Part shown: positions 1 to 64,000 of the stretch, piece by piece | Position numbering within the stretch: the stretch's first letter is position 1 | How the letters are laid out: each line of letters starts with the position of its first letter | Source: Nemertoderma westbladi | Lineage: Eukaryota > Animalia > Xenacoelomorpha | NCBI GenBank assembly: GCA_032718475.1 | Contig: JAUCBJ010000064.1 | Location: forward strand, 34,175 to 98,174 | DNA length: 64,000 nucleotides | Reading direction: 5' to 3' | The notes under the pieces: generated by a model | What the model was told of the DNA's origin: nothing | The model's input: the letters and a program-made list of their open reading frames with translations, nothing else | Databases searched by the model: none | Made by a program: the position numbers and the translations under genes

Positions 1-252
1 GTAAGTCATTAATAAAATGAGAAATAGTATGGGAGAGGACCGATCCCTGGGGGACACCACTAATGATAGGTAATAAAGTTGAATTAATGCCGTCAATGGA
101 GACAAATTGTTTGCGATTAGAGAGGAAACTAGAAATAAGTTGAAGGGGTAGGCCTCTGATACCATAGGTATCAAGCTTATTAATAAGGATTTTGCGGTCT
201 ATGGTATCAAAGGCCTTTTTAAGGTCAATGTATAAGGCGCATGTTGAATGAT
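1..252 (-). mobile_element. LINE (CR1/L2-group) reverse transcriptase fragment fused to GLIS intron sequence
   Basis: Minus strand encodes DLKKAFDT...GVPQGSVLSP RT motifs; near-identical to 6088-6340, 8170-8420 and 4030-4280. Confidence 0.9.
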
Positions 253-525
253 GTTAATATATTAAGGCAAAATTTTTGAAAAAAATAATAGATTTCTTAA
301 CAGATTAAAATACATACAAACACAAACTGTCTTATGGCATTATGTAATTTGTTGTCGTAAATAGTTGTATATGTAATCAATGTCACTGTACTGTACAGTG
401 TACATACGGTAATGAATGAATTGGATTCCTTGGGATCTCTCTAGATCGGATATTAAACTTTAATTCAAAAATATATATATTGTAATTTGTAATTAGTATT
501 TAGTTTTTATTGGCTATTTTACCAA

Positions 526-745
526 GCAGTAGCTCGTTCTAGGCGTGGGCATTCCTGTGCTACAAATCAAGAGGCCCCGGTTCGATCCCTTGATTGGGCA
601 GCACTATTTGGGTAAAGTGCTTTTAATTATGGCAGCTTAGCACCACCACCCTGGTTTTCATCCTTAACTGGTCGATAAATGGAAACCAATGCAACTTGGT
701 AAACAGATAGTAGAAAATAACACAGTGAACGGAGTTTAAATAAAC
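526..745 (+). mobile_element. tRNA-derived SINE in GLIS intron (copy A), possibly with a Meta-type core
   Basis: A-box-like TAGCTCGTTCTAGG and B-box GGTTCGATCCC, then TTTCATCCTT...GGTCGATAAATG, which resembles a conserved SINE core from memory; 3' end approximate. Confidence 0.6.
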
Positions 746-781
746 TAAAAAATTATCCTATTCATTTACTATTTTACGTAC

Positions 782-908
782 CTGAGCTGTTACAGAACGC
801 TTTGTTACACATTGGGTTTGTGCATGGGCAGGGCCTTTCTCCAGTGTGGTTCCGTAAATGAATCTTAAGATTTTCCCATCTAGAAAACATCCGATTACAA
901 GATTCAAC
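782..908 (-). pseudogene. GLIS1/3-like zinc-finger exon (ZF3 to mid ZF4), copy A
   Basis: cag|...|gtacgt splice sites; translates [42 protein letters not shown], matching the GLI/GLIS FSRLENLKIHLRSHTGEKPY...KAFSNSS consensus; not in the ORF track. Confidence 0.85.
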
Positions 909-991
909 CTGAAATTAGTTTGAGTAATTGATTTATTAATAATTATTAATTTTAAAATTAATAATAATCACTTATTTAATAATAATTAATA

Positions 992-2490
992 CTAGTGACG
1001 GGCCTAGCGGCCCGATAAGGAACCGACTTTTTATTTCAAATAAAAGAGACAACGAGAATTATTATAGAACTAATAATTATGTAAAAATACAATCATATTT
1101 CATACAATAATTATTAATAAATTCGATCTATTATTAGTTACTCAATTCTAGAACAAAATCGACCTGCAACTAGTGAAGACCTCGTTTTGGAATTTCGAAA
1201 CCACGCTGGTGCGATGCGCGATATCGTGTTTAGTTAATAAATTGAAAACTCCATCAATTCATGTGCAACCAGTAATAAGAAATCGCGATAAATGTAATTA
1301 AATAAAAATTATTCTAGAAACATTTTCCTCAAAAAGTATGAAGTCTTGTCATTGGTGACGCGAAACTAGGCTAGTGAGATTCAGGATATTGCGTTTAATA
1401 TAAAAATCGAAAACGCTATCGAATTCCGTAAAGGCGTTAATAAAATACTGCAACTTTTTTGAAATTTGTAAAATTCTAGAACTGGAAAAAATTATTTTTT
1501 GAACGGCGCTGTTTGGGGTTTGGAAACATGGATAGGCTGAAAGAGGACATCGAATTAAGTTGAAAAATGAAAACCCCATCGAATTTGGACAAAGCGTTCC
1601 GGAGTTATAGCGGATCGAAAAAAATTGACCCCCCCCAGTCGCCAAAAATTTACAGTAATTTAAAATTTTGCAAAAAAAATTTTTTGCGTTATTTTTGATG
1701 GCGAATCGATTGGCAGTACAGGCTACGAAAATTTTTTTTTGAAATTTTTGGTCAGAAAAAAAACATGGAAAAAGTATATTTTTAAAAAGATTTGATGTCT
1801 TTGCCTATGGTCAGAGAATGATCCAACTCTGTAACTTGGCAATCGCTCAAATCCATTCAGCTGAATGGCACAGTAGAGTAAACTAAAGTAAATTCCCTAT
1901 ACAATGTTCTGAAGGGGTGACTGACAGAGAGTAATCCAACAATAAAACATTTTGCAATAATGTTGGCATTAATGTAGCCAACTCACTGTGTACGTAACAG
2001 TCATTCAGCTTACATTAGCAGAGTGAGATATTCCCATAGATTGCATTGGGAAGAGTAATTCAGCTGAGGCGATATTAGATTTCAAACTAAACCAACGAGT
2101 TAATAATGTTTGCTTTGACAGAGAGTGGTGGCCTATACAAACAGTATGGGTGTACTAAGTACAATAATCTTGGCAACCTCATCGATTTATACTAAGCCTT
2201 GTGTAGAAATGCATTACATAAGCCATTTTTCATCAGGACACCAGCTGTCATGGGTGTTATTTTACCATTGCGCCTATGGCGTTTTTTCGTTTATCTCTAT
2301 TTTTCGAGCCCAGAGGCTATGGACGGAGTAGTCGATCATGCCAGGGACCTTAGAATCGCGGTATCTAGATGCTGTGAAAATTTCATCAAAATCGTTAGAG
2401 TAGTTTTGGCTGTAGATCAGCCAGTCAGCCAGCCAGCCAGCCAGCCAGTCAGCTAACAATTCTTACAGTAATGAACCTCTCGGTTCCTAA
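992..2490 (-). mobile_element. Non-autonomous Helitron/HINE (DINE-1-like)
   Basis: 3' end CTAG preceded by hairpin GGGCC-n4-GGCCC (1000-1013); subterminal inverted repeats AGGAACCGA/TCGGTTCCT; (GGCT)n microsatellite near the 5' end; inserted between A and T with no TSD relative to the empty site at ~7079. Confidence 0.85.
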
Positions 2491-2591
2491 TTAAAAAAAA
2501 TAACCTTTATTGCTCATGCAGCAGTTAATTGTTGACAGACTTTGAATCTGTTTTATTCAATTATCTATTGGGATATATTTGAATGACTCAC

Positions 2592-2777
2592 GGGGCATAT
2601 GTTGGGTCTCTCCCCACTGTGGACTCTCATGTGAACAATCAGTTTATATCGCGCGTTAAGTGACTTCTGTTGCCGTTGGCAACCAGCCCATCTGCAGATG
2701 TAATTTCCATTTTTCTTCTGTGTTTCCACAGGGGTGCTTTCAATGTGTGTCACAAATATTGACAAGTGGTGAAATAG
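2592..2777 (-). pseudogene. GLIS1/3-like zinc-finger exon (end of ZF1, ZF2), copy A
   Basis: cag|CTA...CCC|gtgagt; CRWAGCQRQQKSLNARYKLIVHMRVHSGERPN matches the GLIS1/3 NARYKLLIHMRVHSGEKPN signature; splices in phase 0 to 782-908. Confidence 0.85.
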
Positions 2778-3119
2778 CTGTAAAATATATAAGGATGAAA
2801 TGGTAGTATGAAGCGAAACAATGTGAAGATATTAACTTCATATCAAACATACCATACAAAAATATTCATGTACATATTGAAATAAATGTTTGAAATAGAG
2901 AATATGAAGATATATATTTGACTGTATTACTTCATATAACCATTCTCAGCTGGTTTTTTTTTTAGACTGCTTAGTGCTTTTTTTAAATGACAAACTAGAC
3001 AAAGATATAAAAAGACACATAAAAGTTATATAAAAAAGAAAAACCTCACCCACCACCAGGCTACTGTACAATGGTGTTTAGCTAAGCTTAGCTAGCTGTT
3101 AATTGTAGTGCGCGCGGGA

Positions 3120-4926
3120 ATTATTAAAATTAAAATTAACGGTAAATGTTATAGCTCTGAAAATAAGTGGTTTTTTAAGTTTGACGTAAAAGACGATTTT
3201 GATTTTTTATTGCGTAGCTCTAGTGGCACAGAATTCCAGATCGAGGGTCCTCGAAAACTCACTGATCTCTGTGAGGAAGTTAGGTGACATATTGGTATTG
3301 AGAAGTTGCCATGGGAAGCGCTGTGGGTATGTTAGTTGTGGACTGAAGAACGTTTTTGGAATAGTTTACCGAGGGTGGAATTTGGGCTTATGGTTTTCGA
3401 ATAAATATCGTACATGAAGGTGCAAACTGATAGTTCATAGAGTTTGTTAAGTGGTAAAATATTTAATTGTTTGTAAATGGGAATTGATGACGATCTGTAG
3501 TGTGAAAATGTAATACAGCTTAAAAGTTTATTGATTTTTGTACGTAGTAGTTTCAGTGTGGTGGAATGTGTGCTACCCCATACCAGGATCCCATAATTAA
3601 CGTAGGGATGGATCAGTGAAAAGTAGAGGGTTCTGAGTATATGTAGAGGAAATATGCGCCTAAGTTTATAGAAAAAATACCGCTGGATTTATATATATAT
3701 ATATTTTTTAATTTATATGTGTTTTCCACTTTAGTTTTGAATCTATCTAAATGCCAAGTAATTTTGTGTTGTCTGTCTGTTCGATATCGGTGTTGTTAAT
3801 TTTAAGTTGTAATCTGTTGTTATCGGTGGCAGTAGGAATAGGAAGGTTAGTAAATATGGTGTACTCAGTTTTCTTCAGGTTTAGTAATAGTTTATTGTCA
3901 AGTAACCAGTCGTAGATTTTTGTTAATTCACTGTTTGTACTAGATATTAATGAGAGGATATCACGATGTGAGTTGAGTAGAGTTGTGTCGTCAGCGAAAA
4001 GTGTACTAAGTAAGTTTGTTGCTTTGGGTAAGTCATTAATAAAAATGAGAAATAGTATGGGAGAGAGGACCGATCCCTGGGGGACACCACAAATGATAGG
4101 TAATAAAGTTGAATTAATGCCGTCGATGGAGACAAATTGTTTGCGATTAGAGAGGAAACTCGAAATAAGTTGAAGGGGTAGGCCTCTGATACCATAGGTC
4201 TCAAGCTTATTAATAAGGATTTTGCGGTCTATGGTATCAAAGGCCTTTTTAAGGTCAATGTATAAGGTGCATAATGAATGATGGCAATCAAACATAGAGT
4301 TAATTTTTTCCGTTATAGATAGTAGTGCGTGAGAGGTGGTTGTTATTGGTCTAAAGCCGTATTGGGATTCTGTAATTTCATGGAGTATTTGTTTAAGTAG
4401 GATTGTAATTGTTCATTAATTAATTGTTCTAGAATTTTGCTTAGTACTGGTAGTAATGATATAGGACGGTAATTATTCGGGTCTGTAGGATCGTCTGATT
4501 TGAATAGTGGTATAACTTTAGCAATTTTTAATGAATTGGGAAAAAAGCCGTACTTTATTGAAAGGTTGAATAAGTAGCACAGGTGTTGGGAAAGTGGTTT
4601 GGCAGCAAGTCGGAGTAGTTTGGTGGGGAACAACGGATCGTTAGAACTGCAGTTTAATTTGAGGTTGAGGATTCGGTATTATAATTCTATTGGAGATGTT
4701 TTTGTTAATGTAAAAGAGTTCACTCTATAGTATTTGAAATATGGCGTCGGGGGGATTGGGGTGTGCAAGTCGGTAAGGTACTTTGGAGTTTAGTTCCAAT
4801 GGTTGAAAAGTGTTCGTTGAATATTTCTGTAATTAATTTGAGTTGGGTCTGATACAATTTGTGCGGAGGTATTCGTTTTTATAATAAGTTTTTTGGGTGA
4901 TGATTTAGAAGTTGTTTTGTGGAGTA
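3120..4926 (-). mobile_element. 5'-truncated, frameshifted CR1/L2-group LINE (RT and C-terminal region)
   Basis: ORFs 4343-4633 (NYRPISLLP) and 3747-4295 (DLKKAFDT, PQGS, FADD). Confidence 0.9.
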
Positions 4927-6613
4927 AATTGTTACGTAAATAATAAGTAATAATTATTAAATTCTCTACTCCCCCCCCCCCCCCCCCCCCCCCCACTCAG
5001 CTTCCAACTTATTTATCCAATAAGATGCGAACGATTCCCAGATACAATGCTTCTATATATAGGGACATTTACATTGTGAACTTTAGCTGCTGTCATATAT
5101 TAATGAGGCCTACGTGCGTTGGTTATTATTGGTTAATTTAACCTGCATTTCAGACATTTCTGGTGTGTATAATCTGCAAAAAATTATAACTACAATACAA
5201 AGAAGTTAAAGCTGTCAATTAAGTGAAAATAGCAATTGTTTGTTTACGTCTTAATTTACTAAGGTGAATTTAATTTAATTTATAAATAAATGAAAAATAT
5301 TAAAATATAAAAAAGAAATATGTACAGTGTTCACAGAATAGTCTTTAAATAGAACCGTCACCGAATATTCTAAAAACGCGAAAATCGGAGTGGAGAGGAA
5401 GCGAGCAGAGTGGAGTAGGGGGGGCGGGCCGTACCTGAAATCGCGAAGGGCCTGAGCGCGTGGGCGCGAGGATTGATTCAAGGTAAGAACCCGGGCCTTA
5501 AATGTGCAGGAAATTACCACGAACAATACCTTGGGTACTAGTGAACGGAAAGTGAAGTACCGGCGCAGCGGTAAGTCTCGTTTGCCTGACGTGATATTCG
5601 GGCTCGGTTCAACTGTCTTCTTAAATCTTCAGCTCAGCAGCTCTCTTCATTTTTTTTTTCGTTATTCTATAACATTCTATTCCCATATTACTAATATGAC
5701 CAAACCACAGTTAATACTAATAAATTCACCCATTTCTTATTACAAATATTAAGATTTTATGTGAATAATACGTACGTATCGAGAGAAAAATAAGTACTTT
5801 TTCCCTAGGGAAAAAAATAACACAAACTTTTGTTGCGAAATGTTTTTGAGTGTGTCTAGTAACTTAATTACTGACGGACCACCTTACACGGAGCAACTTT
5901 TTTTGAAAAACAAGTAGCAGAAAAAACGTTTCTCCATGTGAGGGTGCATGGGGGTCCTAATAGATATTAAATGTAAACAACAACAAAATTAAATGAAATG
6001 AAATGAAATTAAATAAAAATTAAATGTTCAGTTGAGTAGAGTTGTGTCGTCAGCGAAAAGTGTACTAAGTAAGTTTGTTGCTTTGGGTAAGTCATTAATA
6101 AAATGAGAAATAGTATGGGAGAGAGGACCGATCCCTGGGGGACACCACTAATGATAGGTAATAAAGTTGAATTAATGCCGTCAATGGAGACAAATTGTTT
6201 GCGATTAGAGAGGAAACTAGAAATAAGTTGAAGGGGTAGGCCTCTGATACCATAGGTATCAAGCTTATTAATAAGGATTTTGCGGTCTATGGTATCAAAG
6301 GCCTTTTTAAGGTCAATGTATAAGGCGCATGTTGAATGATGTTAATATATTAAGGCAAAATTTTTGAAAAAAATAATAGATTTCTTAACAGATTAAAATA
6401 CATACAAACACAAACTGTCTTATGGCATTATGTAATTTGTTGTCGTAAATAGTTGTATATGTAATCAATGTCACTGTACTGTACAGTGTACATACGGTAA
6501 TGAATGAATTTGATTCCTTGGGATCTCTCTAGATCGGATATTAAACTTTAATTCAAAAATATATATATTGTAATTTGTAATTAGTATTTAGTTTTTATTG
6601 GCTATTTTACCAA

Positions 6614-6833
6614 GCAGTAGCTCGTTCTAGGCGTGGGCATTCCTGTGCTACAAATCAAGAGGCCCCGGTTCGATCCCTTGATTGGGCAGCACTATTTGGG
6701 TAAAGTGCTTTTAATTATGGCAGCTTAGCACCACCACCCTGGTTTTCATCCTTAACTGGTCGATAAATGGAAACCAATGCAACTTGGTAAACAGATAGTA
6801 GAAAATAACACAGTGAACGGAGTTTAAATAAAC
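6614..6833 (+). mobile_element. tRNA-derived SINE in GLIS intron (copy B)
   Basis: Same sequence as 526-745. Confidence 0.6.
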
Positions 6834-6869
6834 TAAAAAATTATCCTATTCATTTACTATTTTACGTAC

Positions 6870-6996
6870 CTGAGCTGTTACAGAACGCTTTGTTACACAT
6901 TGGGTTTGTGCATGGGCAGGGCCTTTCTCCAGTGTGGTTCCGTAAATGAATCTTAAGATTTTCCCATCTAGAAAACATCCGATTACAAGATTCAAC
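6870..6996 (-). pseudogene. GLIS1/3-like zinc-finger exon (ZF3 to mid ZF4), copy B
   Basis: Same sequence as 782-908. Confidence 0.85.
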
Positions 6997-7180
6997 CTGA
7001 AATTAGTTTGAGTAATTGATTTATTAATAATTATTAATTTTAAAATTAATAATAATCACTTATTTAATAATAATTAATATTAAAAAAAATAACCTTTATT
7101 GCTCATGCAGCAGTTAATTGTTGACAGACTTTGAATCTGTTTTATTCAATTATCTATTGGGATATATTTGAATGACTCAC

Positions 7181-7366
7181 GGGGCATATGTTGGGTCTCT
7201 CCCCACTGTGGACTCTCATGTGAACAATCAGTTTATATCGCGCGTTAAGTGACTTCTGTTGCCGTTGGCAACCAGCCCATCTGCAGATGTAATTTCCATT
7301 TTTCTTCTGTGTTTCCACAGGGGTGCTTTCAATGTGTGTCACAAATATTGACAAGTGGTGAAATAG
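7181..7366 (-). pseudogene. GLIS1/3-like zinc-finger exon (end of ZF1, ZF2), copy B
   Basis: Same translation as 2592-2777 (ORF 7154-7354). Confidence 0.85.
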
Positions 7367-8107
7367 CTGTAAAATATATAAGGATGAAATGGTAGTATGA
7401 AGCGAAACAATGTGAAGATATTAACTTCATATCAAACATACCATACAAAAATATTCATGTACATATTGAAATAAATGTTTGAAATAGAGAATATGAAGAT
7501 ATATATTTGACTGTATTACTTCATATAAACATTCTCAGCTGGTTTTTTTTTTAGACTGCTTAGTGCTTTTTTTAAATGACAAACTAGACAAAGATATAAA
7601 AAGACACATAAAAGTTATATAAAAAAGAAAAACCTCACCCACCACCAGGCTACTGTACAATGGTGTTTAGCTAAGCTTAGCTAGCTGTTAATTGTAGTGC
7701 GCGCGGGAATTTCAAAATTTTTAGTTTATGCTTGTATCAGCATTTGTCAAACGGATAGAGGCTTGAGCGATGTAGCCTGGTAGCTCACTCACCTGGTAGC
7801 TCACTCACCTGGTAGCATTCTACCTATATTACCGAACACATACACGTATGTATTGTGTAACGTAAATCAAACAGTTTAACAACATTGTGGTTCGCATATA
7901 TTTTAATTCTGTTTCAATTTTTATTGGGATTATTAGCTTTATTTTTGTATGATTGAATATTAAAATTAACGTTTCTCGTTAATTTAATTTAACGTTAAGA
8001 AAAAACGTTTCTCCATGTGAGGGGTGCATGGGGGTCCTAATAGATATTAAATGTAAACAACAAAAAAATTAAATGAAATGAAATGAAATTAAATAAAAAT
8101 TAAATGG

Positions 8108-9560
8108 TCAGTTGAGTAGAGTTGTGTCGTCAGCGAAAAGTGTACTAAGTAAGTTTGTTGCTTTGGGTAAGTCATTAATAAAAATGAGAAATAGTATGGG
8201 AGAGAGGACCGATCCCTGGGGGACACCACAAATGATAGGTAATAAAGTTGAATTAATGCCGTCAATGGAGACAAATTGTTTGCGATTATAGAGGAAACTC
8301 GAAATAAGTTGAAGGGGTAGGCCTCTGATACCATAGGTCTCAAGCTTATTAATAAGGATTTTGTGGTCTATGGTATCAAAGGCCTTTTTAAGGTCAATGT
8401 ATAAGGCGCATGTTGAATGATGGCAATCAAACATAGAGTTAATTTTTTCCGTTATAGATAGTAGTGCGTGAGAGGTGGTTGTTTTTGGTCCAAAGCCGTA
8501 TTGGGATTCTGTAATTACATGGAGTATTTGTTTAAGTAGGATTGTAATTGTTCATTAATTAATTGTTCTAGAATTTTGCTTAGTACTGGTAGTAATGATA
8601 TAGGACGGTAATTATTCGGGTCTGTAGGATCGTCTGATTTGAATAGTGGTATAACTTTAGCAATTTTTAATGAATCGGGAAAAAAGCCGTACTTTATTGA
8701 AAGGTTGAATAAGTAGCACAGGTGTTGGGAAAGTGGTTTGGCAGCAAGTCGGAGTAGTTTGGTGGGGAACGGATCGTTAGAACTGCAGTTTAATTTGAGG
8801 TTGAGGATTCGGTATTATAATTCTATTGGAGATGTTTCTTGTTAATGTAAAAGAGTTCACTCTAGTATTTGAAATATGGCGTCGGGGGGATCGGGGTGTG
8901 CAAGTCGGTAAGGTACTTTGGAGTTTAGTTCCAATGGTTGAAAAGTGTTCGTTGAATATTTCTGATAATTTGAGTTGGGTCTGATACAATTTGTGCGGAG
9001 GTATTCGTTTTTATAATAAGTTTTTTGGGTGATGATTTAGAAGTTGTTTTGTGGAGTACAGTATTAATTATCGACCAAGTTTTGCGGGAATTTGTAATGT
9101 TGTTATCAAATTGTTGCGAATAATATTTTTTTTCGGCAATTTTTAAGGTTTTTGTGAGATGATTACGATAGTCGGTAAAACATTTACGGTTGGTTTCAGT
9201 TCGGTTTTTTAAATAGTTCCTTTATAATTTGTCTTTAGTTCTGATTGATTTGAGTAGACTTTCAGTGATCCATGCTTTGAGGGGCCGAGTTTTGTGTGTA
9301 TATGATTTTGAAGGAATATGAGAGGAGCAAATGTTGGTGAGATTATCGTAAAAACAGTCAAACTTTGAGGTGATGGGTATTGATTTATCGGTGTAGGACT
9401 AGTTGTTGGAGGGTTTATTAATGTCACGAAAGAAAGAAGATTCGTCAAGTTTTGAATAGTCGAAAGTGTGGCGTGGTTTAGGTTCATTGAAAATACAGCT
9501 AAATTTTTGTAAAATGATAAATGTTGCATGGTGATCTGAATTACCTATTTATAGTTAAAA
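8108..9560 (-). mobile_element. CR1/L2-group LINE fragment, same family as 3120-4926, 3'-truncated after FADD
   Basis: ORF 8108-8434 has RT motifs; 8108-9058 is near-identical to 3970-4926. Confidence 0.9.
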
Positions 9561-9561
9561 G

Positions 9562-11160
9562 TACCCGCATTGAAAACTGAGGTGGTTACATCGTCAGGGG
9601 TAATCGCCACATTGCTGGAATGTATTGAGCATTATAGATCCAAAAGTTCCGCAGTGTACCTGCTTCAGCTAGATATAGAATCGGCCTTCGACAATGTTGA
9701 GTACTGCACACTCATTCGAAAGCTGCTGGACCATGGAGTCAACCCTCACATCGCAGCTACGGTCTACTCATATTACACTTGAGGTATAGTTTTTCTCAAA
9801 TTCAATGGTAGCATCGATTGTAACGGCATACATGTAGCCCAAGGTTTAAACCAAGGTTCTCTACTATCACCAACTATTTTTAACTTATACACAGCTGATA
9901 TAACTGCGGCTCTAGAGAGTTCCAACTTAGGTTGTCGTGTCGGCCCTGTGTGGTTAGGCGCCATAGTATACGCCGATGACTCCCTCCTTCTTAGCACCTC
10001 GGCTACTGATCTCGAACGTATGGCAATGATTGTAAGTGATAAAGCAGACGAGGTCTGTCTTAGCTTTGAACCCACTAAAACCTCATGGATTGTAGTCGAC
10101 AGCATCCAAAATCATGTCATAAACCCTGCTTTATCATCATACGTGGATCTCTTGTTGCAAGAAGTTCTTCCCTTACCTTCTTAGGATACAACCTTAAAAG
10201 TTCATCGAACTCCAAAGTAATCCTTAATGATTCTATCAGGTTGATAGCTTACTACTCTCAAACATTTCACACTAGAGGCTGGACAACGCGCTGGCTTCCT
10301 CCTAAGGTGGTCTTCCGACTATGGGACTCCCTAGCTGTACCAGCTACCTCAAATGGATTAAAATTCAATATAGGTTCTCATACCTCCACTGATCGTGACG
10401 CTCTTGATGTATTCTACCGCAAATCGTTAAGAGGTTTACTAAACCTTGGCCCATATGTTGGGAATTGCACTCTTTACCACGTCGCCAATCTTGTGCCAAT
10501 CTCGATTGCTGCACTTCGGTTGTGTGTCGGTACCGTCCTGCGCATATCGAACTGTCCTAGTCGCTTTCTACAACTAATTTGTCGGATTGCAATGTTCAGC
10601 AATGTGCTCCCCCTGGCGTCGTGTCGCGGCATTTCTTGTGGCTACAGCATCGCGCGCTCATCCTACGCCTTACCTGACCTGCTTTCTGTACTCAACTTTT
10701 CATATTCCAAAAGTGAGCTGGTGTCGTGCATTTCCCTTGCCAAGCCGACATATCGTGAACTGATCAGCTCAAATTTCATTAGAACTACACTCAAACTCAA
10801 AACAAACAACATTGAAGAGAAAAGAGCCAGAATACTCTCATATTATGGCGTTTTCTAATCTGAAATCCAACTATATTTGCAGCGCAAACTCCTATCATAA
10901 TCACTTCTACCTGCACTCTGCAATCCCCCCCCCCCCCCTCCTCACTTAATGTTAATATGGTTATGTGGTCCATCCTTCGAGATAGAAAACCTTATGACAT
11001 GCTTCTCATTACATCTGCACCAAGTTTTCTTATTTTTTTACAATAACCTGATGCGTTTTGCTCAAACATGCTGTATGTGCATTTTATTTACCTACATATG
11101 TTATCTTTGTCTGATGCGTTTTGCCCAAATATATGTGCACTTTTTTTACCTATGTTATCT
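9562..11160 (+). mobile_element. Degenerate non-LTR retrotransposon RT and 3' end, a different family
   Basis: QLDIESAFD, QGSLLSP and YADD motifs across ORFs 9570-9782, 9948-10184 and 10085-10858, with a stop and a frameshift. Confidence 0.8.
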
Positions 11161-11296
11161 TTATCCTATTGCCAATCCATCTAGAATATTCAGCTCGTAC
11201 TTAGTATGTAGTAAGTAATCCAACTGTCAGACTGTTGTTTTGCAACAAGACCGTTTAACTAGGCCTAACTGAAACTTGAAGTTTGTCTACGGGACC

Positions 11297-11689
11297 ATGG
11301 GCGATAAGGATGCAGGAAGCTGGAAGAGGTGTGGTCCTCAAGTTCTCTCTACCCTTGAGGCAATTGAGAAAGAACTAAAATCTCTAAATCTTTCTATTGA
11401 CTCGGTGATGTCTGATACCGCACTAATTCCTTCCCTTGTTAAAGAGATTGAGGTTCTGAAACGAGTGAACGACGATCTCAAAACTGATTTAGAGGAAGCG
11501 AAAACAGCAAACGATGATCTGGATCAATACCAGCGGCGTCACAATGTATTGATACACGGTGTTCCGGAGTCGCCGGATCCGGCCACGGAGCGCGCCAGGC
11601 TCTCAGCAATCCTTACTGAGCTTGGGCTTCTAATGTCCGAAGTTGATGTATACCACCAGCTGGGTTCGCCGATCTCCACCTGACCTCGT
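11297..11689 (+). mobile_element. LINE ORF1-like fragment (coiled coil plus RRM), 5' part; target of the BEL-1 insertion
   Basis: DDLDQYQRRHNVLIHGVPE is typical of CR1/L2-type ORF1; resumes after 26205. Confidence 0.7.
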
Positions 11690-12247
11690 TGTGACGGGAT
11701 CCAGGAAGGATCCCGGTTTATCCGGTTGTTTAGTTCACGCGTCCCTGCCATGTGTATGAAAGGTAAAAGGAGTTCCTGTCGTTCGTCGTATATAATAATC
11801 GGTTGTACGGATATATAGATATAGGGTATATAGATATAGGCATATGAATAATGTTGTCGTATACGGAAGGCGGGTTACGGTAATTAAAGTCCCGGTCCTT
11901 CCCTAGCTAAACTAACTAACCTAACTAGCACCAATATGATACTGAGATAACTGAACTGATATGATTACTGCCAACTGGCTATATTGCACGGGTTGGCCTT
12001 GTTACTCTACCTGATCGATGCTTCCCCCCTCTGATTGGTTGATACCCTTGTTGGCGCCCTTTGGAGTGTTCCCGTTCACCCCAGCTATTCTCTCTCGGTT
12101 AGGGGTTTGGCCCCTGACCCTTATTGTTTGTTCCTCCTTCCCATTTTGTTGGGGTGACACGAGTTGGTGATTGCCCAACCTCGTGGCCCCCAATATTGCT
12201 TATCGGCTTAACTTTATGGGGTGTTAGCGGGATTGAATAAGCTAACA
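11690..12247 (-). repeat. BEL-1 3' LTR
   Basis: Direct repeat of 25638-26205; by eye about 3 substitutions plus a poly-C length difference. Confidence 0.95.
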
Positions 12248-12256
12248 CTCCTCCCC
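12248..12256 (-). other. BEL-1 polypurine tract
   Basis: GGGGAGGAG immediately upstream of the 3' LTR on the minus strand. Confidence 0.85.
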
Positions 12257-12958
12257 ATGCTATCTTCCCGGTGAGAAGATAGCATCCACCTTAAGTGCGC
12301 TACAATCCCGCTGGATCCCGATCTAGTATCGGGTGTGGGGTGGAATTCTTTTCTCTCGTAGCTGGCTTTCCAGGCCGCTCCCTATGGGTATGATAACGCT
12401 ACCCTATATGCCTGGCGTCCCATGTCGGTACGATCACGCTCATCTCTCACGCGACTTTTGTTTCCCCAACACTTTCGCCCTATCTCTTCTCCACTCTCAC
12501 CCTAACTCTCTCATACCCTCGGACCTCCTCGTCCCTCACTCAGCCTCTTATTCTCCCCCCCCACACTAGAATTCCGTCCGCACTCTCTCCGCACTTCACA
12601 CCATTACTCCGTCCCTCAACCCCACTTCGACTACCTCATCCCTTCTGACGAATCTCCCCCCCTCTTGTGCCGTCGCACTCAAGAAGTGTGAAATCGTCTG
12701 GCGTCTCGTCCATAGTGCCATAGTCAGTTATCCCCCCAGTCCCAGTAGCTAATTGAGAAAGGTTGTATGACTATAGTACTTACTCCAAACGTATATTTAT
12801 TGCTAAACTACTGATCACTACGTACGTACATATAATTGCACTTATTTAATTATTTGCATCAGCTTGATTTATACTTAATAGTTCGTACGTCCCACGCGGC
12901 GCCTTCCAGGCGTACCACGTTCAAGTCTCAGTTCCTCCCCCCCCCCGGCCCTAGGAAC

Positions 12959-15505
12959 CTATCTGTTCCTCTGGGGATAGTTCCCCCTGGCGTCCTCTTC
13001 CCTGGGTCGTTTCTTGGTTACCACCGCTCCTCTGGGGTCCGCTTTCTGCTTTCGGACTTTCGCCGCCACCTCCCTGCTGATTCCGGTTGTTGGCTCCTTG
13101 GGCGCTGGTGTTATTAGTGCCCGATATCGCTTCGCCGGTGGCCCCTCAGAGTGGCCCTGTTGTCTCCCTCTGGTGGCGTCCCATAGGATCATTTTCATTG
13201 CTTGCGGCACGTGTTCCGCCAAGAAATCCCTAAACTCCCCTCGGTTCTGTGGCGTCCACCTGTCCAAATATCTTTGTGTGTTCATCACTCCGGCATAAGA
13301 CGCTGCCGTTGCTACCTCTTGATAGGTAAACGGTAGCCTCTGCTTTATGATTTCCATGTGAGCCTCCTGATTGATAAGGAAGAAACCCCACTTGAACTCC
13401 TGGGCCTTCATGCGCTGGCGCGTCATAGCCCCGACGTCGGCCCACTCCTCGAATCTCCTAAACTTCTTCTCGTCGTCCATCCAGTCGCACTGGCGTCTGA
13501 AGTGTCCCCGAAAGTTGCACTTTGGACATCGGTTATGCAACCGTGGACACGCCCCCATCCTGTGGCTCGGCTCTCGGCAGTAGAGACAAAAGGTTCCCTT
13601 TTGGAACCGGTACAAGCAGCTCCTTTCCTGGTGGGTCTGCATCCCACAGTAGTCGCAGCCGAGTACCAATGTCTCCCGCCCCACGTCGTCCTTCGTCCCA
13701 AGCGATCTCAGCGGTCTGTGGAGTCGCTGGTAGGCAAACTTCTCCACGTTTGTGTCTCTTTCTACATCGATCTCTCCACCCCTCTCGGGCATCGTCTCCC
13801 CGAATACTATTCGTGGTGCCGTCCCCGGTTGCTCGTCCAACCTGATAGTGCTCCCCGCGAAACCCATCGCCGGCTCCTCGTGCACCCAGGTCCGCTTGCC
13901 GGATCTGTTCCAGAAGGCCCTCGCCCCACTGGCCGTCACCACCCTACCGCCAACCCAGTCCGTGTCCGAGTGGCCTATCCTCTCGATGGGCGGCATCTCT
14001 CCGAACTCGTCGTCGTCCTCCTCCTCCTCTGGCAGTGGCTTCAACCCCGGTATCCCGATGAATCCACTATGTCCCTTCCCGCCTTGGCTCTCGCCCGTAG
14101 CTCTCCATCCCTCTAGTTCCCTTAACTTCCTTGGCGGTTGGTCGCCTTCGGCGCCCGCTGGTATGGGCATCTCTCGCAACCCCGACGTCGACTGTTTCGG
14201 TGATTCCACCATCCATCCCAGTTCTCGCCCTAGAGACTCCCCCGAACTCGCTGACAAAGTCCAATGAAGTTCGTCTAGGCCTGCCTGTTCCTCGAAGCCG
14301 TAACTCTGCATCCTGGCCTCCTCTTCCCTCTCCTCTGCTTCTATCCTCTCCCTTCTAGCGACTTCTTCCAGTCGCTTTACTTCTCGTCTATCCGTCTCTA
14401 GCTGCTCCCATCTCTGATACGGCGTATCTGTCTCCCCGTCTACCAGATGTCGGCTGTTGTAGTACACCGACTCGCCCTTCAGCCCCGGGTGGTCTACCAG
14501 ACCGTCGAAGGCAACTTTAAAGGCTCTCCTGTAGCTTAGGGGTGATCCCGATAACAGAAATGCTGCTGGTTCCCTCTCGATAACCACGGTCATGAATAAG
14601 TTAAGCAAACTTATCATCATCCAGTCCTCCTGCAGGATATATCGCTTCTGATATACCTTTATCGCTCCCCTGCGGAATTGATATACCTCTTGCTTTCCCG
14701 GTCTCGCTCCCCACTTTAGCGAGTTCGCTAGTTCTGCTCCATATTCTTCCCTGAACTTCCCCCAGTCCATCGGTTTGTGGCACATGAGCCCCAATAGCTG
14801 GCCCATTGCCACCGCCCCGCATTGGCCTGTGTTTTCGACTACCCCCAACCCATCCGGTGCCGTCATAGCCATGAAGACCTTCTGAATATCCAGGAGGTTG
14901 GTGGCGTCCGGACCGATGATTCTCTCCGCATCCTCGCGAATCGCCGATCCCACTTTCGTCGTCGACTCTTCTCTTACCAGGACTTGTACCGCTTTCGGCA
15001 ACCGGTTCAATTTCGGCCCGTCCTTCTTCCCATACGTTCCTAGATCAAATAGGAAGATGTCCCCATTTGGCGCGGCCAAATGTAGGACTATGGTCCTGGC
15101 CGACCCTGCCGATCCTCGTCTCGAACCCACCTCGTCTTCCACGGTCCCCTCGTCGTCTAGGATCATATATCCTCCCCTGTTGACGGACTCTGTGAATCTC
15201 TTCCAGTCCTTTCTCGGTGATTCCCTCGGGTACTTCGGAATCCCGACCTTCGCCTCGTCCCCTTTCACCACGTAGTGGAAGTGTTGGAAGATCGCGTTGT
15301 CCAGCGACGGCGTCCCGTAGGTCCCGACCAGCCGCTGTTCGTGCATCTCCCGGAAGTGATCCTGCAGCGCTCGTGCCACGTGACCCCTTTCCAACCTCTT
15401 GTAGTATCCTCTCGTCTTCTCTTCCGGATGCCTCTCGGTGAAATCCACCAGTATCTCCTTTCCTCCTGACTCCGCCTTTCTCTTTCTGATCAATTTGCTC
15501 GCCAT
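12959..15505 (-). CDS. BEL-1 accessory protein: DEDDy-type (WRN/EXD/Mut-7-like) 3'-5' exonuclease plus 3 CCHC zinc knuckles, 848 aa from the first ATG
   Basis: Uninterrupted ORF; ExoI ILDDEG, LHLAAPNGDIFLFDL, LPKAVQVLV...KVGSAIRED (ExoII), LLDIQ, ExoIII-like YILQED; knuckles CDYC..H..C, CLYC..H..C, CPKC..H..C. Confidence 0.8.
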   Translation of the reverse strand: MASKLIRKRKAESGGKEILVDFTERHPEEKTRGYYKRLERGHVARALQDHFREMHEQRLVGTYGTPSLDNAIFQHFHYVVKGDEAKVGIPKYPRESPRKDWKRFTESVNRGGYMILDDEGTVEDEVGSRRGSAGSARTIVLHLAAPNGDIFLFDLGTYGKKDGPKLNRLPKAVQVLVREESTTKVGSAIREDAERIIGPDATNLLDIQKVFMAMTAPDGLGVVENTGQCGAVAMGQLLGLMCHKPMDWGKFREEYGAELANSLKWGARPGKQEVYQFRRGAIKVYQKRYILQEDWMMISLLNLFMTVVIEREPAAFLLSGSPLSYRRAFKVAFDGLVDHPGLKGESVYYNSRHLVDGETDTPYQRWEQLETDRREVKRLEEVARRERIEAEEREEEARMQSYGFEEQAGLDELHWTLSASSGESLGRELGWMVESPKQSTSGLREMPIPAGAEGDQPPRKLRELEGWRATGESQGGKGHSGFIGIPGLKPLPEEEEDDDEFGEMPPIERIGHSDTDWVGGRVVTASGARAFWNRSGKRTWVHEEPAMGFAGSTIRLDEQPGTAPRIVFGETMPERGGEIDVERDTNVEKFAYQRLHRPLRSLGTKDDVGRETLVLGCDYCGMQTHQERSCLYRFQKGTFCLYCREPSHRMGACPRLHNRCPKCNFRGHFRRQCDWMDDEKKFRRFEEWADVGAMTRQRMKAQEFKWGFFLINQEAHMEIIKQRLPFTYQEVATAASYAGVMNTQRYLDRWTPQNRGEFRDFLAEHVPQAMKMILWDATRGRQQGHSEGPPAKRYRALITPAPKEPTTGISREVAAKVRKQKADPRGAVVTKKRPREEDARGNYPQRNR

Positions 15506-15984
15506 TCCGAACACTCACTCGCTCACCTGTAAGGTGGTGCCTTACCAAGGCGCAATACAGATGAGTGATGTATCTAAGATGTTCTGTACAGTCGGATAAT
15601 GGCCTATTTCTTACTTAACTGCGCCCTTTTAGCCTAAATTATTACTAATTAATTTTGAAGCTAGTAAATACACCCTAATTTCGATTTCTGTCCGGTACTT
15701 TTATTATGTTCCAGAATAACTTTCCTAGTGTTGCCATAATTTGTAACTTTCAGCCCTATTCTATTTATTTTAGTTTTAATTCTACTGTCCTACTACTTAC
15801 TATTGCCTATGGATTATTCTATTCTCTAATCCACATTCTGGCCTACTCTGTGGGCCTGTGCAGTACAGCAGTATGCGTCGTGTGGCCACACGATTTACCC
15901 AGCTGTACTCATATGCCCCCCTCTCCCTACTAACTGCTAACTAATATCTATATCCTATATACCCTTCTACCTCTTACTCTCTTT

Positions 15985-16700
15985 CTCTAACTAACGGTAC
16001 TACGTACCCTCTAACTCTCTAACTAACTAGCGGTACCACGTACCCTCTAACTCTCTAACTAACTAGCGGTACTACGTACCCTCTAACTCTCTAACTAACT
16101 AGCAGTACTACGTACCCTCTAACCCTCTAACTAACTAGCGGTACTACGTACCCTCTAACTCTCTAACTAACTAGCGGTACTACGTACCTCCTAACTCTCT
16201 AACTAACTAGTGGTACTACGTACCCTCTAACTCTCTAACTAACTAGCGGTACTACGTACCCTCTCTAACTCTCTAACTAACTAGCTGTACTACGTACCCT
16301 CTAACTCTCTAACTAACTAGCGGTACTACGTACCCTCTAACTCTCTAACTAACTAGGGGTACTACGTACCCTCTAACTCTCTAACTAACTAGCAGTACTA
16401 CGTACCCTCTAACTCTCTAACTAACTAGCGGTACTACGTACCCTCTAACTCTCTAACTAACTAGCGGTACTACGTACCCTCTAACTCTCTAACTAACTAG
16501 CGGTACTACGTACCCTCTAACTCTCTAACTAACTAGCGGTACTACATACCCTCTAACTCTCTAACTAACTAGTGGTACTACGTACCCTCTAACTCTCTAA
16601 CTAACTAGCGGTACTACGTACCTTCTAACTCTCTAACTAACTAGTGGTACTACGTACCTCCTAACTAACTGACTCTAGGTACTACGTACCTCTTAACTAA
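15985..16700. repeat. 36-bp tandem array (~19-20 units) inside BEL-1 between pol and the accessory ORF
   Basis: Unit CTAACTAGCGGTACTACGTACCCTCTAACTCTCTAA; no unique spacers. Confidence 0.95.
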
Positions 16701-16942
16701 CTTCTGCCTACTAACTGCGTACCTACTATGTACTATTATTTTATTTTTATTTTCTATATTTTTTTTTTTTATTTGCATGGGAAGGGCGTCTCGCCCTCAA
16801 TCCCATCCCCCTCAGTCCAATGCTTGGACGACTAAACTCTTCCCCAACTCCACTAAGGTGCCTCTTCTAGCAGACAGCATTTCCCTACAGCTCTCCTGTA
16901 GGTTTTTCTGTCCTTCGCACCTATCTTACCACTTACCACCTA

Positions 16943-19900
16943 TCACTCGGAGTAAGTGCTTACATCTCTCGCCAACCGCCATTGGTTGTTGATGATAGTA
17001 TCATCCGTGACGATTACGAGATCTCCCTCTCTTAACTCCCTGTTCGGCTTCCTCCACTTGCTTCTTTTATGGAGTGTGGGTAGGTATTCTTCTACCCACC
17101 TCCTCCAATACTCTGCGCTTATTGCTATAGCGACTTTCCAACTCTGGCGGGAGTGTATATCATCTGGGTCTACACCCCGCATATCGATGGTCGCTGGCCT
17201 TTCCATCAGAAAATGGCTAGGCGTCAGCACGTCTAGTGACTCAGGGTCATCATTCTCCGGATATAGCGGTCTGCTATTAATGATCCCCTCGCACTTCGCA
17301 AGCACTGTCCGTAAAACGTCCTCAGTGACCATGTGGGTGTTCATTAGCTTCGTCATTAGACGCTTTGAACTGCCCACCAGTCTCTCGACGCATCCTAGTG
17401 TATGTGGTGCATACGGCGTCCTTTTCTCCCACTTAACTTGTCGTCATCTCATGGTCGCCATGACTTCCTCCCCTTCCAAGATGTCCAAGGCCTCTGCCAT
17501 CTCATTCTCTGCGCCCACAAAGTTTGTGCCGTTGTCGCTGTATATCACTGCGATCGTCCCACCTTTGCGGTCTCTGAACCTTTCCAAGGCATTAATGAAT
17601 GCTGATGCGGTTGCATCTTGGGCGAGTTCTATCCCTACCGCCCGCGTGTTGTTACATACGAAGATGATACCGTAGCGTTTCTCCGTGTGCCGCATCACCT
17701 TGATCTTTATCGGCCCGAACATGTCCACACCGCAATGCGTAAATGGCGGGTCGTGCTGTCTTACTCTACTCGCTGGTAGTGGCGCCATCTCTTGTATGGC
17801 TCGCTCCTTCTTCGCTCGTCGGCAGGTCTGGCACTGCCCCACCACCGCTTCTACCTTCTTCCTCAACTGTTTGACCCAAAAGGTCCTCCTTATCTCTGTG
17901 AGAGTTCTGTTGGTGCCCCCGTGCAATATCGACTTGTGGGAGTCCCAGATAATCTGGTGAACTATTGGCGCTCCTGTTGGAATGATGATGGGTTTCGGTG
18001 GTATGATTATGCTGTTGTTGTATCCCACCCTAGAATTCATTACTAGAATCCCGTCGTCATTAAGTTGTGGCGACAGCGCGATCAGCTCGCTGTCCCGTCG
18101 AAGGTGTTGTTGGTTACCAACGCGTTCCACCTCGTCGCCATAGTTCTTCCGTTGTTCATAGCGGATGACTGCCTTGGCCGCTCCTTCCAGATCTATGTAT
18201 GTCTTGATCTTCTTGTCCTTGCCGACTCCCGCGAGGAAATTCCCGAAGGCTCTCCAGTACGCCACTAGTTTCTTGGTCTTATACCAACTAGAACTGTAGC
18301 TGAGGAGTTTATCCGTCGGGTTATCACACAGTTCTCGTCTTGGTTGCACGTCCCTAATCTCCCTCACCATCTGGGAGTATATCTCTTCTCCCTCTGAATC
18401 TCCTTCTTCTCCCTCTGACACTACTTCTGAGTCCGGATCCACCTTTCTCATCGGCGGCCAGGCCTCCTTATCGCTCAGAAATTGTGGCCCATGTTGCCAC
18501 AATACTTCCTTCTTCAAGAAAGTGTGGCGTACCACGCCCCTCGACAACAAGTCCGCTGGGTTCTCGTCTGTTGGGCAGTAGTGCCACCTTTCCAGTTCTG
18601 TGGTCGCCCTTATTTCGTCCACTCTATTTGCGACGAATATTGGGTATCTCGTCCTTTCGTTATGTAGCCAACCAAGCACTACCATGGAGTCCGTCCAGTA
18701 GTGTGTCTCCACTATGTTGGGAATAGTATCCACTAGGTAGGCTGTGGCTCTAACTCCTAGTCTCGCAGCTGTCAATTCTAACTTGGGAACTGATGCTGAA
18801 TCTGGCGGCGTTGACTTTGCTTTGCTAAAGGCTAGTCTGGGTTTATGAGCCCCCTCTCGTTGTACTAAATAGAGTGCCGCTCCGTACGCCTCCAACGACG
18901 CATCGGAGAACATGTGTAGGTCCAGATTCGTCATGTTCCCATCCGGGAAATACACTCGTGGCATGTTGTATGTTCCCATCTTCTCCAAGTCTCCTGTCCA
19001 CTTACTCCACTGTTTCTTGATTTCCTCTGGTACCTCTACGTCCCACTCATCCTTCAATTTGTATACTCTCTTGAGTATCTGTTTCCCCGTGACTAATAAT
19101 GGGGATGCTAGGCCTAGGGGATCGTATATCCTTGCTATGTACGATACATAGCCCCTCTTCGTGTGGATGTCTGCGCCCTCCTGGCTCAGCTGATACTTCA
19201 GTTCGTCTGTCTCTCTGTTCCACACGATTCCCAATGCCTTCTGTTGAGATTCTGTTCTCTTGTTCGCCATGTCCTGCCCTTTGGCTGTTGTGGGATTATC
19301 CATGGTCGATTCTGGCCTCTTGTCCTCTATCGCCTTGATAAATTCTTCCGAACTGGATTGGAATTTGGTCAGGTTAAAGCCGGATCCTTTTAGGATGTCG
19401 CGAACCTCGCGCCCCATGTCCAGTATCTCCTTAACCGTATTTCCAGACTCCATTCCGTCGTCTACGTAGAAGCCGCGTCAAATCATATCGACGGCCCTAC
19501 TGCTGTATCTGTCTTCCTTCCCCTTCACTGTGTCTCTCACTGCCATAGTCGTCGTAAATGAAGACGACTTGGCCCCCATGTTTTGTACTACCATCTTATA
19601 TGCCGGTATTATCGACGGTTCTTCCTCGCCGTTATACCATAAGAAGCGTTGACTGTCGCTATCTTCCTCCGTTACACGGACTTGGTTGAACATGCCTTCT
19701 ATGTCACACGTGAAGGCGTGTTTCCCATTTCTAAAACTAAGTAGGACCTCTATGCCTGAGTTGTATATGTTTGGGCCTTCTAACAGATAGTCGTTTAAGC
19801 ATTTTCCGTTGGTCTTTGCCGATGCGTCAACCACCATCCGCAGTTTACCTTTCTTTGGGTCTAAAGCCACGTGGAGTGGCAGGTAATATGTCCTGTCCGT

Positions 19901-21553
19901 GTTCGGTTCGTCGACCGGTAACTCCACGGCCCATCCTTTCTCGACGTACTTCTTAATCGTTCTGTGGATGTACTCATTCTTCTCGGGGCTCCGTTTTAGT
20001 GTTTGTTTCATCTTGCGGAGTCTCGTGAGTACCATCCCTCTATTATCGGGCAGCGGTATCTTCGGTAGTTTCCATACCATTCCTATAGTATACCGCCCCT
20101 CATCGCATGTCATCGATTCCTCCACGCTTTGTAAAGCCTGCTTGTCTTCTACCGAGGTCCCGACCCCGGTTTCTTTCAGTCCCTCGAAATCTTGTCTGAG
20201 CAGTCTTTTAAGCTGCTCCTCTGCTCCCTCATCACCCATTTCCTGCATTGTTCCCGCGAACATGCATCCTGATGTCTCCGACATCCTAAATGGTATCTTG
20301 CTCTTGATTGGGCCACTCAGCGTCCACCCGAATGGTGTTAATATCGCCACCGGGTCACACTGCTTGTCTTCGCCGAAGACCGTTTTCATTCTTTCGTGGG
20401 CCGTTGGGCAGTCCATTCCCACTATGATGGATACCTTCCTAACGTCCACACTTGGGATTGAGAAGTCAATGTCGTCCAGGAATTTATATTGCTCGACCTC
20501 GATGTTGGTTGGCCGCCTGGCATTGATATTAATTGACTCTATCACTTGGATGGGGTCGATGGTTGCCCCGTAGTCGCACCCCGGTGCCACAGCTGCAATT
20601 GCGCACCGTCCTGTTCTCATCTCCAGGATCTCATCTTTGCTAGAGATGGTTGTTACCGCCATTCTGCTTGGCCTCGTTCTCAATCCTATCTCTTCGGCCA
20701 CCCATTCCTCGACTAATGTGAAGGCAGCTCCACTGTCAACCAGCATTAGTGTTGTTACTGATCGATTGCCTTCCCCAATCACTCGCACGGGTACTACTCC
20801 AAGTAGCACCGTTCCTCTCTTCTTCGCCCCTTCTGTGCTCGTTGCCATCGTTTGGCCTCTCCTTTGACCGAACTTTACCGGCTTCTCCTTGTATTCCCTA
20901 GCTCTATGTCCACTCATCACACACCGTGAGCAGATTTTATTGCTCAACGCATAATCTATCTGATCTTGCCTAGATAGCGCCTGCCAGTACCTGCAGTTCA
21001 TGGTTTGATGAAGCGCATTTGCGTGTAGCTGGCATTTGCTCTTTGGGTCGTAGCCCTCCTTATACAGCGCATTGCGTATCGCAGCTGCGTTTGTTCCAAA
21101 GTCCCTACTATTCTTATTGTTTGCATTCGGCCTACTGGACGTACTGGGGTTATATTTATTCGTGTTGTTATTGTTCCCCTGTCCATTCCATGGTGTGGTC
21201 TTACCTTCGGCTACCTGTGGACTTGCAGTCCCCTGCGTCGCTGCGTATGGCAGCGATTGCCTTAGCTTTGGTAATGCGTTTGATGTATTATGCTCTGGTT
21301 TCGGTCTATGGTAATCCGTCTTTGGTCCCTTTCCCAGGCTATCTTCGCTATAGACTGGGTCGGTTATTAGTTCTGCTTCGTAGTTTAGGAAGTTTGACAT
21401 TTCTTCTAAACCCGGTTCCGCACCCTTTCTATCTCGAGTGGTGAAGGCGATTTTCCTCCACTTGTTGCGCAGCCGGATCGGTAGTGCCTGCACTATCGTG
21501 GTGATGTTATTGGACGCGTTGAGCTCGTATGGCGCGTCTAGCGTCTTTAGCAC
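16943..21553 (-). pseudogene. BEL-1 gag C-terminus and pol (aspartic protease, RT, RNase H, integrase), disrupted
   Basis: LVDSGA protease; CDIEGMFNQV and FYVDD RT (in-frame TGA at 19478); FSDAS...AYGA, YWTDS, NPAD RNase H; H..H..CQTC, GVDMFGP, SDNGTNF integrase; frameshift near 17445. Confidence 0.92.
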
Positions 21554-21813
21554 GATTAGCGCCTTTTCGACTTTGTTAGCAAATGTCTTAATGCTAACCC
21601 GATGTTATGCCTCTCAGTGTTTGCCTGATGATCTTGGCCGGGTGCCCGTATTCCCTGTCCAGTGCCCGCCATGCTGTCGTGAAGCCGCCCTCTATGCCTT
21701 GATATTGCCTCACGATATCGTATGCTGGGCCTCCCATGTATACTTGGAGATATTTTAGGCACTCCGCCTGCGTTAAGTTCTTTGTTAGTATTTCGTTACT
21801 GTACATACGCCGA

Positions 21814-21941
21814 GCACCAGTTAAATAACTGGGAGCAAAACTTGGGATAGGAGTAGCGCCCACCCCTACCCTCGGGTAGCAGCTATCGAAAGAGGAGCCT
21901 TCGGTTCGCCTCCGGCCTCGGCCGACTGTTTGCTTTTTGCT
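21814..21941. mobile_element. 128-bp structured insertion in BEL-1 gag with a 12-bp TSD
   Basis: TACATACGCCGA at 21802-21813 and 21942-21953; removing the insert plus one copy restores QFRRMYSNEIL. Confidence 0.85.
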
Positions 21942-23317
21942 TACATACGCCGAAACTGTAGATATTCTTCCGGCCTACTCCCATCGAATTTGAATGGTTC
22001 CACGGGCGGTAATTCGATCCTCGTTTTCAACGCATCGATTAACGTGGCCATCCCCATCGCCTGCGCTTCCAATGGGTTCGATGGGTGTTGTATGGTTTCT
22101 CCCGTCTGGTGCTGTCGGTCCGTCCTATTTCCTGATTTCCTTTGACTTGGGTATGTCATTGGGGGTAGCGGCCCCCTCCATATTTCTGTGTCACACGACC
22201 TATTTTCATCCAAGGGACTCGCTGTCCTTGCTCCTATCGGGGTATATTGTTGATATTGTGATGGGGGAATGTCACCCTGTCCCCCCCCACCAGTATGTTT
22301 GGTACTGGGGTTGATGTTAATATATTGGGGCCCATGCATCTATCCGCAATAATTCCCCCCTCCCCTGGGTATATGTTATATCCTTTGGTGCTGTAGTCAT
22401 ACTGCTGCACTGGTACCGGTATAGGCCTATCCGCTTCTGGCCTACCTACCGGAATGTATTCCGCGACTTCCGGGTTTAATCCCGTCGTCCGCGCTATCCT
22501 ATCGCCTACATTGCCTCTGTCAGCATGGCCTATGGTATGTGCAGTAAGGCCTACAGTATGTCCTACAGTCTGTATGTGTTGCTCGGGATCGAAGTTTATT
22601 CTTCTCGAATAATCCTCCCCGCGGCTACCGTATTCTCGATCGGCAGGCATATCCCGTCGGAAAGTTTCTCTTCGACCCCCTCTACTGCTCTCATCTTCGT
22701 GCCGGTACATCATGTACCCCTCTCTCGACGCTTAGTGCGCCTCGTCGGGTCGCGTCTCTCCGGGGCGACGGCAATCTCCCGTAGTTCGACTCCAGCGACT
22801 CTCTCCTTCCATCTCAACTACCGACGGCTCACTATCCGTCCTCGCTCTTCTATCGTTTGCGGCGATACTTCTCCTACCGTCTTCTCTTCTTCTTCTATCA
22901 GTGCAGTATTCCCGCTCGTGAGATCTCTCGTCGACCTCCCGGTTAAACTCCACTGTTCTTATTCCCTCTTCTGATCGGGCTCGACGCTCCGTCCGCCCTC
23001 TCGCGACGTCAACCTGCCTCTCTCTGCTCGATCGCACGCCACTGGGGATACTCGCGATCCCCCTATTACTCTCCGTCGCCGGGTGTTGCGGTTTACCTAC
23101 TTCGGCCCGCGCATTATCCGTTGACGCCTGCGGGGCACTCTCTGCCCCCCCCCCCCCCTTTCGCCGCTAACTTGCTGTTGTGGGGTTCCTGTAATCCCCC
23201 CCCCATTCGCCACATCTAACTTCGCTATCTCTCGCTCCGCTGCTATATCCCTCTCTAGTCGACACATCAACCCTACAGCGGCTGGGTCCATTCACCCCCG
23301 CCCCTCCCTCTGCTATT

Positions 23318-23492
23318 GTGTGGCCTACCAGGCCCTCTACTCCCTGCCTACCAACTACGTGGCCTACCAGGCCCTCTACTCCCTGCCTACCAACTACGTG
23401 GCCTACCAGGCCCTCTACTCCCTGCCTACCAGCTACGTGGCCTACCAGGCCCTCTACTCCCTGCCTACCAGCTACGTGGCCTGCCAGGCCCT
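23318..23492. repeat. 39-bp tandem repeat (~4.5 units) in BEL-1 gag
   Basis: Unit GTGGCCTACCAGGCCCTCTACTCCCTGCCTACCAACTAC, encoding GLVGHVVGRQGVE on the minus strand. Confidence 0.9.
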
Positions 23493-25628
23493 CTTCGGGT
23501 TGGCTCAACCCCGCCACCTCCGGCCTACTAACTATACGGCCCACCAGGCCCTCACCTGCTGGGTTGTACTGTACACGCCCGACGTGTTCACGTTAATAGC
23601 ACCCATATTGGAAACGGGATTACTCTGTTCGTTCAAAGTAAAATCATTTGAATTATCTTGCGCAACTACACTATCTGAATTATTTTGTAGATTCGGGCTT
23701 GGATCATTATTTAAATTATTTGGATTATTTTGCGTAATTGCATTACTTAAATTATTTTGTAAGTTCGAATCCGGGTTATTATTTTGATTATTTTGATTAT
23801 TTTATGTAACTACATTAATATTAGAATTATTTTCTACATTAATATTAGGATTGTTCTGATTTAAATTTAAATTACTACCACTAGGCAAAGTATTTCCTGC
23901 AATAAAGGTTTGATTAGGATTATCCAATATGGTACTATTAATATTAACCACGTCTACTGTACCATTATTATTACCCCCCCCCCCCCCCCCCCCCCCGCCC
24001 GTAAGGTCACACCAGTTTCGTGTCTGTCGTGCGGTCCCTGTGAGTGGAGTATTAATAAACGTATCAACAGCCCTCGGCTCCTCGAAAATATTCGAGCCTG
24101 CCCCGCTCTCAGATGCCCCTACCCGCGCCAGTCCCACCTCGCGCGTGTGTACAGCTTCATACTCTACGAGTTTGTCTCGCTGTTTCTCCAATTCTTTTCG
24201 CTCACGCTCCACTCTTGCTATTTTATCCATAGCCTCCCGTTCGCTCTGCTCGGCCAATTCCATCTCTCTCCTAATCCCCTCCCTTCGCCTCGCCTCACGC
24301 TCTCTGCGTTCACTTCCCTCCCTCGCCTCACGTTTCTCGCGTTCCGCCTCACGTTCCTTTCGTTCACTTTCCCACTTCGCCTCACGTTTCTCGCGTTCCG
24401 CCTCACGTTCCTTTCGTTCACTTTTCTCTCTCGCCACACGCTCCTCTTGTTCCTTCAACTCTATTTCATCATACTCCCTAAGGCTCCTCACGGCCCTTTC
24501 GGCCCTCTCTCTTGTCTCTCTAATCGACACCATTTCCCTCTCTAGCAGCACTCTCCCCTCCTCTAGCCGTCTACCTACTTCTCTATTACCTTGCACTGCT
24601 AGATTGAGACGGTACCTAGCGTCTATCTCTCTCACCCGTATTTCTTTCGTGGAGGATGTAGCAGACTTATCGGTTGTGACGGATTCCCTCCGCCTTCCCG
24701 ATCTACTAACTTTCCCCCTCCTCCCGGAACTCCCTCCAACCGACGAGACCGAATCCGCAGGGTCAACCTCGGATTCGCCCTCCTCAGGTCTGTTCCAACC
24801 CACTAATTTTATACCCCGGGCATCGATTAAGTATGGTCCTATGTACACTACACTAGGTTGTATACCCCCGTGCCGCCATGAGTCATACAGTTCCTCAGCA
24901 ACCCTTGTCGCTCTCTCCTCGGCCAATTCTCTCTGCCCGAAGCGCATTAGATAATATAGATGTCTGTCCGACTTACCTAGTCCTGACTTTAGTTTTACCT
25001 CGTCTATCGTTTTCCCCTTTCTGGCCTCCTCTAGTAGTCTCCGGGTCGCGTTGTAGGCCCGTCGAAGTTGATCGGAGACCCCGACGTCCTCGTCGCCGAC
25101 CCCTCCTCCGTCTCTCCTGGTTCGACGTCGTACCGGCGGCCCCACCGTCGCCGTTCCGGTGGGCCGTCCGTCGCCCTCGGCCTGTGCCTGGCCGGCGACA
25201 TCGGTATTGACATCTCCGTCGTCTCTCCGGGTCCGGCGTCGTACCGTCGGCCCCACCGTCACCGTCACGGTGGGCCGTTTGTCGCTCTCGGCCTGTGGCT
25301 GGCCCGCGACATCGGCACGTCGACCCTCGTTCCGTGTCGACTCGTCTCTTTCTCCCTCGAGCTCTTTCTCTCTATCCTCCGACTCGACTCCCCCTCCTCT
25401 CGACTCGGCTTCTGACTCCAGACGGTCCCCCTCATCTTGAACTTCCGGGTCACCCATTACCGATGGCTCCGGCGTCGTGGGCCTATACCGCCTGGTCGCG
25501 GCCTCGCGGATCGTTTGTTCTTCGTCCGGGGTCCGCGTCGGTGTTGTCTCTCCCGACTGACTCATCTCTCTTCTGTAGATTGGTGGTTGGTGGTTGCTGA
25601 GTTTAGCTAGCTAGGGCGGCAGCTCTGA

Positions 25629-25637
25629 TTTAATTAC
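25629..25637 (-). other. BEL-1 primer-binding position, non-tRNA type, complementary to its own LTR
   Basis: Minus-strand GTAATTAAA abuts the 5' LTR; the minus-strand LTR contains TTTAATTAC (25828-25836; 11880-11888). Confidence 0.65.
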
Positions 25638-26205
25638 TGTGACGGGATCCAGGAAGGATCCCGGTTTATCCGGTTGTTTAGTTCACGCGTCCCCGCCGTG
25701 TGTATGAAAGGTAAAAGGAGTTCCTGTCGTTCGTCGTATATAATAATCGGTTGTACGGATATATAGATATAGGGTATATAGATATAGGCATATGAATAAT
25801 GTTGTCGTATACGGAAGGCGGGTTACGGTAATTAAAGTCCCGGTCCTTCCCTAGCTAAACTAACTAACCTAACTAGCACCAATAAGATACTGAGATAACT
25901 GAACTGATATGATTACTGCCAACTGGCTATATTGCACGGGTTGGCCTTGTTACTCTACCTGATCGATGCTTCCCCCCCCCCCCCCCCTCTGATTGGTTGA
26001 TACCCTTGTTGGCGCCCTTTGGAGTGTTCCCGTTCACCCCAGCTATTCTCTCTCGGTTAGGGGTTTGGCCCCTGACCCTTATTGTTTGTTCCTCCTTCCC
26101 ATTTTGTTGGGGTGACACGAGTTGGTGATTGCCCAACCTCGTGGCCCCCAATATTGCTTATCGGCTTAACTTTATGGGGTGTTAGCGGGATTGAATAAGC
26201 TAACA
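25638..26205 (-). repeat. BEL-1 5' LTR
   Basis: Direct repeat of 11690-12247, upstream of gag. Confidence 0.95.
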
Positions 26206-26480
26206 CTTGTCGTAGTTCTGCTAATGTTTCCGATTCTCGACCATTAATCATCCGATTCCTTGGACATGGAGCGGCAACTTTTGCTTTAAAGAACAAGAAG
26301 AAGTTAAACAATCCGGCTTACCTTACCGAGCATCTAACCACGCGTCGGTTCAACCTTCTTAATCTTAATGAGGCTCGGGAGCTAAAAAAATCGCAATGTA
26401 ATCCATTCTGCCTTTACGATTAACGGGAACATCCTCATCAAAGTTTCGGATTCCAGTCGCACTAAAAAGGTAAATAACAA
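26206..26480 (+). mobile_element. LINE ORF1-like fragment, 3' part
   Basis: Translates RPLIIRFL...KKKLNNPAYLTEHLT, the usual continuation of the motif at 11297-11689. Confidence 0.65.
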
Positions 26481-27423
26481 AACAGAGTTGGAGCGGTTGG
26501 TTCAGGGTTCAGGTAGAGCTGTTCCTGTGTCCATTCCGCGGTCGACTCCCTCAGGCTCCCCTTGGCAGAGTGTTGGTCGCGGCCCCTCTGTCTCACCAGC
26601 TCTCTCCGATCCAAATCAATCCGGGAACGGCTCCCAGATCTCAACAATCACCACCCCACTCGGTAGCGACACTGCTCCACTGGTTAACTCAGGGTTCTTC
26701 ACTCCCATCAATAACCTGTGATATGTACCAAGATTGCAAGATATGTACTCATGTGGTTAGTTTAGCTGGTAATCAACCAGTTTTGTTTGTGTTACGGTAA
26801 CTAATTAGCCATATGGTTCCAGGCTTTGTCACTTATCTCCTGTTTAGAAATCTTATCTTTGAAAACATATCACTTATCTCCTTTCACCTTATCACCTATC
26901 TCCTTTATTGTCACTTATCTCCTGTTTAGAAATCTTATCTTTGAAAACATAAAACTCTTTTTTTAGGCTTAATGATGGAAACGCTCCCAATTTATTAATT
27001 TTTTTTTCTTTTTATTACATAATTATTATAGCTCGACTTCTATGATTATCAGTTTAATGTAATAACTAAAATTTAAATTATATACCCTACCGGTACTTAA
27101 GCTAGTAAGTCTAACAGTCTGGGATTTTCATATGTGTACATGATCCATATACACCTACTTTCGTAAATGGTTTTGAATTGATCTGAATTGATGGTTTTGA
27201 AAATGGTGCATAAAAATACATACTGCACAATACTGCATAATATAAATAAATCACAATTTACCGGTAATTTATTTTACATTGTCTTATGTAAATCCGGAAA
27301 TCAGTAAATTAATGGACGGCAGGATAATACATGTTTAAAGTCATATAATATAATTGACTTGCCTAGGTAGCATAAATGGTCTAACTCTGTACAGTAGTTT
27401 ACAATAAATCACGTGTATATTAA

Positions 27424-29003
27424 CCCTATTAAACCCGGGGGGGGGTCAATATGACCCCTCCCGTGGTTTTTTTATTATAATTCTGAAACAAACGCAGTTG
27501 GGAATCTGAAATTTTATGACTTTTCCTAAAAATCTATTGTCTTCCTAATAGTGAAAACCGTTTTCAAAAATATTGGGTACTTTTCGAGTTATAGCACCAT
27601 TTTTTAACCCTACTTTTGGCACTTTTTTTGAGACGTTTTTTGAAAATTACATTTCATTAAATATGAATTGTAACATCTCTATTTTTGATTTACACCGGTT
27701 TTTTGGTGTTAGAAATTTGATGGAATTCATATAAATTGATTTAGAAATTTCAAACTTGTTTTTTTCGGTGTGTGCCAAATTTTGGTGCCAGCACCAAATT
27801 TTGAATTATGTCAATTTTGTAAATTGATTGTTTGAAACTTGTTTTTTACGCAATTGGGGTTTTTTGGGGTTCTGGATTCGATGAAATATATACGAGTTGC
27901 ACCAAGCGTATCAAACTTGTATTTTTCGGTGCTGTGTGCAAATTTTGGTGCTAGCACGAAATTTTGAAAATTCATTCGATAGATAAAATTGCTTGTGACA
28001 ATTTATTTCCTCCTTTTTAGAGGTTTATGTCTGTTCTGAATTCAATGGAATAAATAATTATCGAACTAGACATCTCAAACTTATATTTTTCGGATGTGGG
28101 TGCAAAATGTGGTGCTAGCACCAAATTTTGAAAACCATCAAATATATCAATTCATAGTGTCACCTTGTTTCTTGCGTTATACGGGTTTGTGATGGTTCTG
28201 AATTCAATGGAATCAGTAAAAATTTCATAAGAGTTCTCAAACTGGTATTTTTCGCCAGTGGGTGAAAATTGTTGTGCCAGCACCAAATTTTGGAAAATAT
28301 GCAAATTTATCAGTGGATAGTATCACCTTGTTTCTTGCGTTATACGGGTTTATGAGGGTTCTGAATCCGATGGAATCCATAAAAACAGCACTGGACATCG
28401 CAAACTTGTACTTTTTGGTGATGGGTACGAAATTTGGTGCTAGCACCAAAATTTGCCAAATTACGCCGAAAAATACAAGAATCAATGATCTGGCATATTA
28501 GAAATGTATTCCATTAGAATCAGCGCTCTCGAAAACCTGAAAATGTGAATTTATAGCATCGTATAAGTGAATTAAAAATTTTGTGTTCTACCTGAAAAGT
28601 GCTGGTTACTTGTTTTTTTCATTTTTTTCCTACGAAGAGAGGACTAAACGGCCATTTATAGTAATCATATCATTTTTAAATATTTTCTAATGTATTTTGC
28701 ACCCCAGAAAACCTGTATTGAAAAATAATTAGCCGAAAATGTAACTTTCAAATTTTGTGAAAATTGTGCAATACTTGTAATTTTGGTGCTGCAATAGGTT
28801 CTATTGCAGCACCAAAATTACATTTACAAATTACATTACATTTTTTCGAAAATTTTTTTTTTCGGTCGGATCCAGACAAGTGATACCTACGTACAAACAA
28901 AAAATCAGACGTTTTCGTAAATATTTGTAGATTTTAGAGGGGGGGGTCAATATGACCCCCTCCCGGTATTTGTACAGCATTTTATAGCCCGGTACTAATA
29001 GGG
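27424..29003. mobile_element. Non-autonomous piggyBac-type element with internal ~165-bp tandem repeats
   Basis: TTAA on both sides; TIR CCCTATTA/TAATAGGG; subterminal GGGGTCAATATGACCCC palindromes; recurring TTGGTGCTAGCACCAA. Confidence 0.85.
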
Positions 29004-29210
29004 TTAATACATTGATACATTAAACTTGAAATTAAATTACATTTACAGTTTGAAATATATCAGTTACGTAGCTACAGTGTAAAAAGTAGTATCACATATG
29101 TACAGTAAAAATTATCTAACTGGTACAATAAACTATAAATACCATATAAAATAAATAATTATGAAGTTTAATAAAATACAATGTTTATTATGTTAATTAA
29201 TAATCATAAT

Positions 29211-29498
29211 CGAAGTTATGGTGATCCCAGGAGGATATCTTAATTTGAGACAAAATAAGATAAGTAGTGCGATTTGAAAGAACATAATTATTGTTTAAAT
29301 CCGGAACGTTTCGTATATTACGTTATACATCATCAGCCATAATACTAATAATATTAATTTTAGGTTTTTTCATATAATTATAGTTATTTTGTACCTACAG
29401 TATTATGGCTGATGATGTATAACGTAATATACGAAACGTTCCGGATTTAAACAATAATTATGTTCTTTCAAATCGCACTACTTATCTTATTTTGTCTC
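29211..29498. mobile_element. Penelope-like inverted pseudo-LTR remnant with two minimal hammerhead cores
   Basis: 100-bp inverted arms 29247-29346 and 29399-29498; CTGATGA-n17-GAAACGTT in each; 13-bp TSD TAATAATCATAAT (29198-29210, 29499-29511). Confidence 0.7.
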
Positions 29499-29981
29499 TA
29501 ATAATCATAATAAATGTATTCATTGGTACTTGTAGTACATAGATTAGATTATATACTGATGCTTGAAGTTAATAATGCTGTGCAGTTAGTACTGTACTGA
29601 CTACATTTTATCTTTTAAACTATCTTCGCCTTGGTTAGTGCCTCGTCATTTTCTCCCAGACAAATTAAACAGTCTGTCAATTGTACTATCATTTTAGCCA
29701 ACCCCTGTCAGTTGCCATCTCTTGTGGATGATGGGTGCGGGCTTTGCTATACCCGTATTTGCCTCCGCGAGGCCCACTTTCACTGCCCACTCTGTGGTTT
29801 ATCCTTTCATTTTCAATGTGGCTCCCATATTCCAACCTCAGATTTTGAATCTATTCAAATCTATTGGTGCTTTCACTGTTTACATGAAACTTTTCCCTTC
29901 TCTGGAATTCCTGACAATGATTTAGACATATTTTATGATAATCTGGTTAATATTAATAACAACATCTCTGTAGACGAGGTA

Positions 29982-32900
29982 TTTTTTTTTTATTTTTTTT
30001 TATTTTTTATTTATATTATTATACATTATGTAAAAACAATAACAAATACACCAAACAATGTACCGGTATAAAGGTATTGTCCAACATAACATATAGGATT
30101 ACCCCTAAAGCTTTGCAGCTTATTTCCAAGGGGGTCCTTTATGTTACTTGGTTACAAATACAATATTACACTACGCTAACCTAAAACCAATATAAAACGT
30201 AATTACACTATGTACATGTACAACTTTACCGAGAGCGTGACAATGTCCGACTCAACGATAAAGATGTAATGTACAGAACAATTTAATATAAAACATAATT
30301 ACAGTCTAAATAGTAAATAATTAATAAACTAATAACTTACTGTAGGACTATTGTACCTATTTTTACATTGCACACGGAGGTGAGATTTAACTGCAGATTT
30401 AAAAGAATGTTGATTATTTAGGTTTTTAATTTCATTAGGCAGAGCGTTCCAATTTTTTATGCCGTTAAAAAAGAAAGTATCAGATTCAAAGGATTTACAA
30501 TTCGGGAGGTAGAAGTTTGAAGCACTAGCTCTGGTACTGTAAGAGTGTGTATCGCGTACTCTGTTGAATTTTTGTTTTAGGTAATTGGGACATTTACCAT
30601 TATACACTTTATGCACATGGTTAAGGCGTAGCTGCTTAACTCTACTATCTAAGTTAAGTAGTCCAGATTCAGAAAAGTCATCTGGAGTTAGGTGGTGCCT
30701 AGGTTTGTAGTCTTTAATAAATCGTACTACTTTATTATGAGCTACTTGTAATTTACATTTAAGCTGTTTGGTTAAGCCTTCATACCAAGAAGAGCACGCA
30801 TAGTCCATGTGACACTGTATTAAAGAAGAGCAAAGTAACTTGCGGGAGTCGGTGTTCAAACTATTTTTATTTCTGTATAGAAACCTAAGCCTACTGTTAA
30901 CTTTCGAGAAAATATTTTTCACTGTACTTTCTCCTGATAAGCAGTTATCCAATGTGGCGCCTAAATATTTAACTTCCTTTTTATTTTCAATCTTATGTCC
31001 ATTACTAGTGACTTCAAACTTAGTTACCTTCTTTAACTTTCTTTTGGAACCAAACAAAATACTTTCAGTTTTACCGTAGTGAATGGATAGCTTATTATCA
31101 ACCAACCACTCATTACAGGATTCTAGAACTGCACTTAACTTTTGGGAAATATGGATAGGATCTTTATGAGAGAAAATAAGAGCACTGTCGTCGGCATATA
31201 AAATGAGTTTAAAATCGGGATCTATACTACTTATCATATCATTTACATAGCATACAAAAAGCAGAGGACCTAATATACTACCTTGCGGTACACCACAGGT
31301 AATATCTTGTACAGTAGACTGCGATTTGCTAATGACTACAGTTTGACCTCTGTCTGACAGGTAGGACTTGAACCAGTCTATAGAACCTACACCTATCAGG
31401 CCTAACTTACCAAGCAGAATTTCGTGATCTACAGTATCGAAAGCCTTTTGTAGGTCCAACATTACCATACCAGTATATAAACCCTTTGCGTTATTACATC
31501 TAATTGTATCAGTTAAGTTAATAAGGCAGGTGTCTGTAGAATATGATTTACGAAAACCGGACTGAAGTTCATAGATCAGATTTAGCCTACTAAGATGTGC
31601 CTCCAGCTGTAGAAAAACAGAACGTTCTAGAATTTTAGATACAATACATAAGATACTAACAGGTCTGTAATTACAGGGTTCTACTTTACTATTCTTTTTA
31701 TACAGAGGAACAACCTTAGCTAATTTCAGTTCGTCTGGTACTACATTATCTACGATAGAGTAATTAATAATAAAAGTAATAGGCACTTTAAGTACTTCAG
31801 CACCATCCTTAAGAAAACGGGCAGGTATTAGATCTAGACCGGTACTTTTTGAGGCTGATAGGCTAAGTAGATTTTTAAAAACGAAATCCTCAGAAACGGG
31901 TTTTAAAAATAACTTTTCTGAATTTTGTAACTTTTCTAAATAAAAATTATTTAGAGTTTCGGACCCTATACTATATTTATTACTTGATAACGGTAATTTC
32001 TTAACTAAATTAGAGGCAACATTAGTAAAATAATTATTAAATAAATTACTAACTAGAGTATGATCATGAATCAGCTCACCGTTATCTTGCAGAACAATAT
32101 TCGATTTAGATTTAAGGTTTTTATAACCTAAAGATTTTAGGGTAGACCATAGACTTTTTGGATTATCTTTATTCTCACTTATTTTGTTGTACAAATATTC
32201 AGATTTAGCTTTTTTTATTTCCCGTTGGACAAGGTTTCTATATTTGCAGTAATTATTATAATCAGCTAAAACACGGTATTTCCTAAATTTATACAAATAG
32301 TTATCTCTTTCTCTGATATTACTAAGAATACCCGAGGTCATCCAGGGCTCAGTGCGTTGTTTAAGACTAATTTCTTTAATTGGTGCTACAGTATTAAGTG
32401 CCTTTAAAAATATATCTTTAAAAACAGTGTACGCAAGGTTAATGTCAGCGGCCTTAAAACAGGGTTCCCAGTCAGAATTAACTAACAAACTTAAAAAGCG
32501 TTCCTTGCTGTAATTTTTCATAGACCTAACTGTTACTGTTTTATGATCCCCGAAAAAAGATTTTTGTGTCTTTCTTGTGCAAAAAACTATAAAATGATCG
32601 CTTAGACCTATAGGTAAAACCCCAGATTGAGAAATAATATCGGTATTATTACAAAGGATGTGATCTAGTAAAGTAGAAGTTTTACTGGTAATTCTGGTAG
32701 AATCTCGAATAATTTGTTTTAAACCAAACAAATTTAAAATACTTTGGTACTGTTTACAGATGGGGGATGCTTTGTGATGGTAACAGATATTAAAATCACC
32801 TAAGAAATATATTTCACAGTCTGACCTAAGATTACATAAAATTGTATTTTCAAAATTTTGCAAAAAATCTGATTGTTTAGGGGGCCGATATAAAGTACCG

Positions 32901-33843
32901 ATTAAAATAGGTTTAGTTTTAGGAAGTAAAAGTTCCACCAGTAAAACTTCGTCACAAGTCTCTAAATCTTCCCTACGATTAAAAGCTAAATCACATCGAA
33001 TGTAAGTACAGACACCACCACCGTGTCTGTCCCTATCCTTACGTAAAACTACGTAATTATCAATATAAATTTCTCCATCAGAAACACTATCATCGAGCCA
33101 AGTTTCAGAGATTGTTAAAACTGCTGGGTTGGATTTATTGATTAAAATACGAATTTCGGAAAGTTTTGGAAGCAGAGATCGTGCGTTTAAGTGCAAAAAA
33201 TGCAGACCTTTTTTCTTAAAAAAATTAAAAGTTTCACTCTCAGCATCACTTGGAGTTTGCAGAGGCGATGTGAGAAATGAGTCGTCGGTTTCTGATTCTA
33301 AAATTGTATCATGAAAGGGAAGTTCGGTAAAAATACAGCTATTGCAGAGAAAACTTGGTTCAAGATTGTTTCTGGTGGAGAATAAATTACTGCGTTTCCT
33401 ACGGTAACATTTTAAATGTACAAATGTGTCACAACTCTCGCATTGGACGATCTTACTCCGAGAGTTTGTTCCTCGTTGACAGACGGGACAGTTGATCTTT
33501 GGGGCCCGCGTCCTGCTGGGTCCTGGGTTGGTCTCAATATCCCCAGCCAGAGACAGTAGACAGAGTTTAGCGATTAGGCCTCTAGATCGTGGAGAGGAGA
33601 CCCAAGATCTTCTTCCCCGACGAGAGCAGTAGAGGCTAAATCCACTCGTCGACCACATCTCCGTCGATTCGGCGCGGCAGTTCGAAACGGTAGCGACAGG
33701 GTGTTCCGCAAACCAGTCCAATACGGGTATTGGGTGGGTTGCAGGGTTACCCCGCGGATCGGATGGTTCTGCCACAACGAAACGACCCAGAACGATGAAA
33801 ACTGTGGAGATTAAGAGCGGGGACATTGTGCTGTCTGGCTGGC
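29982..33843 (-). mobile_element. Nested young LINE (CR1/L2/Crack group)
   Basis: A-rich tail at 29982-30010; TSD AGGTA (29977-29981, 33844-33848); single intact ORF. Confidence 0.9.
30329..33826 (-). CDS. Intact LINE polyprotein: N-terminal peptide, 2A-like, PHD, APE endonuclease, RT
   Basis: [14 protein letters not shown]; CPVC..CESC..H..C..CNSC; HLNARS, SETWL, GDFN, SDH; PQGS, YADD. The first ATG inside the element is at 33826. Confidence 0.92.
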
Positions 33844-36819
33844 AGGTAAACAATTACTTTGAAAGTATTAACCCGGACGGTAGTATTACATCATACCTAA
33901 CCACAAATGAGTATTTTAATTTCGATAAATTTCATACTTTGTACAAATCCTGTGACCACCCATTGTCTGTGTTTCACTTAAACTGCCGCAGCCTCCCTGC
34001 CAATTACTCGGAAATTTCTAACTTTTTTGAAACTCTTGAGTCGCGATTTGATATTATTACTTTCAGTGAAACTTTTCTGACCGATAATATTGAGCTGGGC
34101 CCACTTAGCTTCGCTGGTTATACCTCTCCTTTTTGTGATTTTCAGGATTCAATGAAACCTCGTGGTGGCACTGCAATTTACGTTCGCAATGAATTGGATG
34201 TCACTGAGAGGAGTGACATTAAGATTATTGGACCGGAAAATAAGTGGATCCAGGTCAATCATCCACATTCCAATAAACCGCTAATAGTAGGTTGTATTTA
34301 CCGTTGACAACAAGTTGACACTAGTAATTTTATCTCGAACCTCGATTCAACAATGCATACTTTGGCTGATAAAAATTATGATGTTATCGTTACAGGAGAT
34401 ATTAATATTGATCTATATAGGAATAATGCTATTACAATTAATTCCCTGGATTATTTAGCTGCTTTGTCCTCCAATGGTTTCACCCAGCTGATAGACAAAC
34501 CAACCAGAATAACTCCCTTCTCTCGTACTCTAATTGTTCACATTAGTACAAACATTAAATCTTCCTTGTGTCACCATGGTGTTTTCCTCCATGAAATTGG
34601 CACATCTGACCATTTATCTACTTTCATTTTGCTATCTGATTATAACACTTATTTTAAACCTGAGAGTTCCAAGACTACTTACGATTTCTCTCAGTTTAAT
34701 AAAAATAATTTCATTGACAGCTTAAATAATCCTGATTTGTGGACTTATAAGAGTCTGAATGTCCCCTCTACAGACCGCTTCAATTGCTTTTATAAGGATT
34801 TCCAAAATATTTGTTCTCATAATCTCCCGACCAAAATAATAACAAAAAAAGATTTACCTAAGAAACCATGGCTTACGGCATCACTTCTGACTGCTATTAA
34901 ACGGAAAGGCTATTTATACACAAAATCTGTTTCAAACCCATCTGAGTATAATCTTACGGCATATAAAAAATATAGGAACTTGCTTACTTCACTTCTCCGT
35001 GCAGCTGAAAAACAATATTATTCAAAAGAATTCGAGAAAAATAAGTCGAGAATAAAAAAAACCTGGCGTACTATAAACTCTGTTCTTCATCGCGGGAAAA
35101 ATCTCTCACATCCCAAAAAACTAGTCTCCATTGATCATAAAGTAACTCTTACAGATCCTAACGACATAGTAAACGAATTCAATAACTTTTTCACCACCAT
35201 CGGTCTGTCTTTGGCCGCTGCTGTACCTAGTTCCACACGCTGTCCCACTGGTCATATCAGTTATAAGAAATCGAATTCATTTGGACTATAACTGAGACAT
35301 CCCCGGTCGAGGTTCAATACAACATTTTACATCTCAAAGAAGATTCTGCCTCTAATGATAATTTTCCTATCAAATTACTTAAATTTGGCGCATATCCCCT
35401 ATCATTACATTTGGCCACTCTAATAAATCTTAGTTTTACCCAGGGCTTTTATCCCAGCCTACTTAAGGTTGCAAAGGTGATTTCCTGTATATAAGGGTGA
35501 TTGTCCTCTGAACCCATCTAACTATAGGCCGATCTCATTGCTTTCTGTTTTCAATAAACTATACGAAAAACTGATTAATGATCAAATTGTTTCTTACCTT
35601 GAACGTTACTCAGTCATCTGTCCAAATCAATTCGGGTTTAGGAAAAAATTCACGACAACTTTTGCTGTTCTTAATATTGTAGAAAATATTCGTACCGCCT
35701 TAGATAATAAAGAATCCACTTCAGTTGTATATATAGACCTAAAGAAAGCTTTCGACTCTTTGGACATAGGAATTCTTCTGAAGAAACTTTGCTCGTACGG
35801 TATCCGCGGGACTCCTCACTCTCTACTTACAGATTACCTATCTGAACGTTCCCAGTTTGTTTCCATAGCCAATATCCATTCTTCCATCAAACCGGTCACC
35901 TGTGGAGTTCCCCAAGGATCTATTTTAGGACCACTTCTATTCCTCCTATATATCAACGACCTACCAAATTCCAGTAAACTTCGAACCACTTTATTCGCTG
36001 ATGATACCAGCCTTAGCCATACAACAGCATCGGTTAGCGATATGTTTCTATCGGTTAACTCAAATCTGACAAGTGTATCTAAGTGGATAAAGGATAATAA
36101 ATTAACAATAAACCTCAAAAAAACAGAATATACAATTTTTTCCAATTTCCACGGCAACTTCAGACAGTTAAACCCAATTCATATTGATGGCAAACAAATT
36201 AAACAAGTTTCAGTTTCCAAGTACTTAGGCCTACACATAGACAGTAAACTAACATTTCGCCAACATGTCCAGTATGTTCTCAATAAAATATCTAAATCCG
36301 GTGGCATTTTTTTCAGACTAAGACATGTACTCCCCCTCCAAATAATGCGTACCCTATTCTTTTCTCTTATCTATCCTTACATAAACTACGGGTTAGGTGT
36401 ATGGGGGGGTACATACTCTTCGATCTTAAAACCTTTACGAATTAAAATTAATAAAATAGTTAGGTGCTTATCTTTCAGCCACCGCCGATCATCTTCAATT
36501 CCTATCTACCGTAAGCTACAAATCTTACCCCTTGAAGCTTTATATAAGCACCAGATCTGTAATCTAATGTACGATATATCCCGTAACCCTAAACACCCAC
36601 TGGCATATTTATTTCGTAAAACTGCTTCTATCCATTCATATAATACTCGCTCTTCTAAATCTGGCCATTTTAATCTCCCATCAGTCCGTCTTGAAGTTGC
36701 CCACCAATCTGTTGCTTTTCAAGGCCCTCTACTATGGAATTCACTGTCTGATGACCTTCGAAATATTGTTGTTAAATCAATCTTTTCCAAACAACTAAAA
36801 AGACATTTACTTGATCGAT

Positions 36820-37090
36820 AATCGGTTACCATCATCCACTATGTCTTATTGGTCATAATTAACCACTCAGTCAAATTTATTACAATTATCGACTATGACA
36901 CATCGGTTAATATTTATCCACTCTGATTCGGTCGCATTTATCTACCTTGAAATATTGGTCACAATTTTTCCACTCTTACTCATCGGTTTCAATTATCCAG
37001 TCTGTCACATCTTTTAGAATTATACCCTCTGCGTAACATCGGTTACAGTTATCCACTTTGACATATCGACCACAATTATCAACTCTAAAA
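36820..37090. repeat. Degenerate short tandem repeats in the LINE 3' UTR
   Basis: Recurring CATCGGTTACAATTATCCACT-like units. Confidence 0.6.
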
Positions 37091-37485
37091 CTTATATTAC
37101 TATCCTACTCATTACTCTAGAATGCCACCGTTTTTTCCCACTCCCTCAATTTCACAGTCTGCAGTCTGGTCAGTGAGAAGGTCCTCGCGGGAGTACTCTG
37201 GGTTGGCTTCCCACAGTTATCATTCTCAGGTGTATAAGATGGTTACCCAATTCTTTGGTGTCATACTGCCAATCCACCCCCCCTCGCAAATCAACATGTT
37301 AGTAAAAGGTTACCCAGGCACAGCACTAGCTTTGCTATTGTGTCCAAGTAATCTCCTAAATTGTAGGCACCAGTCAATGGCGACTGATAAACAATAACGT
37401 TTAGTAATTATATTACTATTCCATAAAATTTTTGGTGCGGTGCATCTGTATTGTTTGTGAGGTATCTTGAAATTGAAATTATATA

Positions 37486-37520
<35 letters not shown>

Positions 37521-38290
37521 ATAACCCCTGCGTACCCACTTATATATGTATATGTATTCCGTATATATATATTTTATCTAATATAATACCGGTTCGTCCG
37601 GGTGTTTTATGAAATGAAAAAAAGTAGGCCTATCTGGCTGTCAGGCAATTAATTATAAATCCCACCTATTGTTTACATGGTAACCAGTCATGCCGTAACT
37701 TTACAGCTCGCCGTCATTGGTTATACATAAACAAGGGACAATACAACACCAATACAATACTAAATGTACTACAGGCCAATACAATGCTGTAATTTCATCA
37801 AAAGTTGTAAAGTGCTAAATAACAACTCACTTTTAATACTAATGACGTTGAGTAATGTTACAATTTTGGAAAAAATGCTATTTATGTGTGTATGTTTGGT
37901 TGGTAGCCTAGCAACCAACCTATCAGCTGGTGATAGTCTAACTGTTTGGTGGGGGGATATTTTTCTATATATTTATACCAATATTGTAAGTTTTACATGT
38001 TAAAAAAACTTCGAATAAAAAGAAACACCATCTAATTCATATATATATATCGTTGCTTTAAGACATGCTGTATTACCTGGTGAAGTTTTGAATATTTTAT
38101 CCAATGGGAAGTGATGATTATTACGTGGTAAAGTGAAATCCGACATTCCTATTGGGCAATATCTTACTGCAGAAAGGCCATCATATATCTTTCGATATCT
38201 TTTGTAGGCTCTTTGACTTATCCTTATGACACTTAAGCTACGATATTCAATATAAACAAACATATACAAACATAATATAATATGTCTTAC

Positions 38291-38528
38291 CTGTGGACAA
38301 TGAGGCGCCCAATCCGCTGTCCTGGGTGTCTGTATGCACCAACGGATATTTCTTGCTCTCAGATTGGTCAGAGTTACATCCCACAGTGAGGATACTGTCC
38401 AATGGGAAAGAGTTACCACTGACAGCTAAGGGTTGCATATAGTACTGGTTTGGGTATGACTGTTGCGTAGGTTGAGGTAAGATTGTTGTATTTATTATAG
38501 GTGAAAGTTGATTGCTCTTTGTTTTCAA
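38291..38528 (-). CDS. GLIS-like gene copy C, putative exon downstream of the zinc fingers
   Basis: ttttatag|TTG...ACAG|gtaaga; open frame, phase 0 compatible with the preceding exon; Q/P/S-rich. Confidence 0.65.
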
Positions 38529-38902
38529 CTATAAAAATGTATAATGAAAGTTTGACTTCTTAGTTAATTATAATTTTATCAGTTAGCCAGAAACATATTT
38601 CACACGATGTTTAACTTGACTTCCTACAGTAACATTTATGCAATTTTATTTAATATACTGTACGGTATATTGGCGAATTTTTTACAATTTGCGATACATT
38701 AACATTACGTATAAATTCGTTGATTCTCGCCTATTCTTGCCATAATTAGGCCTATTTACTTATTTTACTTTCTATATTTCGAGTAATTATAACTCAGAAG
38801 AAAATAGATACGTAACCGATAAATATTTCAAGTAATTATAACTCAGAAGAAAATAGATACGTAACCGATTATTATCACATTATGAGGCACATTTTTCCTG
38901 AC

Positions 38903-39072
38903 TTGAAACTGCGACGATGTTTTAGATACAGAGTCTAATAACTGAGATGCGTTCGAGTGTAGCTTCATATGTTTACGCAAGGAACTGGGGTCAGTGTACC
39001 TTTTCGTACAGTTGGGCAGCTGACATACATATGGTTTGCTGTCTATGTGCGTTCTCATATGTTTGGCGCGAT
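38903..39072 (-). CDS. GLIS-like gene copy C, exon with the end of ZF4 and ZF5
   Basis: [39 protein letters not shown]; phase-1 acceptor matches the 39781 donor; donor at 38903 (gtcagg) is less certain. Confidence 0.88.
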
Positions 39073-39524
39073 CTAAAACGCGATAATTCAATGAAATTAG
39101 TTTAATTTTAGTATTGTGTAGTCAACGAAAACATATATATGTCGACCACAAAAACACTGGCACAGATAAATTAACATATGTCCATTTTTATAAATACATA
39201 GCAATAACAAAGAAATATATAACAAATAATTCACCAAAAAATAGTTTGAAGTTAATATATTAAGGCAAAAATTTTGAAAAAATAATAGATTTCTTAACAG
39301 ATTAAAATACATACAAACACAAACTGTCTTCTGGAATTATGTAATTTGTTGTCGTAAATAGTTGTATATGTAATCAATGTCACTGTACTGTACAGTGTAC
39401 ATACGGTAATGAATGAATTGGATTCCTTGGGATCTCTCTAGATCGGATATTAAACTTTAATTCAAAAATATATATATATTGTAATTTGTAATTAGTATTT
39501 AGTTTTTATTGGCTATTTTACCAA

Positions 39525-39744
39525 GCAGTAGCTCGTTCATGGCGTGGGCATTCCTGTGCTACCAATCAAGAGGCCCCGGTTCGATCCCTTGATTGGGCAG
39601 CACTATTTGGGTAAAGTGCTTTTAATTATGGCAGCTTAGCACCACTACCCTGGCTTTCATCCTTAACTGGTCGTTAAATGGAAACCAAGGCGACTTGGAA
39701 ACCAGATAGTGGAAGATAACACAGTGAACGGAGTTTAAATAAAC
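39525..39744 (+). mobile_element. tRNA-derived SINE in GLIS intron (copy C)
   Basis: Slightly diverged counterpart of 526-745. Confidence 0.6.
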
Positions 39745-39780
39745 TAAAGAATTATCCTATTCATTTACTATTTTACGTAC

Positions 39781-39907
39781 CTGAGCTGTTACTGAACGCT
39801 TTGTTACACATTGGGTTTGTGCATGGGTAGGGCCTTTCTCCAGTGTGGTTCCATAAATGAATCTTAAGATTTTCCCATCTAGAAAACATCCGAGTACAAG
39901 GCTCAAC
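39781..39907 (-). CDS. GLIS-like gene copy C, exon ZF3 to mid ZF4
   Basis: [42 protein letters not shown] with ag/gt boundaries; functional status uncertain. Confidence 0.85.
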
Positions 39908-40010
39908 CTGAAATTAGTTTGAGTAATTGATTTATTAGTAATTATTAATTTTAAAATTAATAATAATCAATTATTTAATAATAATTAATATAAAAAAAAT
40001 AAACTTTATT

Positions 40011-42650
40011 CGAACCACTGATACCACTATTCAACTCCCAAAAAGCAACCTCCAAGCGAATCTCCAAACACCGCGATAAGGTACAAGACCTCAACTTCAA
40101 AATGAAACATCTTCCTGGAAAGGAAATACCCTGTGATTTCAGCAGCCGACATCCAATTCCCACCAAGCATCTAAGCGAGGATCAGCAAGAACGACTGGGC
40201 ATTGACATAGGCAGAGGGCTACATCAAGAAACTCAATATCATCGACTCACCTGACACAATAACAATCAAAGAACTCATAGCTGCTTCTCACTTTGACAAA
40301 ACTTACCAGAAACTAATCCAGACCTTGCGCTTAGGCAAACATCCAACAGAGAGCAGTCTCGAAGGCTATCGACGAGTCTGGAACGAACTATGCATTGTTG
40401 GAGACCTAATTATTAGGGGAGACAAAATTGTCGTCCCAGTTCATTCCAGGTTCGGGAAACATTAGACAATGGATCATTGATGCAGCTCATGAAGGACATT
40501 AAGGGGATTGTCACCATGAAGCGCCACTGTAAAAGCTTCTGTGGGATATAACTGGCCCCTTTTGCTTCGCAATCCAGTTTCCCCCAGGCGCTGGAATACT
40601 CTAAAAAGGTTCTCTAACTGTATATATATTCCCCTCGCCCGCAAGGTACCGTTACAGGTGTTTTAACGGACATAAAAGTCATTCTTCTATATACGTGCTT
40701 TGGCGGACATGGTAAGGCAAAAAACCTGCAATGCACCAAATACCTTTACACGGCTTGGCCTTGATGATTCAGATTGCGACATCTAGCAGCTGGTTGCTGG
40801 CATGGAAACAGCCATTGGACGCATGGTTCTTTGTTTGGCTTGAGCCAATCAGAGCGATTTTTTCTGTCGACGTGTAGATATTCGGCCGATGATACTAGGA
40901 GTGTTCAGTCTTACTGTTTTTTGGTGATACTGTTGTGTTGTTGCTATCTAGGCCAGGAACACCGGCTCTAGAGTCAATTCGTTTCAGACTTTAGAAGAAA
41001 CATTAGTAGGCTTAAGATTATAGAGCGTATAACTGTTATCTTGTCACATCTTGTCATACCATCTTAACCTACCGTCTTAATGCTATTTACTGTTACTATT
41101 ATTATTTGGAGAACATTTATAAAGAACCCAAATTTCCCAATTTTCTTGATACACTACAGGTTAGAGAGACGGGTTATATATAGCGATTGCGACTTATATT
41201 ATTGTGGTTTGTAGTGAATTTAATGCTATTTGATAAGCACTACATGAATCCGTTGCTGTTCTCTTTATATATGATAAAATTCATTGACGGTCGGCAAATT
41301 AGTGAGCAGTATTGTGTGTTACCGGTAGTGTGCATGATTGTGACTGATAACTAAGCATTTCCTAAAGAATGCGCCTCATACGTGAATCATAAGCCTTACC
41401 GACTTACCGTTGTGATTAGTATAAGTCATATCTCTGTTTACTTAGATAGAGCGCCACATCCTAAAGGAACTGTTAATATTTCCCGAAAGTGAATAATATT
41501 AGTCAGAAATTATTTATTAACGATCAATCGAATAATACAATACAGTAAGCTTACACTGCAATAATAATCTAAGCCCTCAGAATCCAGCCCCCCGGGTATA
41601 TCCAGCGGGTGAATGGATGCGCACTAGGCTGGCTTCTGCTAATGTTGTGTTTATTGGTATTAAATATTTGTCATCTTCTAAAGTCTATTTATAAACCAAA
41701 AGACATATAAATTTTGGCAGGTTAAACTGCTAAAGGTCTTCAAAAGCGCGTACAGCCACATCCGATCAAGAGTTTGGTTTCCAAACATGGACAAATGTGT
41801 TGAATATAGGGTAAATAGTTGCCTCGCTTGCCAGGCGGCAACCAAGACCCACCATCGAGACCCACTCATTCCATCAACACCACCCATGCAACCATGGCAA
41901 CATTTATCCGCAGATCACTGGGGTCCAACAGAAGATGGGAAATTTCTTCTGGTCGTTGTTGATGAACTTACAAAGTACCCAGAAGTAATGGTAGTAAATG
42001 GTACCAGTTCTGATAAGAACATTGAGGCATTTGACGAGATCTTTTCTCGGCACGGCTTCTGTGAAACACTTATCAGATTCCCATGAGTTACAACAATATC
42101 TTAAATGGGCGGGAATAAAACACAAGGGAACTCAGAGTGCTGAAGACCCAGAAGCCAACGGACTGGCTGAAAGCTTCATGAAACACTGCCAGAAAACATG
42201 GCACACTGCCATAATAGAAAAGAAAAATCCCACAGCAAAACTAAACAAACACCCCCAAATGTACAGAGCAACACATCAAATATCGACAAACAAATCCCCT
42301 TCTGAACTACTCTTCGGAAGGAAATTCCAAAACCGCCTCCCAATGCTTGCCGAATCTTTCGAGCGTAAAGACATCAAGGAAGCCCGATTCAATGACATGT
42401 TGGCCAAAGAAAAACAGAAAGGATACAAAGACGCCAAACAATACGTAAAGCCACATGAAATTTCAAAAGGAGACCAAGTGCTGCTCAAACAAAAACCAGA
42501 CAAAATCAAAACCACCTTTCGATCCAAAGCCTTATAACGTCACAGACGTTGTTGGCCACCAAATAAAAGATAATTAGGATGGAAAAGAGATAACTAGAGA
42601 CGCACAGAACTGGAAGCAAATTAAGACAAACACACCAATTAACTACGGTA
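40011..42650 (+). mobile_element. Degenerate Ty3/Gypsy pol fragment (end of RNase H and integrase)
   Basis: HLPGKEIPCDFSSRHP; AHEGH...VWFPNMD...CLACQ; PWQHLSADHWGP; PEANGLAE; SPSELLFGR; several frameshifts; no LTRs of its own seen. Confidence 0.85.
40528..41754 (+). mobile_element. Solo LTR related to the BEL-2 LTR
   Basis: TG...CA; perfect TSD GCCAC (40523-40527, 41755-41759); collinear, diverged reverse complement of 47187-48351. Confidence 0.9.
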
Positions 42651-42914
42651 GCACGAAGTAACGGGACTAGCTACTGTATGTAAATAATTGTTTAACGTGT
42701 AAGTAAGACATTTCATATGTCCTATAGAAGGCATTCTAGAGAAAATGAGCAAATAAAATTGGCAGCAGTGTTCAGTAAAACTGAACGGACACAGACGGTG
42801 ACTATTTATTGAAAACAATTTCCGTAATTTTGGCCTTTTTGAAGGCCCGTGTTTCGTGAGAGATGCCTTACCAGTACTTCATTTGTCTGACCATGAGAAT
42901 CAAACATACAATAT

Positions 42915-44428
42915 CCCTCGATGGCCCCACCCATGTCGGCTGCCCCCTCGGTGGCCTCACCCATGTTGGCTGCCCCCTTGGTGGCCCCACCCACGTCGGC
43001 TACCCCCTCGGTGGCCCCACCCACGTCGGCTGCCCCCATGGTGGCCCCACCCACGTCAGCTGCCCCCCCGGTGGCCCCACCCACGTCGGCTGCCCCCTCG
43101 GTGGCCCCACCCACGTCGTCTGCCCCCTTGGTGGCCGCACCCACGTCGGCTACCCCCTCGGTGGCCCCACCCACGTCGTCTGCCCCCTCGGTGGCCGCAC
43201 CCACGTCGGCTACCCCCTCGGTGGCCCCACCCACGTCGGCTGCCCCCTCGGTGGCCTCACCCATGTCGGCTGCCCCCTTGGTGGCCCCACCCACGTCGGC
43301 TGCCCCCTCAGTGGCCCCACCCACGTCGGCTATCCCCCCAGTGGCCCTACCAACGTCGGCTGCCCCCTCGGCGGCCCCACCAAAGTCGGCTACCCCCTCG
43401 GTGGCCCCACCCACGTCGTCTGCCCCCTCGGTGGCCGCACCCACGTCGGCTACCCCCTCGGTGGCCCCACCCACGTCGGCTGCCCCCTCGGTGGCCCCAC
43501 CCACGTCGGCTGCCCCCTTGGTGGCCCCACCCACGTCGGCTGCCCCTTCAGTGGCCCCACCCACGTCGGCTATCCCCCCAGTGGCCCTACCAACGTCGGC
43601 TGCCCCCTCGGCGGCCCCACCAACGTCGGCTTCCCCCTCGGTGGCCCCACCCACGTCGGCTTCCCCCTCGGTGGCCCCACCCACGTCGGCTGCCCCCTCG
43701 GTGCCCCCACCCATGTCGGCTGCCCCCTCGGTGGCCCCACCCATGTCGGCTACCCCCTCGGTGGCCCCACCCACGTCGTCTGCCCCCTCGGTGGCTGCAC
43801 CCACGTCGGCTACCCCCTCGGTGGCCCCACCCACGTCGGTTGCCCCCTCGGTGGCCCCGCCCATGTCGGCTGCCCCCTCGGTGGCCCCACCCACGTTGGC
43901 TGCCCCCTCGGTGGCCCCACCCATGTCGGCTACCCCCTCGGTGGCCCCACCCACGTCGGCTGCCCCCTCGGTGGCCCCACCCACGTCGGCTGCCCCCTCG
44001 ATGGCCCCACCCATGTCGGCTGCCCCATCGGTGGCCTCACCCATGTTGGCTGCCCCCTTGGTGGCCCCACCCACGTCGGCTACCCCCTTTGTGGCCCCCC
44101 CACGTCGGATGCCCCCGCGGTGGCCCCACCCACGTCAGCTGCCCCCTCGGTGGCCCCACCCTCGTCGGCTGCCCCCTCGGTGGCCTCACCCACGTCGGCA
44201 ACCCCCTTGGTGGCCCCACCCACGTCGGCTGCCCCCCACGGTGGCCCCACCCACGTCAGCTGCCCCCTCGGTGGCCCCACCCACGTCGGCTACACCCTCG
44301 GTGGCCCCACCCTCATCGGCTGCCCCCTCGGTGGCTCCACCCACGTGGGCTGCCCCCTCGGTGGCCCCTCCAACGTCGGCTGCCCCCTTGTTGGCCCCAC
44401 CCACATCGGCTACCCTCCCGGTGGCCCT
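42915..44428. repeat. GC-rich 30-bp minisatellite, ~50 units
   Basis: Unit GTGGCCCCACCCACGTCGGCTGCCCCCTCG, encoding VAPPTSAAPS in the frame that runs into APE. Confidence 0.95.
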
Positions 44429-47186
44429 AACTGTCATCCATCCAAGGACCGACTTCGTGGTAAATGATGATGATATATCGGTAACTGTTTGTCTATTCAA
44501 CACGAGATCAATTAACAACAAGGCAGACGTCTTAAATGATTTTATTGTTGATCAACAGATAGACATTGCAATGTTCACTGAAACATGGTTATCTGGGAAT
44601 GAAAGCGATCATTTGACAATTAAGGACATTTGCCCGGTCGGCTATGAAATTAATCACTCTCCTCGAACAACGAGTCAAGGTGGTGGCATAGCATGCATCT
44701 TTGCAAAGCAGCTCAATATTAAGGATGCAAATAAACAGAATACTACATTCTCAAATTTCGAGTATTTAGATCTGATATTTCAGTGCCATGGTGATGTATT
44801 TCGACTAGTTGTTGTTTACAGAACGTGTCCATCTACTACCAATGGTTGTACTGTACACCATCAACGTTTATGAATGAATTTGCAGTATTTATGGAAGAAT
44901 TAATATTATCACCTGGAAAACTAATTATATTGGGTGACTTCAACTTTCACATAGATGTTGCTTGCGACAAGTATGCTGTGGAGTTCTGTGACCTTCTCAA
45001 CAGTTTTGGCTTGACTCAACATGTGAAACAGCCTACCCATATTCATGGTCACACACTCGATCTGCTTATAACCACGGAGGATTCCGGGTCTCTTGTTTCG
45101 GATCTAATAGTAAACGATATCGGGTTATCTGATCATTTCTCAGTATGTTTTAAAATTGTGTTAAGCCAAAACATTATCCTACTACGATGAATTGTCGAAA
45201 ATTATCAAAAATTAATATTGATCAATTTTGTAATGACATAGAGGGGTCGGATTTATACGACATGACACTCAATCGTCAGGATGTTGACATTGAATCTATA
45301 GTTAATTGCTACAATGACACACTAAAATTGATCCTTGATAAACATGCGCCTATTGTAGCAAAGAAGGTTACGAAAAATGGGCATTCACCATGGTATAATG
45401 ATGAAATAGTTAAACAAAAAAAGCTGCGGAGAAAGCTGGAGAGGAGATATAGGAAAAGCAAGACTGAATCACAGTTAATAATGTATAGGGAGCAATGTAA
45501 AGTTGTTTCTGATACTATTGTACGTGTAAAACAGGACTACTATCGTACCCAGGTGATTGACTCTAAAGGTGACACTGGTGAACTTTTCAAGATCGTTAAT
45601 AAGATTCTCCACCGCAAGCAAGCTTATAAATTACCTGAGCATGATTCAGACAAAGTTCTCGCCGATGAATTTGCTGATTATTTTGAGATAAAGATCAACA
45701 ACTATCGTGATGAAATTAAATCAGAATTAACTACTGGGGGTGCCAACAACACACCTTCTGACCATATTGACCGAAAGGATCATACATTACCAACTCCAGT
45801 TGCTGAAACCACACCAATCGTAGTATCAAATAACTCAAATGTTCCGCCTCTTGATATTTTTCCTGAAATGTCTGAGGAGGCTGTAGGATACTTAATAAAT
45901 GAATCGAAATCCAAAACAAGTGCAAATGATCCAATTCTAACGCGACTACTTAAGTGTTCCTTGAATGTGCTCCTACCAATAATAACTTTTATCATTAATC
46001 TATCTATCATGACCGCAACGGTACCATCAGCATTTAAAGAGGCAGTGATTTCACCTGTACTGAAGAAAGTAAAACTCGATCCGAACGTCTTGAAGAACTT
46101 CCGACCCATTTCCAATCTGGTGTTCATCTCGAAGTTAACTGAAAGAGTTATAGCGCAATTGTTAATTGAACATTTGTGTGTGAATAAGCTTAACGACCCA
46201 TTCCAAAGTGCCTACAGAAAGATGCATAGCTCTGAAACTGCGCTACTACGGGTAAATAACGATGTCCTAAAAAGTATTGATAATGGCTCCGCAGTACTGT
46301 TAGTCCTGCTCGATCTGAGTGCAGCCTTCGATACTGTTGAGCACTCCATTTTAATAAACATTCTGGAAAATGAAATCGGCGTCACTGGAATGGCATTGGA
46401 TTGGTTCCGATCGTACCTAGCCAATAGGTGCCAGTCAGTTCGGATTGGGAATTCGTACTCAAAAAAGAAGACTCTACGTTATGGACTCCCACAGGGATCG
46501 GTTCTCGGCCCCCTGCTCTTCACCATTTACATGCGTTCGCTCAGTAAAGTGATAGAAAGACATGGATTATCATTGCATTTATATGCAGATGACACCCAGG
46601 TTTACATTGCATTTGAACCTTCTAACATCTCGAGTGCCGTCCATGTTACCACTACTTGTCTAAACGATATAAAACGGTGGATGTCATCGCATCTCCTGAT
46701 GATGAACTCTGAAAAGACCGAGATTTTAGTGCTGCAGTCTCAGTTTGCTAACAAGATAATTTCACCAACTCATATGACGGTAGGAAATAAAGAGGTAGAG
46801 TTAACTGACTCTGCACGCAACATTGGAGCAATTTTCGATAAACATATGAGTTTCACCAAACAAATCTCAATGACGGTGCGTGGAGCATTCTTCCAACTCC
46901 GCAACCTCTCGAAAGTCAAACATTGCTTCGATAAAAAGACTCTCGAAGTACTCATCCACGTCTTGATAGCCAGCAAACTCGATTACAATAATGCGCTTTA
47001 TTTCGGCTTGCCATGGAACGTATTAAAGAAACTTCAATATGTTCAAAATTCTGCCGCACGCCTACTGACTGGTACACGTAAGACTGAACACATTACACCA
47101 GCGTTAAAGAGACTTCATTGGCTTCCTATATTACGTCGAATAGACTTCAAGATAGCTTTGCTTACCTACAAATGTATGATCAATAT
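42921..47186 (+). mobile_element. L2-group LINE (repeat-APE-RT), frameshifted and interrupted at its 3' end by BEL-2
   Basis: FNTRS, TETWL, GDFN, SDH; DLSAAFDTV, PQGSVLGP, YADDTQ, LHWLPI..RIDFK; ORF 45187-47217 runs into the LTR at 47187. Confidence 0.9.
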
Positions 47187-48351
47187 TGTTCGCGCTTTCA
47201 GACCTTTAGCAGTTTAACCTGCCAAATTGGGATGTCTTTTAGATGATAGATAGTCTTTAGCCTATGACAAGTATTTGATACACTACATTAGCCGAAGCCA
47301 GTTTATGCGCGATCATTCACCCGCTGGATACACCCGGGAGACTGGATTCGGAAGCCTAACCGTATTGCGGGGTAGGCCTACTGTATTATTCGACTGATCG
47401 TAATATATAATCTCTGACAAATTTTATTCACTTTCGGGAAATATTAACAGTTCCTTTAGGACGTGGCGCTCTAAATATGTAAACAGAGTTATGACTTAAA
47501 CTAAAAACAACGGGATGGCTATAGATTCACGTATATGGCGCATTCTTTAGGAGATGCTTTGTTATCAGTCACAATCATACACAATACTGCACAATGCTGC
47601 AAACCGATCTGCCGACCTTCACTAATTTTAGTCACATATAAAGAGAACAACAGACAATACATGTAGGGCCTATAAAATAGCATTAGATTCACTTCAAACC
47701 ACTTAATGTAAGTCGCAATCGTTATATGTAACCAGTCTCTCTAACCTTTAGTATATCAAGACTATTGGGGTGTCTGATTATTTATCAGTATTCCAAATAT
47801 AATATTCCATCAACAAATATAATGAATAACCGACAGTAAAAGCAGTAAAATGTTAAGGTATAAATTGATATGATCGATTTGGTTAGTATGATTAGTTAAG
47901 TGAGATAACAGATATACGTTCTATAATTAAGCCTACTAATGTTGAGCTAAAGACTGAAACACGGAGGTTCCAAAGCCGGTGTTCTTAGGCTGTGGACAAA
48001 ATCACACACTGACTCAACTCCACGAGTTTCTATATACAATCTCTAACACAGAGGCAAAAAACGCTCTGATTGGTCGACCGAACAAAGAAGGAACAGAGAA
48101 CAAAGAAAAGCTACACGTGTACAGCATCAGCTGTTAGCCGTCGTCATGGTAGCTACACTGTTTCAAGAGGATCCAGCGTATTGCGTCATAGAATTGCTAA
48201 TTATGTCCGCTAAAGTACACATACAGAAGAAATGACTTTTATGTCCTCTAAAACACCAGTACAGTAAGGACACGGCCTTTTATGCCTGTTAAACCAACTA
48301 CAGAGTACTTTACCGGGAAAATAACCGGCTAATTCCGCAAAAGTCTTTACA
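47187..48351 (-). repeat. BEL-2 3' LTR (~1165 bp)
   Basis: TG...CA; first 479 bp match 62120-62598 with about 5 differences by eye; both ends confirmed by the solo LTR; minus-strand TATA-like (~48033) and TCAGT (48008-48012). Confidence 0.9.
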
Positions 48352-48429
48352 CCGCTCCCAGAAAATGGGATTTAAGTCTATAAAATATAACAAATCACAG
48401 TTTCTAAAATATAAAAATACTCTAAACAG

Positions 48430-50625
48430 TTAGTCTTTCTTACGCGGACGGCGTTTACGCAGTTTTTTGAGGCTAGCAAGAGTCCTTTTCTCTTTGGGGC
48501 GAGCCACTTTACTAGGAGGGCTGTAACTCCTGGGTGAAGGGTGCAATACAATTGCATCAGAAGGTTTAGGATTACGATCGGTATATCCGCCGGTCGAGGT
48601 ACCTGGTTGATCGATATCAACTTCAGTGGAGCGAGGTCTAACGGCCTTTAGGGCGCGTCTTAGGACAGCAGCTCCTACGGGTCCTTGACGGGTCGCCTGG
48701 ACAATGGCGGTAGGCGGACCGTGAGTGGTGAGAAACTTCCTTGGTTTAATGGTTCTTTCCAGCTCGCGTTCTCGGGCTCGATATTCGTAGGGCCGTCGAG
48801 ATACTTCCTGTAACTCAGGGTGCGAGTTGATAAATAAATCGCCATACTCAGGGTCTTGACGGATGTAATTGATCAAATGGTATGAAGTAATATCGTTAGG
48901 ATTGACGTTCCTAAGATATTTTCGAACAAATTTGGTGGAAATACACTCACCAACACGCTTCATTAGTTCGTAACTCGGTGTGCGTGTTTTTTGTTCCACA
49001 GACGCGAATAAATAAGGATGGAACGCGTAAACTCCCTCATAAGAGCGTCCAGGGTAGTAGCGATGGCGGGACTCACAATGTAAATCCGCGTTCGCTTCCC
49101 AAGCTCGGATGTAGCGCAGGGTAATCATCTCATCTACGCTTTCTAAATCGTGGTTAAAGGGGCAATTATAACTGGCATGTCCTTTAAGTTGACAGTGGTG
49201 GCATTGGGTCATAAATTGGGGGCAGACTGCAAAAATATGCGAGTTATTAAGTCTGCAATACGCACAATAGATTTCGATCATCGGTTGTTCGTGGAAATAG
49301 GAGCAGGGTACGTCGGAGTCCATAGGGGTGAAATGGTCTCTCGATGCGCATAATCGACAACGTTTTCGAGAAACATAGTTGGCGTGTCGATAATCGTATG
49401 CGGTGAGACATTGTGGACCTTGATACCACTCCAAGACGTAATCGTTATCGCTGCTCCGGGGCGCTGTAGGCTGGATCGCTTCAGATTCTAAGCATATTGG
49501 TTCGTCTTCCAATTGCATAGCTGAGGTAGGTGCGGCTGTCTCCGCAAGCGGACCCACTGTCTGAACTTCCACGACAGAATAACCTGTGGGTATTCGGGGT
49601 CTTTGTATAACAGATGAATGTAAGTTCTGTATACAAACGTCCTGAAAGAGGGCAAATCCCGCGCTGTTTAGCTTCTCCGCAGCTGAGTCTCTTAGGCTGA
49701 GTTTGGTCAGAGCGCGGTCCTTGAACTGACTATCAACGTTACGGAACGGAGTCAGAAAGCGCCTGAAACATTCGAAGCGGATGAATTTATTGTGTTCATC
49801 TAACTTGGCGAGTTTGGTTCCAAGTATTAAGGGATGGGCGCGTATGGTACGACTGCACACATCGGCTAGCCAACCGGCAAGTGCTGCGTTTTCAAAGATC
49901 GTGTATATAGCTAAGGAGGGACGAAGTGGAACACTCATAAAGCTATACACGACGCCAGGTGCGGTCAATGGTCCATCAAAGTATAAATGAGAATAATGAT
50001 CTCCATATACTTGTTGGTAATTTATAGGATTTCCAACCTTGAAATTCCATCCGTATTCTTGAAAGGCAAGATGTCCGATGGAGGTTCGTTGTACTTTAGT
50101 AATGCCGATGGGTGTATTTGCATACATAGTGCGGAAGAAACCTCGGCCTTCTGCCCAGGGAGCAATCAGCTGAGTATCAACGAAGGGGTATGGAATGTTC
50201 TCCATATTCCGGAAGTCGTTTTGTAGGTCTCCATAAACAGCTGAGCCGATTTTAAGGATTCTTTCGTTAAACAACATCTCGAGCACGGGCTGGGGTAACA
50301 TCGATCCATCGATACCCATGGCCGGTTTGCGCTCGGTGTCAGCGACATAACGCTGCGCGAGCTCGAATTGTCCATGTCGGAGTCTCTTTTGTGTCTCAGT
50401 AAGAGTTTCAAAAGAATAATCAATCACATCGGAACACGCTCGAGTAAATACGTGGGTAGAACCAGCGAGTCCTCGTATGTGTATCATCCGCGTAGTTCCC
50501 AGTTCTCCAACCGGAATGCTACCTTCATTGTCGTAGGTGACAACTCCATACATCTCGATAACGTTGAGAGTCTCATTCCACTCTTTAGTGGCGTTTTCGA
50601 GGGTCATTCCCACAGGATGCCACAA
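48430..50625 (-). CDS. BEL-2 accessory protein, C-terminal part: DEDDy-type exonuclease plus 3 CCHC-type knuckles
   Basis: VTYDNEG; LPQPVLEMLFNERILKIGSAVYGD; FVDTQ; YTIFE; CRLC..H..C, CAYC..H..C, CHHC..H..C; collinear with 12959-15505. Confidence 0.8.
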   Translation of the reverse strand: MWHPVGMTLENATKEWNETLNVIEMYGVVTYDNEGSIPVGELGTTRMIHIRGLAGSTHVFTRACSDVIDYSFETLTETQKRLRHGQFELAQRYVADTERKPAMGIDGSMLPQPVLEMLFNERILKIGSAVYGDLQNDFRNMENIPYPFVDTQLIAPWAEGRGFFRTMYANTPIGITKVQRTSIGHLAFQEYGWNFKVGNPINYQQVYGDHYSHLYFDGPLTAPGVVYSFMSVPLRPSLAIYTIFENAALAGWLADVCSRTIRAHPLILGTKLAKLDEHNKFIRFECFRRFLTPFRNVDSQFKDRALTKLSLRDSAAEKLNSAGFALFQDVCIQNLHSSVIQRPRIPTGYSVVEVQTVGPLAETAAPTSAMQLEDEPICLESEAIQPTAPRSSDNDYVLEWYQGPQCLTAYDYRHANYVSRKRCRLCASRDHFTPMDSDVPCSYFHEQPMIEIYCAYCRLNNSHIFAVCPQFMTQCHHCQLKGHASYNCPFNHDLESVDEMITLRYIRAWEANADLHCESRHRYYPGRSYEGVYAFHPYLFASVEQKTRTPSYELMKRVGECISTKFVRKYLRNVNPNDITSYHLINYIRQDPEYGDLFINSHPELQEVSRRPYEYRARERELERTIKPRKFLTTHGPPTAIVQATRQGPVGAAVLRRALKAVRPRSTEVDIDQPGTSTGGYTDRNPKPSDAIVLHPSPRSYSPPSKVARPKEKRTLASLKKLRKRRPRKKD

Positions 50626-50644
50626 GGTAGCGCATTCGCTAGCA

Positions 50645-52625
50645 TTAGGTAGGTAGATACTTTAAATATTGTGTGGTATATGTTTCCACATCTCCATATC
50701 GTTGTATTCTTTCTTCCTCGAATAACACGTCAAGATTCCAGTGTAATAAACGAGTTTTGATGAATCCATCAAGATTATACGGAGGTATTGTTTCTTTCTC
50801 TATTCTGGAAACATTGTATGGTTTTCGAAATGAGTTTATTTTAACTAACTGATCCAGATGTTTATGCAGTTGTTCGAGTTCGACAAGATCGAGAGGATTT
50901 ATGAGTGGCAGAAACCTCAGACTATGTGTAGGATCTTCCGGTTTTACCATGTAATATTGTGTTAGGTTGACGTAATAAGGGTGATCTTTGATCCCATAAA
51001 ACGAGTCCGGTAAAGGTCTAGCACATATGTTTACATCGTGTACCATGCGACGGACAAGATCCGCTCTATTGTCCGGAGGTTCAACGAGTATACCATCGAC
51101 ACGAGCGGCTTCGATGGGCGGACGTTGCAACATGGGAGCGTCAGCGATAAGATCTTGAGATCTTAGGTTGATATCAACCGGTTGGGGTTGTACCGTCGCA
51201 AAGAGTTTGTCTCCAAAATGGGGAACCATCGAGGGATGAAGGATGGTTTTAGAGTAGAGATCCGTCATAAGGATTTGAGCTTCGGGTTGAGCTAAAGCTG
51301 CTTCTTCTCTCTCACCCATTTCTATATGTCTCTCCTCGAGCTGATTTTCCTCCGCTTGTTGTTGTAGACGCTCATCTAGGAACTCTTGTAAAGAGTAGGT
51401 TCGTCCACGTTCGATGTCCTCCTCGAGATTTTGTATTTCTCTATCGAACTGGGGTAAAGCTAATTCCTTCACCGCTTGGACTTGTTGCAATTTACGTTTC
51501 TCCAAACTATCGTAAGTTCCCTTTCCGATTTTCTGCCGAATAGCGTCTAACGCGTTTCGTACGACGCTCTCTTCGACTTCCGTAACGGGTTGTATCGAGG
51601 TGAAGCCGGGACGGTTGTGTGGGTTAAACGGCGATATTAGATGACCGCGTCCCAATCCAGCTAGGTAGGGTTGGCGAATATCTAGTGAGCCTACTACCAG
51701 AGTGCCACCGATCAACTGTTCGGGTAACACTAGATCTTTGAACAGCGAATACAGTTCGGGAGGATCCGTGATACTATTAGGATCAAGAGTCTGAGGTCTA
51801 ACTGAGGAATGAGGAGGTCTGACCGAGTATTCCGGAACTCTGATCATTGGTTTGTTCAAGGATCGTTTGAGTCGAGCGACTGTAGGGGATACGTCGAACA
51901 GGTTTCGCTCGAAACTCCCATAAGTATATCGTGTAAAACTGTGTTTAGCGCAACGTCTCCGCGGATGTTTATGTCTTTCCGTTTGCTGATTGGGTCTAGG
52001 GCACTCGTCGCAGTAATACCAAAGACGCACGTCCTGCAGGGGAAACGCGGGTGATCGTTCTCCAGCTTTACAATATTCCTCCATCTGTTCGAAGCTATCT
52101 GGGACGACAGGTAGCGGTCGATCGGCGGTAAGATACATCATAGTGAAATAGAGTCGTTTGAGTTCTATCATAGGGTCATGATGTATACCTTGAGGATATC
52201 AAGTTTCGAGATTTTGTTGACTGGCAATATTGAGGTATGTCTCTCTCAGGAATTCCAGATAATCGTTGAAGTCGCTGCGTTTATCCGGCTCTTCAACGTC
52301 TTCCCTTTCGAGTCTGTTTCTAATATTTAAATAAAACCATTTCCCTTTCGGTGTCTACGTCGTCCGTATCGTGTAAATCGATAGGATGGCCAGTAGTTAA
52401 GAAGTCCATATACGTACCATTACGATGCGTATAGCGAGCGGTGAACTTTCTATAATCCAATTCACGCGTAAGTTGCTCCTGGGACATTGGCGGTTCGATA
52501 TAACGACCATCATCCTCCGTAGTAGTTGGACCAGCGTCGCCGCGTATCAAGCTATCGACAAATGCTTGTAAAGGTAGAGTATATCGCTCCCTGATACCAA
52601 GATCATCTTCTATCAACTCAGTCAT
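50645..52625 (-). pseudogene. BEL-2 accessory protein, N-terminal extension of unknown function (ORFs 52320-52625 and 50645-52171)
   Basis: Joins the exonuclease ORF after correcting a 1-bp indel (~52322), one TGA (~52200) and a 4-bp ACCT duplication (~50648); has a CDEC...H...C..H motif and a coiled coil. Confidence 0.65.
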
Positions 52626-54459
52626 ATCTGCTATGAGTTTATCAATATTATAATGAGTTTATATATTAGGCTAGCGGGCGTCGCTGCCTACCCCTCTTTT
52701 GCCCCCGGACAGTGTAAGATCCTCAGCGCCGATGTACCGTCGTCGCTGTGCTTTCGCCAACGATGTAGCTACACAACGACAACGATAACCGGCACAAGTC
52801 ACTCCACTGTCCGTCCCAAAGGCTTAGATGTACTTCAGGTTCTTTCTGGAGAGTTAGGGCTACTTTCACAATTGCGACTAGCTACTGTAAACACACTTTA
52901 GCAATAACATTCACCTATGAACGCACAAATTCAACACAACTGCCACAAACCGCACACATTCGGGCCATTTGTCCGTTAGTCAGTACCTTCCAGAATGTCA
53001 CTTTATTTATTATGTATCCTTGGATACTAGCAGTGCGCTATTTATTCCCTATGCTATTCAATGGGGCAAGCTTTCTATTGTTCTTTTAACTCACTTCTAA
53101 TTCTAGCGTGGTTGTTGCTATGGTGACATTATGGAAAGCTAGCGGTAGAATTAGGGTAATTCTCATGCATACAGATCTGGGATGCTATTTAATAGTAATT
53201 CTTTAATTGTCAATATCCTCTCTATATATGATTTTATGAATTTTATCGGCTATTGACTATATATTGGAGATTCTCGCACACTAATACACTTAATAGAGTG
53301 AATCTCCGCTCCCATGATCTATTAATTAATGGAATTTTGGGAATGTTATAAATTGTATAAAATGACAATTTATTAAATTCATTGAAATATATGAATTTAA
53401 ATTTATTCCCGTAAATTTTATTATTTAATGTTAAATAGACACAATTTTATTCCAGAACAAGTCTAGGGACTGGGATCCTTGATTCTAGGAATTTTGTCCT
53501 TTTAAGAGTATCGGTAAGTGCTACGATATCTTAATCGACTAGAATTTTAAAGGATCTAAAATTTCGACAGATTTTATAAATATTAATAATTAATATTTAG
53601 GATGGGCACCAGTTTATTCCAGAACTTGTCGGGGACATTAACCACTGATTCTAGAATTTGTCTTTCAAGTATATCGGTGGGTGCCGCGATATCTTAATCG
53701 ACTAGAATTACAGATGGTCAAAGGGTTTAACAGATTTATTTTGCGTTATACGCTACTGTTAAAAGGACATCACGCTACTATATGTATTATTTAATATACG
53801 GTATGAGAGCAATATCGCACGAAGCAATGTCAGTGAGAAGAGGCAAGTCGTTTCCAAGGTCTACCCAGAGCTTGGTTTAGCCGAGACACGAGGATCTGAA
53901 TTTTGCATTCCTAATACTCTGCTTTACCAATAATACTTGAATATAGTAGGAGCTTTATTGTACTTTAATAAGTACGGATATTTCGTCTTACTGTAGTTAC
54001 GTATTTGTAATGTAATACAGACAGTAAGGAAGGAGGAAAAGAATTATTTCTCGCCATCGCACTAAATATATAATATATAAGTAATTAAGTAATAAACGCG
54101 AATATATATTGCACTAATCTACTAAATAATCGCTAAAATAACATTCTACTAAATAAATTAAAGAAAACGATTATAATAAAATTACATAATAATACATACA
54201 TAATATAAAATAATAAAAATGAATATAAAATAATATAGTCACACACCCACTCCGTATGTTGTTACGTTATGGAGTCCCTAGATATTTGTTGGATTAGGGA
54301 GGTGGTCGTGGGAAGAGTATCTTGTCTTCCATAGTTTCCGGAGAGTTCTCTGTCTCTTTCCAGTAAACATAAGCGACCAACTGGGCGATTGAGCTGCTGT
54401 GTCTCGAAGACAATTCCTGGTTTCTTGAAGTTGCGTCGCATGACGACGAGTTCTACCGA

Positions 54460-55830
54460 TCACACCAAACCGTCATCCGAGATGTGAGTCTCGATGATAC
54501 GACCTGTCTGCCACCGCTTAAGTGGAAGATCTACATCCACAATAAGAACCATGTCTCCAGCGCTGACGTTTTCTTGCTGCGCAAACCACTTAGTTCGAAG
54601 TTGTAGCGTGGGCAGATAATGTTTTTCGAAATGGTCAGCGAAACGACGGGATAACAACTGCATGAGTTGCCAAGTTTGCCGGCAGTATTCGTCTCCGTCT
54701 GTGATTTCCGATTGTGGGAGCATGGCTACAGGTTTCTTCAGTAGGAGGAAGTGCGCATGTGTTAGCGCTTCCAGGGAATCGGGACTCGATGAGACTGGCA
54801 TAAGCGGTCTCTCGTTGAGATAGGCGGCGATTTCCTCCATTAACGTCCGCAAAAGTTCGTCGGTGAGATACGTGCGGCAAGGCACTATAAAGTGAAATGC
54901 TGTCTTCACACTTCTTATTAATCTCTCCCAACTTCCTCCCCACCAAGGGGCATCGGCGGCGTTGAAGGTCCAGCTAGACGCTGTTACTCGTAGCTGATCG
55001 TCCACCTGTCTTTGGTTCCAATCTTTGACGTAAGCTTTGATTTCATTGTTGGCACCAATGAAGTTTGTTCCCTTATCAGATCTCATCGTGTTACTAGTGC
55101 CAAAGCGAGCGATCTGTCGTCGTAAGCTTAATAGAAAGCTGTTGGTAGATAAATCGTTCACCATATCGAGATGGATAGCTCTACAAGTCATACAAACAAA
55201 GATGACACACCATCTCTTGACTATAGTCCTAGCATGATATACTTCAATAGGGCCAAATAAATCTACACCGGTATTAGTAAAGGGTGGTTCATAGAAGCTT
55301 ACTCGTTCCCTAGGTAATTCTGCCTCTCTCTGTGTTAAAGGCCTACTGAATGCTTTCCTACAGGGTATGCAGTTCCTAAGAACTTGGTTCAGAGCTCTAC
55401 GGGGTTTATAAAAATAATAGCGAGTTCGAATTTCGCTAAGAACTCGTTCTCTACCAGCATGATAAAGTTTGCTGTGAACATCTACAATCATCTTGACTTG
55501 TATCTCAAGATTTCTAATGAGTATGGGAAACTTAGTGACAAAGGATAATGGAGCATTCGTTAATCTTCCTCCAACACGTATCAACCCATCTATCATTGTG
55601 CTAGAGAAACGATCCCTTAAGTGCATCTGCGGATTTCTCAACAACAGGAAATACTTATCGGAATCCTCATAGCATTGCAGGAGTCTCAGCATCTGCTTGT
55701 TGGTTTCTTCATGCTCCTGATAACTGATCTTCTCCTTCAGAAACCTGTCGGATATCTTATATTTGGGAAGATCTTTAATAACATGGACCTGCACCGATGT
55801 TATTGGAGCGGTATCAAACGGGTCTTCCTA
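54460..55830 (-). CDS. BEL-2 integrase
   Basis: GLIRVGGRL, H..LYH..CIPC, TGVDLFGP, SDKGTNF, APWWGGSWERL, YLPTLQLRTKW. Confidence 0.92.
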
Positions 55831-58724
55831 GAAACGGGTTTCTCACTTACCTTGTTTTCCGGTGTCTTCTCTCTGGACTGTTTTAGGAGCTGTAATTTCA
55901 CTTCTCCATCTAAGAATGACATGAGATCAGCCATGGTAGGGTCTCGTCGTTGTTGTTCCATCATATATAACACTTTCTTATCCCAGCGTGTACCTACTCC
56001 ACCCTTCGGTAAAGTAGAAGCCACGGCTCCAATAACCATAGAACTCTGATATTCATGAGACTTACCTAACCAATCTAATTGTCTACAGATCTCTTGAATC
56101 TCATCGGAAAACTCTATTATCCCGCTGCTAATGAACTTTCGGGGCACTACTAATTTTGCATACAAATATTTAGCTATGTTATTCCTATTACCATACCTGA
56201 TGTTTAGTGTATCCCAAACTTGTCTTAATCCGTCTGGATGTCCAATAAACTTTAACGCCATTAACTTGGGAGATCCTTCCAAGCACTCGGTGAGGAATCT
56301 AAGTTTCTCTCCATTAGATAGTACAGAGTTCTGTATGTTATCTTTATAATATTCATTAAAAGGTAACCATTTCATCTCATCTCCATTGAACTTGACTATC
56401 TCTCCCACCTTTACCGCTTGACGGGCTTCGGTTCTAGCCATTTGACGCGTAAAGCTTTCTTGGGCCATCGTGTTATTTAATATCGAGTTATCGGTATATA
56501 AATTTCTCGGATTATGATCAGGTCTATAGGGAATATCATTATCAACAGGTCTATAATTACCCTTAATAGGGTTCACTATAGGAGTTTCTACTTCGCTAGC
56601 AGTATATATGCGTGTAGGCTCCACACCTTGCGATTGAAATACTTCAGACCTAACAGGTTGACACATTGTTACCGGGGTTGCTGGTATACCCTTTTGTGTA
56701 TTTACTAATTTATCGCGTTCTAACGCTATACTTTGCTGCACTTCTTGCAACTCTAACCTACTCTCTCTAATTGTTCCCTTTAACTGCTGCACAGTTCCCT
56801 CCATCTCCTGGGCCTGCTGAGAGGAGCGAGAATGTTGTTCCCTCAGCTGTCCGAGCAGGAGACCCATCTCCCGTCGTCCCTCATCTACCCACTCGACCGC
56901 CGAAGAGGGAGGCGCCAACGTTGTAGCGGGCGGACGAGGGACAACGGGCGACAAGTCATGAATATTTCACTCGGAGTCCAGGACAGGAACAATTTCAGGG
57001 GTGGTTCTGTGGGGCACAGGTAGCTTCGTGCTGTGCAGAGGGAATTTAGAGGTAGGTTCAGGGAGTACAGGTGTCTCTATCACCAAAGGGGTGGCTTCGA
57101 GAACAGGCCTAATTATTTCAGGCTCATCTACTATAGTAGGGAGTCTTTCTATGTTAATTATTTGGTCTGTGGGTTCTGTACTACCTAAGTCTGTGCTAGC
57201 TAGTTGTCTTCTAACAGCTGGGGGCAAATCAGGCAATTTCTGACGGTGGGACATTCTTTTACGTCTGCTTAGGCGAGATCGATTTCCTCCGCCTTCAGGA
57301 TCGGTGGTATCGCCTTCCTCAGATGATGTATATCCCTGTCTTTTGGGAGTTGATCGACTCATCATCTGCATATTACTAGCTGTTAACTGTTTATTAAAGT
57401 TGTCTTGCTTCTCTTGAAGATTTTCCAACTCTAGTTGGGTTGTCTCTTCAGATGCCCTCTGTTCTGCTTCTGCCACTGCCTCTGCCACTGCCACTGCCGC
57501 TTTTCTTTCCGCTTCTGCCGCTGCCACTGCTGCTGCCACTGCCGCTGTCTTTCTATCTTCTATACGTTTTTTCTTTACTTGTTCTTCTTGAACCTTAGCG
57601 ATGCGGATGCTTTCATCAAATTTAGCTTGATTCGCAGCTATCCTATCCACATCAATTGCGTCCAACACAAGCTTGGCTCCTTCACTATTAGGGCTAAGTC
57701 CCTCTAGTCTTCTCCTCAACTTTTCATCTCCTACAAAACGTTGATAGTCCGACAGATAGATGTCAATAGCATCCCTCTTATGCGGTTTCTCTGCTGTCGC
57801 TTCACTTTCCACTTGGGAAAATGTAGCGTCTGTTGATTCTCCATGGGTTGAGCGCTCATCCAGTTGAACTTTCCACTGAGCCGTTCCTTGAACCTGGAGA
57901 CTCACCCGTTGAAACCAAGTCTTTACGGCAACTTGCAACGACGTGTCTTGTCTTCTTTTAGAAGCCTCCTCAAAGGCCGATAAGATTAGCCTGATTCGCA
58001 GAATTCTTTCTCTAACTTGATAAAGCAGCTGTCCCTGCTCTTGAGGTCCTTGGGGTTGTTGAAACAGTTGTTCCTTTAATCGCTCCATAGAGCTGAAGAA
58101 TCCCTGTACGTATCCGGCTGCGGACCTCTTCCACACAGCTGGATCGATGGTTTCCTTGGTTACTCCCATCCTGTGTATGTCTTCCCAGGCAGCTTCTGAT
58201 AAATCAAACGGGAGTCCGGGTCCGGGGAAGTTCCATTGCGACTCGACAATAGACTTCAGTTCTTCCCTTGTGTATCCCGCATAACTATCTTTAGTCGATC
58301 GCTTATTTCTCGCCCAATCGATCTGGTGTTCTTCCACCACAATCAATAACCTAGTGAGTACGGCTGCAGGAAGGATGAGAAGGGGGTCCGAATAAACCGC
58401 ATCTGTCATCTTTGCTCCGTGCTCGGTTGTCAGCTCTACAGTATCCGCACTACTGGAGCTGTCGGGCCGCTGAGAAATAAGTTCTTGGCTCGCGGGTAGT
58501 TGCTGTTCTGCTGCTTCTTGGTCCCGCTTGACCTGAGCTCGAGTGCCTATGATAGACCTACGATGTTGGACTAGCCTAGGGTCTGATATTACTACTGGAG
58601 GGATGATCTTTCTTACAGTAGGAGGTGAGTTGAACTTCGGTCCCACACGTTCCACACTCCTGTCTGGGTCACATATGGTTGTATCTAGGAGACTGTCTGA
58701 TAGGTTTTGTTTCGTGTCAGACAT
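55800..58724 (-). pseudogene. BEL-2 gag (one in-frame TGA at 56967)
   Basis: KFNGDEMKWLPF...EKLRFLTECLEG...VWDTLNIRYG Pao-gag pattern; ORFs 56967-58724 and 55800-56954 are in the same frame. Confidence 0.85.
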
Positions 58725-58849
58725 GTTGATTTGTACAGTTGAATGCCTACTGCTATATTACAGTTTAAGCAAGTCTAGTAATTCAGTATCACTGTTAGCC
58801 TAGTAATTAATTACCGATACTGCTACTCAGTGTAGCGTGATATATATAT

Positions 58850-59230
58850 AATATATTAGAATACCGGTATGCTTATAGTATATATATAAGTATTATTACA
58901 GACTAGGTTTGTCACAGAATACCGGTATATAATTCCAGCACAAATATATATAAATATATAATAGGCCTATCGTGGATACCGGTATGCAGTTTACACTTAT
59001 AGTATATATAAGTATAATTATTAACTAGAATTAATTACAGAATACCGGTATAATTTCAGCCTAAATTTATAAATATATAATAGGCGTATCGTGAATACCG
59101 GTATACAGCTTACACTTATAATGTATATATATAAGTATAATTACAGACTAGAATTAATTACAAAATACCGGTATAATTTCAGCCTAAAATTTATAGAAAT
59201 AAATATAATAAGCCTATTGTAAATACAGGT
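58850..59230. repeat. ~120-bp tandem repeats (3 units) in the BEL-2 5' leader
   Basis: Recurring ATACCGGTAT...TTATAGTATATATAAGTAT...CAGAATACCGGTATAATT. Confidence 0.75.
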
Positions 59231-60054
59231 ATGTCAATTATTTTAGAATAATTGAATTTCTGAATTTTAAGGGTTACTTGGTTACTTTAACTTACTTTAT
59301 TACCGTTATTTAAGCAGTAGTCCAACTGATATTGAGACCTAATTGTTGTATGGCAGGTCTACTATTTTATAAATCGTTTAAGTTGATTTATAATATATAT
59401 ACCCGTTAAAATGGGTTTTTGTCAATATTTGAAATAAATGTTATTATTTCTGGGGGAGTCACTACACAGAAGCTGTGCGCTCTCAGTGAAGTGCTACTTG
59501 TTGGACACTAAAACAAATAATTCTAATTTACCTAAGTTACTTAATACTACAAATTACGTACAATTCTGGGTGAGATTACAATCTCTAAATAAACACAAAA
59601 ATTACACGTACGAATTTTTAGGGTAATTTTACAAGAAGTCTATAAACCAGCCTAACAAAGGGTTAGAATATCTGGTTATTGCAACGGACAGGTTACTACG
59701 GTATTTGAAAATAATAAGTAGTAGTAAATATACTGCGTTGTCCAGATAGGAAAATACCACCGTCTGACGACTTATAGCCGTATCGCTATAAGTACTACGT
59801 TATGTATCACGGAGTGTTCCTACCTAGAAGTTAATTACCGCGGTCTACCAGAACCAACGTGCCTATTAACCACTTTACAACACAAATATACTGCCTACAC
59901 ACTAATCACCTTCGGAAAGCACTGTACACTAAACCCTAAATTAGGTACAAGTACTTATATAACAAATAATCAGTAGTTAAAAATACTTGAACAGCCAAAA
60001 GAACCACGGTATCTGCTGGAGTGACCGGGGCACAAAATCACCAGTCTTTACCTC

Positions 60055-61097
60055 TAGGGTGGGTCGATTTTTACTTTTTTCGGATATCTAGATTTTCTCA
60101 TTGATAAAAAGTGGCCTTGGGTCCTAAAACTTTGTAGAAACGAAATTTTAACTCCTAAAAATCATGTTTGACCCCTGCACTGGACGTCGTCCAGTTCCCG
60201 TCCTAGCCGCTAGTGAGTCATTTTCCCAATTATTGTGATGATCAACTTCTAGTATTCCTACCGCATTGATATTATGCTCATTAGAACCGCAATGACCGAT
60301 TTAGTTGGTGTAGACACCTTCAAAACAAGCATAGAGCGAGTAGTTTTTGAGATATTGCAGAATTTGTGAAGTCCAGTACAAGTCAACATTAGCGCCTTGA
60401 TGCGGTATTGACAAATACACTAAAAATTATAATTCTAATTTTCTCAAGGCAACCACAATTCCCACATAACTGCAATGATCAATTTAGGGGATGTTGACAC
60501 TCTAAAAATATTAATTGAGTGATTAGTTTTCGAGTTATTGTACAAAATGTCAAGGTTAGGTCCACCAATTAATGACCTTATATTGAGCTGACTCAATCCA
60601 GACGTTTTGTACAATAACTCGAGAACTAATCACTGAACTCATATTATTAGAGTTTCAACATCCCCTAAATTCATCACTGCAGTTATGTGTAAATTGTGGA
60701 TGCCTTGAGATAATTAGAAGTATCATTTTTAGTGTATTTGTCAATACCGCATCAAGGCGCTAATGTTGACTTGTACCGGACTTCACATATTCTGCAATAT
60801 CTCAAAAACTACTCGCTCTATGCTTGTTTTGAAGGTGTCTACACCAACTAAATCGGTCATTGCGGTTCTAATGAGCATAATATCAATGCGGTAGGAATAC
60901 TAGAAGTTGATCATCACAATAATTGGGAAAATGACTCACTAGCGGCTAGGGCGGGAACTGGACGACGTCCAGTGCAGGGGTCAAACATGATTTTTAGGAG
61001 TTAAAATTTCGTTTCTACAAAGTTTTAGGACCCAAGGCCACTTTTTATCAATGAGAAAATCTAGATATCCAAAAAAAGTAAAAATCGACCTACCCTG
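60055..61097. mobile_element. Foldback MITE with ~500-bp inverted arms
   Basis: 60055-60551 is the reverse complement of 60601-61097; no TSD recognised. Confidence 0.85.
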
Positions 61098-61209
61098 ATG
61101 TAGTACCGGGGTTAGTTTAACTATAACGGTATATATAACAAGCACAATTACTGTAGGAATAAACTTGGGGATATGAATGTTGCGAATAATCGCATAAACT
61201 CTGAATAAT

Positions 61210-61780
61210 AAATATTACGCTACGCGTACAGACTACTCAAACAAAATGCAGACCAAATACTGACAGACTACTATCAAACCCAAACAAACTACGGTATATG
61301 CAGACTCCGAAATGATTAGTTAGTATGCGTTCTAACCGAGTAGTACGACTTATTCTTTCGAGGGGGTTTACCTCACAGCTCTGTAAGCTCCTACGTTCCC
61401 AACTGGCACTTTATCGGACATACACTCTGCACACACCGAAATCTCTTCAGACCTAACAACAGCCAGGCAAAATCCAGCCTACAAATTGTCTAAATAAGAA
61501 ATATTACGCTACCCGTACAAACTACACAAACAAAGTACAGACCAAACGCTGGCAGACTACTATCAAGCCTAAATAAACTACAGTATATGCAGACTCCGAA
61601 ATGGTTAGTTAGTATGCGTTCTAACCAAGTAGTACGACTTATTCTTTCGAGGGGGTTCACCTCACAGCACTGGCAGCCCCTACTTTCCTAACTAGTACTT
61701 TTTCGGACATACGCTCTACACACACTACAGTCCCTTCAGACTTAACAACAGTCAGACAACAGTCCAGCCTACAAATTATC
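61210..61780. repeat. ~288-bp tandem duplication in the BEL-2 leader
   Basis: AATATTACGCTAC...CAGCCTACAAATT occurs twice with scattered differences. Confidence 0.85.
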
Positions 61781-62107
61781 TGTACAATCTGAGCAGGCTT
61801 ACACGCCTTCTGCTCAATATTGACCTACAAATAAATAAAACTTGACAGAAATAAGTAAAATCTCAATAAAAAACCAGGGCAGGCCCTCCCTGATTCAATA
61901 TTAAGGCCTACCGGTATATAATTATCAAATCGAATAATACTGCTGTACCTGTACTGCTGTAGGTACCGGTCCGGGTGGTTAGGTAGTCAGGCCAACTAGG
62001 TACCGGTTGTCCGGTACTTCAGCGTCATTGCCTACTGCAATACAGAAGCTATATCTGTTATTGTTCTTACCAGAACAATAGACAACTATATCTTCTGATT
62101 GTACGTA

Positions 62108-62119
62108 TATATCTGTTAT
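62108..62119 (-). other. BEL-2 primer-binding position, non-tRNA type, complementary to its own LTR
   Basis: Minus-strand ATAACAGATATA abuts the 5' LTR; the minus-strand LTR contains TATATCTGTTAT (47905-47916). Confidence 0.7.
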
Positions 62120-62598
62120 TGTTCGCGCTTTCAGACCTTTAGCAGTTTAACCTGCCAAATTGGGATGTCTTTTAGATGATAGATAGTCTTTAGCCTATGA
62201 CAAGTATTTGATACACTACATTAGCCGAAGCCAGTCTATGTGCGATCATTCACCCGCTGGATATACCCGGGAGACTGGATTCGGAAGCCTAACCGTATTG
62301 CGGGGTAGGCCTACTGTATTATTCGACTGATCGTAATATATAATCTCTGACAAATATTATTCACTTTCGGGAAATATTAACAGTTCCTTTAGGACGTGGC
62401 GCTCTAAATATGTAAACAGAGTTATGACTTAAACTAAAAACAACGGGATGGCTATAGATTCACGTATATGGCGCATTCTTTAGGAGATGCTTTGTTATCA
62501 GTCACAATCATACACAATACTGCACAATGCTGCACACCGATCTGCCGACCTTCACTAATTTTAGTCACATATAAAGAGAACAACAGACAATACATGTA
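62120..62598 (-). repeat. BEL-2 5' LTR, inner part only
   Basis: Matches 47187-47665, then breaks at TA. Confidence 0.92.
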
Positions 62599-64000
62599 CC
62601 CAGCAAAGTCATAGCATGATAAGTCGCTGATAAATTGCTACTAATTTCGCCGGCTAATACCCTGCTAATTTCGCCGGATAAAAGCCGGCTTTTTGGTTCC
62701 AATGTTCTTAAAGGTTTCGAAGGGTGGATTTCGAAGAGAAATATCCATCGTTTAGTAGACTATTAGCCTTCGATTAGTAGTTTACGAAGCATATTCGAAG
62801 GATAATTCGAAGACAAAAATGCTTCGTTTAGTAGACTATTCGCCTGCGATTAGAAGTTTATTTAGCATTTTTCGAAGGATGATTTCGAAGATAAAAATGC
62901 TTCGTTTAGTAGACTATTAGCCTTCAATTAGAAGTTTACGAAGCATTTTCGAAGGATAATTTCATACATTATTAGAAGCATTTTCGAAGCATAAAAAATA
63001 CTATTTTTCGAAGAAAAAAAATGTAACTGAAACAAGTCCAATCACTGGACCTGCCTGTGGATGCTTTGGTGAAAGAGGGAGGGGGTATTAGCCTATACCT
63101 ACTGTAGTAGCCTACCGTATCCTACCCTACACCCTACTTCCCTATCCTACAATACGTTATATACTTATTAATGGAAGCGGCTGAGTATATAGAGAAATAT
63201 ATAATCAATATATATTTGAGGGTATCTATGGAAACTTTAGGTGATAATCGAAAAATTTGAATTTGTTAGTTGAAATTTAAATAATTTCCCATATTGTCAG
63301 CCATATTAGATTATTCGTGTTGATGGATCTATGAAAATTAATTAAATTTAGATGCATTTAATTAATAATTATGCTTCTCTGATGACGAAAATATGCATTA
63401 TTTGCCTGATAATTTATCTTCGTTTTCGAAGACAATTATCAGCCATATATAAAGAATTGATAATATTTTACATAGTAATGGACCAAGCGGCTCGGCTGGT
63501 AAGGAAATGACCATATGCTGCGAATGCTCATCAGATTTACAAATCTGAAATTCCGGTTTCAAATTTCAGTTCCTAGTTACAGTACGAATTTAAATTCCCA
63601 GATACGAATTGTTCACAGTAGTAATAAGTCTTTCTTCTGGAAAGTGAATCTGAACCCTCAGTTACGTTCTAGGGCGGGCGTTCATAAAGTACTGTATGTC
63701 ACGCAAATTTTCCCGATTTTTGACCACCCCCCCCCCCCCTCCCCACCCCGCTCTGTTTCAAAATGTCACGCAAGCTCGAGCCCCACCTCTCTCCCCTCTG
63801 TCTCATTGGTAAATTTGTAATGCCCCCAAACAATACCCCGTCCCCCAAACAAGAAATATTTTATATCAATAATACACAATGTTTGTTATACCAAAATACA
63901 ATATAAATTCAAGCACTATCTACATTTCCCTTCCCCACTGACAAGACAAGTGGCCATCTATAGGTTTCTATGTCCTCCTCAATTTATCGATTATACTCAA
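62599..64000. mobile_element. Left end of a DNA transposon (CMC/EnSpm-like) inserted in the BEL-2 LTR; right end not in the window
   Basis: Starts CCCAGCAAA after TA; ~75-bp subterminal repeats (TTCGTTTAGTAGACTATT...TTCGAAGGA) at 62715-62990. Confidence 0.55.

Follow-up and report, generated by a model that had tools for sequence, protein, structure and literature searches.

The window considered here (the whole 64,000-nt stretch of DNA that was analysed) raises the question of whether BEL/Pao retrotransposons can start reverse transcription from their own RNA, and whether an exonuclease encoded by the element takes part in the process. The original prediction proposed both for two elements, referred to below as A and B, whose features are collected in Table 1.

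Two defective BEL/Pao elements and a solo LTR

Element A, as judged from its sequence, is a defective BEL/Pao retrotransposon spanning 14.5 kb. Several stops and frame changes interrupt its gag-pol; in Pfam, the Peptidase_A17 match has an E-value of 1e-40, and the pol region has 1012 homologs at E<=1e-30, with PF05380 present in all 120 among the matches listed. The LTR pair differs by 3 substitutions and a 10-nt difference in a G-run, and the 5-bp target duplication contains 1 mismatch. Element B (span >15 kb) is also a defective BEL/Pao retrotransposon, in which the protease, RT and RNase H are absent according to Pfam and the reading frames of the element. Its 5' LTR has lost the part with the promoter and the complementary site, no target duplication was seen, and the unnamed reading frames may represent a disrupted front part of the gene that includes the nuclease ORF. 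The shortened 5' LTR and missing enzymes of B and the broken gag-pol of A are caveats beyond those raised in the original prediction.

The LTRs of A and B gave no blastn match to each other, as expected from the lack of evident similarity noted before. Solo LTR C is flanked by a perfect 5-bp target duplication, and a contig with the empty site exists. At first the LTR of B was taken to be only 480 bp long and to begin with a G-U-rich match; this was dropped because its length is fixed at 1165 bp by the polypurine tract, the empty-site contig and solo LTR C. A putative, motif-based intron was noted in the B LTR (LTR 607-1133), downstream of the complementary site; one run from another organism, guessed to be RNA, gave no GT..AG joint when compared with solo LTR C, a result that is silent on expression.

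Table 1. Positions in the window of the features of elements A and B and of solo LTR C
Feature	Position	Strand	Remarks
A 5' LTR	25638..26205	-	568 bp, TG..CA
A 5' LTR promoter motifs (predicted)	CCAAT-like 25996-25989, TATA-like 25933-25927, initiator-like 25907-25898	-	
A LTR site complementary to leader +1..9	25828..25836	-	candidate self-primer; 3' LTR copy 11888-11880
A PBS-position sequence	25629..25637	-	leader +1..9, flush with LTR end, without TGG
A second leader stretch	25600..25616	-	can pair co-linearly with LTR 25861-25849
A gag-pol, BEL/Pao type	16946..25568	-	DUF1759, aspartic protease, YVDD RT, Peptidase_A17, integrase, DUF5641
A extra ORF	12959..15505	-	open from ATG, 848 aa; putative DEDDy-like domain ~15229-14480
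A knuckles, three CX2CX4HX4C	13657-13487	-	
A polypurine tract	12256-12248	-	adjoins 3' LTR
A 3' LTR	12247-11690	-	
B 5' LTR remnant	62120..62598	-	last 479 bp only
B PBS-position sequence	62108..62119	-	leader +1..12; second copy 58 nt on, 62061-62050
B gag-integrase	54265..58757	-	gag (DUF1759) leading straight into integrase and DUF5641
B unnamed reading frames	50648..52658	-	112, 51 and 517 aa; upstream of nuclease ORF
B extra ORF	48430..50661	-	743 codons stop to stop; putative DEDDy-like domain ~50607-49852
B knuckles, three CCHC-type	49359-49162	-	
B polypurine tract and 3' LTR	47187..48359	-	
B 3' LTR, full	48351-47187	-	1165 bp
B 3' LTR promoter motifs (predicted)	CCAAT-like 48073, TATA-like 48036, initiator-like 48012	-	
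B LTR site complementary to leader +1..12	47905..47916	-	in 3' LTR; candidate self-primer
Solo LTR C	40528..41754	+	relative of B, 83% in aligned columns

Pairing of the leader with the LTR in A, B and other BEL elements

Neither leader contains TGG in its first bases, and no tRNA gene was found in the 64,000-nt window. In both elements the sequence at the PBS position is complementary to the element's own LTR: the match is a 9-nt exact reverse complement in A (p=0.004 when the LTR was shuffled 2000 times by dinucleotide; p=0.011 when the leader was shuffled) and comprises 12 nt in B (p=0.0015 with LTR shuffles; p=0.003 with shuffled leaders), where it was read from the 3' LTR because the shortened 5' LTR no longer has the site. 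With respect to predicted start sites, the complementary site lies 66-71 nt after the initiator-like motif in A and 96 nt after it in B. The missing TGG, the complement and its distance of ~70-100 nt from the predicted start of the transcript are thus all as originally described. By the rule of at least 10 nt of complementarity for self-priming, taken from the relevant part of PMC6317226, B is above the threshold and A is 1 nt short of it.

The 9 paired nt of A are AT-rich, the energy of a 12-nt duplex is reached by 8/200 shuffles, and the whole 40-nt duplex, with the second leader stretch, is not significant alone (19/200 shuffles equally stable). Folding of the 5' end at equilibrium gives a pairing probability of 0.001 each for A and B as they stand. 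The AT-rich match of A and the shuffles that reach its 12-nt duplex energy would suit the view that the matches in the window, at least that of A, are due to chance or are relics and that the extra ORF does not encode a nuclease; we regard this view as very improbable, since the pairing is present in both elements and, as detailed below, in 10/11 relatives.

Sequence variation in the B family was also considered. The corresponding site of solo LTR C (41028-41039) departs from that of B at the base opposite leader +8, and a leader +8 variant fitting solo LTR C, predicted in advance, exceeds all other variants listed for the primer site, with 15%, 10% and 11% of the contig depth in the runs X1, X2 and X3, respectively (the fourth run, X4, is without coverage there). 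This variant is unphased relative to the LTR change. A second leader variant, for which no partner change is known, occurs at +5 and accounts for 2-4% of the depth; the longer pairing expected in other copies of the B family was not found.

The controls consisted of 22 BEL elements from other sources, of which 11 have a leader that starts with TGG and 11 do not (the latter are referred to as self-type), and therefore a tRNA-type PBS is not family-wide in BEL/Pao. The best matches between leader and LTR were 11, 14, 8, 11, 11, 11, 11, 11, 10, 11 and 11 nt in the self-type elements vs 4, 5, 5, 5, 6, 6, 4, 6, 4, 7 and 3 nt in the TGG elements, i.e. pairing of at least 10 nt (10-14 nt) in 10/11 vs 0/11 (Fisher p=3.4e-5). 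This comparison includes four self-type elements with the LTR end set by eye and a splice filter that was loosened after an initial look; under the stricter filter used first, 8/11 pair. In 8/10 of the pairing controls a predicted GT..AG junction in the LTR, with a consensus-like donor, has to be joined for the match to be complete, which suggests that the pairing takes place at the RNA level. Two leader positions distinguish the sister elements L033 and L034, and their LTRs carry the corresponding changes. At equilibrium, the pairing is favoured in 3/11 controls (mean pair probability >0.8). Self-priming in BEL elements is thus supported, and more broadly than had been claimed. As to further relatives, no BEL relative was found in viral contigs, metagenome contigs provided one 1.5-kb BEL piece, and a wider search of 541 genomes returned few additional matches, mostly short.

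The pairing could also be a conserved RNA structure involved in packaging, dimerisation, translation or poly(A) control, with a host RNA, e.g. a tRNA half, acting as the primer. Priming by half-tRNAs is known in copia lineages (as described in part of PMC6317226), the fungal element GalEa has a hairpin where the PBS would be (according to part of PMC5445492), and 7/13 self-type sites start with GT, a common start for which a host primer could account. However, the 13 sites are otherwise unlike and each fits only its own LTR, while the pairing begins 0-5 nt from the LTR end, at offsets equal to those of TGG sites, and is mostly 11 nt long. We therefore consider a host primer distinctly unlikely.

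Quick pol trees, calculated without bootstrap and without an outgroup, bear on the origin of the trait. The 30-row tree separates A, B and 9 self-type controls from 7 TGG elements (SH-aLRT 99) and does not reject a sister grouping of A and B (p-AU 0.56); with 45 rows, A is placed outside the clade of self-type elements. The two elements may represent a single lineage, and the co-occurrence of pairing and extra ORF may therefore be a single event.

The extra ORF and its relation to the primer site

As predicted, both elements carry an additional ORF with CCHC knuckles downstream of pol; each ORF has three such knuckles. The two proteins are similar to each other according to BLASTP (E=3e-7 for the knuckles, E=0.056 for the nuclease part) and, at 25% identity, keep acidic residues at four candidate catalytic positions, sharing D-x-E-G and the ExoII D. 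By eye, the ExoIII position in both looks like Y-x3-E instead of the Y-x3-D of the family, with Glu, not Asp, as the fourth acidic residue. The DEDDy part of the prediction was missed by Pfam (no nuclease match at E<=0.01 in either ORF) and was detected by weaker methods. ESM Atlas, as one source, assigned PF01612-type clusters to both domains (0.94 and 0.92; 25/30 matches), and hhalign aligned them to the DEDDy family with a probability of 68 and E=5e-5 (score 36.9 vs <=19.0 in 40 column shuffles), although it backs ExoII only and places the first motif off the D-x-E-G stretch. Both AlphaFold2 models have a pLDDT of 34. No nuclease match was obtained with phmmer or in the PDB, where one knuckle match (E=0.48) was reported. 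Searches for extra-ORF homologs of near length, comparison of the first 367 aa of A with 1.84 billion representatives, and tblastn of the extra ORFs on the first 39 loci revealed no homolog, and a profile of the A and B nuclease domains matched nothing beyond A and B in 3992 reading-frame segments. The absence of Pfam, phmmer and PDB matches, the low pLDDT and the displaced hhalign motif fit the view that the ORF is not a nuclease; the ESM Atlas clusters and the hhalign score relative to shuffles argue against it. Altogether, there is moderate support for a DEDDy-like exonuclease domain.

The tie between exonuclease and priming, central to the original prediction, is not supported as an obligate one. 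In 10/11 self-type controls only 42-767 nt separate pol from the 3' LTR, with stop-free stretches of <=142 codons (the 11th is cut off by a contig end), i.e. there is no room for the gene, and the two traits are unlinked in this direction; hence such a PBS does not require the element to encode an exonuclease. None of the 11 TGG elements carries the exonuclease either, so the enzyme may still assist priming in A and B. The extra ORFs of three TGG elements were considered as counter-examples and rejected: two are baculovirus-F-like and none is nuclease-like. Since related elements show the pairing without the exonuclease, the gene is probably optional cargo in A and B.

Such assistance could take the following form in an A/B sub-branch: either the 3' copy of R or a short LTR RNA with a poly(A) tail would serve as primer, and its tail would be trimmed back to the duplex by the exonuclease that the element encodes, or by host enzymes in relatives without the gene. 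In line with this, both carriers of the exonuclease have a self-type PBS, the gene is found in 0/11 TGG controls, and the candidate catalytic residues are kept despite the divergence of the two putative nucleases. AATAAA lies 0-33 nt after the site in 7/11 self-type controls, which would leave little tail to remove, while A has none after the site and the first in B follows at 476 nt, so that a longer tail might need help; besides, a junction-spanning site would separate spliced from unspliced copies of R. On the other hand, either model needs the site to be followed by a poly(A) signal, 10/11 self-type relatives have no room for the gene, the number of independent cases may be 1 if A and B are one lineage, and similar cargo occurs in the rotifer elements Juno, Vesta and Athena, where priming differs or, in the part of PMC5408684 drawn on here, is unexamined. 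We consider such trimming by the element's own enzyme rather unlikely. The same degree of doubt attaches to its generalisation, by which a large animal BEL/Pao branch has left tRNA priming and uses its own R copy, the 3' tail of which is degraded as far as the PBS duplex. On this view the majority of members mark this copy by splicing and borrow host trimmers, and A and B, with an unspliced site and a far poly(A) signal, have captured an exonuclease-knuckle protein. An element with its own primer and its own trimming enzyme as a tight system would be most striking if true, and it is a minority reading here.

A model of self-priming and comparison with known systems

The lack of a tRNA site together with the match to their own repeat suggests that A and B likely start copying with their own RNA. 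The leaders of A, B and 10/11 self-type controls match their own LTR at the LTR end, and we consider it probable that A and B belong to a broad BEL branch which primes itself with ~11 bases of its own RNA, and that the exonuclease is cargo. According to this self-priming model, the LTR site would lie inside the transcribed R region, anneal to the PBS and gain a free 3' end. Cleavage as in Tf1, by the RNase H of the element itself, is slightly preferred over trimming of the 3' or a separate short copy, because the length equals the 11 nt of Tf1 and the relatives need no extra enzyme. Copying of the primer during plus-strand synthesis would rewrite the PBS in every cycle and keep both sites matched. 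The extra protein would bind element RNA via the knuckles and trim 3' ends, perhaps for clean-up of RNA or cDNA ends or for interference with small-RNA silencing.

The ICTV description of Belpaoviridae specifies an 18-nt PBS for a host tRNA, a length of 4-10 kb and env as the sole third gene (PMC8742986), so that host tRNA priming is part of the reference description of the family. A and B share with it the LTRs, polypurine tract, gag, the PR-RT-RH-IN order and the BEL-specific Pfam families (B without PR-RT-RH), and differ from it in the missing tRNA PBS, the sizes of 14.5 and >15 kb, and the nuclease-like/CCHC gene. In the literature searched we found no description of self-priming in BEL. 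If true, it would mean that such BEL elements offer no tRNA site to silencing by tRNA fragments.

Self-priming is described, in the excerpts cited, for Tf1/Tf2, Tf1/sushi (Ty3/gypsy) and Tj1, where ~11 nt of LTR RNA from the element itself form the complement of the PBS, and is predicted for plant Tcn1 and the copia element TAR (PMC7175516, PMC4600332, PMC6317226). As in Tf1/sushi, A and B have an LTR complement at the PBS position and no tRNA site; unlike these elements, their pol is of the BEL/Pao type, not Ty3/gypsy or copia, the site in their relatives often spans a predicted splice junction, and it lies 66-96 nt inside the predicted transcript, whereas the Tf1 primer consists of the first 11 bases. 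No chromodomain match was found with Pfam in A or B. A primer site made by splicing would couple reverse transcription to RNA processing, and if half of the sampled BEL elements are self-primed, none of the three LTR superfamilies would lack an origin of this mechanism. GalEa (copia) also has the tRNA site replaced by element-internal pairing, but its partner lies downstream in the leader, with no LTR complement in the account consulted (part of PMC5445492), while that of A and B lies in the LTR.

Exonuclease cargo has already been described in the literature for rotifer elements of the Ty3/gypsy type. The bdelloid rotifer elements Juno, Vesta and Athena/Terminon are described as carrying an RNase D-like DEDDy ORF3 after pol, with an altered acidic motif and in some cases a Cys-His motif, for which a role in 3'-end processing was suggested, its activity being unshown; the part of the paper used here makes no mention of a PBS or self-priming (PMC5408684). 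Compared by description, the additional, putatively RNase D-like ORF of A and B resembles ORF3 in its position and altered acidic motif, and differs in its BEL/Pao context, its three retroviral-type knuckles and a candidate motif D-E-D-E vs D-E-E-D. The putative exonuclease-knuckle gene would thus carry nuclease cargo from the rotifer elements over to BEL, and it provides a concrete substrate to test.

Elements A and B and the solo LTR C

Self-comparison of the window revealed two pairs of minus-strand LTRs, which belong to the defective BEL/Pao retrotransposons A and B, and one related solo LTR, C (see the table). The gag-pol of A is of the BEL/Pao type and is disrupted at several points, while gag of B continues directly into integrase and only the final 479 bp of its 5' LTR are left. 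C is 83% alike to the LTR of B, and its ends are fixed by a contig from sequencing run X1 that omits exactly 1232 nt at this position (the empty site). The contig depth on C is ~1000x that of its flanks, a value that is not a copy number but indicates that the C/B family is very abundant. The palindrome in the long leader of B (the sequence following the 5' LTR) is likely a separate foldback insertion.

Features of the window, with candidate primer sites, repeats and neighboring elements
Feature	Position	Strand	Remarks
Element A	26205-11690	-	TG..CA LTRs nearly identical; purine tract; 5-bp target duplication with one mismatch
A, candidate LTR primer site	25836-25828		pairs with first 9 nt of leader
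A, 39-bp array	23281-23514		in gag
A, 36-bp tandem array	15970-16698		between pol and extra ORF
B, 3' LTR	48351-47187	-	full, 1165 bp
B, candidate LTR primer site	47916-47905		pairs with first 12 nt of leader
B, repeated 12-mer	62062-62119		primer-site motif, recurs 58 nt further in leader
B, palindrome	60049-61102		1 kb, near-perfect; 507-nt arms, 95%
B, tandem duplication	61200-61781		289 nt; adjoins palindrome
Solo LTR C	40528-41754	+	target duplication perfect
Integrase-like frame	41755-42300		decayed; adjoins C; Ty3/gypsy in look, by eye
LINE-type EN-RT	30329-33853	-	open 1174-codon frame with PHD finger
LINE-type EN-RT	33633-36821	+	
LINE-type EN-RT	44430-47217	+	end overlapped by 3' LTR of B
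30-bp tandem array	42795-44427		about 50 units; Pro/Ala/Ser-rich open frame, joined to start of LINE endonuclease-like frame

Probable primer sites of A and B

Neither leader starts with TGG, the beginning of the usual host-tRNA site, and both pair with the own LTR, as stated in the original prediction; in both elements the pairing begins at base 1 after the LTR (A: p=0.004, 2000 LTR shuffles; B: p=0.0015, LTR shuffles). The LTR sites are found 66-71 nt (A) and 96 nt (B) 3' of initiator-like motifs preceded by CCAAT- and TATA-like boxes, in agreement with the proposed ~70-100 nt, the start sites being predicted from motifs only. We regard these observed features of A and B as real.

The site in C mismatches that of B at the base opposite leader position +8. 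Leaders matching C were predicted beforehand, and the +8 change was found as the largest listed primer-site variant in the three runs that cover this position (X4 does not), with 14,697 of 99,043 depth in X1, 11,405 of 116,245 in X2 and 24,519 of 226,751 in X3, where X1 and X3 represent one sample and the counts are unphased relative to the C-type LTR change. A smaller variant at +5 (2-4%) has no known partner change. Most B-family contigs diverge from the leader of B past +11 or +12, hence the pairing is no longer than this in other copies. In B, the LTR complement resumes for three bases behind the first copy of the 12-mer once a 2-nt slip is allowed, which hints weakly at over-copying from the primer.

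Control BEL elements and kinship

As controls we used BEL elements from inside prokaryote genome bins (38 loci and 26 further stretches, four of which duplicate earlier loci), taken to be animal contamination. Host contamination is suggested by the many GTDB bins behind L002-L039 in which complete animal-type BEL retrotransposons occur. For 22 elements both an LTR end and a leader could be determined; the remaining loci had no usable LTR end, and eight near-copies of TGG families were left out (L027, L031, L032, L035, L036 and L038, with a best match of 5 nt each, as well as L042 and L046). With a match defined as at least 10 nt at leader offset 0-5, one GT..AG LTR intron allowed, 10 of the 11 non-TGG controls pair with their own LTR vs none of the 11 TGG controls (Fisher p=3.4e-5; per-element p 0.0003-0.003, shuffled leaders). 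The exception is L029 (8 nt, p=0.04). A stricter acceptor filter, applied first, passed 8/11 non-TGG elements. LTR ends were placed by eye in L003, L006, L008 and L015 (4/11); the seven non-TGG elements with pair-defined ends score 11, 14, 8, 11, 11, 11 and 11.

A splice junction is required for 8/10 matches, each with a single GT..AG solution and a consensus-like donor. Removal of the intron predicted in the LTRs of L008, L014, L015, L018, L033, L034, L055 and L006 (e.g. L033:1000-1770) completes an 11-14 nt match, and no extra gene was seen in these eight elements. There are at most 10 independent cases, since L033 and L034 are one family; between these two, two positions at the junction have changed in step in leader and LTR.

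The self-type site (a non-TGG site pairing with the own LTR) was proposed to be tied to an exonuclease encoded 3' of pol. The controls do not support an obligate link: the gap between pol and the 3' LTR is only 42-767 nt in 10/11 non-TGG controls (the sequence of the eleventh, L015, ends 892 nt past pol), so that such a site can do without an exonuclease gene in the element. A profile built from the two nuclease-like domains (A and B), weak as it comprises two sequences, found no other match in 3992 segments. L009:4231-4947, an ORF without a Pfam match, lies between BEL pol and a 1202-codon frame and could represent cargo of the BEL element or ORF1 of a LINE; its DGIHP motif is typical of SGNH/GDSL esterases. 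The TGG-type L047, L048 and L049 exhibit two additional ORFs after pol, one for a Ser/Arg-rich protein and the other env-like, with a baculovirus F match in L048 and L049.

A 45-row pol tree unites B with all 11 self-type controls at SH-aLRT 93; A, with a long branch and odd composition, lies outside this group. With 15 rows dropped, both are placed on the self-type side vs 7 TGG elements (support 99), and an A+B sister grouping is not rejected (p-AU 0.56). Thus, the traits common to A and B may reflect one inheritance, as judged from unrooted quick trees in which B is represented by integrase only.

The extra ORF, possible priming routes and known systems

The extra ORFs of A and B contain three CCHC-type knuckles each and a common N-terminal domain (25% identity). 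No nuclease match came from Pfam or PDB, nor from a full phmmer scan or two word-seeded searches. In the ESM Atlas the domains of A and B group with clusters of PF01612-type 3'-5' exonucleases (0.94 and 0.92), and hhalign against ten aligned bacterial PF01612 domains gave E=5e-5 (score 36.9; the highest of 40 shuffles was 19.0). A and B have D-x-E and the ExoII Asp in common, while the ExoIII position is Glu in both (by eye). Of the DEDDy exonuclease/CCHC protein initially proposed, the knuckles are present, and the domain is likely "DEDDy-like", a putative exonuclease.

The comparison demonstrates pairing, its position, a length near 11 nt and matched changes; self-priming in this BEL branch is quite probable. 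The LTR site would lie within R and act as the primer. Because both control LTRs retain the intron, splicing would have to act on one R copy and spare the one that is copied. A spliced 5' R copy could fold onto the PBS and then be cut; alternatively, the primer could come from a 3' R copy or a separate short one, spliced in either case and trimmed from its tail back to the PBS duplex. We slightly prefer folding and cutting because of the 11-nt length and because no additional enzyme is required, but a 5' hairpin was predicted in only 3/11 controls and in neither A nor B as they stand. Trimming leaves room for the exonuclease initially proposed, in a helper role: AATAAA occurs within 33 nt past the site in 7/11 controls, but not in A or B. 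An obligate combination of self-primer and exonuclease across BEL is unsupported, as controls pair without room for the gene. It is unlikely that the predicted exonuclease matures the primer of A and B; it might just as well serve in cDNA end clean-up or counter small-RNA silencing.

The C. elegans element Cer7 is reported to encode its own tRNA-like primer. Our literature search, which covered few subscription journals and neither Repbase, GyDB nor supplements, found no self-primed BEL element or BEL exonuclease. By term counts, the main texts of three BEL surveys (PMC3118150, PMC6238403, PMC554778) mention neither PBS/tRNA priming nor an exonuclease; the supplements of PMC3118150, outside this count, hold element sequences relevant to the self-priming claim. 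The consulted passages of PMC5445492, PMC6934838, PMC8220671, PMC13524379, PMC12440569 and PMC3286476 contain nothing on either. According to ICTV, Belpaoviridae are primed by host tRNA (PMC8742986). Self-priming is described as demonstrated for Tf1 in the consulted parts of PMC7175516 and PMC4600332, and as predicted for plant Tcn1 and TAR in those of PMC6317226; rotifer LTR and Athena elements carry DEDDy ORF3s, according to portions of PMC5408684 and PMC6431247. The cut of a folded 5' R copy would resemble that of Tf1, where it is made by RNase H.

Follow-up and report, generated by a model that had tools for sequence, protein, structure and literature searches.

The analysed window, 64,000 nt of DNA of Nemertoderma westbladi (GCA_032718475.1, JAUCBJ010000064.1:34175-98174), contains on its minus strand an LTR retrotransposon of 14.5 kb, here referred to as E1 (26205-11690), which was delimited by its LTRs, pol domains and polypurine tract (PPT). 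Its 5' LTR (568 nt, 25638..26205, minus strand) and 3' LTR (558 nt, 11690..12247, minus strand) both feature TG...CA ends and are identical at 555 of 558 aligned positions. A target duplication of 5 bp with one mismatch (11685-11689 and 26206-26210) flanks the element, which was inserted inside ORF1 of a LINE whose reading resumes beyond E1. The gag-pol region (16943..25610, minus strand) encodes protease, reverse transcriptase (RT), an RNase H of the family PF05380 (E 1e-40), integrase and DUF5641. Since PF05380, integrase and DUF5641 occur together in its pol (Pfam), E1 is a BEL/Pao element, and the order protease-RT-RNase H-integrase, the TG...CA LTRs, the PPT (12248..12256, minus strand) and the target duplication are likewise those of this class. 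Stops and frameshifts interrupt gag-pol about nine times, so that this young copy is non-autonomous; part of the breaks may be assembly errors. No Rfam or tRNA matches were found within the window.

Between integrase and PPT, E1 carries a third gene in sense orientation, ORF3, which forms an uninterrupted ATG-to-stop frame of 848 aa (12959..15505, minus strand), as the first-pass annotation of this DNA had reported. By chance, such a frame is not to be expected, as 2000 shuffles of the ORF3 region yielded open stretches of at most 269 aa. A spacer of 1.4 kb with a 36-bp tandem array of 18.8 copies (15987..16666, no strand assigned) separates ORF3 from pol, and about 700 nt of untranslated DNA lie between ORF3 and the PPT. 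The protein consists, in this order, of a DEDD-type exonuclease domain (aa ~61-349; 14459..15325, minus strand), an acidic helix, a disordered linker, a triple zinc knuckle with a helical module, and a basic tail. The knuckle cluster, also recognised in the first pass, comprises three exact CX2CX4HX4C motifs within aa 617-673 (aa 617-630, 640-653 and 660-673; 13487..13657, minus strand), followed by a helical extension to ~aa 782 (13160..13486, minus strand), the first part of which (FE..A..G..T..R....WGF) is kept family-wide.

An envelope protein, the candidate that this position brings to mind, was rejected, in agreement with the earlier reading. Assessed by hydropathy rather than by SignalP or TMHMM, ORF3 has neither a hydrophobic N-terminus (maximum 11-residue Kyte-Doolittle value 0.19) nor a membrane-length segment (maximum 19-residue value 1.35, located within the nuclease fold), and its fold matches in PDB and viral libraries are nucleases.

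A second BEL element, E2 (47187-62598, minus strand), is found in the same window. It comprises a 3' LTR of 1165 nt (47187..48351, minus strand), a 5'-truncated 5' LTR of which the 3' part remains (62120..62598, minus strand), and gag (DUF1759) and integrase (DUF5641) at 54460..58757 (minus strand), between which no match to protease, RT or RNase H was obtained. That the full E2 LTR measures 1165 nt is shown by the PPT and by an older solo LTR near 40600-41754. At the position corresponding to that of ORF3 in E1, E2 contains a homologue in the form of a 743-aa open block (48430..50661, minus strand) with the same D-E-D-Y-E site and three knuckles, whose nuclease domain is 16% identical to that of E1 ORF3. 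A 517-aa block upstream of it had no relative among the sequences fetched.

Fold and active site of ORF3

Pfam returned no significant family for ORF3 or its parts, so that the check on the single ORF proposed in the first pass came back empty, and a PDB search with the single sequence gave weak knuckle matches only. The nuclease assignment consequently depends on the family alignment. Among 35 homologues compared with Pfam, only one (P0017) came near PF01612 (E 6e-5, 23.3 bits at a cut-off of 23.6). A family profile of 38 members, in turn, matched the exonuclease domain of EXD2 first (E 1.6e-12; E 3.5e-12 when restricted to the exonuclease), followed by WRN, Egalitarian and mut-7/Nibbler, which bears out the resemblance to WRN, EXD2, Mut-7 and Nibbler noted earlier.

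Structure prediction led to the same family of folds. A model from the single sequence (pLDDT 32.6) was discarded, and the model used, built on the 38-sequence alignment, shows the DnaQ-like fold anticipated in the first pass at aa ~61-349 (pLDDT mostly 70-93, with low-confidence loops) as well as a confident knuckle-plus-helix module at aa ~612-782, both joined by a disordered linker. The modelled domain matched Nibbler with Z 14.1 (rmsd 3.3 over 203 aligned residues) and WRN with Z 13.1 (rmsd 3.2 over 179), matches no more than 1 Z apart counting as tied; apPol, RRP6 and RNase D were further matches, and EXD1 and Egalitarian were also listed. Foldseek yielded 59 PDB matches at E<=0.001, which are of DEDD type throughout among the matches listed, the top one being trypanosome RNase D (E 7e-6). 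Comparison with the ESM Atlas gave scores of 0.94-0.95 for the N-terminal part, against eukaryotic clusters as well as a PF01612 cluster (34% of members), a lead in keeping with this fold; the C-terminal module scored below 0.9. We therefore regard it as nearly certain that ORF3 belongs to an old BEL/Pao lineage as its third gene and combines a predicted exonuclease domain of the EXD2/WRN/Nibbler type with a triple zinc knuckle. The structural neighbours Nibbler, EXD1 and Egalitarian have host small RNAs or mRNA cargo as their targets, and this suits the competing explanations discussed below equally.

The active-site columns were taken from an alignment of 68 members (70% non-redundant). ORF3 features the ExoI residues D117 (15157) and E119 (15151), D192 of ExoII (14932) and Y289 of ExoIII (14641), with ExoI and ExoII aligning with EXD2; four residues past the tyrosine, at the place of the ExoIII aspartate, stands E293 (14629). 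Hence, the earlier description as an intact DEDDy exonuclease holds for the DnaQ fold and for D117, E119, D192 and Y289, but "intact" overstates the case for the last aspartate. The adjoining D294, which is not conserved, might in principle provide the fourth acid. Across the 68 members, the ExoIII column is occupied by D 33 times and by E 20 times. Where all five columns are covered (64 members), 25 feature DEDD, 6 DEDE (E1 ORF3, E2 ORF3 and four database proteins) and 15 a partial site, while 18 have lost both ExoI residues. As DEDE recurs in six members and a contig ~4% diverged from ORF3 leaves the Glu293 position unchanged, the glutamate is a trait of the lineage and not a decay of the E1 copy. 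Judged from these residues, the nuclease activity of E1 ORF3 would be weak or altered.

Three CCHC knuckles usually stand for RNA binding. All 18 members lacking ExoI retained the knuckle module, and since they kept the frame as well, catalysis is not the invariant job of the family. This pattern in the alignment makes RNA binding look like the core role of ORF3.

Distribution and evolution of the ORF3 family

An exhaustive protein search recovered 79 homologues at E<=0.001, mainly via the knuckle region, 37 of which comprise at least 470 aa. A search for related loci with one protein and a search of viral contigs with the knuckle DNA motif gave no match. In metagenome contigs, the same motif detected at least 120 loci (~300 estimated). 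Most of them stem from eight assemblies whose accession prefixes lie close together, so that they are not independent samples. The family knuckle profile matched 118 of these 120 loci, and 78 of the 80 for which long flanks were taken are family members. Clustering at 50% identity divides their nuclease domains into 27 groups, with some loci coming from differently named records. Sense gag-pol was located upstream in 30/32 loci with at least 2.5 kb of upstream sequence, and all eight pols submitted to Pfam were BEL/Pao (PF05380 and DUF5641). A one-off host capture, which the first-pass annotation had itself raised as counting against its proposal, was not found and is rejected in view of the E2 homologue, the 79 proteins and the 118/120 motif loci.

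Where at least 1.5 kb of sequence precedes the motif (58 loci), the nuclease domain is present in 56 and absent in two. This bears on a possible action of ORF3 on DNA, e.g., RT proofreading or the trimming of 3' overhangs on cDNA prior to integration in the manner of WRN-type or polymerase exonucleases. WRN and A-family polymerase exonucleases do occur among the fold matches, and EXD2 is the best profile match; however, three CCHC knuckles usually signal RNA binding, and a needed step would not tolerate the loss of ExoI in 18/64 members or of the whole domain in 2/58 loci, so that we consider such a role improbable.

Identity between members is very low (10-25%), with a mean of 33% for the knuckles versus 19% for the nuclease domain; because the family was gathered via the knuckle motif, this stronger conservation of the knuckles is partly built in. 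The knuckle cysteines are invariant. In integrase and nuclease-domain trees of 22 elements, both unrooted and built without cellular outgroups, the supported groups are common to both, including a clade of nine ExoI-less elements (100/100 and 94/99). E1 and E2 pair in both trees on long branches, and this pairing may be false. The concordance fits a single old acquisition that was inherited together with pol.

Compared with three contigs, ORF3 showed 40 scored differences, 26 of them at third positions, with 24 synonymous and 16 non-synonymous changes and neither stops nor gaps. The resulting dN/dS of ~0.17 (binomial p 2e-7) is a rough figure, as it stems from three short low-depth contigs of a single public run with one further difference left unscored, and it indicates that ORF3 is under purifying selection. 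In one sequencing run of guessed type, 8% of words were present. A captured host gene drifting without function in one element could account for the missing Pfam match, the altered active site and the 10-25% identity between members. Such a passenger is, however, extremely improbable and appears already contradicted by the data on selection and distribution, namely the open frame of 848 codons, the dN/dS of ~0.17, the invariant knuckle cysteines, the fixed place behind a BEL pol (30/32 loci) and the concordant trees.

ORF3 continues in frame behind the stop codon of pol in 11 of 37 relatives, and nine of these 11 feature the stop context TGA-C, which we take to be that of read-through signals. 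As judged from these junctions, such an arrangement would deliver ORF3 into particles. For E1, the 1.4 kb between pol and ORF3 means that its ORF3 is not fused to Pol.

Primer sites of E1 and E2

A tRNA-type TGG site directly after the 5' LTR is absent in both E1 and E2. Instead, self-complementarity starts at the first base past the LTR and extends over 9 nt in E1 and 12 nt in E2. In E1, the primer-site position (25629..25637, minus strand) is perfectly complementary to the own LTR at 25828..25836 (5' LTR) and 11880-11888 (3' LTR; both minus strand), and in E2 the site at 62108..62119 (minus strand) has its complement in the 3' LTR (47905-47916, minus strand). Both elements hence feature what characterises Tf1-type self-priming, a primer site adjoining the 5' LTR and complementary to the LTR. 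The first-pass annotation contained no mention of this self-complementary site. Resampled LTRs equalled the observed complementarity in 117/20000 cases for E1 and 11/20000 for E2, internal anchors in 26/13305 and 0/13683, respectively, and ten relatives with tRNA sites reached 5-7 nt only. Initiator-like TCAGT motifs, presumably representing the initiator consensus, are located ~57-95 nt upstream of the complementary LTR segments; these segments may therefore not be the RNA 5' end, unlike in Tf1.

In the E1/E2 sub-lineage, the genomic RNA could pair with the primer site through its 3' R copy, and ORF3 could trim the RNA 3' end to the duplex and thereby generate the 3'-OH for minus-strand synthesis, a scenario to which we give a slim chance. 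The lack of a tRNA-type site in both elements and LTR complementarities of 9 and 12 nt above the controls are in line with this option. Tf1 releases its primer by RNase H cleavage, however, and cleavage in this fashion would be enough; moreover, both self-complementary elements carry the altered DEDE site. The 9-bp helix of E1 lies outside the minimum-energy fold (-76.1 versus -80.9 kcal/mol, i.e., 4.8 kcal/mol above it), and wider leader-LTR pairing past the 9- and 12-nt cores is marginal or absent (7/200 and 23/200 shuffles). Primer sites of tRNA type, which we assigned by motifs presumed to be diagnostic, were found in all 24 relatives with a visible leader, which carry the same gene; seven other regions show no visible site, mostly as the leader lies outside the contig, and the locus L022 is ambiguous. 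Self-priming is therefore not the family-wide reason for ORF3, and primer maturation in this sense, which the earlier note had listed among possible roles, was rejected as a general one. The full scenario, in which a BEL/Pao sub-lineage swapped tRNA priming for R-region pairing and ORF3, by trimming the genomic RNA 3' end to the duplex, produces the element's own primer, is very unlikely. If it were true, ORF3 would represent a new priming route and E1 a retrotransposon encoding a dedicated enzyme for its own primer.

Possible roles of ORF3

We propose that ORF3 likely serves as an RNA-binding accessory factor, perhaps on the element's own RNA. The knuckle module would grip single-stranded RNA, and the nuclease fold would engage the RNA 3' end, which could be trimmed where a lineage has the full DEDD site and merely held or shielded where it has lost the site. 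As an outcome, the genomic RNA would obtain an end suited to packaging and reverse transcription. The element's own RNA is favoured as the target since the gene is inherited along with pol and lies in frame behind it in 11/37 relatives; we put this forward tentatively, as a plausible assignment that still falls somewhat short of probable.

An alternative option could be a function in counter-silencing, where ORF3 would bind, over-trim or sequester host piRNA or siRNA guides, or mimic Nibbler, EXD1 or Mut-7, and thereby lower silencing. The EXO domains of Nibbler are the best structural matches, with EXD1 and Egalitarian listed too, but DEDDy families differ little in Z, and by sequence profile EXD2 ranks first. 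A separate ORF3 could work in trans, and its frame remained intact despite ~9 breaks in gag-pol (~0.1 by chance alone); dead-nuclease members would suit a decoy. Co-inheritance with pol and the in-frame junction (11/37), on the other hand, point towards the replication cycle, and we regard an action on host guides as possible but rather doubtful. Should small RNAs indeed be what ORF3 acts on, the element would encode its own suppressor of silencing.

Comparison with known systems

With the cellular proteins EXD2, WRN, Nibbler, Mut-7, EXD1 and Egalitarian, ORF3 shares the fold and the motif spacing (ExoI DxE, ExoII K.G...D, ExoIII Y-x3-D/E), EXD2 being the best profile match and Nibbler the best structural match. 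In contrast to them, E1 ORF3 has a glutamate for the ExoIII aspartate, and identity in the structural alignments is as low as ~13-19%. To our knowledge, the triple-knuckle module occurs in none of EXD2, WRN, Nibbler/Mut-7, EXD1 and Egalitarian. In Egalitarian and EXD1, dead domains are able to serve RNA binding. A closer architectural counterpart is the RNase D of Trypanosoma brucei (PDB 7c42-7c4c), which was solved with RNA, likewise features a DEDDy domain followed by CCHC knuckles, and is recovered with either half of the family profile. However, it is a cellular protein of ~350 aa in which the knuckles adjoin the nuclease, whereas a linker of 260 aa lies between them in ORF3, and the likeness is probably convergent.

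An exonuclease-like segment may once have been noted in nematode BEL elements. In the literature covered, which lies outside Repbase and GyDB and was matched imperfectly by name, no DEDD ORF3 or self-priming is reported for BEL/Pao; the words "exonuclease" and "nuclease" are absent from the main text, as available, of BEL/Pao surveys (PMC3118150, PMC6238403, PMC554778), and the sections considered of two further articles contain nothing on ORF3 (PMC3985635, PMC11662393). The ICTV profile of Belpaoviridae/Semotivirus describes tRNA priming, lengths of 4.2-10 kb and, as third gene, only an env-like one of unknown function (PMC8742986). E1 and E2 share with this profile the LTRs, the domain order of gag-pol, the PPT and a third gene, which some members possess (PMC8742986), but differ by the non-env nature of this gene, the 14.5 kb of E1 and the lack of a tRNA-type site in both. 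A large and old BEL lineage accordingly carries as its third gene not an env-like protein, but one with a predicted nuclease fold and predicted RNA binding.

Self-priming is described, in the portions of the articles available, for Tf1/Tf2/Tj1, the Tf1/sushi group and some plant lineages (PMC4600332, PMC6317226, PMC5443660). As in E1 and E2, a primer site beside the 5' LTR complements the element's own LTR there. These elements, however, are Ty3/gypsy (with some plant copia predicted) and use the mRNA 5' end, whereas E1 and E2 are BEL/Pao.

The closest precedent is found in bdelloid rotifers, where DEDDy ORF3s are known from the LTR elements Juno and Vesta and from Athena/Terminons, with activity undemonstrated, and where, according to the accessible part of that study, DEDDy nucleases were previously unreported in retrotransposons (Rodriguez, Kenefick and Arkhipova, 2017; PMC5408684); two later articles repeat this account in the portions available (PMC5718144, PMC6431247). 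Going by this published description and not by sequence comparison, the ORF3s of Juno and Vesta resemble the one reported here in being non-env, located downstream of pol and free of transmembrane segments, and in featuring a DnaQ-like DEDDy domain, the motif of which is altered there too (DEED in rotifers). In the rotifer main text, as far as available, knuckles are described in gag and pol only and a Cys-His-Cys motif in two ORF3s (PMC5408684). By contrast, ORF3 is here carried by BEL/Pao (PF05380, DUF5641) and unites the domain with three CCHC knuckles and a conserved helical module; the ORF3 family, which comprises a dead-nuclease clade, was co-inherited with pol across long distances. Non-env DEDDy ORF3s were thus already known; what appears to be new is the BEL/Pao carrier, the triple-knuckle module and a natural series of active-looking and dead forms. 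A type of cargo that we found described only in rotifer retroelements is hereby extended to BEL/Pao, and the natural versions with DEDD, DEDE or dead sites, or without the domain, render the question of retrotransposon DEDDy function raised in rotifers testable by comparison.

A second BEL/Pao element and its surroundings

The second BEL/Pao element of the window, E2 (47187-62598, minus strand), carries a homologue of ORF3, the third gene behind pol in its neighbor E1, featuring a DEDD-type exonuclease-fold domain and a triple zinc-knuckle module. Its 5' LTR is truncated at the 5' end, its primer site is self-complementary, and no match to protease, RT or RNase H was found in E2. A 517-aa open block (52198-50645, minus strand) overlaps the ORF3 start, and the two may represent one gene broken near 50650, with the block as its front. 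The leader region of E2 also harbors a near-perfect palindrome of about 1.05 kb (60049-61102; 94% self-complementary).

The E2 family is also represented by an older solo LTR at about 40600-41754 (plus strand; 864 identities, 239 mismatches), which sits within an apparent Gypsy integrase fragment. In its segment complementary to the primer site, 11 of the 12 letters are retained. Both BEL elements lie among several LINE copies (CR1/L2-like RT) that are broken and duplicated (1-11700, 33600-36800, 45154-47217), and a GC-rich tandem array (50 copies of a 30-bp unit, 42915-44427) is open in several phases.

Variant architectures and possible expression routes of ORF3

Among related loci, the BEL ORF3s of L047 (3341-6529) and L059 (6880-9648) contain the knuckle module, while the exonuclease domain was not found; the homologous protein P0003 features two copies of the triple-knuckle module. 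In L060, the untranslated stretch 3' of ORF3 (6703-7284) includes, upstream of the PPT, 14 nt complementary to a tRNA-type primer-site motif, and a similar stretch occurs in L033. Shortly before the start codon of E1 ORF3, the sequence TACAG/GTGAG (15520-15535, minus strand) combines an acceptor-like site with a donor-like one behind it and might serve a subgenomic RNA.

In 11 of 37 relatives, ORF3 lies in frame after the pol stop codon (L007:1233, L021:2626, L029:6876, L031:6683, L034:705, L065:6735, L066:6470, L068:5644, L069:6537, L076:1308 and L080:3425; element on plus). Nine of these junctions read TGA-C at the stop, and TGA-CAATTA is found at two. Both contexts resemble known read-through signals. 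A Pol-ORF3 fusion through stop suppression is possible, chiefly in the ExoI-less clade, whose members have lost both ExoI residues and kept the knuckles.

Follow-up and report, generated by a model that had tools for sequence, protein, structure and literature searches.

Element 1, a BEL/Pao-type LTR retrotransposon on the minus strand of a 64-kb window of Nemertoderma westbladi DNA (the whole stretch analyzed here, to which all positions refer), probably primes its minus-strand DNA with a fragment of ~73 nt cut from the 5' end of its own RNA. We put the probability of this reading at roughly 0.6; the start of the fragment, the cut, and the cutting enzyme are predictions. Self-priming is likely because there is no tRNA-type site after the 5' LTR and a complement of the element's own LTR is found there. 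On sequence comparison, the complementarity between leader and LTR is real and well beyond chance once the extended duplex, a second family in the same window, and the relatives of element 1 are combined. The coordinates of the features are listed in Table 1.

Table 1. Features of the two BEL/Pao elements in the 64-kb window and relatives with an intron-type complement
Feature	Position or loci	Strand	Remarks
Element 1, whole	11685..26210	minus	Includes 5-bp target duplication, 4/5 bases matching
Element 1, 5' LTR	25638..26205	minus	568 nt, TG...CA
Element 1, 3' LTR	11690..12247	minus	558 nt, TG...CA; the 9-mer is also present, at 11888-11880
Element 1, polypurine tract	12248..12256	minus	
Element 1, gag-pol region, in several pieces	16943..25565	minus	DUF1759, aspartyl protease, Peptidase_A17, integrase, DUF5641
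Element 1, extra ORF, 851 aa	12959..15514	minus	3'-5' exonuclease-like N-terminal part (lead only), CCHC-like knuckles
Element 1, leader to first ATG (25565)	25562..25637	minus	Degenerate reverse complement of LTR 25828-25900
Element 1, primer-binding position GTAATTAAA	25637-25629	minus	Flush with LTR end, no TGG
Element 1, 9-nt exact complement TTTAATTAC	25836-25828	minus	Predicted 3' end of self-primer at 25828
Element 1, LTR segment pairing in blocks with the whole leader	25828..25900	minus	Aligned complement 25883-25828; predicted pairs to ~25898; predicted primer ~73 nt
Element 1, promoter-like layout	25897..25996	minus	CCAAT 25996, ATATAG 25932, initiator-like TCAGT 25907 and 25902
Element 1, TATATA runs (rival promoter candidates)	25737..25787	minus	Downstream of the 9-mer; three boxes
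Element 2, BEL/Pao	47187-62598	minus	Gag-like ORFs, integrase, two extra ORFs
Element 2, 5' LTR, truncated to ~480 nt	62598-62120	minus	
Element 2, 3' LTR	48351-47187	minus	1165 nt
Element 2, primer-binding position	62108..62119	minus	Flush with truncated 5' LTR; next 47 nt free of TGG
Element 2, exact 12-nt complement in 3' LTR	47905..47916	minus	2/5000 shuffles
Extra ORFs homologous between the elements	12959-15514 (element 1), 48430-50661 (element 2)	minus	Knuckle region, E 3e-7
Intron-type non-TGG relatives	L162, L139, L182, L194, L051, L047, L133, L145, L197, L167, L024, L121		

Structure and classification of element 1

Element 1 spans 14.5 kb. Pfam gives a Peptidase_A17 match (E 1e-40), and the domain order, PR-RT-RH-IN, is of the BEL/Pao type. 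The RT has no Pfam match; its position and its alignment with the relatives identify it. Identity to the closest database proteins is no more than ~28 to 36%, the top matches carrying the BEL/Pao domain set. The TG..CA LTRs, the polypurine tract, and the target duplication (4 of 5 bases) likewise agree with BEL/Pao. The ICTV profile of the family gives an 18-nt primer-binding site (PBS) for tRNA-Arg or tRNA-Gly and a genome of 4.2 to 10 kb, with tRNA priming only (PMC8742986). With canonical Belpaoviridae (Semotivirus), element 1 shares the DUF1759 Gag, the protease, the Peptidase_A17 RNase H region, the integrase with DUF5641, the PR-RT-RH-IN order, the TG..CA LTRs, the 5-bp target duplication, and the polypurine tract; it differs from them in the absence of a TGG site, in its 14.5-kb length, and in an extra ORF. 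Judged by its predicted proteins, element 1 belongs to BEL/Pao (Belpaoviridae), and the missing tRNA-type PBS does not remove this membership.

The two LTRs are 99.5% identical, differing by 3 substitutions and a 10-nt indel in a G run. Given this identity, the insertion is probably recent, and the primer-binding position was probably usable recently. The near-identical LTRs stand alongside a broken coding region, with frameshifts in gag and in-frame stops in RT and integrase, a combination that suggests either that the RNA was already defective before its mobilization in trans or that the sequence contains errors.

The extra ORF has no Pfam match and no homolog among database proteins of 468 to 1490 aa. 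Its N-terminal part gives an atlas lead (0.92) to 3'-5' exonucleases, which is a lead only. The LTR elements Juno and Vesta of bdelloids carry a DEDDy exonuclease as ORF3 (PMC5408684, in excerpt). Element 1 is similar in that pol is followed by an additional ORF whose N-terminal part may be 3'-5' exonuclease-like (the lead just mentioned, with no Pfam match); Juno and Vesta represent other LTR lineages.

The primer-binding position

According to the original prediction, the first bases after the 5' LTR pair with a short segment of that same LTR in the geometry of a minus-strand primer. The complement, 9 nt long, is indeed exact. The 3' base on the primer side lies 190 nt from the LTR end and pairs with the first base outside the LTR, and the next base is mismatched. 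This geometry holds, priming itself being what it would imply. A landing site for the 3' end of a tRNA is missing from the usual place: the sequence after the 5' LTR is free of TGG until 181 nt downstream, and nothing there corresponds to the tRNA-Arg or tRNA-Gly 3' end specified in the ICTV profile. No tRNA genes are found within the window, and Rfam searches return nothing at gathering level in 11000-27000. In the fetched loci, ARAGORN makes five predictions, most of them doubtful, which match the PBS over at most 7 nt.

Taken alone, the 9-mer was predicted to be modest evidence, and shuffles and foreign LTRs agree (p ~0.006 to 0.04). A flush run of at least 9 nt appears in 29 of 5000 dinucleotide-shuffled LTRs. 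In the looser search that was also applied to the relatives, which admits offsets of 0 to 6 and joins across splice sites, a run of 9 nt is reached by 2 of 150 shuffled leaders, and on foreign LTRs the leader of element 1 does so in 2 of 56 cases. The 9-nt core is shorter than the usual 11, A/U-rich, and forms a duplex of -6.5 kcal/mol. Its extension to 11 bp via one bulged base is possible on paper and has probability 0 in folds.

The complementarity extends far beyond this core. Aligning 59 leader bases with 56 LTR bases (the reverse complement of 25883-25828) yields a score of 41; the mean of 2000 shuffles is 17.1 and their maximum 30, so that none reaches the observed value. The corresponding z is 5.8, as compared to at most 2.8 in 39 relatives with a TGG-type site. 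Another leader match, near 7300-8200 with a score of 36, was rejected as a gappy low-complexity alignment.

A chance match of the 9-mer in A/T-rich sequence, with the PBS of element 1 degraded, would fit the p values of the 9-mer alone and an unrelated extra copy of it at 1294-1302. This explanation is highly improbable in view of the extended complement, the 12-nt complement in element 2 (Table 1), the group pattern in the relatives, and the 99.5% identical LTRs, which indicate a site that was probably usable recently.

Element 2 and a related lone LTR-like sequence

The window contains a second BEL/Pao element, whose integrase is 29 to 35% identical to that of element 1. Its 12-nt pairing is deduced from the 3' LTR copy, the 5' LTR being truncated, and its LTR boundary is the CA end shared by both copies. 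When leaders and LTRs are swapped between the two elements, the complements shrink to only 5 and 5 nt. No protease-RT-RNase H region is found between its gag-like ORFs and the integrase that directly follows them. The extra ORFs of elements 1 and 2 are homologous, and their N-terminal part shows a tentative resemblance to 3'-5' exonucleases.

In the leader of element 2, the LTR end and PBS are repeated at ~62061. A lone LTR-like sequence at 40650-41754 (plus strand) is ~79% identical to the element 2 LTR and keeps the CCAAT, the initiator-like TCAGT, and a variant of the complement region.

Survey of BEL/Pao relatives

A single element 1 protein used as the query finds no related loci in viral contigs, and a 43-row alignment of relatives is without a usable conserved stretch. 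Relatives were gathered with a degenerate RNase H motif, which gave at least 184 loci with the metagenomes covered in 2 of 64 parts; among the matches listed, 168 are BEL/Pao by tblastn. A flanking repeat is present in 58 of the 114 long-enough matches among those listed, and 23 further regions were fetched by place. Eleven loci were set aside for contig-end overlap, duplication, or a wrong boundary (three of these were reused with inferred ends), and 6 relatives without a CA end were left out. Among the matches listed, this leaves 44 elements with the end fixed by two LTR copies: 39 of the TGG type, including one that carries an altered base and was classed by inspection and several that are non-independent copies of one family, and 5 non-TGG elements. 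Adding 13 non-TGG elements with the LTR end placed by eye brings the latter to 18, element 1 included.

In the TGG elements, the TGG-type site lies 0 to 7 nt from the LTR end, 31 of 39 share one identical 12-mer, and the self-complement is 4 to 7 nt in all 39 (among the matches listed). The five non-TGG elements with two-LTR ends have complements of 9 (element 1), 11, 11, 11, and 11 nt. Among the matches listed, the complement measures 9 to 13 nt in 16 of the 18 non-TGG elements and at least 11 nt in 13 of them. L128 and L160 have only 5 nt; L128 is without the LTR middle and the end of L160 is uncertain, and both are kept in the denominator of 18. Swapped leader-LTR pairs reach 9 nt in 13 of 304 cases and 11 nt in one. 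All 18 non-TGG sites differ in sequence, 12 of them beginning with GT, and their exact block is located 0 to 5 nt from the LTR end, within the range of the tRNA sites (0 to 7 nt). Between families, then, the complementarity is conserved, the family of element 1 being represented by a single copy: it is 12 nt and flush in element 2, and it is present in these 16 non-TGG elements, element 1 among them.

In 12 of the 18 non-TGG elements, the full complement arises only when a GT donor in the LTR is joined to an AG acceptor, that is, across a predicted intron (Table 1). L139 and L182 show matched changes in the PBS and in the upstream exon. Together, these features point to pairing at the level of the processed RNA. 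Strong GT..AG signals are found in 13 of 18 non-TGG LTRs versus 4 of 39 TGG LTRs. The splice donor pattern was widened after L145 had been viewed; for L194 and L133, the required donor-side bases were worked out before their inspection. To be inherited, the LTR intron must escape removal from the RNA's 3' copy. The complement is followed within 1 to 34 nt by an AATAAA-type signal in 9 relatives, which would place it in R.

Element 1 has no LTR intron and is grouped with the unspliced L125, L152, and element 2. A splice-built primer was rejected for it, as there is no AG acceptor before the 9-mer and no GT(A/G)AG consensus donor in the LTR. An acceptor-like CAG is present in its 3' LTR only and looks like CpG decay.

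A further relative, L122:4289-4800, has a degraded LTR end and is left out of these counts; on visual inspection, a spliced complement of 12 nt begins ~8 nt away from where its LTR seems to end. In two non-TGG relatives (2 of 17 loci scanned), L145:3117 and L197:5370, a perfect TGG-type 18-mer resembling a tRNA PBS precedes the polypurine tract by ~80 to 110 nt; it lies close to the 3' LTR and not behind the 5' LTR. Many prokaryote genome records (GTDB MAG records G001 to G019, behind L119 to L184) contain animal-type BEL/Pao elements with full LTR pairs, a probable contamination with host DNA.

Tree placement

In a 65-row tree, element 1 falls into a 25-row group (SH-aLRT 99) and a 23-row subgroup (SH-aLRT 86) that includes all self-complementary elements. 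It sits on a long branch (1.27). A 36-row tree places the TGG element L076 between element 1 and the non-TGG group, with a support of 39. The likelihood is higher when element 1 is constrained to the non-TGG group (p-AU 0.64); a constraint to the tRNA-Arg-type clade costs 27.6 lnL and is not rejected (p-AU 0.115). These Pol trees are quick, non-mixture trees, in which the position of element 1 beside the non-TGG group is not secure.

Folding of the leader

The leader of element 1 comprises 72 nt up to the gag AUG (25565). Predicted pairing reaches this AUG, with partners at 25892-25898 (P 0.85 to 0.97); the AUG bases themselves pair with 25895-25897 at P 0.90 to 0.97. The pairing stops at the initiator-like motif near 25900. 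When the modeled transcript begins at 25845 or farther upstream, the ~30 outer base pairs form and the 9-bp core has an ensemble probability near 0. Forcing the 9-bp helix costs 4.3 to 5.9 kcal/mol for these starts (4.8 in the long transcript). In the relatives, the helix folds with probability 0.9 to 1.0 in L162, L051, L197, L167, L024, and L047; folding does not support it in L125 and L194, nor in L139 and L133 with long starts. The poor core folding weakens the case for self-priming without refuting it, as low fold probability is not decisive when several clearly matching relatives (the last four) also fold poorly.

A fold that is stable in its outer blocks, AUG included, and not in its core would suit a regulatory or packaging structure that, for example, hides the AUG; the primer would then be a different RNA, for instance a tRNA fragment. 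Half-tRNA priming does exist in copia elements (PMC6317226, in excerpt). This is an unlikely explanation: a site set by a tRNA should be conserved across families, as is the TGG type with its shared 12-mer, whereas each of the 18 non-TGG sites has a different sequence, which in 16 cases corresponds to the LTR of the same element. Furthermore, the exact block lies at the distance from the LTR end that is typical of tRNA sites.

Starts closer to the core behave differently. If transcription begins at 25836-25838, the probability of the 9-bp helix is 0.56 to 0.93, and for starts at 25836-25840 forcing it costs nothing. Priming could then follow Tf1 more closely, with transcription starting at ~25836-25840, a primer consisting of the first 9 to 13 bases only, and the upstream blocks being untranscribed relics. 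Tf1 itself uses its first 11 bases, RNase H cutting between bases 11 and 12 (PMC7175516, in excerpt), and its structure includes two flanking duplexes (PMC10085805, in excerpt). Such a short primer seems quite unlikely in element 1. There is no TATA-like motif ~30 nt upstream of 25836, and the spliced relatives need the upstream exon, so their primer fragments would be longer. The complement upstream of the 9-mer, which only 2 of 300 shuffles match, would be left unexplained. The flanking duplexes are absent as well: shuffles do as well or better in 294 of 300 cases when the leader is compared with the downstream LTR, and in 177 of 300 when the U5 end is compared with the bases that follow the primer. 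The three-duplex "pretzel" of Tf1 was rejected for element 1, both flanking duplexes being no better than shuffles.

Promoter-like motifs and predicted start

The CCAAT, the TATA-like ATATAG, and the initiator-like TCAGT in the element 1 LTR are presumably promoter motifs. They predict a transcription start at 25905 or 25900, 73 to 78 nt from the end of the 9-mer and ~65 to 70 nt upstream of it. The same layout of CCAAT, TATA-like motif, and initiator upstream of the complement is common to elements 1 and 2. The element 1 LTR contains no AATAAA.

The upstream TATA-like motif is weak, and the 9-mer is followed downstream by three TATATA boxes. Were one of these, at 25780-25742, the real promoter, the complement would be in U3, at the 3' end of the RNA only, and could pair with the 5' leader to circularize the genome. 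We consider this very improbable, given that the CCAAT-ATATAG-TCAGT layout is common to element 2, that CCAAT and TCAGT recur in the related lone LTR, and that the AATAAA-type signals in 9 relatives place the complement in R; it would also leave the primer unexplained.

Proposed mechanism of self-priming

In the preferred reading, priming by a ~73-nt fragment of the element's own RNA, transcription would start near 25900, as the motifs suggest, and the first ~73 RNA bases would fold back onto the leader. A cut after 25828, made by the element's own RNase H if the analogy with Tf1 holds, would free a 3' end sitting on the first base outside the LTR. The reverse transcriptase would then copy U5 and the remainder of R. 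Plus-strand synthesis would presumably copy the primer back into the PBS, keeping the first 9 to 13 nt exact. Such back-copying would account for the exact 9- to 13-nt matches, for the PBSs of relatives that read across splice junctions, and for the resemblance of the 72-nt leader to the predicted primer copied in reverse and then decayed. It is speculative that the modeled duplex over the gag AUG may switch the RNA between translation and replication.

A broader scenario is tentative and rather doubtful. An animal BEL/Pao branch may have swapped tRNA priming for a long self-made 5' fragment that is cut out and recopied into the PBS in each cycle. In many families, the primer would be assembled by host splicing of an LTR intron, with the intron kept in the 3' copy. 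Here, the whole leader up to the gag AUG would be a decayed reverse copy of the unspliced ~73-nt primer, priming would be coupled to translational shut-off, and the exonuclease-like protein would be a candidate trimmer.

Relation to known self-priming elements

Self-priming has been described for Tf1/sushi, Tj1, Tcn1, and TAR/Houba/Osr-1 (excerpts of PMC6317226, PMC4600332, PMC7175516, PMC5341516, and PMC10085805). PMC3601003 (in excerpt) brings it up solely as a possible ancestral state and for chromoviruses. For TAR/Houba/Osr-1 (Ty1/copia) and Tcn1 of plants, it was predicted from LTR-PBS complementarity alone, and the survey threshold was at least 10 bp within 0 to 5 bp of the LTR end (both from an excerpt of PMC6317226). 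In the literature searched, mostly titles and the openings of abstracts, there is no report of self-priming in BEL/Pao, and a prior mention is possible. The available parts of PMC554778 and PMC3118150 hold no mention of PBS, tRNA, or priming, and those of PMC8220671 only generic ones.

Tf1/Tf2 of Schizosaccharomyces pombe, Tj1, and Tf1/sushi are Ty3/gypsy chromoviruses, whereas element 1 has BEL/Pao domains. Like Tf1, element 1 has a PBS that adjoins the LTR and is complementary to LTR-derived sequence (9 nt flush, plus blocks). In contrast to Tf1, it has a 9-nt core and one long hairpin in which the leader pairs with LTR sequence upstream of that core, its predicted primer is ~73 nt as opposed to 11, and its relatives build the complement across a predicted intron. 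TAR/Houba/Osr-1 and Tcn1 belong to other superfamilies; measured against the survey threshold, the exact core of element 1 (9) is one short, whereas that of element 2 (12) passes.

If the proposed mechanism is correct, self-priming would have arisen independently once more in a BEL/Pao branch, beyond the Tf1/sushi-type gypsy and some plant copia elements to which the papers searched confine it, and the architecture of the RNA, with either a long hairpin or a splice junction, would differ from the Tf1 pretzel. Such elements would escape control by the host tRNA supply and tRNA fragments, and their priming would explain why PBS-based annotation misses them.

Other features of the window

Element 1 is apparently inserted within an ORF at 11273-11683 (plus strand), which has no relevant Pfam match and which we take, from its motif, to resemble LINE ORF1. 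LINE RT fragments are found at 30329-33853, 35481-36821, and 45154-47217. Tandem arrays are located at 15862-16801 (36-nt unit, between pol and the extra ORF of element 1), at 23281-23514 (39 nt, in gag), and at 42795-44430 (30 nt).

Follow-up and report, generated by a model that had tools for sequence, protein, structure and literature searches.

The BEL/Pao elements are the least studied superfamily of LTR retrotransposons, and the locus described here raises the question of what primes their reverse transcription. In the ICTV profile of the Belpaoviridae, the primer-binding site is an 18-nt complement of tRNA-Arg or tRNA-Gly (PMC8742986). Our window, the whole stretch of DNA that was analyzed, covers 64,000 nt of Nemertoderma westbladi (GCA_032718475.1, contig JAUCBJ010000064.1, positions 34,175-98,174, forward strand) and holds two elements, BEL-1 and BEL-2, neither of which has the 18-nt complement of a host tRNA 3' end at its primer site, judging from the missing TGG. 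ARAGORN found zero tRNAs within the 64-kb window, and Rfam returned only two matches over 61800-62700, both far below threshold. The relevant parts of BEL-2 are the following.

47187..48351, minus strand: 3' LTR, 1165 nt, TGT...ACA, with a purine tract before it at about 48352-48360
62120..62598, minus strand: 5' LTR remnant, interrupted at 62599, where unrelated sequence takes over
55803..58757, minus strand: gag region, with DUF1759 at 55803-56966 and an upstream 596-codon frame
54463..55827, minus strand: integrase, with Integrase_H2C2 and DUF5641
47905..47916, minus strand: candidate segment for self-priming, at LTR nt 436-447 and 718 nt short of the LTR end
62108..62119, minus strand: predicted primer-binding site, abutting the 5' LTR end and exactly complementary to the segment

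The 596-codon frame has zero Pfam matches, and a domain search of the gag-to-integrase interval found no protease, reverse transcriptase (RT) or RNase H. Judging from these domains, BEL-2 is a deletion derivative in which only DUF1759, Integrase_H2C2 and DUF5641 are left. Its LTRs have 479 nt in common, with 5 differences. Because the 5' LTR is broken at 62598/62599, the segment was read from the 3' LTR; likewise, the element's own target duplication is unreadable because the 5' end is cut off. AATAAA at 47428 was rejected as a conserved poly(A) signal of the LTR, since neither the solo LTR described below nor the 5' LTR contains it.

An earlier reading of the sequence alone had proposed that the BEL-2 primer site exactly complements 12 nt inside the LTR, and the letters and places were confirmed: 62119->62108 pairs with 47916->47905, and the terminal CA of the 5' LTR, at 62120, immediately precedes the site. 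The duplex had also been described as flush with the LTR end and followed by a mismatch; indeed, the flush complement stops at exactly 12 nt. Such a complement occurred in none of 2000 LTR shuffles (composition predicts 0.0004), and 2 of 300 shuffled primer sites matched equally well when spliced matches were also counted. Across the whole window there are 4 matches to the 12-mer with at most one mismatch, against 0.68 expected, a number reached by 1 of 100 shuffles. This count is weak by itself, and it is the flush position that carries the case. The suggested extension through CGT across a 2-nt bulge folds as claimed, yet adds only 3-5 pairs. Counting against self-priming, the core duplexes alone are weak (-11.8 and -5.0 kcal/mol), and the BEL-2 pairing must bridge about 720 nt.

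BEL-1 is organized as follows.

25638..26205, minus strand: 5' LTR
11690-12247, minus strand: 3' LTR
25828..25836, minus strand: candidate self-primer segment, 9 nt, 190 nt from the LTR end
25629..25637, minus strand: predicted primer-binding site, flush with the LTR end
25570..25628, minus strand: leader, in register to pair with LTR 25890-25837, upstream of the segment
16946..21604, minus strand: pol, with protease, RT, Peptidase_A17/RNase H region and integrase

Both elements belong to BEL/Pao by their domains (protease, Peptidase_A17 and integrase in BEL-1, with a full match to BEL pol, although a stop codon interrupts its RT) and by their TG...CA LTRs, purine tract and short target duplication, the last unreadable in BEL-2 itself. 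Large repeats elsewhere in the window, at 1-9066 and 39247-40010, lack TG...CA ends. The 9-nt flush exact complement of BEL-1 was equaled in 3 of 2000 shuffles. As had been anticipated, what BEL-1 and BEL-2 have in common is the pairing (9 and 12 nt, both flush) and not the letters. A spliced primer was rejected for both, the best spliced matches being 0 and 8 nt versus contiguous matches of 9 and 12.

In Tf1-type self-priming the RNA begins with the segment, as its first ~11 nt. Folding gave a mean probability of 0.88 for the BEL-1 duplex when the RNA begins at the segment. With a start at 25845 or farther upstream, the probability drops to 0.002-0.005, at a cost of 4.3-4.8 kcal/mol, which argues against self-priming. 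An earlier RNA start is favored by the upstream pairing and by initiator-like motifs, which lie 40-95 nt before the segment. The leader pairs upstream of the segment rather than with U5 (the U5 end makes a hairpin of its own), and U5 and the sequence adjacent to the segment fold together as a Tf1-like junction. The pairing continues for about 60 nt upstream of the segment, a likely departure from Tf1; a 5' fragment of greater length may therefore serve as primer.

Related copies were sought in the host organism's own DNA runs (X1, X3 and X4, variants listed at a share of at least 1%) and in one further run labeled as another organism. Other copies of the BEL-2 family follow the window through 9-12 letters of the site and diverge thereafter, and the main listed site variant, at 62115, preserves pairing as G-U. 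Copies of the LTR family abound in the runs, their summed contig depth, which measures depth and not copy number, being far above that of the flanks. No RNA run was among the listed holders of the LTR, which speaks neither for nor against its expression. One further member of the family lies in the window.

40528..41754, plus strand: solo LTR of the BEL-2 LTR family, with a 5-bp target duplication

This LTR is about 79% identical to that of BEL-2 over the best-aligned 659 nt, and its empty-site form is represented by one X1 contig that bridges the insertion point. Judging from this empty-site allele and from LTR pairs that are about 98-99% alike, the elements moved recently. The counterpart of the segment that had been noted at 41028-41039 is there, in a one-mismatch form, and a compensatory primer site was predicted to accompany it. 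The compensatory letter at 62112 is unlisted at a 1% share in X1, X3 and X4, a point against self-priming; a site with 11 of the 12 letters is weakly present, on 2 contigs of the run with the other organism label. Among the loose ends listed there was no TGG-type site.

The leader of BEL-2 contains a second copy of its site, within these features.

62050..62066, minus strand: second copy, 17 nt (last 5 LTR letters plus the 12-nt primer site), in the 3' arm of the hairpin
62067..62107, minus strand: 41-nt insert that repeats the next 34 nt in degenerate, inverted form and makes the 5' arm of the leader hairpin
62043..62097, minus strand: leader hairpin enclosing the second copy (z -4.71, 0 of 200 shuffles)
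62030..62049, minus strand: leader past the second copy, with LTR 47926-47917 or U5 47377-47362 as alternative partners

The sequence-only reading had taken 62050-62066 for a second mimic of the site plus LTR end. The 17-nt copy is real; it is not a separate mimic. It forms one arm of a hairpin whose other arm is the inverted duplicate (29 identities in 36 columns between the insert and the inverted 34 nt after it). It is better read, from its sequence, as the original junction, moved 58 nt by the duplication and locked in the hairpin. The inverted duplication of the junction would have built this hairpin, which would hide the second copy and leave the first site partly open. Contigs of X1 and X3 span the hairpin, and many copies share it. 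As for the partners of the adjoining leader, LTR 47926-47917 lies upstream of the BEL-2 segment, and U5 47377-47362, corresponding to 62310-62295 in the 5' LTR, can pair with the leader at -23.1 kcal/mol, a value without a shuffle control. In Tf1-type self-priming, two further duplexes (the 'pretzel') join sequence beside the site to LTR sequence lying downstream of the primer.

Outside the window, we assembled 11 BEL elements with a fixed LTR end. A flush self-complement of 10-11 nt is present in 7 of the 11, contiguous in one and formed across a predicted splice junction in six, each with GT...AG and a pyrimidine tract. Three others have a self-complement offset by 1 or 4 nt, picked post hoc, and one, L024, keeps a TGG site. 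Control sites at the 3' flanks of all 11 gave contiguous matches of 3-7 nt only and zero spliced ones. In a blind scan of 7 further loci there were 7 matches at 229 ACA sites (6 loci), versus 9 at 2028 control sites. Moreover, the sister elements L047 and L048 carry a matched change on both pairing sides. Among 11 cases checked for extension of the duplex upstream, two showed it significantly (0 of 200), two were borderline (8 and 11 of 200) and seven lacked it; being confined to a minority, it was rejected as a general rule, and this counts against self-priming. A quick integrase tree places BEL-1 and BEL-2 on long branches with weak support (75), and from it we claim no clade or order of events. 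Metagenome contigs yielded 0 instances of the exact U5 hairpin pattern, and three viral-contig scans gave nothing of use, a 41-residue match at chance level (L001) being left out.

Pairing without shared letters in BEL-1, BEL-2 and most of the outside elements tested points to self-priming. BEL-2 is likely Tf1-like, with a segment of its own RNA, freed at the 3' end, taking the role of the tRNA in priming DNA synthesis. The sequence allows such a duplex, and it ends flush at the terminal CA, the register required of a primer. The RNA would start within the 5' LTR, either at the segment or before it, and the in-register pairing upstream suggests that it extends some tens of nt more 5'. By analogy with Tf1, the RNase H of the RT would cut 3' of the segment, and the enzyme would then copy U5 and R; for BEL-2 it would have to be supplied in trans, because the element has none. 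Plus-strand synthesis would copy the attached primer, and the site would be rewritten from the LTR every cycle, which would explain letters that differ yet pairing that lasts. Occasional read-through would produce long leader complements.

Alternatively, the pairing could work as a structural switch, opening and closing the site in the service of packaging, dimer formation or translation, with a host tRNA fragment or small RNA as the real primer. Six letters of the segment resemble an Asn anticodon loop, several alternative LTR-leader duplexes are available, L024 has its TGG site, and ICTV calls the family tRNA-primed (PMC8742986). We nevertheless consider a switch unlikely: site letters vary among families without a common tRNA-like core, TGG is lacking in 10 of the 11 outside elements as in BEL-1 and BEL-2, and a switch does not need an ending flush at CA or across a splice junction. 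Somewhat less probable again is priming in trans, with the LTR segment supplied as a short RNA of its own; the numerous LTR copies, among them solo LTRs, could yield one as an aborted transcript, a processing product or a small RNA. The abundance of the LTR family suits such a primer, which would be unburdened by the long loop of BEL-2 and the unfavorable long-start fold of BEL-1; the Tf1-like segment/U5 junction of BEL-1, however, suits a cis fold, and the case demonstrated for Tf1 is cis priming (PMC7175516). It is very improbable that the complement has no function and arose as a by-product of events at the LTR end, such as fold-back or RT template switching, even though an inverted duplication did arise right beside the BEL-2 site, since the partners are 190 and 718 nt distant, the flush match recurs in independent families, matched changes occur, and recently moved elements would be left without a primer site.

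Self-priming without a tRNA site is described for Tf1/Tf2 of Schizosaccharomyces pombe, Tj1, Tosmo1-3 and the Tf1/sushi and Tcn1 groups, all Ty3/gypsy (PMC7175516, PMC10085805, PMC4600332). In those elements some 11 nt within the LTR are complementary to the site just past the 5' LTR, beside which lie extra duplexes; BEL-1 and BEL-2 likewise have a site that abuts the LTR end and complements a segment inside the LTR. The two differ from that group in their pol, which is not of the Ty3/gypsy chromovirus type (domains and named matches are BEL/Pao), and in a loop of up to about 720 nt; BEL-2 differs further in requiring RT in trans and in its duplicated, hairpin-locked second site. The TAR lineage of plant Ty1/copia elements (Houba, Osr-1) offers the same kind of prediction, likewise a prediction only, from at least 10 nt of LTR/primer-site complementarity, in another superfamily and kingdom (PMC6317226). 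Fungal GalEa Copia elements resemble BEL-2 in a conserved hairpin right past the 5' LTR and no tRNA site (PMC5445492); no LTR complement was found in GalEa, whereas the BEL-2 hairpin is duplication-born and lies downstream of an LTR-complementary site. With the Belpaoviridae the window elements share the LTR-gag-pol layout, DUF1759, Peptidase_A17, DUF5641, the 5-bp target duplication and LTRs of 0.6-1.2 kb, and differ in the missing TGG. Our literature search found no published account of BEL self-priming.

A broader scheme is possible, if doubtful. Much of BEL/Pao might prime reverse transcription with its own RNA, a long 5' piece of which would anneal along the leader as a tRNA of the element's own making. 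In many families the 3' end of that primer might be created by host splicing within the LTR, BEL-1 and BEL-2 being contiguous forms on long separate branches. The LTR would rewrite the site each cycle, and the duplicated hairpin of BEL-2 would switch between an open and a hidden site. If many BEL/Pao families do self-prime, the mechanism would exist in all three LTR retrotransposon superfamilies, which matters for deciding which is older, tRNA priming or self-priming. Such elements would escape control via tRNA supply and tRNA fragments, and would be missed by LTR-element finders based on tRNA sites. The window supplies exact coordinates for locating the RNA start, the cut and the primer-cDNA joint.

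One further small structure lies near the LTR end.

62138..62159, minus strand: short hairpin, its 22 letters identical at 47205-47226 and also found in the diverged solo LTR at 41713-41734

Two minus-strand BEL/Pao elements and one plus-strand solo LTR lie in the window.

Features of the BEL-1 and BEL-2 elements and of the solo LTR, a diverged member of the BEL-2 family
26205 to 11690, minus strand: BEL-1, LTRs of 558-568 nt
48351 to 47187, minus strand: 3' LTR of BEL-2, 1165 nt
truncated at 62598/62599, minus strand: 5' LTR of BEL-2, 479 nt in common with the 3' LTR, 5 differences
40528-41754, plus strand: solo LTR, 5-bp target duplication
25660-25643, minus strand: LTR-end hairpin of BEL-1
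62159-62138, minus strand: LTR-end hairpin of BEL-2

The ends of the solo LTR are fixed, because a contig of X1, a DNA run of the same species, bridges the empty site. The closest protein matches are BEL elements from many animals (28-36% identity). BEL-1 pol comprises protease, RT, Peptidase_A17 and integrase; a single stop interrupts RT. In BEL-2, integrase is the sole part matched by three BEL pol queries, and by this measure the element therefore lacks RT and RNase H.

As the sequence-only reading had claimed, the BEL-2 primer site, directly after the terminal CA of the 5' LTR (62119 to 62108), is the exact complement of an internal LTR segment, nt 436-447 (47916 to 47905). The complementarity ends at 12 nt; it was present in none of 2000 shuffled LTRs, with 0.0004 expected from composition, and is a real, non-chance feature. 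BEL-1 has a flush complement of 9 nt with letters unlike those of BEL-2 (3/2000 shuffles; 0.002). The same reading was borne out in reporting a one-mismatch form of the segment in the solo LTR and a second copy of site plus LTR end at 62050-62066. The ICTV profile of the Belpaoviridae gives an 18-nt site for tRNA-Arg or tRNA-Gly (PMC8742986); BEL-2, in contrast, is a BEL/Pao member without this tRNA-site feature. A short stable hairpin lies a few to 20 nt ahead of the terminal CA in both families, and the diverged solo LTR repeats the BEL-2 hairpin letter for letter.

Alignment of 17 BEL proteins led to 103 outside loci, of which the 82 of at least 4 kb were examined; 11 elements were picked by eye, in each of which two copies with a CA terminus fix the LTR 3' end. 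Seven of the 11 have a flush self-complement of 10-11 nt. In six of these (L006, L011, L015, L031, L064 and L104) the complement crosses a GT...AG junction, predicted from sequence, with a pyrimidine tract in the LTR; in L030 the complement is contiguous. Shuffled sites equaled the real match in 0-5 of 300 trials, and 3' flank controls gave matches of 3-7 nt and no spliced match. Three elements failed the flush test, each with an offset match visible by eye (by 1 nt after an AG in L017, by 4 nt in L012 and L048), and L024 has a TGG site without a self-complement. In L047 (1-175), as in L048 and L012, the self-complement begins about 4 nt past the LTR end; a single change, matched on both sides, separates L047 from L048. 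A blind scan of seven further loci, with L035 left out because its start is unknown, matched 7 of 229 ACA sites (in six loci) versus 9 of 2028 control sites; some of these cases are interdependent, since L032 is a duplicate of L031 and several loci come from a shared study series. These outside loci are the set on which the spliced-primer idea was tested. The L078 complement spans 17 nt, 10 of them in a predicted upstream exon. A quick integrase tree places most of the spliced elements in a single group with support of 99; BEL-1 and BEL-2 form long branches whose placement is weak. BEL/Pao pol also occurs in 25 contigs of prokaryote genome bins (L002-L026), some with whole elements and paired LTRs; these contigs are most likely host DNA.

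By analogy with Tf1, a Schizosaccharomyces pombe retrotransposon primed by its own RNA, the segment is probably the 3' end of a self-primer freed by RNase H. RNase H would release the primer 3' of the segment, Tf1-fashion, and the site would be rewritten every cycle as the attached primer is copied; primer retention in Tf1 is reportedly the subject of a paper. A host RNA could instead prime, with the pairing acting as a structural switch. We consider this unlikely. A flush register, variable letters and spliced forms are all predicted by a primer and not by a structural switch. Priming in trans by the same segment is somewhat less likely still, and a complement that is a mere by-product is very improbable. 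BEL-2 most likely works like Tf1, probably with a primer of different length. In Tf1 the first 11 bases pair with the site and the cut falls between bases 11 and 12 (PMC7175516). Tf1/Tf2 are shown to self-prime; the mechanism has been proposed in Tj1, Tosmo, sushi and Tcn1 (PMC4600332, PMC10085805, PMC5341516), and the plant Copia TAR lineage is predicted to use it (PMC6317226). By word search, PBS and tRNA are unmentioned in the main text of the Sinbad paper (PMC554778) and of a metazoan BEL/Pao survey (PMC3118150). We found no paper on BEL/Pao self-priming in a search of mainly open-access main texts; subscription papers, Repbase reports or supplements could contain a note of it.

Across DNA runs, summed contig depth drops from the LTR end across the site to about single-copy just past it, and loose ends of family copies start at 62107-62113. 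The main listed site variant, at 62115, retains a G-U pair; another, at 62110, changes site position 10. The compensatory letter predicted at 62112 was not listed at a 1% share in X1, X3 or X4, all N. westbladi runs. A loose end at small share in X5, a run with another organism label (two contigs, agreement 0.67), has 11 of the 12 solo-type letters. Contigs of the runs are too short to join segment and site in one copy. The solo LTR mismatch may be a private change; its position, 41032, does not occur among the variant rows listed.

The second site copy had been taken for a separate mimic. It is better read as the copy with the original leader, the hairpin having come about by duplication, because 12 contigs of X1 and one of X5 start at the LTR end, pass the 12 letters and continue directly into a sequence that matches the window after the second copy at 18 of 20 letters (by eye). 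The 41-nt stretch separating the copies repeats the next 34 nt in inverted, degenerate form, and the resulting hairpin (62097 to 62043) has a z of -4.71 (0/200 shuffles). In the predicted fold of the natural 5' remnant, pairing takes up 10 of the 12 positions of the second copy and leaves 5 of the 12 free in the first. The hairpin is not private to the window copy, since 62050-62085 has a high summed depth of contigs from two studies (X1 and X3); X4 and X5 have no coverage there and are uninformative. One X1 contig spans both site copies with a spacer different from the window's. A U5 motif (47377-47362; solo LTR 41549-41564) is complementary to the leader after the second site (62049-62030). 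Two positions of this motif differ between the solo LTR and BEL-2, and the hairpin-free leader type (X1, X5) differs at two positions matching them (by eye), as read on separate sequences and not as a linked pair.

Folding of BEL-1 RNA depends on its start: begun at 25840-25836, the duplex forms with a mean probability of 0.86-0.88, and begun at 25845 or earlier its probability is 0.002-0.005, 4.3-4.8 kcal/mol over the best fold. Upstream of the segment, the BEL-1 LTR pairs in register with the leader over about 60 nt (-41.5 kcal/mol; 0/200 shuffles), stopping near three initiator-like TCAGT motifs (25907-25893); L006 pairs likewise over about 54 nt. BEL-2 has 7 additional pairs after the second copy (11/200 shuffles; L030, 8/200), and the upstream extension was absent in 7 of 11 cases tested. 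A CCAAT precedes the segment by about 150-160 nt in BEL-1 and BEL-2; initiator-like and CCAAT-type motifs generally mark transcription starts. We read the long leader complements either as stabilizing the duplex or as vestiges left when plus-strand synthesis ran on into a longer primer; on either reading, the RNA would have to reach upstream of the segment.

The BEL-2 leader is about 3.3 kb (58757-62108). It has tandem units at 61200-61781 and 58840-59233 and, at 60056-61096, two 507-nt arms, 95% complementary and 27 nt apart, which look like a fold-back or MITE-type insertion. Between integrase and 3' LTR, both BEL elements have extra reading frames without a Pfam hit (minus strand; 743 and 517 codons at 48430-52198 in BEL-2, 851 codons at 12959-15514 in BEL-1). 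The 743- and 851-codon frames, which have no counterpart in the fetched outside loci, have a Cys/His-rich stretch in common (26% over 100 aa, E 2e-6). Units of 30 nt and 36 nt form tandem arrays at 42795-44800 and 15862-16801; the 36-nt array falls within BEL-1, after integrase and before the extra frame. Three non-LTR-type RT frames are present (30329-33853, minus; 35481-36821, plus; 45154-47217, plus); one carries a PHD finger and an endonuclease, and the frame at 45154-47217 contains the BEL-2 3' LTR end at 47187.
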